Part shown: positions 1 to 64,000 of the stretch, one piece after another
Layout: each line of letters begins with the position of its first letter
Position numbering within the stretch: the first letter of the stretch is position 1
Assembly: GCA_019828565.1 (NCBI GenBank)
Contig: JAHDYR010000038.1
Location: forward strand, 14,635 to 78,634
Source of the DNA: Carpediemonas membranifera BICM
Lineage: Eukaryota > Protista > Fornicata
Length of the DNA stretch: 64,000 nucleotides
Reading direction: 5' to 3'
Position numbers and translations under genes: made by a program
The notes under the pieces: generated by a model
The model's database searches: none
Told to the model about the DNA's origin: nothing
What the model saw: only the letters and a program-made list of their open reading frames with translations

Positions 1-1332
1 TCATCCCGAAGCCCCCCAAACCAACGCCACGCAAGGAAACCGACTCGGAGCCCGTCGAACTGAGCATAAAACTCGAGCAATAGAACGCAGCCAATCGCCG
101 CCCTTAATCGCCGCACGTAATCGCGCCTCCTTATCATTTCGGGGGGGCTCCGGTCGCTCCTCCGGCTTCGTTCGGCTTCGCTTCGCTCCGGGCGCTCGTC
201 GCTACGCTCCTCCCGCCCTCCGCTACGCTACGCCTCTCTACGCCTCCGTCACTCTCTCTGCCCCCCTGCGACCCCCCGCGGACCTCCCAGCCACACACAA
301 CCAGTCACTCACCTTCAAAGCAGCATAAATACTCACCGTCGTCTCATTTCGTCATCGCACTTTATGGCTTCCCATGCAGAACTCACAATGCATCATCTGA
401 CCAAGCATAGTATGACGCCATAACGCGTTCCAGTATCACAACGTAGCATTTCGTGATCATGACGTTCATTTCAGATGAAGTCGTCATTTTTCAGAATTGC
501 ACTATCGATTACTCGATGGCCATAACTCGGATCGAAAAACGAAATAGCAAACCTTCATCTACATCTAAAACTACGTCGTTCTATACCTACACATTCTTTC
601 CATCATTCGTTTGAGAGGGTTTTTTTTGGTGTCAAAAAATCTTGTATTTAGCGAAAAATTAGTAGCTGCCTCGACCGCACCCTATGCCACTAAGAAGCGT
701 GGCCAGTTGCTAAGAGAACGCATGGCCCAGTCCCGAGTTCTGCGCCCCCGACCATGAGCTTCCCGACACCCACACCCAACCCGTCGTTAATTAATTTTCG
801 CCATCAACCCCCGCCATCAAGCCCACATAGGTTGGTGCATGCGTGTATGAGCCGGCTTGCGCTAGTCTCCTCCACGTCGTCTGGTCGGGTCCCCCCCGGA
901 GTATGACTCTTACCGACTGTCATAAATAACGGAGATTTAAGAATTATAAAAAGTTAGCTCGGAATTGATATGTCGAAGGGTAGGGACATATCGTGGTGTA
1001 TTTGCGTGGCTCTGCGTACTCTCCTCGTCGCGTGAGTCGCCCAAGGAGGTCGGGCAGACCCCCCAAAACGGCTACTCAGAACTTTACGACGAATAGAGAT
1101 AGCCCAGGTCTGACAAATGACTCCGGGGGGTATTCTGGGGTAAGTAAGGAGAATCTGGAATTACATCTGATATCCACTAAATATTCGGCGAGATATGAAG
1201 GTCGAGTCGAAATGTTCACTTGCTGTATAGTTAATTACCTTACCTTACCTTACGCTAATCCGTCGGCCCAGGCTACACCGACGGGCGGCGAGCCGGGTCA
1301 TCCCAGAGGACGTCCGTGACATCCTCACCACG

Positions 1333-3107
1333 GTGGCGGACGCTGTCGTTGACCCGTCTAAGGTCCCTCCCCCGGCCCCGAACGTGGCCACCAGCGCCAA
1401 GGCTGTGGCGAGGCGAGTCCGCACACGCGACACGGTGGCGGAGTTCTCCGCTGGCCAGGCCATGGTGGGCCGCGCAGATGCTCTCACACTGCTAGGTTTC
1501 CCACAGGGCTGGGTCGAGCGGATCGAAGCGGAGGGGGGCCTTCCCCTCAATACCCCCACCCCCCCACCAGCTCCTCCCTTACCGGCGACTCCTCGGGATC
1601 CCGATCGACCGAGAGTGGCCGCCCTCAACGCGGAGCTCCTCCAGCAGGGTGCGGCTTCGCTGCGTGAGGTGCCAAAGGGTCACCTGGTCAAGCTCTTCCC
1701 GGTGGCCAAGTCCTCGGGAAAGGACCGCGCGGTGCCGACTTCACCGAGGCAAACCTCCACATGCCTCTGGAGCCGTTCGCCTATGAACGCTTTCCAGCTC
1801 TGCTGGCGGCTTCATATTCGTGGGGCGCCACGGTGGACGCGAAGTCTGGCTACTTCCAGCTGCCGATTGCCCTGCGGGACCGGGACTTTGTCTACTGGTT
1901 GGCGACCAACGCGGAGGGTGAGACGGTTCACTTGGGCCTGGACGTCCTCGCCATGGGGCTGACCTCCGCTACGAAGGAATATAGCCGCATCTCCCACTAC
2001 CTGGCCGGGGCCATGAGGCGCCTCGGCTTCCCAGCGGCCCCCTACTTAGACGACGGCGCTTGCCTGGGCAGGACGAAGGCAGAGGCGGCCCTATGCGTGG
2101 CGGTGTGGGTGTCCCTCCTGGAGGCGGTCGGCATATTCGTGTCTTGGGACAAGTCTGACCTTACCCCCTCTCGGTCGATCGTCTTCCGTGGTCTCCTGCT
2201 GGATCTCCAACAGCACCAGGTGCGACTGCCGGAGGACAAGTGCCACGACATCAGCGGAGCCCTCAGCCAGTGGGCGCAGACGGGCGCTACCAGCACCAGG
2301 AGGGCCCTATCATACGTGGGCAAGGTCGAGTTTGCGTACAACGCGGTTGTGCAGGCTCGTTGGCTCATAAGCAAGGCGCGCCGTAATGTGCTGGCGACCG
2401 AGAAGGCCGGCCGGGACACCGTCCACTTCACCACCGAGGCCAGGCAGGACCTCAGGCGGCTGGCGGCGTTCGTGAAGGCGAACCGGGGTCGCCCAATGGT
2501 GGCGAGACCAACGTCACTCACGATTGTCACCGACGCCTGCACGACGGGTATGGGAGCAGCAACGCTCGATGAGAACGGCGACGTGGTCGGTACAATTGCT
2601 GAGGACATTCTCCCGGATGAACTCATTGCCCAGAGTGAAATCCGGGCCGTGCACACCGCTCTCCAGACGTTTGATCCCCCAAGGTCGACATCGGTCGTCA
2701 TCCTGACGGATAACGCGGTAACGTACTCCGTCCTGCGGAACTTCAAATGCGCACCCTCGGTGGCGGAGATGAGCTCACCAATATTCGATCTAGTCACAGA
2801 TCGGGACTGGGATGTGTTACCCCTATACATCCAGACCGACCTGAATACGGTCGCGGATGAGCTCTCGCGCGACACGTCAATCCAGGGTCACCTCCTGGAG
2901 GGAGTGAGAGCGTGGGTGCCGAGGAGTGCGGAGTCGCTCCAGATTGATCACCGGACTCCATTCTCATTCTCTGATCCGTTCGCCACCCCCGTCTTCGACC
3001 GCCCAGAGGTTGCGGACAGAGGCCCAAAACCATGGGCTGGTTGGTCCAGAAAGCTCCTGATGGGCTGGACGGGCTGCCTCCCTCCACGACGTGGAGTGCC
3101 CGAGTGA
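1333..3107 (+). pseudogene. DIRS reverse transcriptase + RNase H (1-nt frameshift near 1734)
   Basis: LFPVAKSSGKDRAV/DFTEAN across the shift; VDAKSGYFQ, LAMGL, PYLDDG; RNase H VTDAC, SEIRA, LTDN, NTVADELSR. Confidence 0.88.
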
Positions 3108-4530
3108 TCCCAGGGCTCTTTCAGACGAGGGCGACAGGGCGGAGGACGATGTCGTCGTCCGCGCATACGCCGGGCTGGCTGATCAGGCACAGGCCAGAGC
3201 GCCCATCGCGGTGGTCACCGTCCCGGGTCTGGGTAAGAAGGGTATCCCCAACGGTTCCGTCGATGACCAGGTCCACCACTGGCTGGCGTCCCCAGGCCCG
3301 ATGAGGCCCAAGTCGATCACTTTCAGCATGCCCACTACGACATCATACCTGCCGGTCTGGTGGCCGCTGCTCCGGGACCTACAGGTGACGGTTGACGGAG
3401 ACCGAGTCACCCTCCATTCCCCTACGCCAGAGAGTGACACGCTGATTGCTCGATCCCTTGTCCAAGAGGCGGCCGCGACTCGTCAGACACAGGACATCAC
3501 CAGCCTGCCGGCACTTGTAGGCGAGCAGGGGGCGCAGGAGGCCGACACCAGGAACTCTGTTCGGTCGGCCCTCGAAGTTCTTCGGAATGGTAGAGCCGCG
3601 GGCGCGTCCCAGGTCGAGCGCTTGGCCGCAGAAGCTGTGGAGCAGACACTCTCCAGCCGGAAGGAGGCGATCACAACGGCCTGGAACAAGTGGTACGCCT
3701 TCTGTATCGCGATGTCTCACCCTGCCACAGTGTTCGACCAGACAGCAGCAATCGCCTTCCACCGCTGGGTGACACGAGACTGCCCGACACGGCGAGTCAA
3801 TAGCGCCACGGCGAAGACATACGCAGGAACCCTGTCATCTCTACTCTGCACCGACCGGGAGGCCCTGGCGAACAATGTCACGAGAGCGGTGATTCGCAAC
3901 TTTCATCGTGAGGCCAATAGGATGGCGGCTACGGCCAAGCGACACGCGGTGCCGGTGAGTGGGCAGCAGCTGACGTTCTTGTGCACGGAGCTGGCGAATG
4001 CTTCCGCCATGAACGCAAGAGTACGCGCCATGGGTGTTGTGCTGCTTTGCTTCCTCACTGGTGCACGGGCCAACGAAGCTAACGTGACGTTCAGGCAGAT
4101 TTCCACACTGGCACGAGAAGAAGTCATCTCCATCAAGATACACCAGTACAAGACAGACGGATCCGCAAACGCAAGACCTGGCAACCCGGCACCACTTGCT
4201 GTTCGCCCAGTGGACATCTATCTGAGGACATATCCTCAATTGGTGAAGACTGCTTTCACCAACCTCCTCAGACGCTCAGTGGAGCACTATTCCGCGATCG
4301 GACAACCAGCTTGCGCTGTTACACCAGTTTTCCCTTTCCTTCCCGGAAGATTCACGCCCATTCGGTCATCGCTTTATCGCTCCCACGATCACGACTGAAC
4401 TGAGTCGAATCCCCGAACTCGCCGGCCTGACGGGACACAGCGGCAGGATCGGACAGGTTGCCTGTCAACTCTCGCAGGCGAGAACCACAGCCGAGATTAA
4501 CGAGTGGTTTGGCTGGCTAGGACATGATAC
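3091..4530 (+). pseudogene. DIRS tyrosine recombinase, N-terminal part (frameshift near 4340), preceded by a degenerate methyltransferase-like segment
   Basis: FLTGARANE (catalytic R), YKTD (K); +1 frame gives LTGHSGRIG (HxxR) and FGWLGHD; WWPLL resembles the end of the DIRS MT domain. Confidence 0.85.
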
Positions 4531-4649
4531 TGTGCTTGGTTTGGCCTTGAATGGAACTTTCCAATTAATGGATGAGAACTGATTTACTCCTGGAAACCGC
4601 AGTGGTGAAAATGGTCAAAAACCAAAACCTTAAACTGCGCCTCACCACA
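4531..4649 (-). repeat. 3' LTR (119 bp)
   Basis: 118/119 identical to 8474-8592; adjacent polypurine tract AGAGAGGGTAG on the minus strand (4650-4660). Confidence 0.95.
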
Positions 4650-4661
4650 CTACCCTCTCTA

Positions 4662-7600
4662 TTACAGCTGAATGCCGGTCTTCGACAAGTACCGGTCGAG
4701 GGCTTCGAGGTCACGGACCTCGGCATAGGGAAGCCAGGTGTCGTCATCGGGACCGTAGCCGGCCCAGCGGACACGGAAACGGAAACGGGTCTTGGTACGA
4801 CCAGAGCGGTGGTCGATGATGTCTTCGACGGTGTATTCTTGCTCACCGGCGGCAGCGAAGGCGGTGAGGTCGTCGGGGGTGTAGTCGCCGAGGAAGGGAA
4901 CGAGGCGGCGGAGATCATACGTCTCTTCGGCACGAGTTCGAAGATTCGTGAGGGTGGCGAGTGTGCCGTCGAGGGAGGCTACGGTGTAGGGGCCCATATA
5001 GATGGGGCTCAGACGAGAGGGGCCACGGGCATTGTCGGGCCTGGTGACCACAACAGCTTGGCCGACAGTGAAAGTGGTCTGGGTGACCGGACGTGGCTTA
5101 GGAACTGGCACGGCCTTGACAAGCTGTCTCTGTGCCTCAAGCAGGTTGTCGTAGTACAATGCGACGTCGCCCACCCCCTCCACCGGGTTGTGTAGCAGTA
5201 CTCGGTCCGTGTCGGTGAGGTTACCGAACATGATGTTGGCCGGGGGTATGTTGCCGGTGGCTGCACACGGCGTGCAGTTCAGAGTGCGCTGTACAAGCGG
5301 GAGACAGGCAACCCAGTCGGCTAAATCATCGGTCAGCTCGTTCATGGCGGCGCGGAGGTGGCGGTTCACTTCCTTGTTGCGGCGCTCGATGATGCCGTTA
5401 TACTGGTGATGGTACGGGAGCGTAAAGTCGTGCTGAATGTTCAGGATGCGCGAGAGCTGAGCAAACAGGTGGGCGGTAAAGTGGGGGCCCTGATCAGAGC
5501 GAATGTGTGCCGGGCATCCGTAGCGGCCCACCAGTTGCATGATGGCCGTGACCGCTGACTGCGCGGTGCAATCGGGCGTGGGAACTAGCTCCACGAACCG
5601 GGAGAAGCAGTCAACGGCGGCTAGGATGTGACGGAAACCGTGTTCTTCCGGGAACGGGCCAATAAAGTCCACGGCCCAGGTGTGCATGGGGTACGGTGCC
5701 ATTGTGGGCTGGCGAGGGAGGTCTACACTGACCTTGGCGCGCTGTCGCGTGAGCTGGCACACCGGGCATGTACGGACTAGGGGCTTGACGTGTTTCTCGA
5801 TCGCCTTGCGGGCAAACGAAGGTAGCTGGGCGGCGATCCGATCCGTCGTGATGCGGGTGCCCATGTGTCCAACACGGGCGTTGTGGCACTTGCCAAAAAG
5901 CTGCCGTACCTGGTGGGTAATGTCCACCGGGGATGCCACGCGCTGTGAGCGAATCGTCAGGCATCTGGAAAGGCAATCGGCCACCTCGTTGTTGACTCCG
6001 GCGATGTGACGGACCGTGAAGTCGTATTCGGAGAGGCGAAGGCGCCAGCGGACGAGCTTAGGCGTAGTGGTGGACTCAAGATAGGTCAAATTCCGATGGT
6101 CCGTCTCGACAACGAAGGGGTGCCCTAGGATGAAATGCTCGAAGCTGATGATGGCATGGAACACGCCAAAGAGCTCCTGTTCGATGGTGCTCCAGCGTTG
6201 CTCGGCCTCAGTGAAACGGTGGGAGGTGTAGGCGATGACTTGTTCCTCACCGTCCTTCTCCTGCAGGAGAACACCGCCGCAACCGGCGGTGGAGGCGTCG
6301 GTACGCACGATGAGCGTCCGGGAGTAGTCGGGGTACGCGAGGATCGGTCGGCGCATGATGAGGCGCTTCACTTCCTCGAAGGCCTGCTGTTGGGCTTTGC
6401 CCCAGACGAACGGCACTTTTGCCTTGGTGAGGTCGACGATGGGCGCCAGGACCGATGCGTAGTTCGGAATAAATTCCCGCAGGTAGTTAGTCATACCCGT
6501 GAATGAGCGCACCGCCGCGACCGACGAAGGGGGCTTCATCGCGACGATAGCAGCGACGCGCTCCGGTGATGTGCGGATGCCTTTCTTCGAGATGAGGTGT
6601 CCCACGTACTCTACCTCGGTCTTCGCGAACTGGCACTTGTCACGACCCAGACGGAACTGGTGTTGCTGGAGGCGGTCGAATACGGCGCGCGTGTTGCGAT
6701 CCAGCTCTTCCTGGGTGTCCCCATGGATGATCACGTCGTCTAGGTATACCTCACAGATGCGACCGACGAGTCCGTTGAGCACAGACATCATCATACGTTG
6801 GAAAAAGGAAGGGGCACAACGTAGACCGAAAGGGAGACGGCAGAACTCAAACAGGCCAGCGGGCGTCGCGAATGCCGTGAGAGGACGGGAGGCCGGGTCC
6901 ACCGGAACCTGGTGATATCCGCTGACCAGGTCAATCGTCGTGTAGTAGTTATGGCCGGCGAGCCTACGATGCAGCTCAGCCGGGTTGCTTAGCGGGTACT
7001 GCAGGGGGACCGTTTTCTCGTTCAGGCGCCGGTAGTCAATTACCATGCGACGCTTGCCCCCGCGCTTCGGCACTGTGAAGGCGGGGGAGGCGAAAGGCGA
7101 GGTCGAGGGTTGGATAATGCCTCTGGCGAGGAGCCCATCTACCTCTGCCTTGACGGCCTCAGCTAGGGCGGGCGACATACGGCGCGGTGGAAACGGGGCG
7201 ACGTCGGTGTCGGATAGGTCAATGTGGAAAGGCTCAACACCGATGACACCAGGCAGTTCAGAAGCGAACAGGTCCGGGTAGTCCTGGATCAGCGGATGAG
7301 CGATCTCGGCTGGTGCACGATCGTCAGGCAGGGGCACCGGGGTGGCCTCAACGAACTCTGCCTCGGCGCGCGGGGCGAGCAGGTCGGGCAACAAACCCAC
7401 GGCGCGTATCGTGGGCACGCCGATGATTAGCTCTCCGGCGGAAGGGAGGACGAAGAACTCCGCCGTGACCTCCACTGGACGCTCGAGCTGCAGTGTGATA
7501 GTCACGGGACGGGTCGTATACTCCGCGGTAATAGTGCCGTTGGCCGTCTCGAGCGGGACGTGGGCCTCGAAGAGACGCAGGTGCATCTCCTCGGCAAGCG

Positions 7601-7910
7601 CTGGAGGGATGAAGTTAAGGCTGGCACCGGTATCAAGCAAGGCGGTGCGAGGGACGTGGTCAGAGAAATGGAGGCTCACATGAGGGCTGCTGTTGTTGGT
7701 GTGGGCGGCCAACTTAGCAGTGAGGTTGAGCGCTTGGCGACGGATGCCATGCGCGAAGAAGCCGGGGTGATCCCGGTGAGGGCACTCGGGCCGTACATGA
7801 CCTGTGAGGCCACAACCGTGGCAGATGAGCTCCGACTTCGGCCGGCGATCGACGGTAGGGGCGGTCGGCTCAGCCTTGGCCTTGATGGGCGGAGGGCGCC
7901 GGGGCGGCAT
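4662..7910 (-). CDS. pol: Gypsy nucleocapsid-Pol polyprotein (zinc knuckle, aspartic protease, RT, RNase H, integrase, chromodomain)
   Basis: CHGCGLTGHVRPEC; LLDTGA; YLDD; TDAS; H-x6-H...CPVC; VDF...SDQG...IERRN; MGPY; chromodomain EYTVEDIIDHR...VRWAGYGPDDDTW. Confidence 0.96.
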   Translation of the reverse strand: MPPRRPPPIKAKAEPTAPTVDRRPKSELICHGCGLTGHVRPECPHRDHPGFFAHGIRRQALNLTAKLAAHTNNSSPHVSLHFSDHVPRTALLDTGASLNFIPPALAEEMHLRLFEAHVPLETANGTITAEYTTRPVTITLQLERPVEVTAEFFVLPSAGELIIGVPTIRAVGLLPDLLAPRAEAEFVEATPVPLPDDRAPAEIAHPLIQDYPDLFASELPGVIGVEPFHIDLSDTDVAPFPPRRMSPALAEAVKAEVDGLLARGIIQPSTSPFASPAFTVPKRGGKRRMVIDYRRLNEKTVPLQYPLSNPAELHRRLAGHNYYTTIDLVSGYHQVPVDPASRPLTAFATPAGLFEFCRLPFGLRCAPSFFQRMMMSVLNGLVGRICEVYLDDVIIHGDTQEELDRNTRAVFDRLQQHQFRLGRDKCQFAKTEVEYVGHLISKKGIRTSPERVAAIVAMKPPSSVAAVRSFTGMTNYLREFIPNYASVLAPIVDLTKAKVPFVWGKAQQQAFEEVKRLIMRRPILAYPDYSRTLIVRTDASTAGCGGVLLQEKDGEEQVIAYTSHRFTEAEQRWSTIEQELFGVFHAIISFEHFILGHPFVVETDHRNLTYLESTTTPKLVRWRLRLSEYDFTVRHIAGVNNEVADCLSRCLTIRSQRVASPVDITHQVRQLFGKCHNARVGHMGTRITTDRIAAQLPSFARKAIEKHVKPLVRTCPVCQLTRQRAKVSVDLPRQPTMAPYPMHTWAVDFIGPFPEEHGFRHILAAVDCFSRFVELVPTPDCTAQSAVTAIMQLVGRYGCPAHIRSDQGPHFTAHLFAQLSRILNIQHDFTLPYHHQYNGIIERRNKEVNRHLRAAMNELTDDLADWVACLPLVQRTLNCTPCAATGNIPPANIMFGNLTDTDRVLLHNPVEGVGDVALYYDNLLEAQRQLVKAVPVPKPRPVTQTTFTVGQAVVVTRPDNARGPSRLSPIYMGPYTVASLDGTLATLTNLRTRAEETYDLRRLVPFLGDYTPDDLTAFAAAGEQEYTVEDIIDHRSGRTKTRFRFRVRWAGYGPDDDTWLPYAEVRDLEALDRYLSKTGIQL

Positions 7911-8460
7911 GTCGAGGCGGGGCTCGTCGCGGAAAAGATTCGCTCTGCGCGCGGATGGAGACTATGTCATCGAGCTCTGTGATGGCCGCCTCACAGGCCT
8001 CAGCGAAGGTCTCGGGGCTAACGATCTTGAGGCGAGTCTTGAGGGCCGAGGGGAGCGAGGCAGTGAAGAGCTTCCGCGTCTGTTGATCGATGGGGCGAGT
8101 GTTATCATCACATAGCGCGAGGGTCTTATGGTAAGTGTCTATGTGGGCTAAGAGGGCCGGCGGCTCGAGGGAGCGCAGGCGGAGGCGCTGGATAGACTGG
8201 TAAGCTTCAACTTGTGTATGAAACTTGAAGAACTCGGTCGCGATAGTGTCGAAGAGGTCGCCGTCGGGGATATCGTCGATAGGGACGCGGAGGCGCACGA
8301 GGCGCGTGACAGATGGGCTAAGGAAGGTTGCAAGGGGAGGTAGTTGGAGATTGAGGGCTCTCGCTTGAACTTGGTAGTGATCGACGTCGTCCTGGAAGGT
8401 GAAGAAGGCAGAACGCGTAAGCGATCGCAAATACGGGATGGTGATGCCAAAAGACTGCAT
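7870..8460 (-). CDS. gag: Gypsy Gag (capsid-like), overlapping Pol in a +1 relationship
   Basis: ATG 13 nt after the 5' LTR; helical gag-like sequence (LFTASLPSALKTRL...PETFAEACEAA); position upstream of pol. Confidence 0.75.
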   Translation of the reverse strand: MQSFGITIPYLRSLTRSAFFTFQDDVDHYQVQARALNLQLPPLATFLSPSVTRLVRLRVPIDDIPDGDLFDTIATEFFKFHTQVEAYQSIQRLRLRSLEPPALLAHIDTYHKTLALCDDNTRPIDQQTRKLFTASLPSALKTRLKIVSPETFAEACEAAITELDDIVSIRAQSESFPRRAPPRHAAPAPSAHQGQG

Positions 8461-8473
8461 GTAGTATCGATAC

Positions 8474-8592
8474 TGTGCTTGGTTTGGCCTTGAAGGGAAC
8501 TTTCCAATTAATGGATGAGAACTGATTTACTCCTGGAAACCGCAGTGGTGAAAATGGTCAAAAACCAAAACCTTAAACTGCGCCTCACCACA
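8474..8592 (-). repeat. 5' LTR (119 bp)
   Basis: Direct repeat of 4531-4649 with one mismatch (gaatgg vs gaaggg). Confidence 0.95.
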
Positions 8593-8596
8593 ATAC

Positions 8597-8786
8597 AGTC
8601 CAAGGCTACATAGCGGCGGCGCAGGCCGGCCAGCAAGGTGGCGCTCCCCGGGCGATCCAATCGTCTGGGAGCACTACTGTCGTAGTGGAGGGATCATCGG
8701 GAAGTCGCTTGGAGTGCGTCCACGCCCCAACCCAGCCGGCGGGCGTCGGACGCAGTCCCGATGAGATCCCCTCCCTACGACAGTAA
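8597..8786 (+). pseudogene. C-terminal remainder of the DIRS tyrosine recombinase, including the catalytic Tyr
   Basis: Removing the LTR element and one TSD copy restores GWLGHD-TVQGYIAAA in frame, to TAA at 8784-8786. Confidence 0.8.
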
Positions 8787-9219
8787 ATGGCGCGAGCCGA
8801 GTCATCCGACTCAATCATGCGACCCAATTCGCTGAAAAACGACTCGGCCGGCCATGGCCACCAGGGCGCCAACAGCCTGTCCAAACGAGTCTATACGGGC
8901 TAAAAGGGGCGTAAGAGGTCTCATTTCGGCCTGGATGGTTGGAGAGCTTGGAGGCCAGACCAGCATGGATGCCAGCGGATGGGGCAGCAGCAGAGCGCCA
9001 AACCGGAACCATGGGTCAAAATGAGGTGTTAAATGGCCGTAATGTACATGAATATGACTGCAGAACTCACCAGAATTGCCCTATCCTGTGGCTGGTCGAC
9101 CTGCTACGAGGCCGGCTTGACTGGAGTTGCCTGGACTGAGTCAGACGCCCACAGCGATACTTCGTTAGAAATGCTTGAGAGGTGGAGGGACGTTTATCGT
9201 ACAGGGCTATTGCCATATG

Positions 9220-10563
9220 TCACACGCCGACGCTCATCCACGCGCCAGCCTTCAGTTTCGGACCCGTGTTAGTCTGCATTGCCAGGCGCGCTGCACGCAT
9301 CATGTCATGACTTTGCGACTCATTCAAATACTTCTGGGTAATCCCCTTAAACTGCGCTTCCCCGAGCTCCGAGTGTAGAACCATGAGACATGCCCGGCCG
9401 TTGGTCCTGGTGGCCGAGCTCTGGTCCGTGACGAGCGAGTAGACGCCCTTCACGATGTCCCCGAGCTGGTAGGACGCCGGCACCGACGGCAGCCGGGGAA
9501 TGGTCTGGCCGAGCGCCTCAGCCACGTGGGCGCGGTACGACGCGTTCCGGTTGCGGACCCCGGCGAGGAGCCCGCTGATGACGAGATCGGGCCGGGCGGA
9601 CGAGGCGACTGCGAGCAGACACTCGTGGGCCCGGTCTGTGAGGAAGGCGTTGGAGACGCACGCCCGCTTGAGGGCGACGTTGAGGGTGGAGACAATGGTG
9701 TTCTTGTCCCGGACAAAGAGATTGGCCCGTCCGGCCTCAGTGGCCGAGGCTACATAGATGTCCCGGAGCGTCTCAAGGGCGACCTTGGCGACCCCAGACC
9801 GCAGAGAGTCGACCGTTGCCAGGATAAGCTTGAACATGCGGGGCAGCTCGGGGAACTCGAGCAGCACGCCTATCGAGTGCTGGGCCGCCCGCTGCACCGT
9901 GACCAGGGCGTCCTTCTGAACCTCCCAGCCGTCCGCCTCCAGCCCCGCCACTGCAGTCTGAAGCTCCCGTACAGGGTCTGTGAGGGGCACCAGGGAGCGC
10001 TCCTCACGAACGACAGAGCGGGGACGGGTTGGCTGCGATGGCCGCGAGGGCAGGGGCAACGCCGGGGAGGGCAGATCAGTGCCGATACTGACTGTCGATG
10101 GTTGTCGCACAAGAGCCTTCGGCCTATCGCTGTCGGACGGGCCGCGGGTCATAGTGCGCCCTGGGGCGGGGGGCCGCACGAGCCTTGGCCTGTCTGGTGG
10201 AAGCGTCGGCTGAGACGGTATCACAGTGCTAACTTCAGCCCTCTGCGGCATTGGCGGCGCCGTCATATTCAGCAGCGAGCGTCTGACAGATGGCTTGCGA
10301 CTGTCGGCTGGAACTGTATTCCGCATACTTAAAGGATAGCGGCCGTTATCAACCACATCGGGCTGTAAACTAGTACCATGATTTGCTACAGGCGTACTGG
10401 GCGCCGAAATTGGTGCTTTGCTTCGTAACATTGCTAATATTTCATTTCTTCTTGAAGCACTCGATTGCGACGATGATGCTGACATGGCTTCTCTTCGCCC
10501 AGAAGCCAACAACGACACACTTGTCCTCCGAGTCCTCAGCTGCGCGGACTCTACTCGATTCAT
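9220..10563 (-). CDS. TOG/CLASP_N-domain microtubule-binding protein (TOGARAM/crescerin-like)
   Basis: Low-complexity N-terminus followed by HEAT repeats WEVQKDAL..., SLRSGVAKVA, SNAFL; first ATG at 10563. Confidence 0.8.
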   Translation of the reverse strand: MNRVESAQLRTRRTSVSLLASGRREAMSASSSQSSASRRNEILAMLRSKAPISAPSTPVANHGTSLQPDVVDNGRYPLSMRNTVPADSRKPSVRRSLLNMTAPPMPQRAEVSTVIPSQPTLPPDRPRLVRPPAPGRTMTRGPSDSDRPKALVRQPSTVSIGTDLPSPALPLPSRPSQPTRPRSVVREERSLVPLTDPVRELQTAVAGLEADGWEVQKDALVTVQRAAQHSIGVLLEFPELPRMFKLILATVDSLRSGVAKVALETLRDIYVASATEAGRANLFVRDKNTIVSTLNVALKRACVSNAFLTDRAHECLLAVASSARPDLVISGLLAGVRNRNASYRAHVAEALGQTIPRLPSVPASYQLGDIVKGVYSLVTDQSSATRTNGRACLMVLHSELGEAQFKGITQKYLNESQSHDMMRAARLAMQTNTGPKLKAGAWMSVGV

Positions 10564-10661
10564 GGAGTTTCTCAGGCTAAAATGCACTCGAAGATCTGCC
10601 CGCAGATGAAGAGGTTCAAACGCCGACCCAGGTAACTGCGAGAGTTTATCTATCTACAGAT

Positions 10662-12074
10662 TCACTGGGCGCGCGTCCCCGCATATACGAACATGTTTGT
10701 GGCCGTGGCAACAGCGATGATGTCCTCGGTCGGGTGCCACCCCATGTGGAGGATCTTCCGGGCTGTGTCCACGTTCCCAATGAGGCCCTGCCCTCTGGCC
10801 CGAGTCTTGGTCAGGCGCGGCGTCTTGGTCGCCCCGCGCTTCCTGGTCGCACGCTCACGGGAGGCCTCGATGCATATGCCGCCCCGACCCATCCTATCGT
10901 AAATGTGGAAGTTGTTGTTGTAACTACCGGTCAGGACGTGCGAACCACTCGGGGAGACGGCGCACTCGAACTTGTCGAAGATGACGTCCTGCTCGAACAG
11001 ATGGGGCAAATGGGGCTTAAGGCTGTCGTGAATCGGGATGGTGTGCAGTGGCCGCGACTCCATGGCGACGTCCCACACCTTGAGCGTGAGGAAGTCCCGG
11101 GAGAACATGTACTTGCCGTCCTTGGAGAAGTGCAAGTCGGAGATGGACGAGGCGATCTCCTGGTAGAAAGACTTGGGTGGCTGGCCGGCAGTGGACTCGT
11201 TGAAGCTCTTGGAGCCGAAGTCACAGAGGGCTGAGGCGCGCAGGTCGCAGAGGCGGATGACGCCCTTGGACGTGCCGTAAGCGAAGGTCGCGGCCTCGCC
11301 TGGGTGGCACTCGGCGGCAGTGATGACTTCAACCAGGTTGTCGAGGTTCGGGGGGCGGATGTCGACGACGTTGAAGGCGGTCTCAGGCCGTTCCGTGCTC
11401 CACATGTTGATGCGGAGGTCGTCGGCAGAGAGGAACGTCACGCCGTCGCTGCTGAGGGAGAGGCTGTTGATGTGGTAGGCGTGGGCGTTGTTGAACACAC
11501 GCTTGGGGGCCGCACTGAGGACGCTCTTCGACCCCACGAGCCGTGGGATCTGCACGGTGCCGGCAGGCCTGGGCGCAGCGCTCATTGACGCAAGCTGCTT
11601 ACTCTTGCGCTCATAAACCTTCCAGAGCTTGACTGTCTTGTCATTGGTTGTCAAAAGGAAGTGGGCTCCCGCCTGTGGGTGGCACCATCGGATCTGATTG
11701 ATCTTCTCGTCGATCTCGAGGCTACGAAGATAGTCGAACTCTGTGTGAGGCGTCATACGCGGACAAACCCTGTTCGTGGGACTGGAATTCGGTGAAGAAG
11801 CGGTATTGTGCGCTGTGACGGTGCCGGGTCCCAGAGGGCGATTTAGGGGTCTTTTCAACCCTTTCAAAGAGAACAACGCGCCCACCGTGATCTCCAGCAG
11901 CCAGAAAATCGCCTGTAGTGTTGAACTCGATGGAAGAGATCAGGTCCTCTTGGTAAGGTCAACAGGAAAATGCAACGAACCTTCTTTCACGTCCTCAATC
12001 GCCGCCACATCCCCAAACACCTGGCAGAACTTCCAAGAAGAGTCTTGGTTGAATTTGAAGGATTCTGCGGCCAT
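10662..12074 (-). CDS. PPP2R2/CDC55: PP2A regulatory subunit B55 (WD40), with two tiny introns at 11949-11980 and 11741-11768
   Basis: Spliced product reads WKFCQVFG...DLISSIEF...[10 protein letters not shown]...[22 protein letters not shown]; [23 protein letters not shown]. Confidence 0.96.
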
Positions 12075-12317
12075 TTCAACGAAAGGACTCGAGCCGCGTT
12101 TTTTCTTGCACGATGTCCAAAATGTCGTTCTTCATCGAGGGTCAGACTCCCCAAGGGCGGCTTGTGCATTCAGCACTATTCGTAGGGCACATTTTAATTT
12201 CTTCATCAATGACAACGCAAGGCAAAAAGCAAAAAAAGTGACAACAGACGACATATTGGATACCACTCGAGCGATTCGCAGCTGCGAGGCGACCGACAAG
12301 GCTGCTACTTCTTGAAA

Positions 12318-15300
12318 ATGAACATCTGGCAAAATTTCTGGAAAACCAGCTCGATGCCAGAGAGGCTAGCGATAAAGCAGAACCGTGCTTTTGAGCATGC
12401 CTGTGATACATTATGGAAGATAATAAGTTCGGAAGCGATCCAGCCCCTCTCCGGGACTCCTCTTCCAAGAGAGAACGTAATCACTGCCCTTGAGCGCATA
12501 ACCAAGGCTATTTGGCCCGCCAAGACAGCGATAGAATGCAAGGAGATTGCTATTTCCGCATGGACAGACCACATGTCCGCTCCCATCCGCAAGTCCGGTT
12601 CAGCAATCATGGTACGAGAGCACTTCATCGAGTTCGTCCTCGACATGTGCGGACTGTGGCTCCCCGACAAGCCAGTGGAGCATTACATCAAGTTCATGAA
12701 GGGTCTCTCCCAGTCTGTGGCGGTTGTAACCATCAACGGCACGCCCTTTACACCTCAGGACTTCCAGGCTCAGCAGGCCGATGGCGCGGAGGTCATCCCG
12801 TTTGAGTTCATCAAGACACTGCAGAACTATTGGGAGGGCAAGGAGGCGGACGTCACATTCGCCCTGTCCGAGGATCCAGCGCACTTCGATGTTGTCAAGA
12901 ATCAGCTGACGCCGCCACCCCAGACAATGCCAGGCCCGCCGACCGGGACCAGGGTCACGCCAGAGCCCATGGAGTTCAACGATATGGCATCGATGCCGAC
13001 CCAGTGTTCCGGGGTGGATCACGATGCGGAGCTGCGGCGTGTGGTCTCCACCGACCTCAGCGACGCCCCCGTCACGGCGGTCATCATCGCACCGTACTTC
13101 TCTGCCACAGTTCAGAGGGCGGGTGAGGTGTTGGCCGGTCAGCTTGGCAGGCCGCTGCTGACCCCCGACATTGTCGCGGCGAAGCTCATTGCCTGGTTCC
13201 CTGCAGAGACCCACCCCAAGATCGCCGAGTCCGGCACTCTCTTCCGTAAGGAGGTTGAGGACGAGGAGGAGCCCGAGCCCGAGGAGGAGCAAGAGGAGCA
13301 AGAGGACGAACCCGCCGAGCCCGTCGGCCCCTGGGACTTCGCCCGCACAGACGCCCCGGCCCCGGACCTCATCCAGCTGCGGACCATCCTGGATGAGTAC
13401 GTCGAGCGGCGGGGCGGGGAGAGGGGTGCCCTGTCGGCGGCGGCACACATCTCCGCCCCGGACTTCTCCCACATGCTGACCGTCTTCACGGCGATTGCCC
13501 AGGCGGTCCGGGTGGCGGATGGATTTACGGCGCCGCTGTCAGAGACAGGCGTAGTGCTGTGTGGCATGCCATACTCGATGCCGAACGCCCCCGCACCAGG
13601 GTTTGTCGGGCGTGTGAGCGACATCATGGACCTCCGGCCGGCCGCGGTTTTGTCATTCATGCCCGAAACGACGGCTGCGGTGTACACCCGCGACTACCAG
13701 GGCGCGCTACGGCCCGCGACGGGGGCCCTGCATCCTGATACAGCCGCCGTGACCGCGGCGTACAAGGACCTCGTCGACGCTGTCAAGGATGCGTGGCAGT
13801 GCCCCATCGTGAAGGTGCCGATGCTGGCAGAACCCGAGGCTGCGGCTGCCATGGCGGTGCGTGCGATGCCCTTCGAAGTACAGGTCGGGCTGAGGTGGGC
13901 CCGGCGAGCGACACCTGCCGCCACACTGGATCCCAGCGAGGACGGCGAGGAAGGAGATGAGGCCCCAACTCCCGCCAGCTGGGATGACCAGGTGCGTGCC
14001 CTCGTCGCCCCCCCGCTGCCCCCGCGCCCCACTGACGAGGCTGATGACGATGCCGAGGAGGAGGAGGCTGATCCCATCGAGGGCCTCGATATCGGCGAGC
14101 TGGAGCCGCCTGCCCGACCAACTCTGGCCACATGGCCGACTGGCGGTCTGTCGGGTTGGCTTGAGCCGACGACACTCAGCGAGATCGGGCCATTGTGCCC
14201 CGTGGCAACCGTTCGGGACGGACACGCGGTGTGCGGGTCGCCTCAGTTCGCGGTTCTGTCACTCGGCCGGTTATGGCTGTGCGCTGGTGCCGACGAGCGG
14301 GAGGCCTTTGTCTCCAGCCCGAAAGATACGATCCGGGCCGCCCTCCAGTGGGCCTCGAAGCCTGACGCCATCACCGGCCCTGTCCTCGTGCTTGTGCCGG
14401 ACGATCCGCACTTTAGGGTGACCATGGCGACTGTGCTGGAGTCGACTGCCCTTGACATGCATGTCGAGCCCGTGTGGCCGGGGTCGGTCGAGGAGGCGAC
14501 CTTAGCGCTTTGCAGCGAGAGTCCCGCCTTCGTTATGACAACGGAGCCGATGCTCCGCGCCGTTGTCGACCTCATCGACCCCAAGCCGGAGCCTCAGCCG
14601 GACGATGCGGCCGAGAGCAAGGAGGACGAGGAGGCCATTGAGCCGGAGATGCAGCCAGAAGACGAGCCCGAGCAGGACCAGCCTGAGACCGAGGCTGAAG
14701 AGATCGCCGAAGCAGACCAGGACGCAGCCGACGAGGGGGAGGAGAAGCCGGAAGAAGAGGCTGAACCTGAAGCCGAGCCCGAGCCTCAGAGACATCTGCA
14801 GGTTCAACGTGTCGTTTTGCTCAATGGCGAACTTGCGAACAAGCGCATGCCTGTCGCGCCCAAGCCGGACCCGGACGACGGCGACGAGGCTGAGGAGGAA
14901 GACGAAGAGGCGGAGCCCACTGTGGCCCCCAGGTTCTCCGTGTCCGGGGAGACGCGGGCACTGCTGCGGGCCCGATGCCCCCAGGCGCCGCACGTCAGCC
15001 TGCCCCTCGGCCTGATGTGGTGCGAGGACTGGGCCGCGATCGCCCAGAAAGCGCTGGACGAGACTGCTGACAACGACGCCGAGGCCGCGTTTGAGAAACG
15101 AAAGGCCGAGTTGGAAGCCAGGGTAGCCGAGCAGCAACAAGCGATCTCTGCCCTCGAGGCCGAGACCAAGGAGCTTGCCTCCGAGAAGGAAGGCATGCTT
15201 CACCCTCCCGAACCAGAGCCCGCCGGGGAGGGTGACGATGAGGCGGCTGAAGGGCAAGAGGACTCCGCTGATGCCGACAAGTCCGGGGGGCCAGAGGATG

Positions 15301-18300
15301 TGTCTGCTGAAGCCGATAACCCCGAGCCCACGGAGCCCCAGCCGGTCGAGCTGACCGAGGAGCAGCAGACGAGGGTAGCCGAGATCGACGCACGTGTCGC
15401 TGCCATTGACGAAGAGCTCCCAGTGGTCAAGGCTGCGCTGGAGGAGGTCTCAGCTGCCCTCTCTGGCTTGACCGCGGCCCAGTTCAGGCAGCCGCCCTAC
15501 ACTCTGGTGACGGACGACAGCCGCACCACGGTCCCACTCGACACGGTGCATGCCGCCGTCCGCAAGGCCCTATCCTGGTGGGTTGCTCCCACAGTGGAGC
15601 CGGTGGTTGCCCCGCCCGGGGTCTGCGGCGTGTTCGACCCCATCCACCTCGAGGCCAACCGGCTCATCCGGGGTCACGCCGACTGCCACTGTCTTTACCG
15701 GGGACGCAGCTACTACTTCTCTTCAGAACCCCATCGCGCGGCCTTCAGACTTGACCCGGACCGCTTTATGTCGCCAGCCGTCCCGCGGTCAGTGGTTGTG
15801 CACGTTGCCGATAACGACCGCGCCATCCCATTCCTCAAGGACACCCTGCTGCACCGTGTCGACGTGTTCGGCCTGGGCGACGACGACACTGTCTTCACCG
15901 CTCTGGCGGCCGTGGAGCAGTCACCGGTGCATGCCCAGCTCGTGCTCACGCCGGGCCTCGTGCGCCGGACGGTGGAAGGGATGGAGGAAGCCCGCCTGGA
16001 GAAGGAGAGGGCCGAGCGGAAGGCCGCGAAGGAGGCCGCCCGGGCTGCCCGCGAGGAGGCGGGTGAGGAGGACGAAGAAGAAGAAGAAGAAGACGAGGAA
16101 GAGGAGCCGGAGGAGTACGAGACAGTATTCGAGCGTCACCAGCCCGCCCTCGCTGACGCCATTCGAGAGACTCTGGGCCGCTGCGGCGCACATGTGATTG
16201 TGACACACCAGGCGCCTGAACCCGACGAAGATACGGACATGGCAACGTCGATGCTGGACTTCATCCGATATGTCTGCATCGCCCAGTGCGCTTCGGTGAT
16301 CGCCCACACGTACGTGCCGCCCAGTGACCCTGACGAGGACGAGGACGAGGACGAGGACCGCGTCATGCCGACGGACCCCGAGGCAACTAGGGCAGCAGTG
16401 GCCGCACAGACCCTTGATTCCCGCCGCACGAGACTCGAACCGGCATACATTTGCACGCCAGACGACGCAGCCACGCTTGAACACGCCATTGCAGTCGGTT
16501 CGGTCGCACTGACCCGGTTTGGGATGGTGTGCCCCGCTACATTCCGCCAGGATGGATCCACCACCGCGCCCTGCAGGCTGCCCTCCCAGCCCGACGGACC
16601 TGGCCCCACGGCACTCGAGCTGTCAGGCCCCTCGCGGGCCGCTGTGGTCCACCGCAGCCTGGCAATGTTCCCCACGCCGGAGAATACGGCCCGGGTTGCC
16701 GCAGACCCAGTGGCATTCGCAGGCCGCATGCCCAATGCCCTGACGACGCCCTCGCTGTGCTTTGAAGGCCGCCCCATGTTTGCTCCCGCTTCCATCGACG
16801 GACTCGTACCCCAGAACCTCGGCCGCACTGCCCTGTGCATCACAGGCCCCCCGCAGTCCGGCAAGACTACCACGGCGAAGTCGCTGGCGGAGTCGGCCGG
16901 TCTCGTCTACGTGGCCCTCGCTGACATAATCCGGGACTTCATGGACATGCCCGACGACAACGCCCTTGCAGCCATCATCAAGACGACGCTATTGGACGGC
17001 CAGGCGCTGTCCGATGATCTCGTGGCAGACGTCGCCTCCTGGGCGATTGCCCGGGCCGGTGACTGTGTGCTTGACGGATTCCCGGCCACACCCGCACAGC
17101 TTGAGGCGCTGCGGGCCCGGGGTCTCTCCCTGCCCGTGTATTACTTGGAGCACACGCTGCCCTTCTTGGAGTCTAGCGCCACGGCCGATGCGCAACCGCA
17201 CCACGTGCTGCCGCTTCCACCCCTGCCCCGCGCCCAGGAAGAGGAGGAGGACGAGGAAGAGGAGGCCGAGGAGGAGGACGAGGAAGAGGAGGCCGAGGAG
17301 GATGAGGATGCGCCCAAGCCCCGTATCCACGTCGAAGACACCACCGTCACTGGCGCCAATCCGGCCGCAGGGCTGGTTGGCATGGACGGCGTGATATCAA
17401 TCGCCCAGCAGGACTCCCCATGGATGGCCGCCGACACAATCAGAGCCACACTGCGCCAGACCAACAGGGCACGCGTGGCCCACCTCATGGCCGAAGCGGA
17501 CCGGCCGACCCCCTTCACCGGGACCCCTGAGGAACTGCGGGCCATGGCAGCGCCATCGATGCCGTACTGCGCGGTCCACCTCTCTGGACGATGGCGTCTG
17601 GATGCCGACGACGGCATCAGCCTTGGATCAAGGATATCCGATCTGGCATGCGGTCGCTATGTCACTGAGGAGCCTGACCAGGACGCCATCCGCCTTGTTG
17701 ACCTCGGTATGGATCCCGCCAGGGCCATAGTTTTCCGCGGCAAGGCGTATGCGGTGAGTGGGACACCGGCCGTGCGGGCCTTCATGGTCCGCCCGACCCT
17801 GTTCACAGACGCCCCCGAGGTCGTGAACCGGACGTCTGAGGCTGCGTCACTTGATGCGATAGACGACACGCCTCAGGCTGTCAAGCGCGCTGCCGACTCA
17901 GCCGAGGTGTCTCTTGGCGGTCTTTGCCCCGTAACCCTCAACCCGGTCAGCGCCGCCCGCTTTGTTCTGGGCCGCCCTGATGCGGTGGCTGAGTACGCTG
18001 GATCGAAGTTTATGTTCGTGTCCGACCTGGCTCGCCACACCTTCATGCGGTCGCCCTGGCGCTTCGTCAACCTACCTCTCCCGAACCCACTACCAAATCC
18101 CGCCATGCCCCACACTGTCCAGGGCCTCACTGACCGCGGCTATCTCGAGGCTGAGTTCGCGGAGTTGCTAACAGAGGCTCTGGCTCAGTTGGGCGAATTC
18201 CAACCTGTTTCTGTCGGATCTGTGTCGGCCGAGTCGATGGCACACCTCTTCCTGGGCCTATGGGTCAAGGCGCACAACCCAAATTCCACCAATACTGAGC

Positions 18301-18464
18301 AGGCTGAGTGGCAGGCCCGCCTGGATGTTGTTACAGCGTGTGGCGGTGCGACGTATGCTGCACAGAAGGGCGAAAGTGGGCCTTACATGCTGCGACTCGA
18401 GGAGGATGTCCGACGGGTGTGGGGCGAGACGGACCGGCTTCTGCGACTCCCTCAATGTGAATAA
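12318..18464 (+). CDS. AK9: Adenylate kinase 9-like large axonemal protein (YHS-like repeats, AK domain, acidic tracts); start uncertain
   Basis: P-loop GPPQSGKTT and VLDGFP; several CPV...G...F...P YHS-like units; AK9-type C-terminus GYLE...LWVKAHNP. Confidence 0.75.
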   Translation: MNIWQNFWKTSSMPERLAIKQNRAFEHACDTLWKIISSEAIQPLSGTPLPRENVITALERITKAIWPAKTAIECKEIAISAWTDHMSAPIRKSGSAIMVREHFIEFVLDMCGLWLPDKPVEHYIKFMKGLSQSVAVVTINGTPFTPQDFQAQQADGAEVIPFEFIKTLQNYWEGKEADVTFALSEDPAHFDVVKNQLTPPPQTMPGPPTGTRVTPEPMEFNDMASMPTQCSGVDHDAELRRVVSTDLSDAPVTAVIIAPYFSATVQRAGEVLAGQLGRPLLTPDIVAAKLIAWFPAETHPKIAESGTLFRKEVEDEEEPEPEEEQEEQEDEPAEPVGPWDFARTDAPAPDLIQLRTILDEYVERRGGERGALSAAAHISAPDFSHMLTVFTAIAQAVRVADGFTAPLSETGVVLCGMPYSMPNAPAPGFVGRVSDIMDLRPAAVLSFMPETTAAVYTRDYQGALRPATGALHPDTAAVTAAYKDLVDAVKDAWQCPIVKVPMLAEPEAAAAMAVRAMPFEVQVGLRWARRATPAATLDPSEDGEEGDEAPTPASWDDQVRALVAPPLPPRPTDEADDDAEEEEADPIEGLDIGELEPPARPTLATWPTGGLSGWLEPTTLSEIGPLCPVATVRDGHAVCGSPQFAVLSLGRLWLCAGADEREAFVSSPKDTIRAALQWASKPDAITGPVLVLVPDDPHFRVTMATVLESTALDMHVEPVWPGSVEEATLALCSESPAFVMTTEPMLRAVVDLIDPKPEPQPDDAAESKEDEEAIEPEMQPEDEPEQDQPETEAEEIAEADQDAADEGEEKPEEEAEPEAEPEPQRHLQVQRVVLLNGELANKRMPVAPKPDPDDGDEAEEEDEEAEPTVAPRFSVSGETRALLRARCPQAPHVSLPLGLMWCEDWAAIAQKALDETADNDAEAAFEKRKAELEARVAEQQQAISALEAETKELASEKEGMLHPPEPEPAGEGDDEAAEGQEDSADADKSGGPEDVSAEADNPEPTEPQPVELTEEQQTRVAEIDARVAAIDEELPVVKAALEEVSAALSGLTAAQFRQPPYTLVTDDSRTTVPLDTVHAAVRKALSWWVAPTVEPVVAPPGVCGVFDPIHLEANRLIRGHADCHCLYRGRSYYFSSEPHRAAFRLDPDRFMSPAVPRSVVVHVADNDRAIPFLKDTLLHRVDVFGLGDDDTVFTALAAVEQSPVHAQLVLTPGLVRRTVEGMEEARLEKERAERKAAKEAARAAREEAGEEDEEEEEEDEEEEPEEYETVFERHQPALADAIRETLGRCGAHVIVTHQAPEPDEDTDMATSMLDFIRYVCIAQCASVIAHTYVPPSDPDEDEDEDEDRVMPTDPEATRAAVAAQTLDSRRTRLEPAYICTPDDAATLEHAIAVGSVALTRFGMVCPATFRQDGSTTAPCRLPSQPDGPGPTALELSGPSRAAVVHRSLAMFPTPENTARVAADPVAFAGRMPNALTTPSLCFEGRPMFAPASIDGLVPQNLGRTALCITGPPQSGKTTTAKSLAESAGLVYVALADIIRDFMDMPDDNALAAIIKTTLLDGQALSDDLVADVASWAIARAGDCVLDGFPATPAQLEALRARGLSLPVYYLEHTLPFLESSATADAQPHHVLPLPPLPRAQEEEEDEEEEAEEEDEEEEAEEDEDAPKPRIHVEDTTVTGANPAAGLVGMDGVISIAQQDSPWMAADTIRATLRQTNRARVAHLMAEADRPTPFTGTPEELRAMAAPSMPYCAVHLSGRWRLDADDGISLGSRISDLACGRYVTEEPDQDAIRLVDLGMDPARAIVFRGKAYAVSGTPAVRAFMVRPTLFTDAPEVVNRTSEAASLDAIDDTPQAVKRAADSAEVSLGGLCPVTLNPVSAARFVLGRPDAVAEYAGSKFMFVSDLARHTFMRSPWRFVNLPLPNPLPNPAMPHTVQGLTDRGYLEAEFAELLTEALAQLGEFQPVSVGSVSAESMAHLFLGLWVKAHNPNSTNTEQAEWQARLDVVTACGGATYAAQKGESGPYMLRLEEDVRRVWGETDRLLRLPQCE

Positions 18465-18531
18465 AGCAACAAATAATGGTATTAATATGAATAATTTACG
18501 TGTTACTTCGCTAATAAAATAAATGGAGGAA

Positions 18532-21500
18532 TCACGAGCTAAAGTTGAAGTCGCCGCTGCGGCTTCGTTTGAGCACAGATTCCATTCCTGTGTGGTCGTG
18601 GGGGAAGGGGGAGCTGACATGCTTGGGATCAAGCTTAGCAAGTGCCGTGTCGCGGTGACGCAGCTTCCGCTCGAGCACCTCGACCCGTTTCATCAGGTAA
18701 TCAGTGTTGTCCGTCGAACCGCCAGCCCTTAGGCGCTTAACCTCACGCTCGGCAGCCACCTTCGCGCGAACATTGTCTGCATGATCTCGGTAGCTTAATA
18801 CAACCACGTCAATAGCATCCCCGTCCGCAACACCACGAGCGCGCTCCTGTTGGCGGATTGTCTCAACCTGCACAACCAACGACCTCAGCCACTTCTTTTG
18901 CCGCAACTGGGCATCCAACGCTCGGATCTGGGACGATGCGGCGGCTACATGACTGGCCGCATGTCCGCTGTGCTGGGCAGAGATCAGGGCCATGTTCTCA
19001 TCCCTCAGCTGGGCGATCGTCGTCACGAGCTCCTCGCGGCCACTGGCCAGGAGCTCTTCGAGCTCCTCGACGTGGCTTGCCTGCCGTTCAACAATGCGCT
19101 CGAGCTCCTTGACCCTCTCTGTCTCAGCGGCGAGGTCCTTGGCCCGGGTCGCCTCGAGTTCAGTCACGGCATTGAGCCTAGCTGTGAGGTCAGCGATGAC
19201 CTCAGCACTCTCCTCGCCCTGGCGTTGATTAATCAAGCTCACAGCTTGAAGGTCTGCTGATATGGCCTCGAGATCGGCTACCTTCTGCACGACTTCGTTC
19301 TTGCGCGCCTCGAGCTCGCTCTTGAGGCCCTCGACCTCGCGGCGCAGGGCGTTGCGCTCCTGGTCGACAAGCTCAGCGTCGTCCTCGCGCTGCAGGATCG
19401 TCTGCTCCAGGTCGAAGGTGCGGTCTTGGAACTGGCGCTTCAACTCGCGGACCTCTTCCTGAAGCTGCTTGCGTTCTTCCTCGAACTCGGCAGCCTTCGC
19501 GGCGGCAGTCTCCTGCATCCGGATGATCTGCGACTTGAGGTCGGCGATCTCACGCGTCTTCTCGGGCAGGGTCTTGCTCTCGAGGTTCTTGGCCTTGCCG
19601 CGCAGAGCCTCCATCTCGGTGACCTGCTCAGCGAGCGTCTCAGCGCGGGAGCTGACAGCCTCGCGCTGCTCTTCTGCTTCGCGCAGGCGGCGCTTCGTGT
19701 CGTCGATCTCGTCGCGGAGGTGCGCGATCACGTTCTCGTGCTCGGCCTGCTGCTGCTCGATGTTGGCCTGGGCGACGTGGAGGCTCGCCAGGAGGTCCGC
19801 GCTCTTCTCGCGCGTAGTCTCGTTCGCGGCGGCCTGGCGCTTGACCTCAGCCTGGCTCGCCTCGAGATCGGCGACCTTCTGCACGACTTCGTTCTTGCGC
19901 GCCTCGAGCTCGCTCTTGAGGCCCTCGACCTCGCGGCGCAGGGCGTTGCGCTCCTGTGCGACAAGCTCAGCGTCGCCATCACGCTGCAGGATCGTCTGCT
20001 CCAGGTCGAAGGTGCGGTCTTGGAACTGGCACTTTAACTCGCGGACCTCTTCCTGAAGCTGCTTGCGTTCTTCCTCGAACTCGGCAGCCTTCGCGGCGGC
20101 AGTCTCCTGCATCCGGATGATCTGCGACTTGAGGTCGGCGATCTCACGCGTCTTCTCGGGCAGGGTCTTGCTCTCGAGGTTCTTGGCCTTGCCGCGCAGA
20201 GCCTCCATCTCGGTGACCTGCTCAGCGAGCGTCTCAGCGCGGGAGCTGACAGCCTCGCGCTGCTCTTCTGCTTCGCGCAGGCGGCGCTTCGTGTCGTCGA
20301 TCTCGTCGCGGAGGTGCGCGATCACGTTCTCGTGCTCGGCCTGCTGCTGCTCGATGTTGGCCTGGGCGACGTGGAGGCTCGCCAGGAGGTCCGCGTTCTT
20401 CTCGCGCGTAGTCTCGTTCGCGGCGGCCTGGCGCTTGACCTCAGCCTGGCTCGCCTCGAGATCGGCGACCTTCTGCACGACTTCGTTCTTGCGCGCCTCG
20501 AGCTCGCTCTTGAGGCCCTCGACCTCGCGGCGCAGGGCGTTGCGCTCCTGGTCGACAAGCTCAGCGTCGTCCTCGCGCTGCAGGATCGTCTGCTCCAGGT
20601 CGAAGGTGCGGTCTTGGAACTGGCGCTTCAACTCGCGGACCTCTTCCTGAAGCTGCTTGCGTTCTTCCTCGAACTCGGCAGCCTTCGCGGCGGCAGTCTC
20701 CTGCATCCGGATGATCTGCGACTTGAGGTCGGCGATCTCACGCGTCTTCTCGGGCAGGGTCTTGCTCTCGAGGTTCTTGGCCTTGCCGCGCAGAGCCTCC
20801 ATCTCGGTGACCTGCTCAGCGAGCGTCTCAGCGCGGGAGCTGACGGCCTCGCGCTGCTCTTCTGCTTCGCGCAGGCGGCGCTTCGTGTCGTCGATCTCGT
20901 CGCGGAGGTGCGCGATCACGTCCTCGTGCTCGGCCTGCTGCTGCTCGATGTTGGCCTGGGCGACGTGGAGGCTCGCCAGGAGGTCCGCGTTCTTCTCGCG
21001 CGTAGTCTCGTTCGCGGCGGCCTGGCGCTTGACCTCAGCCTGGCTCGCCTCGAGATCGGCGACCTTCTGCACGACTTCGTTCTTGCGCGCCTCGAGCTCG
21101 CTCTTGAGGCCCTCGACCTCGCGGCGCAGGGCGTTGCGCTCCTGGTCGACAAGCTCAGCGTCGTCCTCGCGCTGCAGGATCGTCTGCTCCAGGTCGAAGG
21201 TGCGGTCTTGGAACTGGCGCTTCAACTCGCGGACCTCTTCCTGAAGCTGCTTGCGTTCTTCCTCGAACTCGGCAGCCTTCGCGGCGGCAGTCTCCTGCAT
21301 CCGGATGATCTGCGACTTGAGGTCGGCGATCTCACGCGTCTTCTCGGGCAGGGTCTTGCTCTCGAGGTTCTTGGCCTTGCCGCGCAGAGCCTCCATCTCG
21401 GTGACCTGCTCAGCGAGCGTCTCAGCGCGGGAGCTGACAGCCTCGCGCTGCTCTTCTGCTTCGCGCAGGCGGCGCTTCGTGTCGTCGATCTCGTCGCGGA

Positions 21501-24500
21501 GGTGCGCGATCACGTCCTCGTGCTCGGCCTGCTGCTGCTCGATGTTGGCCTGGGCGACGTGGAGGCTCGCCAGGAGGTCCGCGTTCTTCTCGCGCGTAGT
21601 CTCGTTCGCGGCGGCCTGGCGCTTGACCTCAGCCTGGCTCGCCTCGAGATCGGCGACCTTCTGCACGACTTCGTTCTTGCGCGCCTCGAGCTCGCTCTTG
21701 AGGCCCTCGACCTCGCGGCGCAGGGCGTTGCGCTCCTGGTCGACAAGCTCAGCGTCGTCCTCGCGCTGCAGGATCGTCTGCTCCAGGTCGAAGGTGCGGT
21801 CTTGGAACTGGCGCTTCAACTCGCGGACCTCTTCCTGAAGCTGCTTGCGTTCTTCCTCGAACTCGGCAGCCTTCGCGGCGGCAGTCTCCTGCATCCGGAT
21901 GATCTGCGACTTGAGGTCGGCGATCTCACGCGTCTTCTCGGGCAGGGTCTTGCTCTCGAGGTTCTTGGCCTTGCCGCGCAGAGCCTCCATCTCGGTGACC
22001 TGCTCAGCGAGCGTCTCAGCGCGGGAGCTGACGGCCTCGCGCTGCTCTTCTGCTTCGCGCAGGCGGCGCTTCGTGTCGTCGATCTCGTCGCGGAGGTGCG
22101 CGATCACGTCCTCGTGCTCGGCCTGCTGCTGCTCGATGTTGGCCTGGGCGACGTGGAGGCTCGCCAGGAGGTCCGCGTTCTTCTCGCGCGTAGTCTCGTT
22201 CGCGGCGGCCTGGCGCTTGACCTCAGCCTGGCTCGCCTCGAGATCGGCGACCTTCTGCACGACTTCGTTCTTGCGCGCCTCGAGCTCGCTCTTGAGGCCC
22301 TCGACCTCGCGGCGCAGGGCGTTGCGCTCCTGGTCGACAAGCTCAGCGTCGTCCTCGCGCTGCAGGATCGTCTGCTCCAGGTCGAAGGTGCGGTCTTGGA
22401 ACTGGCGCTTCAACTCGCGGACCTCTTCCTGAAGCTGCTTGCGTTCTTCCTCGAACTCGGCAGCCTTCGCGGCGGCAGTCTCCTGCATCCGGATGATCTG
22501 CGACTTGAGGTCGGCGATCTCACGCGTCTTCTCGGGCAGGGTCTTGCTCTCGAGGTTCTTGGCCTTGCCGCGCAGAGCCTCCATCTCGGTGACCTGCTCA
22601 GCGAGCGTCTCAGCGCGGGAGCTGACAGCCTCGCGCTGCTCTTCTGCTTCGCGCAGGCGGCGCTTCGTGTCGTCGATCTCGTCGCGGAGGTGCGCGATCA
22701 CGTTCTCGTGCTCGGCCTGCTGCTGCTCGATGTTGGCCTGGGCGACGTGGAGGCTCGCCAGGAGGTCCGCGTTCTTCTCGCGCGTAGTCTCGTTCGCGGC
22801 GGCCTGGCGCTTGACCTCAGCCTGGCTCGCCTCGAGATCGGCGACCTTCTGCACGACTTCGTTCTTGCGCGCCTCGAGCTCGCCCTTGAGGCCCTCGACC
22901 TCGCGGCGCAGGGCGTTGCGCTCCTGGTCGACAAGCTCAGCGTCGTCCTCGCGCTGCAGGATCGTCTGCTCCAGGTCGAAGGTGCAGTCTTGGAACTGGC
23001 GCTTCAACTCGCGGACCTCTTCCTGAAGCTGCTTGCGTTCTTCCTCGAACTCGGCAGCCTTCGCGGCGGCAGTCTCCTGCATCCGGATGATCTGCGACTT
23101 GAGGTCGGCGATCTCACGCGTCTTCTCGGGCAGGGTCTTGCTCTCGAGGTTCTTGGCCTTGCCGCGCAGAGCCTCCATCTCGGTGACCTGCTCAGCGAGC
23201 GTCTCAGCGCGGGAGCTGACGGCCTCGCGCTGCTCTTCTGCTTCGCGCAGGCGGCGCTTCGTGTCGTCGATCTCGTCGCGGAGGTGCGCGATCACGTCCT
23301 CGTGCTCGGCCTGCTGCTGCTCGATGTTGGCCTGGGCGACGTGGAGGCTCGCCAGGAGGTCCGCGTTCTTCTCGCGCGTAGTCTCGTTCGCGGCGGCCTG
23401 GCGCTTGACCTCAGCCTGGCTCGCCTCGAGATCGGCGACCTTCTGCACGACTTCGTTCTTGCGCGCCTCGAGCTCGCTCTTGAGGCCCTCGACCTCGCGG
23501 CGCAGGGCGTTGCGCTCCTGGTCGACAAGCTCAGCGTCGTCCTCGCGCTGCAGGATCGTCTGCTCCAGGTCGAAGGTGCGGTCTTGGAACTGGCGCTTCA
23601 ACTCGCGGACCTCTTCCTGAAGCTGCTTGCGTTCTTCCTCGAACTCGGCAGCCTTCGCGGCGGCAGTCTCCTGCATCCGGATGATCTGCGACTTGAGGTC
23701 GGCGATCTCACGCGTCTTCTCGGGCAGGGTCTTGCTCTCGAGGTTCTTGGCCTTGCCGCGCAGAGCCTCCATCTCGGTGACCTGCTCAGCGAGCGTCTCA
23801 GCGCGGGAGCTGACAGCCTCGCGCTGCTCTTCTGCTTCGCGCAGGCGGCGCTTCGTGTCGTCGATCTCGTCGCGGAGGTGCGCGATCACGTCCTCGTGCT
23901 CGGCCTGCTGCTGCTCGATGTTGGCCTGGGCGACGTGGAGGCTCGCCAGGAGGTCCGCGTTCTTCTCGCGCGTAGTCTCGTTCGCGGCGGCCTGGCGCTT
24001 GACCTCAGCCTGGCTCGCCTCGAGATCGGCGACCTTCTGCACGACTTCGTTCTTGCGCGCCTCGAGCTCGCTCTTGAGGCCCTCGACCTCGCGGCGCAGG
24101 GCGTTGCGCTCCTGGTCGACAAGCTCAGCGTCGTCCTCGCGCTGCAGGATCGTCTGCTCCAGGTCGAAGGTGCAGTCTTGGAACTGGCGCTTCAACTCGC
24201 GGACCTCTTCCTGAAGCTGCTTGCGTTCTTCCTCGAACTCGGCAGCCTTCGCGGCGGCAGTCTCCTGCATCCGGATGATCTGCGACTTGAGGTCGGCGAT
24301 CTCACGCGTCTTCTCGGGCAGGGTCTTGCTCTCGAGGTTCTTGGCCTTGCCGCGCAGAGCCTCCATCTCGGTGACCTGCTCAGCGAGCGTCTCAGCGCGG
24401 GAGCTGACAGCCTCGCGCTGCTCTTCTGCTTCGCGCAGGCGGCGCTTCGTGTCGTCGATCTCGTCGCGGAGGTGCGCGATCACGTCCTCGTGCTCGGCCT

Positions 24501-27500
24501 GCTGCTGCTCGATGTTGGCCTGGGCGACGTGGAGGCTCGCCAGGAGGTCCGCGTTCTTCTCGCGCGTAGTCTCGTTCGCGGCGGCCTGGCGCTTGACCTC
24601 AGCCTGGCTCGCCTCGAGATCGGCGACCTTCTGCACGACTTCGTTCTTGCGCGCCTCGAGCTCGCTCTTGAGGCCCTCGACCTCGCGGCGCAGGGCGTTG
24701 CGCTCCTGTGCGACAAGCTCAGCGTCGCCATCACGCTGCAGGATCGTCTGCTCCAGGTCGAAGGTGCGGTCTTGGAACTGGCACTTTAACTCGCGAACCT
24801 CTTCCTGAAGCTGCTTGCGTTCTTCATCGAACTCGGCAGCCTTCGCGGCGGCAGTTTCCTGTATCTCGATGATCTGCGACTTGAGGTCGGCGATCTCACG
24901 CGTCTTCTCGGGCAGGGTCTTGCTCTCGAGGTTCTTGGCCTTGCCGCGCAGAGCCTCCATCTCGGTGACCTGCTCAGCGAGCGTCTCAGCGCGGGAGCTG
25001 ACGGCCTCGCGCTGCTCTTCTGCTTCGCGCAGGCGGCGCTTCGTGTCGTCGATCTCGTCGCGGAGGTGCGCGATCACGTCCTCGTGCTCGGCCTGCTGCT
25101 GCTCGATGTTGGCCTGGGCGACGTGGAGGCTCGCCAGGAGGTCCGCGTTCTTCTCGCGCGTAGTCTCGTTCGCGGCGGCCTGGCGCTTGACCTCAGCCTG
25201 GCTCGCCTCGAGATCGGCGACCTTCTGCACGACTTCGTTCTTGCGCGCCTCGAGCTCGCTCTTGAGGCCCTCGACCTCGCGGCGCAGGGCGTTGCGCTCC
25301 TGGTCGACAAGCTCAGCGTCGTCCTCGCGCTGCAGGATCGTCTGCTCCAGGTCGAAGGTGCGGTCTTGGAACTGGCGCTTCAACTCGCGGACCTCTTCCT
25401 GAAGCTGCTTGCGTTCTTCCTCGAACTCGGCAGCCTTCGCGGCGGCAGTCTCCTGCATCCGGATGATCTGCGACTTGAGGTCGGCGATCTCACGCGTCTT
25501 CTCGGGCAGGGTCTTGCTCTCGAGGTTCTTGGCCTTGCCGCGCAGAGCCTCCATCTCGGTGACCTGCTCAGCGAGCGTCTCAGCGCGGGAGCTGACAGCC
25601 TCGCGCTGCTCTTCTGCTTCGCGCAGGCGGCGCTTCGTGTCGTCGATCTCGTCGCGGAGGTGCGCGATCACGTCCTCGTGCTCGGCCTGCTGCTGCTCGA
25701 TGTTGGCCTGGGCGACGTGGAGGCTCGCCAGGAGGTCCGCGTTCTTCTCGCGCGTAGTCTCGTTTGCGGCGGCCTGGCGCTTGACCTCAGCCTGGCTCGC
25801 CTCGAGATCGGCGACCTTCTGCACGACTTCGTTCTTGCGCGCCTCGAGCTCGCTCTTGAGGCCCTCGACCTCGCGGCGCAGGGCGTTGCGCTCCTGGTCG
25901 ACAAGCTCAGCGTCGTCCTCGCGCTGCAGGATCGTCTGCTCCAGGTCGAAGGTGCGGTCTTGGAACTGGCGCTTCAACTCGCGGACCTCTTCCTGAAGCT
26001 GCTTGCGTTCTTCCTCGAACTCGGCAGCCTTCGCGGCGGCAGTCTCCTGCATCCGGATGATCTGCGACTTGAGGTCGGCGATCTCACGCGTCTTCTCGGG
26101 CAGGGTCTTGCTCTCGAGGTTCTTGGCCTTGCCGCGCAGAGCCTCCATCTCGGTGACCTGCTCAGCGAGCGTCTCAGCGCGGGAGCTGACAGCCTCGCGC
26201 TGCTCTTCTGCTTCGCGCAGGCGGCGCTTCGTGTCGTCGATCTCGTCGCGGAGGTGCGCGATCACGTCCTCGTGCTCGGCCTGCTGCTGCTCGATGTTGG
26301 CCTGGGCGACGTGGAGGCTCGCCAGGAGGTCCGCGTTCTTCTCGCGCGTAGTCTCGTTCGCGGCGGCCTGGCGCTTGACCTCAGCCTGGCTCGCCTCGAG
26401 ATCGGCGACCTTCTGCACGACTTCGTTCTTGCGCGCCTCGAGCTCGCTCTTGAGGCCCTCGACCTCGCGGCGCAGGGCGTTGCGCTCCTGGTCGACAAGC
26501 TCAGCGTCGTCCTCGCGCTGCAGGATCGTCTGCTCCAGGTCGAAGGTGCGGTCTTGGAACTGGCGCTTCAACTCGCGGACCTCTTCCTGAAGCTGCTTGC
26601 GTTCTTCCTCGAACTCGGCAGCCTTCGCGGCGGCAGTCTCCTGCATCCGGATGATCTGCGACTTGAGGTCGGCGATCTCACGCGTCTTCTCGGGCAGGGT
26701 CTTGCTCTCGGGGTTCTTGGCCTTGCCGCGCAGAGCCTCCATCTCGGTGACCTGCTCAGCGAGCGTCTCAGCGCGGGAGCTGACAGCCTCGCGCTGCTCT
26801 TCTGCTTCGCGCAGGCGGCGCTTCGTGTCGTCGATCTCGTCGCGGAGGTGCGCGATCACGTCCTCGTGCTCGGCCTGCTGCTGCTCGATGTTGGCCTGGG
26901 CGACGTGGAGGCTCGCCAGGAGGTCCGCGTTCTTCTCGCGCGTAGTCTCGTTCGCGGCGGCCTGGCGCTTGACCTCAGCCTGGCTCGCCTCGAGATCGGC
27001 GACCTTCTGCACGACTTCGTTCTTGCGCGCCTCGAGCTCGCCCTTGAGGCCCTCGACCTCGCGGCGCAGGGCGTTGCGCTCCTGGTCGACAATCCCGTCT
27101 CGGCCCGACTTTTCTGCACGGGTGCTCTCAAGTCGCCGCTTCAACTCACGGATTTCCCCCTCGCGTTCGGCCAAAATCTTCTCATTTGACCGAGAAGCTG
27201 TCTTGAGATCAGCGATTTCACGTCTAAGATCCTCGTTCAGGTCCAGTGTCTTGACGAGCTCTTCGCCATAGAGCTTCGTCGTCAGGCCTCGGTGCTGGTC
27301 CCGCTCATGTTTCATGTCCTTCAATTGACGCTGTAGCACTGAAATCTTGGCAGTGGTGTGGGTGTCGGCAGACTCTGTGATGTCTGGCGATGGCGCACTT
27401 CCGTCAGTCATCAGTCCCACCTCCACAGTCGCTGGCCGGTCCTGGTCGCCGAGATTCAACCGATAGTAATCTAGTTCAGTCTTGAGAGTTGCATTCTCCT

Positions 27501-27666
27501 CGGACAGGGTTCTGTTCTGTGCGGAGATCTTCTTCAGGAGCTCATGGTCTGTTTCGAACCTCCGGTTCAGCTTAGCGTACTCCCCATTGGCAATTGACAA
27601 CCGCTTCCTTGTTTTTTCCAGCTGCTGCCGCAAATTCGGGGTCTCTGTGGACCCGTTGCGGCTCAT
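18532..27666 (-). CDS. Giant coiled-coil protein (3044 aa) built on 198-aa tandem repeats
   Basis: Uninterrupted ORF with E/K/Q/R/A/L heptad-rich sequence and unique N- and C-termini. Confidence 0.85.
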   Translation of the reverse strand: MSRNGSTETPNLRQQLEKTRKRLSIANGEYAKLNRRFETDHELLKKISAQNRTLSEENATLKTELDYYRLNLGDQDRPATVEVGLMTDGSAPSPDITESADTHTTAKISVLQRQLKDMKHERDQHRGLTTKLYGEELVKTLDLNEDLRREIADLKTASRSNEKILAEREGEIRELKRRLESTRAEKSGRDGIVDQERNALRREVEGLKGELEARKNEVVQKVADLEASQAEVKRQAAANETTREKNADLLASLHVAQANIEQQQAEHEDVIAHLRDEIDDTKRRLREAEEQREAVSSRAETLAEQVTEMEALRGKAKNPESKTLPEKTREIADLKSQIIRMQETAAAKAAEFEEERKQLQEEVRELKRQFQDRTFDLEQTILQREDDAELVDQERNALRREVEGLKSELEARKNEVVQKVADLEASQAEVKRQAAANETTREKNADLLASLHVAQANIEQQQAEHEDVIAHLRDEIDDTKRRLREAEEQREAVSSRAETLAEQVTEMEALRGKAKNLESKTLPEKTREIADLKSQIIRMQETAAAKAAEFEEERKQLQEEVRELKRQFQDRTFDLEQTILQREDDAELVDQERNALRREVEGLKSELEARKNEVVQKVADLEASQAEVKRQAAANETTREKNADLLASLHVAQANIEQQQAEHEDVIAHLRDEIDDTKRRLREAEEQREAVSSRAETLAEQVTEMEALRGKAKNLESKTLPEKTREIADLKSQIIRMQETAAAKAAEFEEERKQLQEEVRELKRQFQDRTFDLEQTILQREDDAELVDQERNALRREVEGLKSELEARKNEVVQKVADLEASQAEVKRQAAANETTREKNADLLASLHVAQANIEQQQAEHEDVIAHLRDEIDDTKRRLREAEEQREAVSSRAETLAEQVTEMEALRGKAKNLESKTLPEKTREIADLKSQIIEIQETAAAKAAEFDEERKQLQEEVRELKCQFQDRTFDLEQTILQRDGDAELVAQERNALRREVEGLKSELEARKNEVVQKVADLEASQAEVKRQAAANETTREKNADLLASLHVAQANIEQQQAEHEDVIAHLRDEIDDTKRRLREAEEQREAVSSRAETLAEQVTEMEALRGKAKNLESKTLPEKTREIADLKSQIIRMQETAAAKAAEFEEERKQLQEEVRELKRQFQDCTFDLEQTILQREDDAELVDQERNALRREVEGLKSELEARKNEVVQKVADLEASQAEVKRQAAANETTREKNADLLASLHVAQANIEQQQAEHEDVIAHLRDEIDDTKRRLREAEEQREAVSSRAETLAEQVTEMEALRGKAKNLESKTLPEKTREIADLKSQIIRMQETAAAKAAEFEEERKQLQEEVRELKRQFQDRTFDLEQTILQREDDAELVDQERNALRREVEGLKSELEARKNEVVQKVADLEASQAEVKRQAAANETTREKNADLLASLHVAQANIEQQQAEHEDVIAHLRDEIDDTKRRLREAEEQREAVSSRAETLAEQVTEMEALRGKAKNLESKTLPEKTREIADLKSQIIRMQETAAAKAAEFEEERKQLQEEVRELKRQFQDCTFDLEQTILQREDDAELVDQERNALRREVEGLKGELEARKNEVVQKVADLEASQAEVKRQAAANETTREKNADLLASLHVAQANIEQQQAEHENVIAHLRDEIDDTKRRLREAEEQREAVSSRAETLAEQVTEMEALRGKAKNLESKTLPEKTREIADLKSQIIRMQETAAAKAAEFEEERKQLQEEVRELKRQFQDRTFDLEQTILQREDDAELVDQERNALRREVEGLKSELEARKNEVVQKVADLEASQAEVKRQAAANETTREKNADLLASLHVAQANIEQQQAEHEDVIAHLRDEIDDTKRRLREAEEQREAVSSRAETLAEQVTEMEALRGKAKNLESKTLPEKTREIADLKSQIIRMQETAAAKAAEFEEERKQLQEEVRELKRQFQDRTFDLEQTILQREDDAELVDQERNALRREVEGLKSELEARKNEVVQKVADLEASQAEVKRQAAANETTREKNADLLASLHVAQANIEQQQAEHEDVIAHLRDEIDDTKRRLREAEEQREAVSSRAETLAEQVTEMEALRGKAKNLESKTLPEKTREIADLKSQIIRMQETAAAKAAEFEEERKQLQEEVRELKRQFQDRTFDLEQTILQREDDAELVDQERNALRREVEGLKSELEARKNEVVQKVADLEASQAEVKRQAAANETTREKNADLLASLHVAQANIEQQQAEHEDVIAHLRDEIDDTKRRLREAEEQREAVSSRAETLAEQVTEMEALRGKAKNLESKTLPEKTREIADLKSQIIRMQETAAAKAAEFEEERKQLQEEVRELKRQFQDRTFDLEQTILQREDDAELVDQERNALRREVEGLKSELEARKNEVVQKVADLEASQAEVKRQAAANETTREKNADLLASLHVAQANIEQQQAEHENVIAHLRDEIDDTKRRLREAEEQREAVSSRAETLAEQVTEMEALRGKAKNLESKTLPEKTREIADLKSQIIRMQETAAAKAAEFEEERKQLQEEVRELKCQFQDRTFDLEQTILQRDGDAELVAQERNALRREVEGLKSELEARKNEVVQKVADLEASQAEVKRQAAANETTREKSADLLASLHVAQANIEQQQAEHENVIAHLRDEIDDTKRRLREAEEQREAVSSRAETLAEQVTEMEALRGKAKNLESKTLPEKTREIADLKSQIIRMQETAAAKAAEFEEERKQLQEEVRELKRQFQDRTFDLEQTILQREDDAELVDQERNALRREVEGLKSELEARKNEVVQKVADLEAISADLQAVSLINQRQGEESAEVIADLTARLNAVTELEATRAKDLAAETERVKELERIVERQASHVEELEELLASGREELVTTIAQLRDENMALISAQHSGHAASHVAAASSQIRALDAQLRQKKWLRSLVVQVETIRQQERARGVADGDAIDVVVLSYRDHADNVRAKVAAEREVKRLRAGGSTDNTDYLMKRVEVLERKLRHRDTALAKLDPKHVSSPFPHDHTGMESVLKRSRSGDFNFSS
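19265..27092. repeat. Tandem array of ~13.2 near-identical 594-bp units (coding macrosatellite)
   Basis: Exact 594-bp period is visible in the sequence and in the ORF track. Confidence 0.97.
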
Positions 27667-27767
27667 GGCGTCAAGTGTCGTGGTGCACTTTTAGAAATTC
27701 TGCGGCGACAAAGGCATACTACGCGCCATGCAGACAGCAGAGACGCATGGGACTCTATTTATCACAC

Positions 27768-29171
27768 TCACTTGCCAAGACGGGACACCAAATAGCGGTT
27801 GATGTCGGCCGTCACGGAGTCGTCCACGCGACTCTCGCCCCCACCAGCCGCCGCCCGCTCCACCGCGGCCTGCATCTCACGTTCGGATGGCAGCCGCACG
27901 GTTCGTCCGCTCCTGTTGTCGGCAGACAGGGATCCGTACCTTGTCACGAGCTCCGCGGCGAGGAGCTCCGCCGCTCCCATAGGAAGGGCTGCCAGCGCGC
28001 CCAAGATCGTGTCGCATGTCTCAGCGGCTTGTGGGTGGTTTGTGCCAACGGCCTTGAGGGCTGGGGCGAAGACCTCCTTCATCACGGCTGAGGAGGAGTC
28101 GGCCTCCCCGTCACTGGTCTCGTCCCGCTCGGAATTCACAATGGCAGACGGACGAACGGCGACCGTGCCCATGGCAGGGATGGACGGCAGCGGTGCAGTG
28201 GGGCGTTGGGCGACCGTGCCAGCTGGCTCGAGGCCGTCGTCGTCGGACGAGTCGAAGTCCCACGCCACCTCGGGCTTTACCGCATCAGCAGATGCCGGTA
28301 AGGGTGTCGCCTTGGTCGTGGCAGAGCTCTTGACCTGGCCCCGCTCCACGAGGTCCTGCAGGGTCGCCAGCCGGCCGGCGTTCCTGATGAACTTGTGCTT
28401 GAGCAGCTCTGCCGCGCTAGATCTCCGCTCGGGGTCCTTGACCAGGCACTGGGCGAGGAAGTCGTGGAATGACCGGTCCCAGCGCTTCTCGTCCTCGAGG
28501 CGGGGCGGGTCGACGTTGGGCTTGGGGATGATCATCAGGGCCTTCATCGGGTGCATCTCAGAGAACGGCGGGGCGCCCTCGGCCATTTCTATGGCAGTGA
28601 TCCCCAGACTCCAGATGTCGGCCTTGACGTCATGTCCGGCCTGACTGATCACCTCTGGGGCCATCCAGTAGGGCGTCCCGATGAACGTGTTCCGCTTGGA
28701 CATGGTATCCGTAATCTGCCCAGAGACACCAAAGTCGGCGAGCTTGACCTTCCCGCCCTCGGACAGCAGCAGATTGGCCGCTTTGATGTCGCGGTGGATC
28801 TTATTCGACGAGTGAAGGTATTTCAACGCTGAAAGGACCTCGCGCATGATGATGGCGATGTATGCTTCTGAGATATCGGTCTGTTGCATTATGTCGAAAA
28901 CAGATCCACCGCCAAGGTACTCCATGACGATCGAGAGGCGTGTCCCCTCAATGAAGGAGCCGTAATAGCGTGTAACATAGTCTGATTCAAGCTCAGACAG
29001 GATAGAGATCTCCTTCCTAATGTCCTCAATGTCGTCGTCTGCCTCTTCAAGGTCAATGTTCTTAATTGCAACGATTTCTTGCGTTCGTTTGTTCATAGCT
29101 TTCCAAACTTCACCGAACGACCCTTTACCCACCATTTCTAGATAGGAAAAGTCGGCACTGTTCAGATTCAT
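27768..29171 (-). CDS. STE20-family Ser/Thr kinase (GCK-III, STK24/STK25/MST4-like)
   Basis: [33 protein letters not shown]; ATG of MNLNSADF at 29171. Confidence 0.95.
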
Positions 29172-29247
29172 CTGCAGGTGGCGTTCGGTTTTGATGTTCC
29201 CGTTTTTGCATAAAAAAAAGAGCACCAAAAAGCTGAATAAACCTCGC

Positions 29248-30057
29248 CTAGCGCCGGTGTTTACGTAATATTTGCCAGGCCAATGGATCTCTAGGCTCCT
29301 CATCTCCATACATGACGCGCCTGATGCCGTCTGCCTCGCTCATAAGCCCGCTGTCTGCGGCAACAGGGTCGACTGCCCCGATCGACAGCAGACCAGACTC
29401 AAGCGACTCCGCCAGCTCAAAGAGCGCCGTGTCCCTGGTGGCATCCTTCCACGCGGGAATGACTATGTTCTGCGTGGGCACGAACCAGCCTGACCCCCGA
29501 GAAGCTGAGAGAAGCGTAACGTCATCACGCCCATTCAGGAATTTTGGTGAAACCACCTTGCGAGACCACCACCGGCCACGCTTGAGGCTGGGGTGCTTAT
29601 CAATTGTGCGGGTAACAACCTTCCCCGCCGGGTCGATGCCTGTGACGATATTCTTCGCCATGGCGGCCGGGTATGAGGTGTACAACACAACGTCATACCT
29701 TCCAGTCAATGCATCGATGAACTCGGCGGCTCCTGGGCGCAGTCCGAGGGTTTTGACGCCTCTCTGAAGGTGTTTGCCGATCAAGACAGAATCCATGTCA
29801 ATAATGAGCGTCGGGAGCGTCGCTGGAGCTAGTTGTGATCTCGATTCAGTGAGAATAGATGCAAGACGATGCAATGAAGATGGTGTGAGAAACTGCTTTG
29901 CTGTGTTACTGGCGAATGGTTGTCACGAACCTTCACGGATGCCACGGACGTGATCCTTAAGTACTTCTCGCTTATCCGGGTGATATGCATTAAAACTAAA
30001 GTATCCAGCTGCAACACCGATTGCTACGGCCGTTGTGACGTGCCCACGAGTGACCAT
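29248..30057 (-). CDS. TIM50: Tim50-like protein (N-terminal hydrophobic segment + NIF/FCP1-like HAD domain); 30-nt intron at 29901-29930
   Basis: Exon 1 [22 protein letters not shown]...; [31 protein letters not shown]...DTALFEL. Confidence 0.65.
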
Positions 30058-30310
30058 TGGGGATGTGCAGTTTAAGACGTGGGCCCTGAAGGTCGAACAA
30101 TGTGTTTATACTGCGCAAAAAAACTGCCCTGTCTCCCTCCTACTCACGTCTTAAGTCGGTAGGGAGATCGTCTTCTCCAGGGCTTCCACAAAGCGTCTTC
30201 TTCGTGGACGTCAGTACAGCTGCAAACGTCACAATCGCTCACACGTCGTCTCATTGTATTCAGAATCGAATAAATGGGGGGGGGGGCTGAAGAGGCCTCA
30301 ATATTGAGTA

Positions 30311-31628
30311 TGCCGCGCAGGATAAGAATACTTGAGTCCAAAACACACAGTGATCCAAGCAGCATCAGGATCGCAGTGTGGTTCATCATACTCTATCAAC
30401 CGTGCGCAGCATATCACGCGCGCTGCAGCGCGTGCTTGCTCAACTTAGCAAGTTAATGATAGCGAGGAAGAGCACCTCTCTGGGAGTCGTAGTGGAAAGG
30501 AGATTGCTCTATCTGATCTGAAGTTGCATCGAAGGTGCACCAAAGGATGTTCTCGCTGGCGCTCTTATCTCGGTGAGAGAAATCCACGGTACCAGTGCGA
30601 CCCACCCGCTGCTCCTCGGGCAATGCATGCATTTGAGGATGATACCTGCCATGATCGACGGATATGGCGGCAACCTCAGTGTCGAGCTCGCCTAGTGTGT
30701 CGAGAAAATCCTGTTGAACACCCGGCCGATCATGGAGGAGCGGACGCACCCGTTCTAATCCAGCACGAAGACGGGTCAGGTACCTGGGTGACGCGCGCGA
30801 GAGCCAGACCCGGGTGGCTGTGGAGTACTCACCCAACCAGCGCTGAAATGGCTTTGCCAAACCGACGTACCCGTAGGCAGCCACGAAGTCCTGGACGAGT
30901 GGGGTTATGTCAGGGTCCCTCCACATCGCCAGGTCGCCAATCCACCTGCACCGATCCGCTGCCTTTGCCTTGCACTCTCTTCCCTTGGCAATGCTGACGA
31001 TCTGCTTGAGGACCTCCTGGTCGAACAGGTTGACCGTCCTCGGTGGGGTCAACGCGTGCGCAGATGCAGAGACGCACGCAAGCAGGCAAGTGAATGTGTA
31101 CTTAGCCTGCGTGAAAGAACGCATGCCCGGTTCAAGATTTCCTCGCCGCGGCGCGTTGTTATCGCCTCCGCCGTTAATCTCGCCAATGGCCTTGTTAACG
31201 GAAGCCTTCGCCGTGTATATCTTGGAAGGCATGCAGTCTATTGAGCTGCCTGCATCGATCATTTCTTTTCAGGGTTCATCAGCTAGCAGCATACCTCAAA
31301 ACACAAGAAACCAGCATCATACAACACAAAGCGTCTTTACTACTAGCTACAACCGCTTTCCACCACTAGTGTCTCTCACAGCAGACTAAGATGACGAAGA
31401 CGACGACGACATGAGCTTCAGACGCCGGCAATGGACGACAGATGAGCGCGTAACAGACGAGCACAGACGCGAAAGAAGACAGCAGCGTTCGACACAGACG
31501 ATGGACGACAGACGACGCATCTTTTCGTGCAGACCGACGACTGAAAGCACGACAGACCGATGGCACAGACGAGGGCTGAAGTGGGTGAGTGGAGGTAGTG
31601 TGCCGCGCAGGATAAGAATACTTGAGTC
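30311..31628 (+). repeat. Pair of 28-bp identical direct repeats (30311-30338 and 31601-31628)
   Basis: TGCCGCGCAGGATAAGAATACTTGAGTC occurs twice, 1290 bp apart. Confidence 0.9.
30453..31262 (-). CDS. Hypothetical protein between 28-bp direct repeats
   Basis: 269-aa ORF with no recognised family. Confidence 0.4.
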   Translation of the reverse strand: MIDAGSSIDCMPSKIYTAKASVNKAIGEINGGGDNNAPRRGNLEPGMRSFTQAKYTFTCLLACVSASAHALTPPRTVNLFDQEVLKQIVSIAKGRECKAKAADRCRWIGDLAMWRDPDITPLVQDFVAAYGYVGLAKPFQRWLGEYSTATRVWLSRASPRYLTRLRAGLERVRPLLHDRPGVQQDFLDTLGELDTEVAAISVDHGRYHPQMHALPEEQRVGRTGTVDFSHRDKSASENILWCTFDATSDQIEQSPFHYDSQRGALPRYH

Positions 31629-31738
31629 TAATCATGAACCCCCAGTAAACACCTCTAAACGCTACATTGAGTCGGTCCCTAAGCTGCGAGAAAATTTTGC
31701 ACCTTCTGCAGTCAGCCAAACTCAAGAACTGGCTGATA

Positions 31739-33724
31739 ATGGCCGATGAAAGCGAGCAACGCTTAAAGATCAGGCGTCTTCTCAACGATGCGTCCGATAG
31801 CAAGGAGATTAGCCTTCTCATTCAGAAGATCGTGGGTGAGGAGATGGATAGCAGCAAGCCCGTGGACCGAGACAGGATAGGGAGCTTAATTCTTCAGAAT
31901 AGCACGTTTAGACAATACATTGAGAATATGGGGCTTGTGGAGGAGGCGCATGCGGCCCAAGACATCCCCCCGCCCTCAGTGATAGCCCCCCCTCTCCCCC
32001 CTGGTGTCCCAGGACTCCGCGTGAGAATCACACGCATGATTGTTAAGACAGCTGGGTCCCTGGATAAGGGCACAGCTCTGGAACTGCACCTCCAATTTGG
32101 CAGCGATCGGGCTGAAGTGGCGCCCCTTTCCCTGTCGCGCGACATCGCCTTGCGCAATACTTTCTTCTTCCCACTTGGGGCCGCTGGGGAGGAGCTTGCC
32201 GCCACGCCGTTCTTTGACACCCCCTTCACGCTCCACGTCGTCCTTGTGGCGTCCCACCCCAACGGAAACCGGGCAACCCTCGGCGTCCGAGCCGTCAAGT
32301 GGCGGCAGGTGCTGCACACGCCGAGTTGTGAGATCGCGTTGGATCTGTGCAGCACTTATTCCCCGACTACAGTTGTGGCGACAGTTTTCATGGAGCTGAG
32401 TGGCGTTCACACTCCGGAACTCTCCCGATCGCACTTCGACGTCCTCAACCAGAACAGCAACGCCTTGGTTGAGACCTCGTACAAGAACTTTATCGAGGCC
32501 ACTGAGCGATGGTGGGCGGCCTTCCGTGCGGCGTGGACTGCCCGCCACACCGCCAGCACCGCCCTCGACCTTCGCCGAGTGCCGTTGTCAGAGCCAGGCG
32601 AGTTCGGCCACACCGTCCCAGTCCTGGCGATTGTTCAGCCCATCCCGCACCACTTGCAGTATCCCGCCGTGACGGACCCCGAGGCCGCTCACCGCTTCGT
32701 CTCGCTGCTGCCCTACACGACGACATCCATCCCGGGCGGTGGGAGGCACCGTGTGTGGCACAACTTGCACACAATTGTGGCCCGCGGGGCTGGGGACGTG
32801 GAGGACCACGCGGCCCTGCTCTGCTCGCTACTACTGGGACAAGGTCTCGACGCGTTCATTGCCATCGGATCATCGTACCCCGAGAAGGCGGACACGTCCG
32901 CGTGGGTGGTCACTTTCACACGAGACGACCCAGGGGCCCCCACTTTCTGGCACCCGTGCTTCTGCCAGCGCCTAAGCTGGGCTGAGATCGCGGCCAACCC
33001 GTCCGTCTTGCCCTTGAGTACCATCGACTGCATGTTCAACCACGAGAGCGTGTTCGTCAACTTCTCGCTGCAGGCCATGATTCATCCCGGTATCGACTTC
33101 AACATCCGAGACCCGGGCCAGACCCAGTGGCGTGAAATATCCCTTGACACTCTGGCCCCATTCGCGCCAGGGCCGCTGGCCCTCTTCAGGGACCGGCCGC
33201 CCCGCATACTCCCAATGCAGCTGCACCATGCAGTCCCGCTCGTACCGGGGCCCCTCTCTGTCCGACCTTGGGCGGGATTCAAGGGCGTCCATGAGACCAT
33301 GCGCGACCTCGAGGTTCAGCTGATGGATCGCATCCGAGAGCGACGGCTAGGTGCTGGGCAGGAGTTGACGGTTGAATCTGCTGCCCTCAAGGCGGTGCTG
33401 GGGGCGATGCCCGGCCGTATGGAGGCAGAGAAGGTGCATAATATGACCTGCCAGCTTCCAGAGATCACGGATCTGACGCAGGATCAGCTTCGCCGCGTGT
33501 CGAGACCAGGGCAGCGGCTGATCGCGGTGCCCCTCGTATGCTCCCATATCGCTGGCGGTCGGGTGTTCAGTCAGTTCCTCCAGTCCGCCCAGGGCATGGA
33601 TGTGGTCGACTGCAAGGCCCACGATCCCCAGTTTGCTGTGGCGGCTGGCGTGTTTCCGTATGCTGAGAGGGCTGTGGCGACGTGGGTTGTCATCGGTGTG
33701 GTCTTCACGCCATTCACTTCATAG
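31739..33724 (+). CDS. CEP76: Centrosomal protein CEP76-like (C2 + transglutaminase-like domain)
   Basis: RFVSLLPY; GDVEDHAALLCSLLLGQGLDAF; AWVVT; IDCMFNH; C-terminal FPYAE...WV. Confidence 0.9.
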   Translation: MADESEQRLKIRRLLNDASDSKEISLLIQKIVGEEMDSSKPVDRDRIGSLILQNSTFRQYIENMGLVEEAHAAQDIPPPSVIAPPLPPGVPGLRVRITRMIVKTAGSLDKGTALELHLQFGSDRAEVAPLSLSRDIALRNTFFFPLGAAGEELAATPFFDTPFTLHVVLVASHPNGNRATLGVRAVKWRQVLHTPSCEIALDLCSTYSPTTVVATVFMELSGVHTPELSRSHFDVLNQNSNALVETSYKNFIEATERWWAAFRAAWTARHTASTALDLRRVPLSEPGEFGHTVPVLAIVQPIPHHLQYPAVTDPEAAHRFVSLLPYTTTSIPGGGRHRVWHNLHTIVARGAGDVEDHAALLCSLLLGQGLDAFIAIGSSYPEKADTSAWVVTFTRDDPGAPTFWHPCFCQRLSWAEIAANPSVLPLSTIDCMFNHESVFVNFSLQAMIHPGIDFNIRDPGQTQWREISLDTLAPFAPGPLALFRDRPPRILPMQLHHAVPLVPGPLSVRPWAGFKGVHETMRDLEVQLMDRIRERRLGAGQELTVESAALKAVLGAMPGRMEAEKVHNMTCQLPEITDLTQDQLRRVSRPGQRLIAVPLVCSHIAGGRVFSQFLQSAQGMDVVDCKAHDPQFAVAAGVFPYAERAVATWVVIGVVFTPFTS

Positions 33725-34892
33725 AACATTGTGTCACATATGCGCATAAAATATCCGTGCTCCGCTCTCTGCTTCCTTCCACATTGCTGTCGTTCCCAGG
33801 GTCACGGGAGTGATCCAAGTCGCCCCCTACTTCACGATCAAGGTGGACGACAAGATGGTACCAGCTGTCTACGACTTCGGTATTGACGACAAAGGGGCCC
33901 TGTAGTGCAGCAGGTGTGCGAGACAGGCCTGGAGAGTCGACCTATCGCGGGTCTGTTCTCGAAGCACTTTTACGTCGCCGTGCCGGACAAGCGTCTGCCA
34001 TTCGGGCTGAAGCAGCTCAGTCAGAAGACGCTAGACTCTGTTTTGTAACGCGATTCAGAAGGGGAGCTTCCCATCCCCCCGACGGACCATTTATTGGACC
34101 CAAGTGTCAGATCCCACCCCCGCCCAACACACGATTGTTATGTCTTTGTCTAGCACGCGTTCCCATGTCTGTCCCCCTCGCCGTTCGATAAATATGATGC
34201 TGGGTCGGGTCCATTTTCGAAGATGGGCGCCCCTTGAGAACACGAGTTGGGATGCTCCGGACTAATGTCTGGCCGAATCGTTAGGGCTCATAGTGAGCTA
34301 TATGCACAGGCGCGGAGTACCCCTAAATGCATCAACTGATTGAGTTCTGAAAATGTCAGTTTTGACTTTTGCCATACGTCTGAAGAGCTACAGCCGGCAC
34401 ATCTCCTTGATCGTTAGTGCCTGGGTATCCATGGCACTCCTTTCGAAAGCATGCTGCGTTTTCCGGTACTCTAACCGGGACTTAAAGTCCCAGAATCAAG
34501 TCCCGGAATCCTTGATTGATTTTGATCGATGTCGTCGGATCATCCCCAAAGTGGGTGACAGTCTTCTACTAGCCTAGTTCTACCTCTGGAAACATTATTA
34601 GCGCATGTCGATGTCACAAAAAATATTTATGATCGTTTTCCGTATCGTCAGTGCAGGATAAGGTCGCATGACTTGGCCAAAGTCGCTCTTCAGAACTCGA
34701 TCGTCTGACACATACAAACGCTAAAAGTGGTTGGCAAAGATGCATTAGACCTTGTATATGACGTGTATAGACAAAATTTCGGGTGTTGCACTGTCACCTC
34801 TGAGGGGTATCCTCTCAAAAAGTGTAGGACACGGAGCCGGCGGTAGAGCTGGTGTCAGAGCTGACGACAGAACCGGCGACAGAGCTGGTAAC

Positions 34893-35477
34893 ATGAACAG
34901 GACCTCGGATCGTAACCACGGAGGAGACGACAGGGAGAGACAGGACAACACGGGAACGCAGATGAGAGGCTCGTTCAGCGGGAACACCTGGGCCGGTAGA
35001 GGCTCAGAGGGAGGCATGGACAACAGCAAGGATCACTCTTCCTCCACGACGCTCAAGCGCAAGGAGGGCAGCACGAGTAGGATCATGGACTCGGACAGCG
35101 GAAAGAGAAGCAGGCACGAAGAGGACATGGACTGGGAGTCTGGAAGCAGACAGGCAACCGGCATGGACTCGGAGAAGCTGCGGCTCCGAAAGCAGTTGGC
35201 AGAGGCGCAACAAGAGATCTCAGCGCTCAAGGCTGCCCGACTCATGCAAGAGCAAGGCCACGGAAGGTTGGTGCTCTCCGGCGTCGCGACTAAGCCCAGC
35301 AAGGAGAAGCCCACGATCCCCCGGCACAAGCACAAGAAGGCTAAGAAGGCCAAGCAGATCTCACCCATGGACCTGATGACCCAGTTCATCACGGTAATGC
35401 AGAGTCTACAAGGACAGCAAGTGAGTCAGGCCGAGGACAGCTGCAGCGGCAGTGGGGAGTCCACGGAGGAGGAGTAA
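34893..35477 (+). CDS. LINE ORF1 (short; coiled-coil and basic region)
   Basis: First ATG inside the TSD-defined element; coiled-coil LRLRKQLAEAQQEISALK. Confidence 0.6.
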   Translation: MNRTSDRNHGGDDRERQDNTGTQMRGSFSGNTWAGRGSEGGMDNSKDHSSSTTLKRKEGSTSRIMDSDSGKRSRHEEDMDWESGSRQATGMDSEKLRLRKQLAEAQQEISALKAARLMQEQGHGRLVLSGVATKPSKEKPTIPRHKHKKAKKAKQISPMDLMTQFITVMQSLQGQQVSQAEDSCSGSGESTEEE

Positions 35478-35808
35478 GGACATGGTAAAGCAGTATTCTT
35501 TCAAGGAACAAGCAACATTTTCTTTATAATTCACAAGCCCTGGCTCCCACCCAGGGCCCGGCATTAGCTGAAATGCACTGCCGGTAGGCTGTAGCGGCAG
35601 CCAAAGGGGGGTCACGTCATATCGTCCCCCTCCTAAGTACCCTGCCCGAAGAATGGAAGGTCACCAGGTGGTAACAAGGTTGGCCTGACAAGGGTCACCG
35701 AGACCGGCATCTAGGCCCCTTGTTAGGACAAGGATAGCAGGAGAGGAGCGGGAAGCTGGGGCTCCCAAATTCTGGGAATTCGCAGGATAAGGAAACAGGA
35801 CAAAGGCA

Positions 35809-38800
35809 ATGGTAACCTACAAGATACTTAGTCTGAACACAGAGGGACACATAGGAAGAGGAAAGGACTTCACGGCGTCTATGGCAACGGCGATTCAGCT
35901 AAGGTTGAAGGACATAGAGGCAGTACTCATACAAGAGACATGGAGAACGGCGAATACGAGGGTTCATTGCTTCATGGACCTTGACTACGCACTAGCAGGG
36001 AGGGAGACGGAAGAGGACCTGGTCTTAGCCAACGAAAAACGAAAGGCGGATGTCAAAAAGTCAGCACCGCATCAACCGACAACTAGGCATAGCAGGCAAT
36101 GACGAACCTGCGCCAAGATGGAAGGGAACAAGGGAAGGCATCGGCACGATAGTGAGCCCACACGCAACTGCAAAGTGGGACATCGGCATAACGGACAGCC
36201 TATCGGGAAGAGTGCAAGCCAGCATAATGAGAACCGGCAGGGACATACTAGTCATCAACGTGTATGGCCCTCCATCCGGCCACAGCAAGCAGGAGAAGGA
36301 TGGATTCAGGGACACTATACAGAAGATCATGGACATGAAAGGGAGCATGGAGGCCATAATTATGGGAGACTGGAACATCGACCCAGGCCAGATGGAAAGA
36401 TCCACCCGGTGGAAGGATATGATGGAGAAGCACAGGCTCAAAGCCATCATACCCAAGTCTGGGACGCTCACATCAGGAACATCAACCCCGGACTTTGCAG
36501 TGACAACACCAGGAATCCAGGGGGCGGAGATTGAGGTGGTAGAGTCTCAGAAGGTCGGGGTATGGGGCTCAGCACACAATGGAATCACACTAGCATGGAA
36601 GGAACAACGGTACTATGGCAGAAGTGAGCGAGACGTGGCTCTGGCCATACCCGAGGTGCACACCTGGCCCATGAAAAAGAAGGAGGGGCCAGTCACAGTC
36701 TCAAAGCTGAACAGGATCAAGAGCTCGGACCAATGGGAAGAGACTATAAGAGCATGCATGGGCGACCCAGTGAACAACAGGGGAGCAAAGGCAAGGGACA
36801 AAGTGTTCGGGAACGGAGTGTGGAGCGAACTCCAGCGAACCCCATGGACAGAAATAGGCAACAGGACCAGGAAGGAAAGGATGAAAGAGGAGCTGGAGAA
36901 ATACTGGGGAGAGCGCAGGGCCAAATGGGTGGCCGACATCAGCAGAAGTGCAAAAAGGGGGTATAGGGCCTCAAGGGCCTCAGTGGAAGCTGCCATCAGA
37001 AGGTGGTGGTGTGACAACCAATACAAGGGAATGCCGGAGAGCCTCCTCAAGGACGGAGTGGTAACCACGGACAAGGCGGCCATCAGCGAGATCCTCTTGC
37101 AACAGTATGCTAGAGTCAGCAGAGGCAGGGAACCCACCTGGAAGACATGGAGGGGCAGGGACGGAAATGAGTTCAAGGAAAGCGAGGTCAAAGCCGCAAT
37201 CAAAAGGATCAGGAGGGACACCGCACCAGGGCCTGACCTCACATCTGGAGACATGCTGAGAGAGCTGGATGAGAAAGGCCTTAGGGAAGTGACGAGGCTC
37301 ATCAACAGGGTCTACAGGGAGGGCGACGTACCCAAAGCATGGAAGTATGCCACAGTGTCGGCCATACACAAGACAGGGAAGCCAAGGGTCAAGCCGGAAT
37401 CATATAGACCAATATCCTTGACACCACTGCTGTACAGGGTCTATGGTAGATTGCTCAAGATACGTCTGGAAGCAGCAACGAAAAGGTTCATACCAAGAGA
37501 ACAGGCTGGTTTCCAGTCAGACAGGGACGTCATCCAGCAGATACAGTACATTGTGCAGCGGCACCAGGAGGGGGTGAGACCACGTCAATCTTTCTGGACA
37601 TCGAGAAGGCATATGACACGGTACCAAGGGACATTCTCATGGATAAGCTACAGGGTATGGGGGTGGAGGAGCACTTGATCAGGGCAATTCAAGGCACAAT
37701 AAAGGAAACCTGGATATCAGTCAAGGGGGCAAAGGCATGGGAAAGAACCAACAGGGGAGTTAAGCAAGGGTGCGTCCTGGCACCGACACTGTTTGTGCTG
37801 TTCATGGCTAACTGGCCCCACCTGGCCAGAAAGAAAATCAAGGGAGAACGGTACGACATCAGAGAACCGCCAAGGACCACGAGCCACCTCAGCGACCGAC
37901 TACCGGCAGCACTTACCATGTTTGTGGATGACACTGCGGTCACAGGGAGCAAACCGGAGCATAGCCAGATGGTCGCCAACATAATGGTGGACATAATCAG
38001 AGAGCATGAAATGAGGGTGAACGCCCAGAAGAATGTAATGATTAGCGTGGACAGAACAGCCCTAGTCAGGATCGAGGGGGTAACACTACTGCCAGAGAAG
38101 GAGGCGAGATACCTGGGATTATGGATCGCAAGTGGGAAGGACCCTATGTCGGCCTGCATAAGGCGGAAACAGGAGCAGAGCGAAAGGTACAAGAGACTGG
38201 TGAGATGGGCAGGGTGGACCAGGGCAAACATGCCAGCACTAGCGAGCAGGCTACTACTGGAAATATATATATGGCCCAGGATCCTCTTCGGAGTCGAGGT
38301 GTGGGGGAACGCACCGGGAGGTAGAAGGATCTGGAATGACTGGCAGGGAATCATGGCAGGAACAGGACCGGGAGGGGGCGCAGCCATGAGGCTGATGAAT
38401 GGATGGGTGGACCTCCAGGCACACATGGAATGGCTGGCAGTCAAAAGGATAGTCAACTACAGGGACCAGGATATACCAGTCAGAAACAGAGAATGGGGGC
38501 GGGGCACGGTTATGTGGGAAGCTAGGGAGAGAGTGCAGCATCTACTGGAGGGCACCAGAGAAGGAGCCCCTAAACCAGCGCTACTGGATTATGGCATGGA
38601 AACGATCAGGAGGGGGTGGATGAAGCGGTGCAAAAGCCGTACGGCACTAGGACTAATGGAAATCATGGGGACAAGGAAATTAAGCAAGTGTCTGCAAGGT
38701 AAGCCTACGGTAGACCGAAAGGCTGGGAAGGGGCAAAAGCAGGGCGGAATGGAAGAGAATTGTATCCATTGCAGCCAATGTCAGCCCATCCCCATCGTCG

Positions 38801-39255
38801 GCAGAGAGAGGGGAGGGCCCTATGAGAGCCATCACAGAGCTGGCCCAAGGCGCTGACCTGAAGAGAGAAATTAGCAGACTATGCCCCCTATGCTCGGAGG
38901 AGTCGGAGGTGAGCCTGTTCTACAGGATCATTAGGGAAAAGCCAGGACCAGCAAGGGAAGCAGGAAATGATCAGGGGAGTGGGCAGAGGGCCAGAGGCTA
39001 GGATCGGCAGCGCACATAATCTGTGAATGCCCGGCAGTAGACAGGGGAGAAGCTTGGACAAAGCTGTGGACAGCAGCGAAGCACAAAACTAAGGACTTGG
39101 AAGTAAGGCAGGGCCCCCAGGGCGAATGGTACCAGGAAAGACCCATCCTAGAATTACAGCAACTAATAATATGGGGCTCGGAGGACATTTGGGAAGGCCT
39201 CACGGCAGGACTACGGGAACTGGCAAAGGTTTACAACAGCTTCAAGGTGGAATAG
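35809..39255 (+). pseudogene. LINE ORF2: APE endonuclease + RT + C-terminal CCHC-like finger, with several 1-nt frameshifts
   Basis: ILSLN, IQETW, INVYGP, MGDWN, SAH; APGPD, YRPISL, QAGF, FLDIEKAYD, GVKQG, FVDD; CPLC...HIICEC. Confidence 0.92.
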
Positions 39256-40306
39256 AAGCATGTCATGAACCCCTGACTCCAGGACCGGGAAGGGATGGAC
39301 AAGGAATCAGCCATGGACCACCCTCGCTGGGTGCTAAGCTCCTGGGATCAGTGAGGAAAGGCCCCACGTATCCCGGTAGCCAGGAACCAAAGCAAGGGAA
39401 GGAACGACTGCAAGGAAAGAACAGGAAGGACAGACCAGAAATAAGAAAGAAAGGACATGCGACAAGGACAGAGCAAGGATAAGGTCAAGGAAATCCATAT
39501 CCATATGGTTGCACCACTCGTTGGGACCCCAAGGAAACTGCAGGGACTGGCCACGGGGGTCGGAGGGGCACAGGTGCCCCTGCCGCCCTTGTTAACGACA
39601 TGGGAAACCAAGGACATGTAGTGCAAGCGAAATGTTGTAAGGGGTAACAGGACAACCAGGCCTAGTGCCTGGGGCTGCCGCTGACCCACGCCACCTAACC
39701 GGGGTAGACAGCATGGACTTAGTCACTTTCCCCGCCTTCGGGTAGGCTTCTTAACAGAGTCGAGGGGGCATGGAATTGGGGAACCGGACAGACGAGAGGG
39801 TGCCGTGGCTGAACGGCTCTACAAGGACTGCAGGGAAGCAAGGAGTGTCATAGTCAAGGTTCTGCAGGACGATCCTGCCTGTCAATGCCCCGAGGACAGA
39901 CCCCCAGGCTCCCCGGATAGTTGCCGGACTTTCAGGGAGACAGGAAAGCATATTTGCACGGAGATGGCCGCAGGGCCTCTGGGGCGATTGGAATCGGCTT
40001 TCCGCGGAGACAGTAGCACCGAAAGCCCAAGGCAAACGCTGCTGACCAGTTTGCCACGGGAAATAGGCAGTACCCCGGGGCACTCAGCTCCAAGACAACG
40101 GGAAACAAGCTCAGTCCGGGGTCAGAATCCAAGCACCATAAATTTCTTTCTTTCTTTCTCAAAAAGTGTTGAAACTCCTACTGTAACATCCCCTTGCTGT
40201 CCTAGCAACGGAATAGTACTTTATTTACTTCAACTTTATCCCATTCGATAAAGAAAAGTCAAATTGTGTGAGCAATCTTCAACCTTAAAGTGCACATACA
40301 GGCATC

Positions 40307-41449
40307 ATGGAAAAGACCCAAAAACGAGAAATCCTGATTGCAATTGCAAAAGAAGTATTCTACTTTCAACGCGATTGTGCTCAAGCCATGCCTGTTGCGG
40401 TTTCAGAGGTGTGCTGGGCTATTCTGCCAGATGATATCCGAGCTCTCTACAAGAAGAAGCAAGCGATGGCTTGTTCTCTTCGTCATGCCCTTATCCACGC
40501 TCTGGATGGACTCGCCCCCTCGTCTTACCAGATCAACACCGAGGGTAAGGTCAAGGGTGTGTTCCTCAAGGACTTCGGCGAGATCAACCTATCAAGGCTG
40601 CAGGACAACCTGCAGGCAGCATCAGGTACCACTAGCACTGTGGTATGGCAGCCTCCGGTTTCGCGCTACATCAGCATCCCCTTCCAGACCTATTCGAAGA
40701 AGAAGGACAAGAGGGCTCGGAAACAGTCTCAACCCGCCCCTCAGTCGGTCGTAACTGTTCGTGACAATCTGGCCAGTGAACACAGACAGCGGGAAGCAGC
40801 GCACATCGACCAAGTCGCTTCCCAATTTTCCACATGTGTGGCGCAGGCAACGGCACTTATCCAGACAGGAATGAACCGGCGCCACGCACTCGACAACTTC
40901 ACTTATCAGCAGCTACGAAACTCATTGCGCATGTGTTGTGGGGTCTGTCACGATCCGATGAATCTGCTGCTGAAGATTGAGGACGACAACTCCCTGCAGT
41001 GCCAACAATGCGAGAGGTACTTCCATTATAGCTGTGTCAGTGGCTACTTGGAGGAGCGAATGGCATACCCGGCATCTAACAGGGCCGATAAGCAGAAGAT
41101 ATCCATCTGCGATGACTGTAAGGCAATCAATGGTAACGACGAGTGCTTTCATCGTACACCTCCAACCGAGACCACCCAAGCAGCGGACTGTGGTAGAAGT
41201 ATTAAGGATGGACCCAGCATGCTCTGCTACTTTTGTTCCAACTGGTTCTGTCCGGATCATATCGCGGACACCGTTTTTGACACTGGAACTGACATGTTGA
41301 AGCGTCCTTCTCGTCGTGTTCCGGTGTGCGTGAATTGCTTTCCTCGCATTCAGAGAGGCCAGCGACAGTTCAACGGTGAGTATACCAACGCTGCCCGCGC
41401 TATCATACTGTTAGAATGGCCAGTTAATCCGGGGATATACGGAGGATAA
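40307..41449 (+). CDS. PHD-finger-like protein with a second Cys/His finger; paralog of 51789-53009
   Basis: CGVC...CQQC..YFHYSC...CDDC (C4HC3); then C..C.NWFC..H...C..C. Confidence 0.75.
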   Translation: MEKTQKREILIAIAKEVFYFQRDCAQAMPVAVSEVCWAILPDDIRALYKKKQAMACSLRHALIHALDGLAPSSYQINTEGKVKGVFLKDFGEINLSRLQDNLQAASGTTSTVVWQPPVSRYISIPFQTYSKKKDKRARKQSQPAPQSVVTVRDNLASEHRQREAAHIDQVASQFSTCVAQATALIQTGMNRRHALDNFTYQQLRNSLRMCCGVCHDPMNLLLKIEDDNSLQCQQCERYFHYSCVSGYLEERMAYPASNRADKQKISICDDCKAINGNDECFHRTPPTETTQAADCGRSIKDGPSMLCYFCSNWFCPDHIADTVFDTGTDMLKRPSRRVPVCVNCFPRIQRGQRQFNGEYTNAARAIILLEWPVNPGIYGG

Positions 41450-42488
41450 ACGCAAATTCCTTATTCGTGCTTCAGGGCGTTCGAAGTCCTAAGAAGCAGC
41501 TGAAATGATAGATGCGAGTGCATTAATGACATATCCATGCTTGATGTAACATGTGCGAGATTGGTGGTCGAGCAAATTGCCTCTCGCATTTTAAGGTCGA
41601 AGGCAAAAGTGGTCGTACGACCAAGTGGCCTTGTCAGCAAAGTCTGTGTGTTCTAAAGAGTATCCTCTGTTGTTTTTATGCGTCAACTCCTTCTCAGTCG
41701 CCGGGAACTAATGACTGAATCAACCAATCAAAAGAATGAAGCTGTCCCCCAGAAAGCAGGCCATACTACGGTGGTATATAGTCAGTATACATCATCGGAG
41801 TATGTTCGGTTTTCTGGGGGACAGATTCAATCTTCTGTATCTCAAAATTTGCATTTTTTTATCGGCGATAAGATGGAATCAGAAGACTTGGCTCAGAGCT
41901 CAAGTGCACTTAGCTCCATAGAGCTGAGATCGGCAATTGGCATGATCCACCGCCGCAGAAGGTGCCCAAAGAGGCGCTGACGTTGAGCGGTCGATCATGG
42001 CCGTTTAACACATCAACGGGGGCCTCATCCCATGCAGTATCCATAACTTTTTACCATTTTCTTCTAGCTGCACTGGTTGGCAAATGAGCATTTTGTGTCG
42101 CCTTCATCATGGCAATATTCGAGATCAAATCCAGATTTGCTTTTTTTGTGCACAAGGAGCACAACAGCAAATTCGCAAGTAATGCAGATGAAAATCAGAT
42201 GAATCTTAATCAGGCACTCTCATATACACACTGCTTTAGTTTCGGAGCCAACGTCCATAAACTGAAGGAGTTCTGAACATTGTTTCACCAATTGTGTGAA
42301 ACTGGTGAAATTAATGAAATAGTGTTGAAACGGCCAGAGAAGAAGAAGGAACCCCGGCAGCGCAGTTGTAGCTGCTCTTATAGAGCTATAGCAACAGCCA
42401 AATTGTCTGATTTATCTCACAGACCGTTGCGCATGTACCTGCCTAGTTTTTGTACAAAAATCTTGTTTTTTTAAACTCTACAGAAATC

Positions 42489-45026
42489 ATGGTTGCTCAT
42501 ATTGTGTTCGAGAGCCACATCGGTACAATATATGATGACCAGCCACGCTCAGTTGAGCGCATGAATTACCTTCTTGGCTGTACCTACTTCGCCATGGTCG
42601 GAATTGGCCTCAACTCCGCCAGGACAAGACCTCAGCGCGAGCAATTCTGCCAGCTCGTCCGCGAGATGGAGGAGGCTGACCTGATCTCCCAGCGCATTCA
42701 CGACGCAAGGTTCTTCCGCCCTCCAGCAGACTCCCGTCCCTTCCAACGTGCCGCAACCGCACACGGAAATCAACACCCTCCTCACCCTGTCTTCGTACGG
42801 GACGATTACCGCACCCACGCCATCCAGGAGCGTGCTTTGCAGGACTACAACGACTCAGAGGAGCGCTCCGCCAACTTTTCTGAGATCATGGAGCTCACAT
42901 CGATCCTGATGTACGTCCGCAATGGCTTCAACTCGACCCAAGAGCTCTTTAAGCTCATCAACAACATCTCCCGCCGGCTTGGAAAGCCGATCTCGAAGAA
43001 CAAGACCGCGGAGGTGCTCATTAAGGACCTTGGCATTGACATGACCAGAATATCTGGTGTCTCAGAGGCCCTCACTGAGGAGGAGCGCGCCTTCGTCAAG
43101 CATCTCGTGCCGTGCAGGTCGGTCTCAGGCAATACAACATGGCGGCGTACCATGTCCGGCACGCAGTCGCGACTTGAGCTCACGAACCGTTTGACTGTAG
43201 CCGACGGAGCCGAGCCGACTCCGTTTTTTCGACCACGACCTCGTCGCCGACCACACTTGGGAGCGACCGACGCTCACCCTCCACTATGACAGCGAATCCG
43301 ACGCTGTCCAGCACTACCAGTCCCTCAAAGGCAGTGTAGGTATCGCCCATCTGGGCAAGCGACTGAACAGCTCGACCTGGGACAAGGTGGAAACGGTGTG
43401 GTTCGATGGCGTGTACTATCTGCAGCAGGCAGTGCTTCACCCGGAGTGGCTCGAGTCTGACCAGACGAACTTCGAGCGTTGCTCTCGTGCCCTTCAGGAC
43501 CCAGGCCATGTCGAGTTCCAACCACTAAAACTACTCCTGTGGCTCGACGCATGGAAGGGACATACCGCAACGTTCAAGATCCGCATCTACGACCCGTCAG
43601 GCTTCACGTTCCCTAACCGCATCACTCCCCCTTCCGACTCGTTGAGTGTCTTGCCGGTGAGAAGGAGCTGACGGAGGAGGGAAACCTTCAACTCGTTGAG
43701 GAAGAAGTCGAGCGGATCTATCAAGCCCTCATACCGATCAGAGGAACTGACCAGGTCACCACCTTCGACCAAGTCATCGTCATGGGCGATCACGCGGCCA
43801 TCAGGAAGCTGTCATCCGGCATCGAGGGTAATGGAGGGCACTATCCCCAGCCCTTCAACAGCATCCGTCGAGACCACAAGGCGCTGCACCCCATTCCGGC
43901 GCACTCTCGGGTCACCTTGCATGATTTGCTCGAGCAGAAGGCAGCGTTCCACGCCGTGCAGGCCGACCCCGACCGTGTGCAGGACCCGAAAGAGGAGTAT
44001 GGCAACTTCTCCGACAAGAGGGCCATCTTCGAGAACCGGCCAGAGCCCCGAGTCATCCACACGGAGCGAGTTGTCTTTTGTCCTCCGATCATGCACAACT
44101 CGCACCGCCTGCTCGAGCAAGTGGCACGGCTATGCGCCAGCTTCCCCGCTGATCGGAACGCAACTGCCGTAGACAAGCGCAAGCTCCAGCGCATGTCATC
44201 CAACCGCAGTATTGACCGCACTGTCGGGTGCAACGAGCAGTCTGCTGCCAGAGTTCGCATGGCGAACACCACGAACGAGGATTACGAGGCTCTTCCTGAG
44301 TCCGTCCAAGATATTGTGCGACTCATTGGCTATCTCCAGGCTCTTTACTACTCAACCGAGCCTGTCACCGACAGCAAAGTCGCATTCCACTTCTTGGCCG
44401 CGTCCATGTGCCACCTGTTCCACGTCATGCTCAGTCTGCAGGCACACCAGACAAAGCTGGCGTTGCTCCCTCCTGGGCAAGCAGACAAGGCGGAGAAGCC
44501 ATGTGCCCAGACACTCTATGTCAACAGCAGGCTCACTGCCCAGCCTCTTCTTCACGATCATCTCCGCATTCCTCTTTTTTTACCTCCTCGAGGAGTTCTT
44601 TGAGAGAGAGTTCATCAAGAACCAGGAGGTCCGAGCCGAGTTGCACAGGTCGGCCATGATCGAGAAGCTGTGTTTGACCGAGCAGACCACCCTCATCTGC
44701 ACGTTCTTAACGGGTATTCGCTCGTTCGGTCGCCAGGACTACTCAGTCCCCCGCTGAACAGGCTTCGTCGTGTCCGAGTCCACCAATGCTGCAGACAAGC
44801 TCGCTCATGGTTCGCCATTCGCAGCCACATGGAGGCAAGGCACCAATTCCATGCCACGGCGGCGGTGGTGCGCCTCTTCCAGGAGCTCGTTGACGAGATG
44901 TGGCAGTACGTCAACGATTATACGGCTTTGGCATGGGACGAAGAGTCTGGGGTGATGGTTTGCGAGTTGGCAGACATGGGTGAGGAGCTTGTTTGCTGCA
45001 TTTGCGGTCATGCACGCGCTGAGTAG
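42489..45026 (+). CDS. RAG1/Transib-like DDE transposase (reconstructed across ~4 homopolymer frameshifts near 43228, 43630, 44578 and 44750)
   Basis: LLLWLDAW (D1); VMGDHAAIRKLSSGIEGNGGHYP (D2; cf. RAG1 [20 protein letters not shown]); PPIMH (cf. IDALH); YLLEEFFE (E; cf. Transib LSEEAQE). Confidence 0.75.
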
Positions 45027-45149
45027 TGAGTAAAGGAGTTTTATTGGTCAGTACATCCCATTTGGTGTGTTTCCCCAACTACCAATTTTTTTTTTCAACA
45101 TTGGTAGTTTCACAATTTTCACATTACGTCACTTGTTTGGTGAAAAACA

Positions 45150-46074
45150 ATGGAAACGCCACTTCCGACATGGCTGACGATGAATTTATCGCAACACAAG
45201 GCCTATATTCAATATGTCAAGCTTTCAGACAAGTCTGAGCTCTTGCCGTCTGTCAGGGCCTTCTTCAACAGAGATCTGGCGACTTCGAACCTCGACTGTC
45301 TGAACTACTCATTCGTCATGTATGTCAGACCCACTACACTTCTTGTTAACACAGTCTCATCGCAATTCGTGGGGTTGAGATGGACAACATCAAGGCTGCA
45401 TGCCTTCTCTTCCGCGAGTCGTACAGGGAGGGGCAGACCCTGAGCGGACAACTGCACCAGGAGCGGTTTGTCATCGGCTTACGGACAGCCGTCTCCTGCA
45501 GAGGTCTTGGGTTCGCGAGGGTGCTTCTTAGCATAGCATCTGCCGAAGAACTCGTCCGACTGCAGTGCGACAAGCGACTCCAGGACATGTATGCGTCCTT
45601 TGGCCTCAAGGAGTCATCGGACCCGTCGCAGGTCGAGCAGCTGGTGGACACGGGGGCAACCCACTTGCCATTGTCACGATGGAGGGCACGATGGGTCCCA
45701 ACAAGTGGACCAACCTCGGCAAGAGCCTGACAGAGTGCTGTGGGATGATAATGCAAGGCTCTACGTTGATCCGCGTGACCAACCATGGTAATAGACTTGA
45801 TCAGCACGCTCATGGGATGCCTGCTTCCGACAAGAGGAGTGTTGACTCGTTCGTGGAACGCACCCGTGTGTCCGTGCGCCGTGAACGTGCGGCAAAACGG
45901 CCTAACGTCACCCGAATCAGGCAGAAGTTGATGATTATCCGCCATTACAACCTTCGTTCTTTCACGCTGGTCAAAGAGATCAAGGAAACGAGGACCGAGA
46001 TGCGTAAGGAGAAGAAAGCCAACTTCTGGGACAGTGAATGGAATATTTCCGTTGAGGATGACGAAGAAGTGTAA
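45150..46074 (+). CDS. GNAT-family acetyltransferase; 35-nt intron at 45320-45354 and a frameshift in a G-run near 45655
   Basis: Acetyl-CoA motif A LRTAVSCRGLGFARVLL followed by MYASFGL. Confidence 0.7.
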
Positions 46075-46099
46075 AATGAAATGAAAATAAAACAAGAAT

Positions 46100-46863
46100 T
46101 TATAGCTCCTGTGCCGAACACTCTAAGTAGTAATTCATGATGGCTTGGTATACCTTGCGACGCAGCACATCACGCGATTCAGCCTCAGCACGTTCCGCAT
46201 TCCGCTTGGCAATGACAGAAGTGAGCTGACTGAGTGTCTTAGCCTCCTTCTTCAGAACTCTGGTGGGTCTGGCGAAGATGAGATCCGCGTCGCGGTCACG
46301 GCAAGGCTTGCTCAGGACGAGCTTGACGTCATCGACCGTCACACCGCACGATGAAGCAGCGAAGGCATGGACCTTAGCCCGGTAGGCGATGGGAATGCGG
46401 TGAAAGGCATCATCCATCTCGCGGACAGTCGCGATGAGTGGGTCGTCCGTGTCCAGCTCATCTGTCTGGGCGTCAAGACTGAGGAGAGCCTTGAAGCGGT
46501 GACGCTTGTCCTCATCACCGCCTCCCCTGCCACTTGCGGCTGATCTCTTCGACCGACTGGAGATTGCCGTAGAGCTTGTCCTTCTTCAAGGAGGCTACTT
46601 TCATCTTAGGGACCTCGGCGGCAAACTTCTGGCTGAAGTCGACAACCCATCCGTTTGCGCGGGTAATATCGTCATTATTAAGGAGGAAATTGCTGATAAA
46701 GGTCTGAACGATCTCGATGGGCGTCTTGTGAGCTTTTTCGGGCTGTTTTCGTGGACTTGTTGGACTTGCTCTGGCTCTTTTGCTGCGCTTTCTTGCCAAG
46801 AGCCATTCTCCTCTCCTTTTGAGCTTCAGTGGCCTGTATATTGCCTTGTTTACTTCTTGCCAT
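46100..46863 (-). CDS. Basic protein with a histone-H3-tail-like N-terminus (two homopolymer frameshifts)
   Basis: Starts MARSKQ and contains KTARK; three overlapping ORF pieces join at A- and G-runs. Confidence 0.55.
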
Positions 46864-47279
46864 CGTTGTTTCCTTAAAATGCGTGTGAAAATGTGAAATG
46901 AACTGTGACTCTCGACATTGCTGCGCAGCTATGGTATTCCAACGGCACAGAACGGGTTTATAGCATGCATATGATCCATTCTGATGCCTTTATCCTCTAT
47001 AACCAACATCAGTCCATCAAAATGAATCTTGCAACAGAATACTCATCCACACGCATCGAGAACGAAAAAGAAGCATATAACCAACATCAACAACCTAATA
47101 GAAGGCTGCATGCAAGCGTAGAGCTCTCCTAGTCAATTCTTCATTTTCACCACCATCGATCTCCACGTCAGGATGAAACCGTGCGCCCAAAAGCTCAGAG
47201 ATGCCGTTATAGATGATATAACGACGTCTCTGAGCTTTTCAGCGATTTCAGTTTCTGGCCATGGATAAGCTACAAATCC

Positions 47280-47344
47280 TGTCAATGTTGTCCTCAGAGG
47301 ACACTGAAAAATTTAATCTGTGTCCTCTGAGGACCAAATTGACA
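47280..47344. promoter_or_regulatory. Long inverted repeat (possible cruciform) in a divergent intergenic region
   Basis: GTCCTCAGAGGACAC / GTGTCCTCTGAGGAC perfect 15-bp arms plus outer TGTCAAT/ATTGACA; function is inferred. Confidence 0.6.
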
Positions 47345-47543
47345 AAATCGAAAATGGAGCGATGAGATGTCCATCGAAAAACGGCCAAAAACAGCGCAGG
47401 TGCAGAATGAGCTGAAAATCGGCCAAGGGGTAGCTCTTGGGTCTTTATGGCTGATCGGAGGTATTTACATGACAGCTGGCAATATTTATTGAGATAAAAC
47501 GTATTTCATTTTTCGAGAAAGTCTTCTGAGGACCAAATTGACA

Positions 47544-49721
47544 ATGGTTAACGAAGACATCATCTCTCTCGGCAAACTGAAGGAGACAATGCTTGCTCCT
47601 GACGATTCTGGTATGTCACTTTCATTTTCACGGTCCAATTTACACAGATGATTCATTCCGTGCATACGACGCCCTTTCGTCCACAAAGAGCCGTATAACC
47701 TGGCTGCAAGATCACGGCATCGTCTCTGATGACCCTCTGTTCTTCGTTTGCGTCCGTCTGATCAGCATTCGTACGATCAACGTTGTTTTTCGGGTTCCCG
47801 TTGAAGCGCACTTTAAGCCAGCACGTTCACGACTATGGAGTTGCCAAACTACGCGCGATATGTGACGCAACTAACCGCAACTACCTCTGCGAGGTCGACT
47901 TTGACTCTCCCGACACAATTGAGGCATTCCGACGGAAGTTTTGTGACCACTTCACCGCCAAATCTGTTCATAAGGCTCTAGTCGGCGTCGACTCGCTCCC
48001 CTGTTGAGAAGCAGGTTGAGATTTACCGCGCATTCCACCTTGTGTTGCGCCACAAGGACTCGAAGAAACTCGATTCTCGTGTTCCGGCAGGCCAATTTGG
48101 CCAGTTTATCGCCCACGCCCAGCTCAGCAAGAAGCTGTCCTTCGCTGGCTCAGAGAAGCTGGCCGAGGAGTTGGCTAAGATCGGTTCGCTCGATCCGTCA
48201 GCTCCTCTGAAGAGGAAGATCGCTCGTCTTGAGAAGGAGCTCGCCTCATCGACTGCTGCTCTGATGAAGGTCCAAGAGGAGTTAGTCCGGGCCCAGGATC
48301 GCTCAGCAGCAGCCACCAAGCCTTCTTCCGTCGTTGCTGCCCCTCAGCCGCTTCCGGTTGTCGACGCAGAGTCCACGACACACGATGAATTTTCCGACAC
48401 TGACGAGTCCGAGTCCGATGGCCACTCTGAACCGGCCGCCATGCAGGGTGACGGCGTTCCTTTGCCACAGTCTGATCAAGACGTCGACGTAGAGTCCGAT
48501 GTGGACGACACAGACACCGTTGGTTCTCTCCTTCAGCAGCTAGACGACACCATTGCAGGCCTTGATGATGTCCCTGAGTCTGTGCGCTTGTTGGAGCAGT
48601 ACGAGCCCTTGATAAAACGGCTTGCTGAGGAGAGGGAGGCGAGGGAGGCGCTTGAACAGGCTAACAGAGAGTCTGAGGAGTCCCAGAAGAGACTTGAAGC
48701 TGAGTTAGGTCAGCAGAAGGCCGAGGATCAGGCGATCCATCAGTTTACTCAAGCAGAGTTGGCACGCGCGAGTGAGGCTGGGCTTGAAGCGCTCGCCGAT
48801 GAACTCGAGGACAACTGGGCTGAGCTTGTCAGGCGCGCCGAGGAGGCAACAGTGGAGCTTGACCGCTACGTTCCTCTCGCTGCCTTGATGGTACTGTTCC
48901 AGAGGAACAATGTGACTGGAGCCTTATGGACTCGGATCAATAGCACCATGATGAGGTACGGGGGCCAGAAGTTCATAACGGTCCCACCCCTCGACCTCGG
49001 TCTGTCGCCAGAGATGAAGGCTATCATCAAACAGCACTCTCCGACGCCTGCCAATGTTCCCCCTATGCAGATATACTTACGGAGCGACGTTGATAGGCAG
49101 AAGTACATCGACGTGGAGTACGACAAGGTAGGCGAGCGAGTTCTCAAAGATCGTAAGAGTTGGCGGAAGATTGCAGTCAACCCGGATGGATTGTGCATCG
49201 GCTACTGCCTGCAGAAGGTTGAGAATGGCGAGTTCGACAAGAAGTTTGCGGCAGAGGAAGTGGCAGCAGTGAGGGAGGAGGTGCGCGCCTGGGGATTCTC
49301 CGATGCTGGCGAGAGGCTGAGGCTTGAGACGTCTAACGTGTTCGTGCCCACCCTGATGTTCGACGATGCCACTGATTGGTACAGCAACTTTGGTGTCATG
49401 GCCTGGTCAGCTCTGAAGAGCAAGACTGTAGTCGTTATCTGGGTCAAGATGTTGACGTACCATGACAAGTATATTGTGCGGATGCATTTGACGGAAGTTT
49501 ATGAGTCCGGCATGGTCCGGCGTGGATCTGATGAAGATGTGGCTGCGGCGCAAGCTATTGTGGTCGTCAAGGATGAGCATGCGACGCTATTTGTCCGCAA
49601 ACGTTCAAAGGGTGGTAAGAGAAAGGCTCATACGACTTATATCAAGCGCAAGGCAGTCGATAAGGATCGCGAAAAGAGAGTTGTTGATGCCGAGGACGTT
49701 AAGCGTGGAGTTCCCGAGTAA
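47544..49721 (+). CDS. Coiled-coil/acidic protein with a C-terminal OTU-like cysteine protease; intron at 47611-47647 and two homopolymer frameshifts
   Basis: IAVNPDGLCIGYCL (D-G-x-C), VREEV, DW, VVKDEHATLF (His). Confidence 0.68.
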
Positions 49722-49746
49722 AAAAGAGATGTTTTGACATTTTAAT

Positions 49747-50555
49747 TCATTTCTTCCGCTTCTTGAGTGCCGGATACTGCTCCAGGAACCTTGTGAGATA
49801 GTTCGGATGAGAAATGGGCAGACTCGGGAACCTAGCAATGGTTAAGACCTCACCCGCATCAAAGAAGATCTCGCCGTAACTGATACGAAGAAACTCTTCG
49901 GCCTGAATGACGTTCGTCGACTCAACCGCAAGGACTGGAAGGTCCTTGAGCAAACGGTTGGTGAACTGGCAGTTGGTGTCACTCTCACTGTGGTTGATGA
50001 GGTGTACACCAATGCCTTCACCTTCGCCGGCGTCGACGTGAAGGTTGCTAGCGTCGAATGAAATGCTGTGTAAATGCATAATGAACAATGAACAAACACC
50101 ATGTTGCTGTTATTCGCGTGGTAGTCCTCGTCGGACACAATCCTACCGGCGTAAATGCCGAGGAGCTTTCCGGGCTCAATTGCGGCAGTTGCAATGAGGC
50201 CTCTACCCACGTCCGTGTGGTCGGGAGCCAGACAAGGCTGCACCTCAACGGCAATGGAGGGGTGGGTCAGCCGGGTGGATAACCAACTCGGGGGTTCGAG
50301 GGGAGGAAGGTCCTTCTCGGCCTCCTTAAGCTCCCTGATCGACTCCTCGGGAGTGTTTGGGTAGATCGCGGCGACCAGATCCGGATGCAGTGCCTGAGTA
50401 TGCACAACGGATTCAATGATGGAATCTTCGCTTGAGGAATCCTCCTGAGAATCATTTGAAGGCGCAGACGGCGGCGTCTTGCCCGCAGTGGACGTAATGG
50501 GTATTCTGATACCCCCAGGCTGCGGCTTTGGTGGGAGCGCCTTTCTTCTCGCCAT
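49747..50555 (-). CDS. SET-domain methyltransferase 1; 32-nt intron at 50066-50097
   Basis: VGRGLIATAAIEPGKLLGIYAGRI; HLINHS; EFLRISYGEIFF. Confidence 0.85.
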
Positions 50556-50739
50556 CTGATTTTTTTTGCAAACGGACACGCGGTATTTCTCGGGATTGAT
50601 GGGGCCTTCTCACACCGTAAAGGACACACATACAATATCTTATCTGTAACACCAGAATGCTTGCTTATTGTGGTCCATATCCTTCCCTATAGCTGGTTCG
50701 GCCAACTACCAGTGTTGGAAAAAAAGTGGTAGTTGCCAA

Positions 50740-51765
50740 ATGGAGAGGAAATTTGGCAAATTCGGTACCAGACGCATCAGCGACCATCCTCTCACGTATG
50801 AATGCGTCTGTGGAATCACTAGGCCGCGTTCTGACCTTCGCAACCAGGGCCTGAAGGAATATGACGGAATCAGGTACACGCATGACTGCCCCTTCACCCT
50901 GAGCAAGCTTGTGAACCGCCGCATCGTTATCCTGCTCGAGCCAGTCCATGGCTTCGAAGCACCTACTTGTGCGAACCCGGTCTTCACTGTCACCGGGCTT
51001 GCTGGCTCCGAGGGGTACCACAAGCGCATGAAGGCCATCCTCGATCTCGTCAGCGACGAGTGGCTCACCACGGTTGCCGTCAGTTTCGTCTCGACGACCC
51101 ACCTCGGCTCCATACTGCAACAGTTGGCTGCAGAATTCGCCAATTTCGAGACATTCTGGGTTGTTTCTGGCCACAGCGAGACCACAACGTCGAGAATGAT
51201 CGTTAATGCGAGCGCTAACGAGTTCCTGTACCTTCACGATATCGTACAGATGATCCTCTTCGCTTTCCGTGAGCCATCCCTCGTCACCACCAGCCGGGTT
51301 CGGCTCATCTACTTCGCCACCTGTACCGGAGCGGACAATAGCGAGTTCTCTCTGCTTAAGCAGTCCATTTCGACCCAGGCATACGAGCATACGTGCATCA
51401 TTCTCACTCCGGAGAAAATGCTTGCCAACGAACTCGTCCTGCAGGACTGCTTTTGGCTCTACCGCACTACATGCATGGACAACCCGCTCCACTTCGTCTC
51501 GCGTTACTTCTCCGGCTATGGGCTCGCACCTGGCACAGCAGGGAGACGGGTTATCGCGAATGGATCAATGTCCATAACCCCGGGCGCGATTGAGATCCTC
51601 ACAGCCACTCAGTTCCGCACGCCAATCCCTCTTCCCGAGATGGTCGACCTTGTTTCTGAGGTACTTGCATATAGACCACTGCAGAGATCTCCGGCGGATG
51701 TTATGGCCTCGCGCTACATTACTGAGATGACAGTTGCGCACAGAGCGGCACTGGAAGACACTTAA
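50740..51765 (+). CDS. Clan CD (CHAT/caspase/separase-like) cysteine peptidase
   Basis: WVVSGHS ... VRLIYFATCTG His-Cys dyad after hydrophobic strands; N-terminal CxC...HxC. Confidence 0.58.
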   Translation: MERKFGKFGTRRISDHPLTYECVCGITRPRSDLRNQGLKEYDGIRYTHDCPFTLSKLVNRRIVILLEPVHGFEAPTCANPVFTVTGLAGSEGYHKRMKAILDLVSDEWLTTVAVSFVSTTHLGSILQQLAAEFANFETFWVVSGHSETTTSRMIVNASANEFLYLHDIVQMILFAFREPSLVTTSRVRLIYFATCTGADNSEFSLLKQSISTQAYEHTCIILTPEKMLANELVLQDCFWLYRTTCMDNPLHFVSRYFSGYGLAPGTAGRRVIANGSMSITPGAIEILTATQFRTPIPLPEMVDLVSEVLAYRPLQRSPADVMASRYITEMTVAHRAALEDT

Positions 51766-51788
51766 AGTTCAAAATCTCCCTATTTAAC

Positions 51789-53009
51789 TTACTCAATTGG
51801 CTTCATATCCGCCACCTTCTGGTAGACAGTCATACACTGGTCGCAGAACCTGACACGATAGTCCTGGCCGTCGAGATGGAACTCAGCATAGCTGAAGTGT
51901 TTCTCTTCGCAGAACCAGTTTAGGCACGCCCGGCAGACGCCAGTGTCCTTTGTCGACTTGTCTCCGTCCTTGATACACGCGTGACATCTGTTAGACCTTC
52001 CTGCCAGACTGCAAGCTGCGCAAACCTTTCTGTTCTTACCATCAATCCTCTTCTCTCTGACACACTGAAGATGCATGAACTGATGGCAGAGATAGCACGT
52101 TTCATACTCGTTTCTTTTCATGTTTGGGTTGAAGTACCATTCAGGTGAGGCACAAACAGCGCATGCGAACAGTAACTTACGCTGATATAGCTTCAGAAAC
52201 GTCGCTTGCTTGAGGGCGGGGACCTTATCGTTCATTTCAACGGCCTTGGGTGACTGCTTGAGGAGATCAGTGACAGTTGTGGAGAGTGAAGCCGTCACCA
52301 TCGCGGCAACCTCCTTCAAGTCAGCCTCTTCGAGCCTCGATCGCTTCTGAGCAGGCTCATGCATCTGCGCATCAAAATTAAGCTTCTTGACGGGGGAATC
52401 AGGCTTGATGGTAGCCAAGTCAGCTCTTTTTCTGAGCTTTGGTACCAATGTTGTCACTGGAGTCTTTGTGGGTGTCTCTGCGGGTGTTTCTGCTGGGGTA
52501 CGTGGCTCAGGCTGGAGCTTGCGATGCTTGATCCTGATTACAACGGCTGGAGGCCATTGAATGCCGGTGCAAGTGATCAGACTGGAGACATCGTGGAGTC
52601 CAAGTCCCCGAAACAGCACAGACATCCTGTTTCTAAACTCCTGCAAGTGTTCAGCTGCATTTGCTCTGTCTCTGACAACCAGGTAGGGTATCTTTGTGCC
52701 AATGAGCTCTGTGCCACCCTTTCTACTTGCCACAAATGCCTGAATGGGCTCAGTAGTCGTGCGCCTGACGGAGTTTGCAATAGCAATCTTGCGAAAGCCG
52801 TTGCAGAGGCCCGATATCACATCCTGCATGCCAAGGAGAGCGCGATGAACGTCAGAGGTCGTCAGACCGATAGTTGGGATGTCCGCGACGTCGAAAAAGC
52901 ATTCCAGGAAGCTAGTCACGAACAGCCGGCGGTACTCTGTTCTCTTATCCGATCCGCAAGACGTGCCCTGCGAAATCTCAGCTTTCTTCGCAGTTTCACT
53001 GGTCGTCAT
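51789..53009 (-). CDS. PHD-finger-like protein with a second finger; paralog of 40307-41449
   Basis: CAVC...CYLC..FMHLQC...CAAC; CHAC...CRACLNWFC..H...CDQC. Confidence 0.75.
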   Translation of the reverse strand: MTTSETAKKAEISQGTSCGSDKRTEYRRLFVTSFLECFFDVADIPTIGLTTSDVHRALLGMQDVISGLCNGFRKIAIANSVRRTTTEPIQAFVASRKGGTELIGTKIPYLVVRDRANAAEHLQEFRNRMSVLFRGLGLHDVSSLITCTGIQWPPAVVIRIKHRKLQPEPRTPAETPAETPTKTPVTTLVPKLRKRADLATIKPDSPVKKLNFDAQMHEPAQKRSRLEEADLKEVAAMVTASLSTTVTDLLKQSPKAVEMNDKVPALKQATFLKLYQRKLLFACAVCASPEWYFNPNMKRNEYETCYLCHQFMHLQCVREKRIDGKNRKVCAACSLAGRSNRCHACIKDGDKSTKDTGVCRACLNWFCEEKHFSYAEFHLDGQDYRVRFCDQCMTVYQKVADMKPIE

Positions 53010-53944
53010 ATTCTCATCTTAAACTGCGCAGGTGTTGACGACAATGTTCCGGTTATCCACGAACGAAAGGCTTAATCATATGACCAGTTGCCTCCATGAA
53101 GTCGGCAAGATACAAGATTCTGTTCGAGAAATACGAAATCACATCACTGGGCTGAATTGCGAGGGTTTGGTGAATGAGAGGCTGAATGACACACAACACG
53201 TTCTGGAAGAGATAGGAGATATGTTTATAGATGTAATACAGCAACTTAAAGACCACTAACACGTTATTATCACTTTGAATAAGCAATGAATGGTTATGCA
53301 ACATCAGCACCTACCTACGAATCACAAGAATGCCCCTAGCACGTCGTATGCAAGCAAAAATGAGACTTACCCGTACCTTCCGCACGTTTCTCTACGTTTC
53401 ACCAACGTTGGTGAAACGTGTGAAATAGTGAAAAAGATACGGGTGAATCTCATTTTTTCTTGCAGTTTCTTGTGCAAAAGGGTGTTTATCCTCCGTATAT
53501 CCCCGGATTAACTGGCCATTCTAACAGTATGATTACAGAGCCATTGACACTCGCGGATGACGAGGCTCGTGATGATGTCAGTATCCGCGAGGAGGTGAGT
53601 GATGAGGAGGATGACCAAGAGTGATAAGTGGAATAAAATGAACGAATGACTGATGCGGCACATTCTGTTTACGCTATACGACGATTTTAGAGAGCGCCAG
53701 AGAGGTGCTGCAGGGAGAGAGCTTGTGCTTGCGTATCCTGAGGGATGCGGGATGGGAGGGGCCGACGTAATTGGCCAATCCACGTTTGTGGATCACCTGG
53801 TGTCGTCCATACCGGGCGTCTCTCCGCCACAGGCTGTGTTGCTGCGCATGGAAAGCAGTGTTAACTGTGTTCTATTGCACGATAGCACGGGGTTATTGAC
53901 TGATGCGGCACCTACCTTAAATTGCTCGTCATCCACAGTTGTGG

Positions 53945-55018
53945 ATGGACCGATATCGCGCTAAGCATCGCCAAGCACCTCTCAAAGGGCAATCATCCGC
54001 TCGACAAGATCATCACCTGTTCATTTCACCATGGAACGATGAGCAGCTCCGCATCCTTGGCGATAATGCGCGAGTTCTTCAGCTGCTCGCCATGATGGTC
54101 CCTTGGATGCGGAGGATCCTGGCCTCGCCTGACTTTAACCCCGGGTGCAAGCCTACTAGCACCGAGAAGGACCTCCTCGGCAAAGAGCTCGAACAGGACG
54201 TGGATTCATCAAGAATCCTTCGTGAGATGTCCAATCGAGCGGCGTACAACAAAGCCCATGCCAAGATCATTCGTGATCTCGTTGAGTACCGGAACCGCGC
54301 AGCTCACAATGAGCTTGAGCCCGACACCCTGCCCAAGGTCCTGGAGCTGGTCGAGAGCTTGGCCCAGGCCTTCTCGGTTCCATTGCACGATAACGTCAGG
54401 GCGTTCATCGCGCTGCTTAAGTCGCCAGTGTCGCTCGTTGCGACAAGTGAACATCATGCTCTGACGAAGAAGGTCAGCATTCTTGAGGATGAGATTGAGA
54501 GGCTGCGTAGCGGCGGCCGTAAGACCATGCTCAGGCTGCCAGGTGTCAGGTCTCAGCCGGAGCCCACCACTTTGGAGCAGGCAACGATGACGACTACGGA
54601 CTTCGGAGACCAGAACGCTGTGGACAAGGAGATGATGACGGAGCCCATCAGTTTGGACGAGGAGATGATGACGGACCAGGATGAGCCGAGGCCCAGGCCC
54701 GAAGACACGGGCAAGACGCGCGGTACGCTCATGTCCCGCACACTGACTGCTAGCCAGGTGGACCAGCTAGCTATGGCCAGAACGCATGACCCCCCGCTTG
54801 TCCTGTCAGGACGTTGCATCGTGTGCGGGGGCTCATGCGAGACCTCAGAGTGGGCTTGCCGTCGTACCTCAACGACGACACCCAAAGATCCTTGCCGAAC
54901 GTTGATTCGGAAGGTTAGGACTGGGAATACTCGCGACGTCTCTGTCTACCTCACAGATGAGGCATTTGAGTGGGTCAAACGTCGCGATCAGACAGGCAAG
55001 AGAGCGAGACAGGAATAA
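53945..55018 (+). CDS. Swt1-like HEPN-domain protein with coiled-coil and C-terminal CxxC
   Basis: DSSRILREM...IRDLVEYRNRAAH (RxxxxH) followed by a helical LELVESLAQAF. Confidence 0.7.
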   Translation: MDRYRAKHRQAPLKGQSSARQDHHLFISPWNDEQLRILGDNARVLQLLAMMVPWMRRILASPDFNPGCKPTSTEKDLLGKELEQDVDSSRILREMSNRAAYNKAHAKIIRDLVEYRNRAAHNELEPDTLPKVLELVESLAQAFSVPLHDNVRAFIALLKSPVSLVATSEHHALTKKVSILEDEIERLRSGGRKTMLRLPGVRSQPEPTTLEQATMTTTDFGDQNAVDKEMMTEPISLDEEMMTDQDEPRPRPEDTGKTRGTLMSRTLTASQVDQLAMARTHDPPLVLSGRCIVCGGSCETSEWACRRTSTTTPKDPCRTLIRKVRTGNTRDVSVYLTDEAFEWVKRRDQTGKRARQE

Positions 55019-55039
55019 ATGAATGTATATGTGCATGTC

Positions 55040-55420
55040 TGGGCCTCAGCGCTGTCGTTCAGGCCAATCCACGTTTGTGGATCCGTGCAGTTTATGGCTT
55101 ATCGACCGGACATCTCCTGAACTGAGCGCCAGGGGGCGGAGGTGGCGTTGGCGTGGGGCGTGGAGGCGCTGGGGGCGGGGGTGGCGTTGATATTGGGCAA
55201 TCACATAAAGTGCACGGTGCTTGGAATTTCATTCCAACCTCAAAATGGCGGGAAAGCATTATTGGAAGGAACTAGTGGCAGCTATGCGGTTCTTTATACT
55301 GCAAAAGCAACCAGCTGTCGTCAAAAAGCGCGCCATCTACCATCAATAACCAACATCTGCGTTGCACTCCACTGTTCTCGGTCGTTAATGCACAAAATCA
55401 GTAAACAACATCAGAAAGGA
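55040..55420 (+). repeat. Dispersed repeat copy A (shorter)
   Basis: Near-identical to the core of copies B and C. Confidence 0.95.
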
Positions 55421-55452
55421 ACAAAAGATAGATACTATAGACGTCCGTTTAC

Positions 55453-56169
55453 CTATTCAGCCAGGCGCAGGTACTGACGCGCCGTCTCTCGGGCAGAAGA
55501 TATACCATGGAGGGATGCGTTCTGGGCAAGGCGCTTGAACGACACAACGAACAGCGGAAGTCGCTCCCACTCTCCTTGGGCCCAGTAGTGATGGTCGTAC
55601 TCGAGTGATAAATATTCGTAGGGGTGAATTGTTCGAACGCACACGAAGAAGAGAAGCGGGAGCAGTTTCGTCTCATCAGCAGCAACACGAACAAGAACGT
55701 GACCAATGTGGCACTGCACATTGGTCACGACCGGGTTGTCGTTGATGCGATGGACACCGATTGTTTCAGGGTTGGCGCTGACGCAAAACTGGGTTCCATC
55801 GATGAGGTAGTCGTAGTTACCATTTGACTGGCGCTCATGGATGACCTCACCAGCATAGACACCGACCAGAGAACCGACGTCGATTCGGTGCGACGAGATG
55901 ACCCCTTGGCCAACATCGGTGCCCATGAGGGACTTCTGTGGCTCAAGAAGGATCCCATCTGCGGTCTTAGCGATGCCGTTCTCAAGTAGTTCTTCGCCTG
56001 CATGCTCAGAGTCCGCCTTCTTGCCACCTGCACCGAGGAACTGCTCTCTATCCTCCTTAGAGAGCTTTTTCAGAGACATCAATTTCTCGTAATCATCTAA
56101 AGACATTGTAATGTTCTCCTCTTCCTCTGATCCATCTGTAGCAACATGCGGGATCATGATAGTGTGCAT
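55453..56169 (-). CDS. SET-domain methyltransferase 2 (paralog of 49747-50555)
   Basis: TDVGQGV...GSLVGVYAGEVI; IGVHRIND; EYLSLEYDHHYW. Confidence 0.8.
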   Translation of the reverse strand: MHTIMIPHVATDGSEEEENITMSLDDYEKLMSLKKLSKEDREQFLGAGGKKADSEHAGEELLENGIAKTADGILLEPQKSLMGTDVGQGVISSHRIDVGSLVGVYAGEVIHERQSNGNYDYLIDGTQFCVSANPETIGVHRINDNPVVTNVQCHIGHVLVRVAADETKLLPLLFFVCVRTIHPYEYLSLEYDHHYWAQGEWERLPLFVVSFKRLAQNASLHGISSARETARQYLRLAE

Positions 56170-56235
56170 TCCTGTTGTCACTCACAATTGCGAAACTCGC
56201 TCTCTGTTCCATAACCTGCACATCGGATTTGAACG

Positions 56236-56838
56236 ATGACGACAGACAGCCAACAGTGGATCGCATTTGAGCATCTTGCGGCTCTATACACCACTATAAA
56301 GCGTGGTAAGATAGAGACCGCAAGTCAATGCATCAACATGATCGAGGATTCCTGTGTGGAACGATTTGTGATGTTCTGGCTAACTACAGAGAACGCGGCG
56401 ACGATTTACAACGAGAAAACGGCTGCTCTGCAGGAGAGCTATGGAGACGGAGTTGTGCGGTGCTCGGGTACGGACAGCATCACGAGAACAATATCATCTT
56501 CCTCTCGTGGTGTCGAGCATGTATCGAGCATTGAGCGAGCATCAAGCGTCATGCAGCGTCACTTGGAGTTCCTGCATTGGGGCAAGATCGCCCTTTCCTG
56601 TAGCGGCAGGACGCTAGCTGACTTTGCGACTCAGCACTTCCCCTTCCGTGTCTCTGATATTGAACGCAAGATTGTCTTCGTGATGGTCACCGTTCCCAAT
56701 GAGTTCATGGTTTGGTATAAGGCGCTTGTTGACGAGAAGATCGATGAAGAAGAGTTTACCTACTACATCATTTATCGTCTTAACTCCAGCGCGAAGGATC
56801 ACATGGTTGTTAATGCCCTAACCTTCAAATATGAATGA
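56236..56838 (+). CDS. Hypothetical protein
   Basis: Intact 200-aa ATG ORF, divergent from SET2. Confidence 0.55.
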   Translation: MTTDSQQWIAFEHLAALYTTIKRGKIETASQCINMIEDSCVERFVMFWLTTENAATIYNEKTAALQESYGDGVVRCSGTDSITRTISSSSRGVEHVSSIERASSVMQRHLEFLHWGKIALSCSGRTLADFATQHFPFRVSDIERKIVFVMVTVPNEFMVWYKALVDEKIDEEEFTYYIIYRLNSSAKDHMVVNALTFKYE

Positions 56839-56857
56839 TCAGAGAGAGTGATGTGGT

Positions 56858-57320
56858 TAAATGGATTGCAAATGAGTCTTTTTAATGTCTCACCACCTGT
56901 TTGGGCCTCAGCGCTGTCGTTCAGGCCAATCCACGTTTGTGGATCCGTGCAGTTTATGGCTTATCGACCGGACATCTCCTGAACTGAGCGCCAGGGGGGC
57001 GGAGGTGGCGTTGGCGTGGGGCGTGGAGGCGCTGGGGGCGGGGGTGGCGTTGATATTGGGCAATTACATAAAGTGCACGGTGCTTGGAATTTCATTCCAA
57101 CCTCAAAATGGCGGGAAAGCATTATTGGAAGGAACTAGTGGCAGCTATGCGGTTCTTTATACTGCAAAAGCAACCAGCTGTCGTCAAAAGCGCGCCATCT
57201 ACCATCAATAACCAACATCTGCGTTGCACTCCACTGTTCTCGGTCGTTAATGCACAAAATCACTAAACAACATCAAAAGGACTGTTCATACGTTATTAAA
57301 CATTGCTTGCTACTTCTGTT
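56858..57320 (+). repeat. Dispersed repeat copy B (~463 bp)
   Basis: Differs from copy C only at homopolymer lengths, as far as I can see. Confidence 0.95.
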
Positions 57321-57328
57321 TCATCTTA

Positions 57329-58679
57329 TTGTCGTTTACAGCTGTGTTGTCCTCAACAAATGCCAAGATAGATCAACGAGGCGTTCGCGGCTTCCCGTTG
57401 AAGACTTGCCATTGCCAGAGAGAGTGCCATGCCTGGCACGTCTCTCTTCTTGTCTGCCGCGTGAAGGAATCGACCAGGCTGGATTCATGTGCAGCTTATG
57501 CAGCAATGGACACTCTGGAGTCAGAACTGCATTTGCAGCAGCTTATTGCTGCTATTGAGCTTACTTGTGGCCCTGTCCCATCAGAAAGAAACAACAGACA
57601 GGCCCGAAAGATCGCCGCGGTCATTTCTGGTGAGTTTGACAGAGCATTCGACCGTTTCTTGCGCGATCTCTTCGCCGACAGCCCGTCTATCATGAGAAGA
57701 GCTAGATCTCCTGGCGGAGATTCCCCAAGAGCCCATTGAAGATGTGCCTGTCGCGGTAGGAGAAACCGCCAAGCCTGCATCCAAGCTTCAGCCCAAGACC
57801 ACCAAGTCTGCGAAGAAGAAGGTGCAGACAAAGAAGCTGAGACAGCTGGCGCCGCGACGCGCTGGTACGCCTGCCCCGACACAACAGCAGGTCATCGTAC
57901 CACTCAAGAACCTCAGCCGCCAGGAAGAGACAAGCCTTGAAACGTGGATTCGCAGCGTGCCGAAAAACTCTGCCATTACCATCGATATCTCTGGGATGGA
58001 TGGTTTCAACGCCAGTGAGTCGACCCTTCACGAGCTGGAACACTCATTCCAGGAGAACAACGTCCGAGTTATTCGGGCCTGGATTGCTTACCAGCTTTGT
58101 CTCTACGACTGTTTGTCAAGCCAGAAGATTAAGTATAACGAAAACGTGGCCCCCAGCGACGCCCTGCTCTCAGTGGCTCTTCAGCAGCAGAGGATCTTTG
58201 TCCAGGCGAACAAGCAAGGTGCACTTTCCACACGCCTTAACATAACGAAGACCCCCTTCTACAACAACGTTGTGGAGCGTCTGAAAACTGATGGGTGAGA
58301 CAGAAAGCATGATGTCAAAGTTCCACAACATCATTGGTGTCATCATCATCCACTTCGCCGACTTCACTTCCTTGCTGAAGAACCGAATGATCCCGAAGGA
58401 TAACGATACAGTCAGGGGCTTGAGCACCCTCATTGTTCACAGTCATCTGTGCATGGTTTTACTCAACGGCGAAAGATATCCGTCCTGAGATCTACAATGC
58501 TCTGACGACAAGCAGTACATTCCCGCCAGACCTTATGGCGTTTTGCAAGAATGGCATTTGGTCTCGGACAAACCGCGGCGGTGACCCATGAGTCGCCCGA
58601 AAAGCAGAAGCATGCGGACAACACAATAGAGGATGATTCAGAGATCGAGACAAGTGGTAAGAGGGTGAGGACTGAGTAA
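57329..58679 (+). CDS. Hypothetical protein (probably one gene split by several 1-nt indels); start uncertain
   Basis: Consecutive ORF pieces 57329-57739, 57744-58298 and 58291-58488 join at C- and A-runs; likely stop TAA at 58677-58679. Confidence 0.45.
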
Positions 58680-59139
58680 ATGGATTGCAAATGAGTCTTT
58701 TTAATGTCTCACCACCTGTTTGGGCCTCAGCGCTGTCGTTCAGGCCAATCCACGTTTGTGGATCCGTGCAGTTTATGGCTTATCGACCGGACATCTCCTG
58801 AACTGAGCGCCAGGGGGCGGAGGTGGCGTTGGCGTGGGGCGTGGAGGCGCTGGGGGCGGGGGTGGCGTTGATATTGGGCAATTACATAAAGTGCACGGTG
58901 CTTGGAATTTCATTCCAACCTCAAAATGGCGGGAAAGCATTATTGGAAGGAACTAGTGGCAGCTATGCGGTTCTTTATACTGCAAAAGCAACCAGCTGTC
59001 GTCAAAAGCGCGCCATCTACCATCAATAACCAACATCTGCGTTGCACTCCACTGTTCTCGGTCGTTAATGCACAAAAATCACTAAACAACATCAAAAGGA
59101 CTGTTCATACGTTATTAAACATTGCTTGCTACTTCTGTT
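58677..59139 (+). repeat. Dispersed repeat copy C (~463 bp)
   Basis: Direct repeat of copy B, 1819 bp downstream. Confidence 0.95.
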
Positions 59140-59156
59140 ACATCTCCTTAGGACAT

Positions 59157-60561
59157 TTACTTCTGATTCTGTTTCTGCTCTCTCTTCTCCAGCACCTCTG
59201 CCATCTCGAGACCTGTCAGCAGCATTGATCTCATTCCTGCATCACAGAAAGTATCAATCTCTTTTCGTCCGCTCAATCATTGCAATAAACTGCCTGTGCA
59301 GTCTTCCGCGCACACCTTTTGCGCACTTATTAGTGCTCACCTGCCTGTATCCCTTGTGGCATGTGTCACAGCTGACGTTCTCGCGTCCATGAAGGTCTCT
59401 ACCACACACTATGCAGCGCCGATAGAAGACTTGACCCTCAAACCCTCGCTGACAGCAGTCGGTCAGTCTCTTTCGCTGAGCTGCAGACAGGGGTGACCTC
59501 TTCTGTATCATCTAACAGAAGCGGACTCGGCTTGGCGACGCATTCATGCACGCGCATGATGACCTTGAGCTTGTCAAGACATTCGGCAGCAGTGGGACGC
59601 TTCGCAGGGTCGAAGTGGAGCATCTGCATTGCCAGGTCGTACAGGCTGAGACAAGTAGGTGGCGTGGTGCCGCGAATCGGGAGCTCAGAGTTCACGTTGA
59701 CACACTCGAGGCAATCTTTGAAATGTGTCTGTGCCTGAGGTGACAACTGCAACTGCCCACCATAGAATTGGCACCAGTTCAGCAAGCTACCAAGCTTCAG
59801 CATCTTCTTCTTCTTCTTGTTGTCGATCTGCGCCATGTTTGCACCCATGTCAGTCACCTTCGCGGCAAAGGGGGACTTGGGGAGACCGTAAAAGAGCATC
59901 AAAATGACAATACCGCAAGAGTAAATGTCCGATGCAGGTGTCACGACATAAGAAGTGACGGAAAGAGCCCCCTGCCGTCATGCGCGCGAGCTTGGAGGTG
60001 TCGCGTGCAGCAGGAATCACTGAGCGCGAGACAAGGTACTCGTAGAAAAGCTCTGGGGGCAAATATCCATGGGTGCCGCGATACTCGGATGCGAATCTCA
60101 GTTGTATGGCCCACCTGTCGTCGCCATTAGCCGGCTTCCTCATTGCAGACCCAAAATCAATGAGGTATCCCTTCTGACTCTTGCTGAAGAGGAAGTTGTC
60201 TGGCTTAATATCGCAATGGACAACCCCGTGGTCATGCATGTAGCATACTGCCTGCAGCAGATGCGAAACATAGCGGAACTGCACGCTGGAGTGAGCCTTG
60301 CAGATGCCAGCGAAGGGGGTACAGTTGACCAAAGGAGCCATGAAGGCTGGATCACGGTCGACAAAACCTGTATCGACGACAGGGAGGACATGCGGACTGT
60401 CCTTGAGCGCTAGCAGGGTGGGAACCTCCATACCATAATGCTCATCAACTTTGATCACGACCTGCAGCTTTTTCAGGTTCAAAGTCGTGCAGATATTGTC
60501 TACTATTACCAGGTAAGGAAGTAAGTCGCTCCAGCTTGTCGCTATCTAGCTCGAACACCAT
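59157..60561 (-). CDS. Ser/Thr protein kinase (Cdc7-like motifs) with a C-terminal CxxC...CxxC finger; homopolymer frameshifts
   Basis: VVIK, HCDIKPDNFLF, GYLIDFG, RGTHGYLPPE, SDIYSCG, RPTAAECL; RCIVCG...CDTC. Confidence 0.85.
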
Positions 60562-60717
60562 GCACAGGTAGCTGTGTGAAATTCGGTCTTAAAGTGCATT
60601 TCGCGACAGCTAGCTGTGCGTCGCAACGAGAGAAGTAGCAGTAGAAAACAAGCCAGGACTGGCTTATGAATGGTGTTTATGGACATCAGCTATGCTCCAA
60701 TCATAAACTCTTCCTCT

Positions 60718-61959
60718 TTACAATGTCAGATGAAGGAAAAAGACGATACTGTCGGCAGTATCGCTCTCTGAGCGCTCCTCATCAATCACATTCTCTTGAA
60801 TCTCCCCATCACCATCTCTGCCCGCCACCTCCCCGCCATGCTCGTCGTGGTCGATCTTTGGTTCCTCATCGGCACTCTTGCATAAGTCCACCTCCTCACC
60901 AAAGGCGCCCTCCTCGCTCTCCTCGCGAGCTGGCACCTCGTAGTGCATCCACTCTGCCTGGTAAGCTGGCTCGTCGGACACCGCCTCCTCGTCAGTATCG
61001 CCCTCTCTCTCGCCCTCTGGCATCTCTGTCTCGCGAGTCAGCGAGCCGAACTCCGCCTCCTTGTCAGCCTCGCTCTGCCTCTCTTTCTTCTTAGTATCGT
61101 GAAGCTCGATCATTCTGGCCTTGAGCCTGTTGTAAAAGCCAGCCATCGAGCATCGGCGGCACCAGGTCGGCAGAGCTTGTGATCTCCGGGTTGAGATCAA
61201 AGATCGTCGGGCGCTGCAGGGTCGTCAGGTGGCTGTTTGCCAGCTGGTGGCGGAACTGATCATCGGTGAGGCTGATGCGCTTGTCCATAATGACCTTCCG
61301 AACCTTGGTCAAGTCTCTGGGCCTGCCAGTCCGTCTCTCTCTCTCAATCTCCCGCGTATTAAGCTGGTTGACATCGACATGCACCGGGGGCGCATAGCGA
61401 AGCTGGTTGACACTGAGCCCGACCTGCTTGAGAGCCTCCGAGAAGGTGCTCGGCGCTACATGAGACAGTGCGGATGAGGCCTTGGAGAATACTATCCAGG
61501 AAGCGAGCTCTTCGGGAAGCTGAAGAGCTCGCTCACTGATGTCAATATCGCGGGCGGAAATAGCTGTCATGCCCGTGTGGCTGATGATAAGAGCCAGCGC
61601 ATTGTAGGGGAAGACTAGTCGGACAATAGCTTCCGATGCGACAGGCTCAAACTGCCCAAGCGGCTTGACATTGTCTCTGCCGGAGTTTCGGAATGAGTTG
61701 ACGGCACTGAGAGTGACAGCAGCGGTTGCCTTGTTCAATGATGCAGCAAAAACCGGGCACAAGCGATCTAACATCCTCGGACCGGATCACGGAGAGCGCT
61801 TCGTCCTCGGTACTCCCTCGCTCACGTTGTACGAATTGAACGAACCGCGAAAGGTTGTTTTGCGACCGCTTTCCGGGAAGATTTCTTACTGATGGTGCAC
61901 AACCAAGCATTCTTCACAGCTTCCATGGTTGTTTCCATCTCCTGCGGGCTTCCTTCCAT
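60718..61959 (-). CDS. Protein with a divergent histone H2B-like segment and an acidic C-terminal tail (frameshifted; start uncertain)
   Basis: NSFRN / FEPVASEA.VRL / YN / TAISARDI / LPEELA occur in H2B order. Confidence 0.45.
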
Positions 61960-61960
61960 C

Positions 61961-62309
61961 GATATACGGATTTCAGACTTTCGTCATGCACAAAAAAATT
62001 CGAATCTCTCCAAATGCCCAAAACAGTGGTCAAACCGTGTTCAGGGGTACAAAAAGAGTGCCATAGGCACGTTCTTGCATTCAAAATATTCTAGAGGTCG
62101 TTCATAAATTCTCAGATGGCCAACAGTACGAAAGTCTGAAATCCATTTATCATGAGACCCGACAAATTTGAAATCCATTTATCGGGTGGATACATCACTG
62201 TAGAGGGTATTCATGGATATAGGTGCCTTTTTCGGTGCCGAGGGGAGTCAAAATTTGAGGTCGTGCAGGCAGAAAGTCTGAATTCCGTTTATCTCACCAC
62301 TGCTTAGTG
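61961..62309. repeat. Cluster of four AAAGTCTGAAATCCATTTATC-like motifs ending at a CAC terminus (candidate right end of the large transposon)
   Basis: Inverted copy at 61961-61984; direct copies at 62128-62151, 62169-62183 and 62272-62293; the minus strand from 62309 reads CACTAAGCAGTGG. Confidence 0.6.
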
Positions 62310-63188
62310 TTCATGGCAGACAACGGCTTCCTGGCGACGCCTGGGGTGTAAGGATTCGCTTGCCTCTGTGTTGTCGCATCAGCTTCGCTGAAAACGGGGG
62401 AACTGACCCGCGCATTCGCGCACTTTATGCTCGCAACGAGATTGAAATGGCGAACTTAAGAATAGAAAGAATACTGGCGGCTTTAACGTAGTAGGCATGT
62501 GCACAACATTAAGAATCATCAGTAAGCGGGCGCAGAGCATCATTAAAGCAACAATTATCCCTAAACAACATCAAGTACCATAAGTCCACCACGTCCATAC
62601 GATATGAACTATAAATGGAGCATAGATCAGTACAGATGATTTGAAAGTACCAGGCATGGCCAGAATACCGTAATTATCGTCCGTTGATCCACGTGACCTC
62701 CATCTTGGTCGGTATCCAGAGAACCTCCGTCAGACGCTTGCAACGGAACATTTAGGGGTGCATCCTGAATAGGGGCCAGATTTGAGGGACCCTTGGTCTG
62801 ACATGCCATGACCGAGTACTCTAGGGGCCTCCACAGTGCGTCCCGAGGTACGTTAGAGCACCACAGACCTTCCCCAAAAGCTGACTCCTGGACCCCTTGG
62901 CCGGAGCTCGCCGAAACGTGAAAATCGGCGATGATTTCTCCGTATAACTTCATAGGGGGTTATATGGGGCTCGTTTCAGCCGCAGATAACGTCTCTTGGC
63001 CATATTAAATTTGCGAAAGGCCCCGGCTCGCTGGCCGGACGATTTAATCAGCATCGGCGAGAATGGACGTGTGGGTAGGGCTAGGGGTGTGATGACGGCT
63101 GGTGGTAGTCACGGTGTGAGTGCTTACAAGCCGCAGGCGATATACATAAACTTTTTAGTAACCATTTAACGTCTCTTGGCGATATACG

Positions 63189-64000
63189 ATGCTAGACTTG
63201 TTCACTTGGCTGGAAGAAGCCACTGAGTTCGAGAAGAAGGAGCTAATGACCAAGATCAATGCAGCTGCAAGCGCTAAAGGCAAATGCGACGTCCTTCGCG
63301 CGCTTTTTGCTGCCTAGGCGCGATTTACTCGCTACTCAGTGATCAAGGAACGTACGTTACTGAGCCGAAATTGTTTACACAGGTGTTAATCTCAAGCGTA
63401 TTGCCACGTTCTTCCGCCTCACGCGCCAGGAGACGGAAGATATGAAGAAAGGACCTTAAGGCGCAGTTTATGGCGACGATGAAATTGAATGAGGGTGAAA
63501 GGGTCACAGGGGAACACAAGAAAACACTGAAGCAGGTCCTCGGCGGGATACCTTCACGCACCTGTACTGACGGCGAGGTGGAGAGCGCGCGTATTCGGGT
63601 GAAGAAGAGCATTCGTGAGGCTAGAATGAAGACAAACGCTAGGCTTTGAGTGTGAACTCGCGAAGGAGGAGGACGAGGACATCAGGGATTGTACTCGGGT
63701 TCAGATGATGAAGCTGGCCGATGAGGAAGACCGAAAGGAGTTGGAAAAGGAGATGGAATACACGCGCGAGTCCAAGTATGACGTGGTATGGGAGCGAGTG
63801 TACGATGAGATCTGCGGTACTCGTCGTGTGCGGGCCCGCAGGGATAACGCCCCTGTCCCGGCGAGGATCACGCCGACCACGTGCTTCAGCGCTATCTCTG
63901 GAGCCGACCAGATCGATACTCAGGCGCTTACTGGCGAGAAGACGTTGACCACGAGACTCCCTGCTGAAGCTCGAGTCGTACGTCAGCGTGACAGCCAGTC
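63189..64000 (+). pseudogene. Degenerate intron-containing coding remnant running off the window
   Basis: ATG frame with in-frame stops; 31-nt GTACG...TACACAG intron-like segment at 63352-63382; E/K-rich coding-like composition. Confidence 0.35.

Follow-up and report, generated by a model that had tools for sequence, protein, structure and literature searches.

Two nested elements at the locus

The window is a 64,000-nucleotide stretch from the genome of Carpediemonas membranifera, a free-living protist. Between 34450 and its end at 64000, it contains two recently active cut-and-paste DNA transposons, one inside the other. We saw no housekeeping genes in this interval, which agrees with a preliminary description of the sequence.

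The inner element (41404-53531; 12,128 bp) has perfect 48-bp terminal inverted repeats (TIRs) that start with CATACTG, at 41404-41451 on the forward strand and 53484-53531 on the reverse strand, and it is flanked by a 2-bp target site duplication (TSD) of AT (41402-41403 and 53532-53533). It encodes a DDE transposase (42489-45026, forward), a GNAT acetyltransferase-like protein (45150-46074, forward), a protein that we will call gene X (46100-46863, reverse), an OTU-like cysteine protease (48042-49721, forward), SET1 (49842-50555, reverse), a His-Cys dyad protein that is clan CD-like by motif (50740-51765, forward), and PHD2 (51789-53009, reverse), which has a PHD and a second Cys finger. The OTU-like gene probably starts further 5', and there is a putative intron at 47611-47647.

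The outer element is 18-20 kb. Its left TIR (34450-34515, forward) starts with CATGCTG, which means that both elements start with CAT(A/G)CTG; its right end lies beyond the window. It also received a LINE insertion (34826-40156, forward), with a 13-bp TSD at 34813-34825 and 40157-40169. Its genes are PHD1 (5' part at 40307-41403, forward; 3' part at 53534-53624), a HEPN-like gene (53945-55018, forward), SET2 (55453-56181, reverse), a 200-aa protein (56236-56838, forward), a 344-aa protein (57640-58679, forward), a Ser/Thr-type kinase with a C-terminal Cys finger (59254-60561, reverse), a tyrosine-recombinase-like protein with an acidic tail (60718-61959, reverse), and another OTU-like gene, whose 5' part (63189-64000, forward) runs to the window's end (572 aa in intact copies). 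In the window, the 344-aa protein has a frame break and the kinase has homopolymer frame breaks. A repeat of 0.4-0.5 kb occurs at 55036-55420 (forward), 56843-57368, and 58660-59145, and it flanks tandem and inverted duplications in copies L010, L013, and L015. Upstream of the recombinase-like gene, at 61960-62293, are four inverted or direct copies of a 24-31 bp motif; these are internal and do not mark a terminus.

Both elements have the features of cut-and-paste transposons. For the inner element, we found TIRs, a TSD, an empty site, dispersed copies, and a DDE transposase. Copies at other sites are 99.5-99.7% identical and have unrelated flanks; these include a full copy (99.67% identity) with a TSD of CG, and a short-read contig ends at 41404 with a different flank. 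A sister subfamily has TSDs of GG and GA. Across five full elements, the TSDs are AT, CG, GG, GA, and GC, all 2 bp. For the outer element, we found TIRs, dispersed copies with different flanks, and its own DDE transposase, which is intact at a length of 854 aa and whose cluster has 6 members. The same left start appears with different flanks in L010, L011, and L012, and the left TIR has an 86-88% inverted match to right ends in L013, L014, and L015. In the sole outer copy with both ends (L011/L015), the flanking dinucleotides differ (AA on the left and TA on the right).

The empty-site reading indicates that the inner element inserted at an AT dinucleotide and split PHD1, which is restored to 395 aa; L011 contains an intact called gene of that length. 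L010, L011, and L012 have the outer element without the inner element, and they also have the empty site of the LINE. Reciprocal nesting of the two element types was also observed. We are highly confident that a 12.1-kb element lies within the PHD gene of an 18-20 kb element.

The preliminary description had proposed instead that 40307-62309 is a single 22-kb mobile unit with the full toolkit. All of the genes are adjacent, and L017, from a second assembly, does have a kinase, PHD, SET, OTU-like, and protease-like genes and a gene that starts with MARSKQ beside one transposase. But the inner element has its own TIRs and TSD and occurs elsewhere with unrelated flanks, and the outer element, which has its own transposase, occurs without the inner element. 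This refutes the one-unit reading at this locus, and we give that reading almost no credence. Comparing termini among copies, neither 40307 nor 62309 is an element end. A terminus at 62309 (CACTAAG-like) was rejected because copies match through 62309 to 64000. Similarly, L002 might be taken for a larger single element with the recombinase-like gene and the kinase, but it reflects a third CATACTG element that inserted at GG in the recombinase-like gene. Copies with common ends and different flanks do exist for each element, and empty sites for the inner one. The genes are not single-copy: inner copies are found at other sites, and outer ends are shared by copies with different flanks. The earlier proposal was right that the DNA is mobile, that its transposase is RAG1-like, and that cargo of the chromatin-enzyme type is present in multiple copies, but the cargo is not all on one element.

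Transposases with a RAG1-like fold

The two transposases are only ~22% identical, and each has a RAG1-type fold. The D-D-E motifs of the inner transposase are WLDA (43540), GDHA (43785), and EEFFE (44590). Searching Pfam, PDB sequences, or the Atlas with the transposase sequence found nothing, and no reference transposase of the EnSpm, Mirage, Chapaev, Plavaka, or ESTA type came up in the searches. We modeled the family using the outer-type transposase, with the inner type included in the alignment. RAG1, RAGL, and Transib proteins occupied ranks 1-45 in Foldseek (best E = 2e-5), and VIA aligned the model to the RAG1 fold with Z = 12.1 over 370 aa.

As assembled, every copy of the transposase in the window carries frame breaks. 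The inner transposase has four, all at homopolymers (~43224, 43626, 44580, and 44747). The first two are absent from L004 and L005, while the break at 44580, in a run of eight T, is common to three copies. Programmed frameshifting is unlikely, as the breaks are at homopolymers and vary between copies, and similar breaks in gene X (46524 and 46734) vanish in short-read contigs. The breaks in gene X are assembly errors.

The preliminary description had called the transposase RAG1/Transib-like. The RAG1 fold is borne out, but this is not Transib proper. Like the Transib/RAG transposons (such as ProtoRAG, with RAG1-RAG2), these elements have the catalytic core of RAG1, a D-D-E triad, and TIRs that begin with CA, and their separately encoded PHD partner recalls RAG2 (PMC4411706). 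Transib has a 5-bp TSD and ends with a CAC heptamer (PMC1131882), whereas these elements have 2-bp TSDs in all five full copies and ends of CATACTG or CATGCTG, instead of an RSS-like CAC heptamer and nonamer. Their transposases have also lost the motifs that bind zinc, C(2)C and H(3-4)H; the elements are 11-20 kb with 7-13 genes instead of 3-4 kb, and they encode no beta-propeller partner.

Given the termini of both elements and the TSDs of the inner type, they appear akin to the CMCT clade, which comprises EnSpm/CACTA, Mirage, Chapaev, Plavaka, ESTA, and Lanisha (PMC12730594). As in that clade, the ends are 5'-CA..TG-3' and the TSD is within the range of 2-5 bp; for instance, PlavakaB has CATCA ends and a TSD of 2-3 bp, and ESTA, which is RAG1-like by profile, carries a chromatin/DNA enzyme, TET/JBP (PMC12730594). 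But all of the named CMCT lineages have C(2)C and H(3-4)H, which are absent from the stretch that separates the second D from the E of these transposases. These positions hold Y-x-x-P-F and L-Y-x motifs instead, and only the histidine of PPxMH is kept. Distant metagenomic relatives (P0085, P0092, and P0110) do keep C(2)C and H(3-4)H. Also unlike the CMCT clade, the transposase has no match in Pfam, the TSD can be any dinucleotide rather than TA, and the cargo is a multi-gene set of protein-modifying enzymes. We looked for the N-terminal Chapa zinc finger and RING of Chapaev, and the full-length transposases have no Cys-rich N-terminus. The fold suggests that transposition might proceed by excision and integration of the RAG1/Transib type, with a 2-nt stagger.

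Chromatin-type cargo and its conservation

PHD, SET, and OTU-like genes are present separately in each element. Beyond these, the inner element carries the GNAT, the His-Cys protease-like gene, and the ARSKQ-tailed protein, and the outer element carries the kinase, the HEPN-like gene, a Ulp1-like ORF, and the recombinase-like protein. Genes from the window were searched as pieces; otherwise, we used intact copies from other loci.

Several of the assignments in the preliminary description were confirmed. The family profile of the two SET proteins hits EHMT1 (E = 4e-7), and the best SET matches are histone methyltransferases. SET1 starts with MARRK and has INHS and YG motifs; SET2 lacks the canonical NH motif. 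The kinase matches Pfam with E = 1.4e-23 (intact copy). The two PHD-type proteins share 15 invariant Cys, His, or Trp residues and match PHD domains in PDB (best E = 3e-4). The GNAT of the sister copy matches Acetyltransf_7 in Pfam (E = 1.5e-4), and 9 of 10 weak matches in PDB are acetyltransferases. Some genes have the tiny GT-AG introns that are typical of the host: in SET1 (50097-50066; 32 nt), where the annotated copy at L006 has an intron of equal length, and in the GNAT (45320-45354; 35 nt).

Other assignments are more tentative. The motifs of the inner and outer OTU-like proteins weakly suggest this identity, which was assigned by motif only: D-G-x-C, W, and H are invariant across 4 homologs, and the best match in PDB is to a viral L-protein domain (E = 0.2). 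Similarly, motif only hints that the His-Cys protein belongs to clan CD (G-H and C are invariant across 5 homologs), with no matches in Pfam or PDB. The HEPN identity is weakly suggested by Pfam (E = 0.01-0.02) and by an R-x4-H motif. The basic N-terminus of gene X, MARSKQ, is similar to the tail of H3, which lends some weight to the proposed H3-tail mimic. However, the ARSKQ start is missing from the L001/L007 subfamily, where gene X starts with MPPKR, and from L016. Gene X, the 200-aa protein, and the 344-aa protein had no hits in Pfam, PDB sequences, or the Atlas.

The gene at 60718-61959 had been described as H2B-like. It had no match in PDB sequences at E = 10, no histone hit in Pfam, and no histone in fold searches. 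This variant does have a short resemblance to H2B (NSF..SEA..T-I-S-A-R), which is lost in the sister variant and which no search supports. Instead, three agreeing searches, with moderate Z scores, indicate that the product resembles a degenerate tyrosine recombinase. VIA matched it to XerD (Z = 7.9) and to an integrase N-domain (Z = 7.7, rmsd 3.0), and all 10 Atlas rows are integrases (Atlas features 0.93). The protein appears to span the core-binding domain and the start of the catalytic domain. By inspection, it lacks the catalytic R-H-R-H-Y set: the arginine of TG-x-R and the histidine of H-x-x-R are replaced.

The substitution patterns indicate that the cargo is under purifying selection: dN/dS is 0.13-0.18 (0.18 for the His-Cys protein), or dS is saturated at 34-54% amino acid identity. 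The ORFs are full-length, and gene order is fixed across subfamilies. Assembly GCA_002919055.1 contains an 11.6-kb CATACTG element with a 2-bp TSD (GC) and the same core cargo at ~27% identity. PHD and SET genes are constant in all of the elements that we have seen.

Possible roles of the cargo

Overall, the locus is probably best explained as two nested autonomous-type transposons, from one undescribed lineage, that carry a chromatin kit. We slightly favor the view that the cargo forms a local chromatin kit. From the domain types and the signs of selection, the cargo would be maintained by selection on the element itself, and we infer an anti-silencing or other chromatin role. The kit might keep the element open and transcribed, or it might steer the transpososome to marked chromatin. 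The PHD protein would be the reader, as RAG2 is for RAG1; SET, GNAT, and kinase would be writers; and the OTU-like and other proteases would be erasers. N-termini with AR-x-K could act as H3K4-like baits or as internal substrates, and the degenerate recombinase-like protein may be the outer element's DNA-binding protein.

The cargo could instead be a selfish toxin-antidote or addiction kit, built from a HEPN RNase, a caspase-like protease, and OTU/Ulp1 proteases, with SET, GNAT, and kinase modifying the element's own proteins. The R-x4-H motif, the conservation of the His-Cys and OTU-like proteases, and the H3-like tails on element proteins (possible internal substrates) fit this idea. But HEPN is found only in the outer element, it is PHD and SET that are constant, and the SET proteins are closest to histone methyltransferases, so we consider it unlikely. 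A viral origin, with the elements as reduced endogenous viruses that carry giant-virus or Polinton-like genes, is less likely still. The genes are compact, the elements' GC content is below the host's (0.52 versus 0.61), and OTU, SET, and kinase genes do occur in viruses. But in the complete elements (L005, L011+L015, and L016), Pfam and ORF accounting identified no protein-primed polymerase, capsid, or packaging ATPase; the introns are of the host type; and a homolog search found no viral relative of the His-Cys protease. Host-type introns would also be expected of neutral captured host fragments (Pack-type). This seems hardly credible given the full-length ORFs, the fixed gene order, the purifying selection, and the conservation in the second assembly, and given that homology searches returned only copies of the elements.

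A broader proposal is conceivable, although we hold it only tentatively: these elements may represent an old, superfamily-level new lineage of zinc-free RAG1-fold transposons, common to divergent protist genomes. Each would carry a self-contained reader-writer-eraser circuit (PHD, SET, GNAT or kinase, OTU, and protease) along with its own H3K4-like peptide, which would license chromatin or target integration. If true, this would be an independent parallel to how the PHD of RAG2 connects histone marks with a RAG1-type enzyme.

Among DNA transposons, some are already known to carry a single passenger gene related to chromatin. The TBE and Tec elements of ciliates are also multi-gene TIR elements whose accessory genes are under selection (a kinase and a zinc finger in TBE; a tyrosine-recombinase-like gene in Tec), which resembles what we see here, but they have a Tc1/mariner-type transposase and three genes, without SET, GNAT, or OTU. 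Helentrons carry genes for OTU proteases and SET proteins, for which a role in chromatin has been proposed (PMC4067079), but these are rolling-circle elements with one or two such genes, without the set of PHD, GNAT, kinase, and protease. The VANDAL transposons of Arabidopsis encode their own anti-silencing factor, VANC (PMC5735166, PMC10398659). This is a functional precedent for self-encoded anti-silencing, but VANDAL belongs to the Mutator superfamily, and VANC is a single sequence-specific DNA-binding protein that acts on DNA methylation.

Our literature search found no papers on transposons of Carpediemonas, and "transpos" is absent from the genome paper. In the literature that we searched, a conserved multi-enzyme set of the chromatin type, under apparent purifying selection and present in parallel in several divergent subfamilies and more than one genome, is undescribed for this class of transposon. 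With these elements, one could directly test if transposons write a histone code of their own. They also widen the structural range of RAG1-type transposases to include a 2-bp TSD and the lack of a zinc site. Finally, many of the "hypothetical" genes in the annotation of C. membranifera are transposon cargo.

Two nested mobile elements

The preliminary description had proposed a single mobile unit carrying a chromatin toolkit. The biology behind it is real and unusual, and most of the genes and their mobility stand, but there are two nested elements, each with its own ends and transposase. We observed TIR-bounded mobility, 2-bp TSDs, nesting, and conserved cargo.

Positions 41402-41451 and 53484-53533 form a perfect inverted repeat of 50 nt. 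Because its outermost two bases are the duplicated AT, and given the empty site in a PHD gene, we delimit the inner element as 41404-53531 (12,128 bp; each TIR is 48 bp long and starts CATACTG). Removing 41404-53533 restores a PHD gene of 395 amino acids (PHD1; 40307-41403 and 53534-53624). The empty site is present in four other C. membranifera loci (L002, L010, L011, and L012), and L011 has a called gene of 395 amino acids there. Further copies sit at other sites: L005 contains a complete copy (99.67% identity, flanks CG..CG), L004 and L006 contain copies at 99.5% with differing flanks, and L015 contains a partial copy, whose junction is also found in short-read contigs. The gene order is transposase, GNAT, gene X, OTU-like, SET1, His-Cys protein (clan CD-like), and PHD2. 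A collinear sister subfamily of 11.35 kb (L001, TSD GG; L007, TSD GA) has ~45-70% protein identity and lacks the OTU-like gene. L002 has a member of a third subfamily, inserted at GG.

Imperfect long hairpins lie between genes of the inner element (41729-41837, 47184-47344, and 53349-53464); those at equivalent positions in L001, L002, and L016 are unrelated in sequence. Also, 46936-47261 and 48387-49046 are 96-98% identical to L002 (14604-14929 and 16287-16946), in otherwise divergent subfamilies; these patches appear to be recent sequence exchange.

The outer copies in L010, L011, and L012 differ in their flanks, start to align precisely at 34450 (CATGCTG), and lack both the inner element and a LINE (34826-40156, 13-bp TSD) that lies inside the window's outer element. 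The endonuclease and RT ORFs of this LINE are frameshifted. Position 62309, previously taken as the element's end, is internal: L002, L011, and L013 match the window at 98-99% straight across it up to 64000. Further to the right, L013, L014, and L015 carry an OTU-like gene (572 amino acids), a short ORF that is Ulp1-like by motif only, an 854-amino-acid transposase, and the right end, which matches the 66 bp of the left end in inverted orientation (86-88%). The right end of the window's own copy is at least 6 kb past the window end. The single copy traced end to end (L011 and L015) measures 20,079 bp, or ~18 kb once its 2.5-kb internal inverted duplication is left out. Outer copies share ends and differ in their flanks; the flanks of this one copy, AA and TA, give no TSD. 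Its right end adjoins the transposase of an inner-type element; therefore, nesting is reciprocal.

A 0.4-0.5 kb internal repeat (55036-55420, 56843-57368, and 58660-59145) borders copy-number changes of the outer element (also L010 5094-16620 and L015 12564-15213), and may be a recombination hotspot or a shared promoter. In L010, the cassette of SET2 and the 200-amino-acid gene is in six tandem copies; L012 has deleted segments bordered by this repeat; and L003 and L015 have an inverted duplicate of HEPN/PHD-3'. A DIRS-like element (L013 13584-21449; RT, RNase H-like, tyrosine recombinase, split repeats) adjoins the outer right end. More subfamilies are found at L012 5442-7977, L008 299-3922, and L004 15646-17650, with a P0068-type transposase or a divergent SET2/200-aa/PHD1 cluster (~50% identity).

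Transposases

The inner and outer transposases are ~22% identical and share the motifs W-x-D-G, G-D-H, P-P-x-M-H, R-T-x-G-C-N-E-Q, and E-E-x-F-E-R. Sequence searches of Pfam and PDB gave no match. In the AlphaFold model (mean pLDDT 50, core mostly >70), Foldseek ranks 1-45 are RAG1, BbRAGL, and HzTransib; VIA gives Z = 12.1 for the RAG1-type fold (rmsd 4.9 over 370 residues), whereas P element reaches 9.8 and Hermes 3.8. Judging from this fold, transposition would be by RAG1-type cut-and-paste.

Because of the 2-bp TSDs and CAT ends, these elements are not Transibs (PMC1131882). They fit the rule of CA..TG ends and 2-5 bp TSDs of the CMCT clade (EnSpm/CACTA, Mirage, Chapaev, Plavaka, ESTA, and Lanisha) and work alike. 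These transposases lack C(2)C and H(3-4)H, the zinc motifs that CMCT lineages have in common (PMC12730594), but distant relatives from metagenomes retain them. When a profile was run against 1.84 billion representatives, 20 proteins scored at E < 1e-30, with a fringe near 1e-9. In a quick tree, the inner and outer transposases form separate clades, with sequences of other assemblies intermixed. Distant metagenomic transposases from ENA and JGI (P0085, P0087, P0089, P0090, P0092, and P0110) have no Pfam match; some retain zinc motifs and some have C-terminal Cys clusters.

Cargo proteins and their age

The kinase, SET, and PHD-type finger assignments are solid and the GNAT is reasonable, while OTU-like, clan CD-like, and HEPN are putative, motif-level assignments only. 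With two homopolymer errors set aside, both missing in short-read contigs, gene X starts with MARSKQ. SET1 has a MAR-x-K start in all three subfamilies, as does a 123-amino-acid gene of a second assembly (GCA_002919055.1), whereas gene X of L001/L007 and that of L016 do not. These N-termini are suggestive, not proof, of H3K4 mimicry.

The "H2B-like" ORF is the middle part of a 400-amino-acid gene (60718-61959) interrupted by homopolymer errors. The protein has no histone match; the model and language-model features indicate tyrosine recombinases instead. Since its catalytic motifs are degenerate, its most likely role is that of a DNA-binding regulator. Its N-terminal DNA-binding half and the upstream inverted repeats are exchanged jointly between outer copies (61301-62420 versus L011 15051-16139); the variants are 46% identical, each with its own palindromes. 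This suggests an autoregulatory protein-operator module. GATA(A/T)A(C/T)GGA is confined to the inner TIRs (41434-41443 and 53492-53501) and the repeats upstream of this gene (61961-62293).

Comparisons across subfamilies gave dN/dS values of 0.18 (His-Cys protein) and 0.13 (transposase), and synonymous sites are saturated in PHD2, SET2, and the 200-amino-acid gene; the recombinase-like variants have dN/dS of 0.58. In GCA_002919055.1, whose transposases are ~27% identical, L016 is an element of 11,629 bp lying within a gypsy pol gene; its ends are CATACTG and its TSD is GC. It encodes a transposase, double OTU-like, His-Cys protein, basic-tailed protein, SET, and PHD. L017 encodes a transposase, His-Cys protein, SET, OTU-like, MARSKQ-start gene, kinase, and PHD, so one element in that assembly, for which no ends were found, combines a kinase with a putative tail mimic. 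Given the dN/dS values and the cargo of L016 and L017, the kit is old and selected. An RCC1-repeat gene (L017 782-2371), with PHD on one side and the kinase on the other, is a candidate member of the element.

Possible role and genomic setting

Single-gene precedents for such cargo are TET/JBP on fungal CMCT, hAT, and KDZ elements (PMC12730594), OTU and SET on Helentrons (PMC4067079), and VANC on VANDAL (PMC5735166). In contrast, these elements carry a multi-enzyme set; our literature search found no description of the lineage or of such a set. From the domain types, we lean slightly towards a reading of the cargo as a local chromatin circuit that serves anti-silencing or targeting. That it is an internal or addiction circuit instead seems unlikely.

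The transposase and every cargo protein have their closest relatives among the proteins of Carpediemonas membranifera J8273 (GCA_019828565.1, built from nanopore and Illumina data; PMC8516963). The GC content of the region is 0.52, versus 0.61 for the host genes at 1-33724. Among these is a 3044-amino-acid ORF (18532-27666) with ~13.5 near-identical tandem repeats of 594 bp (198 amino acids), which is probably a coiled coil.
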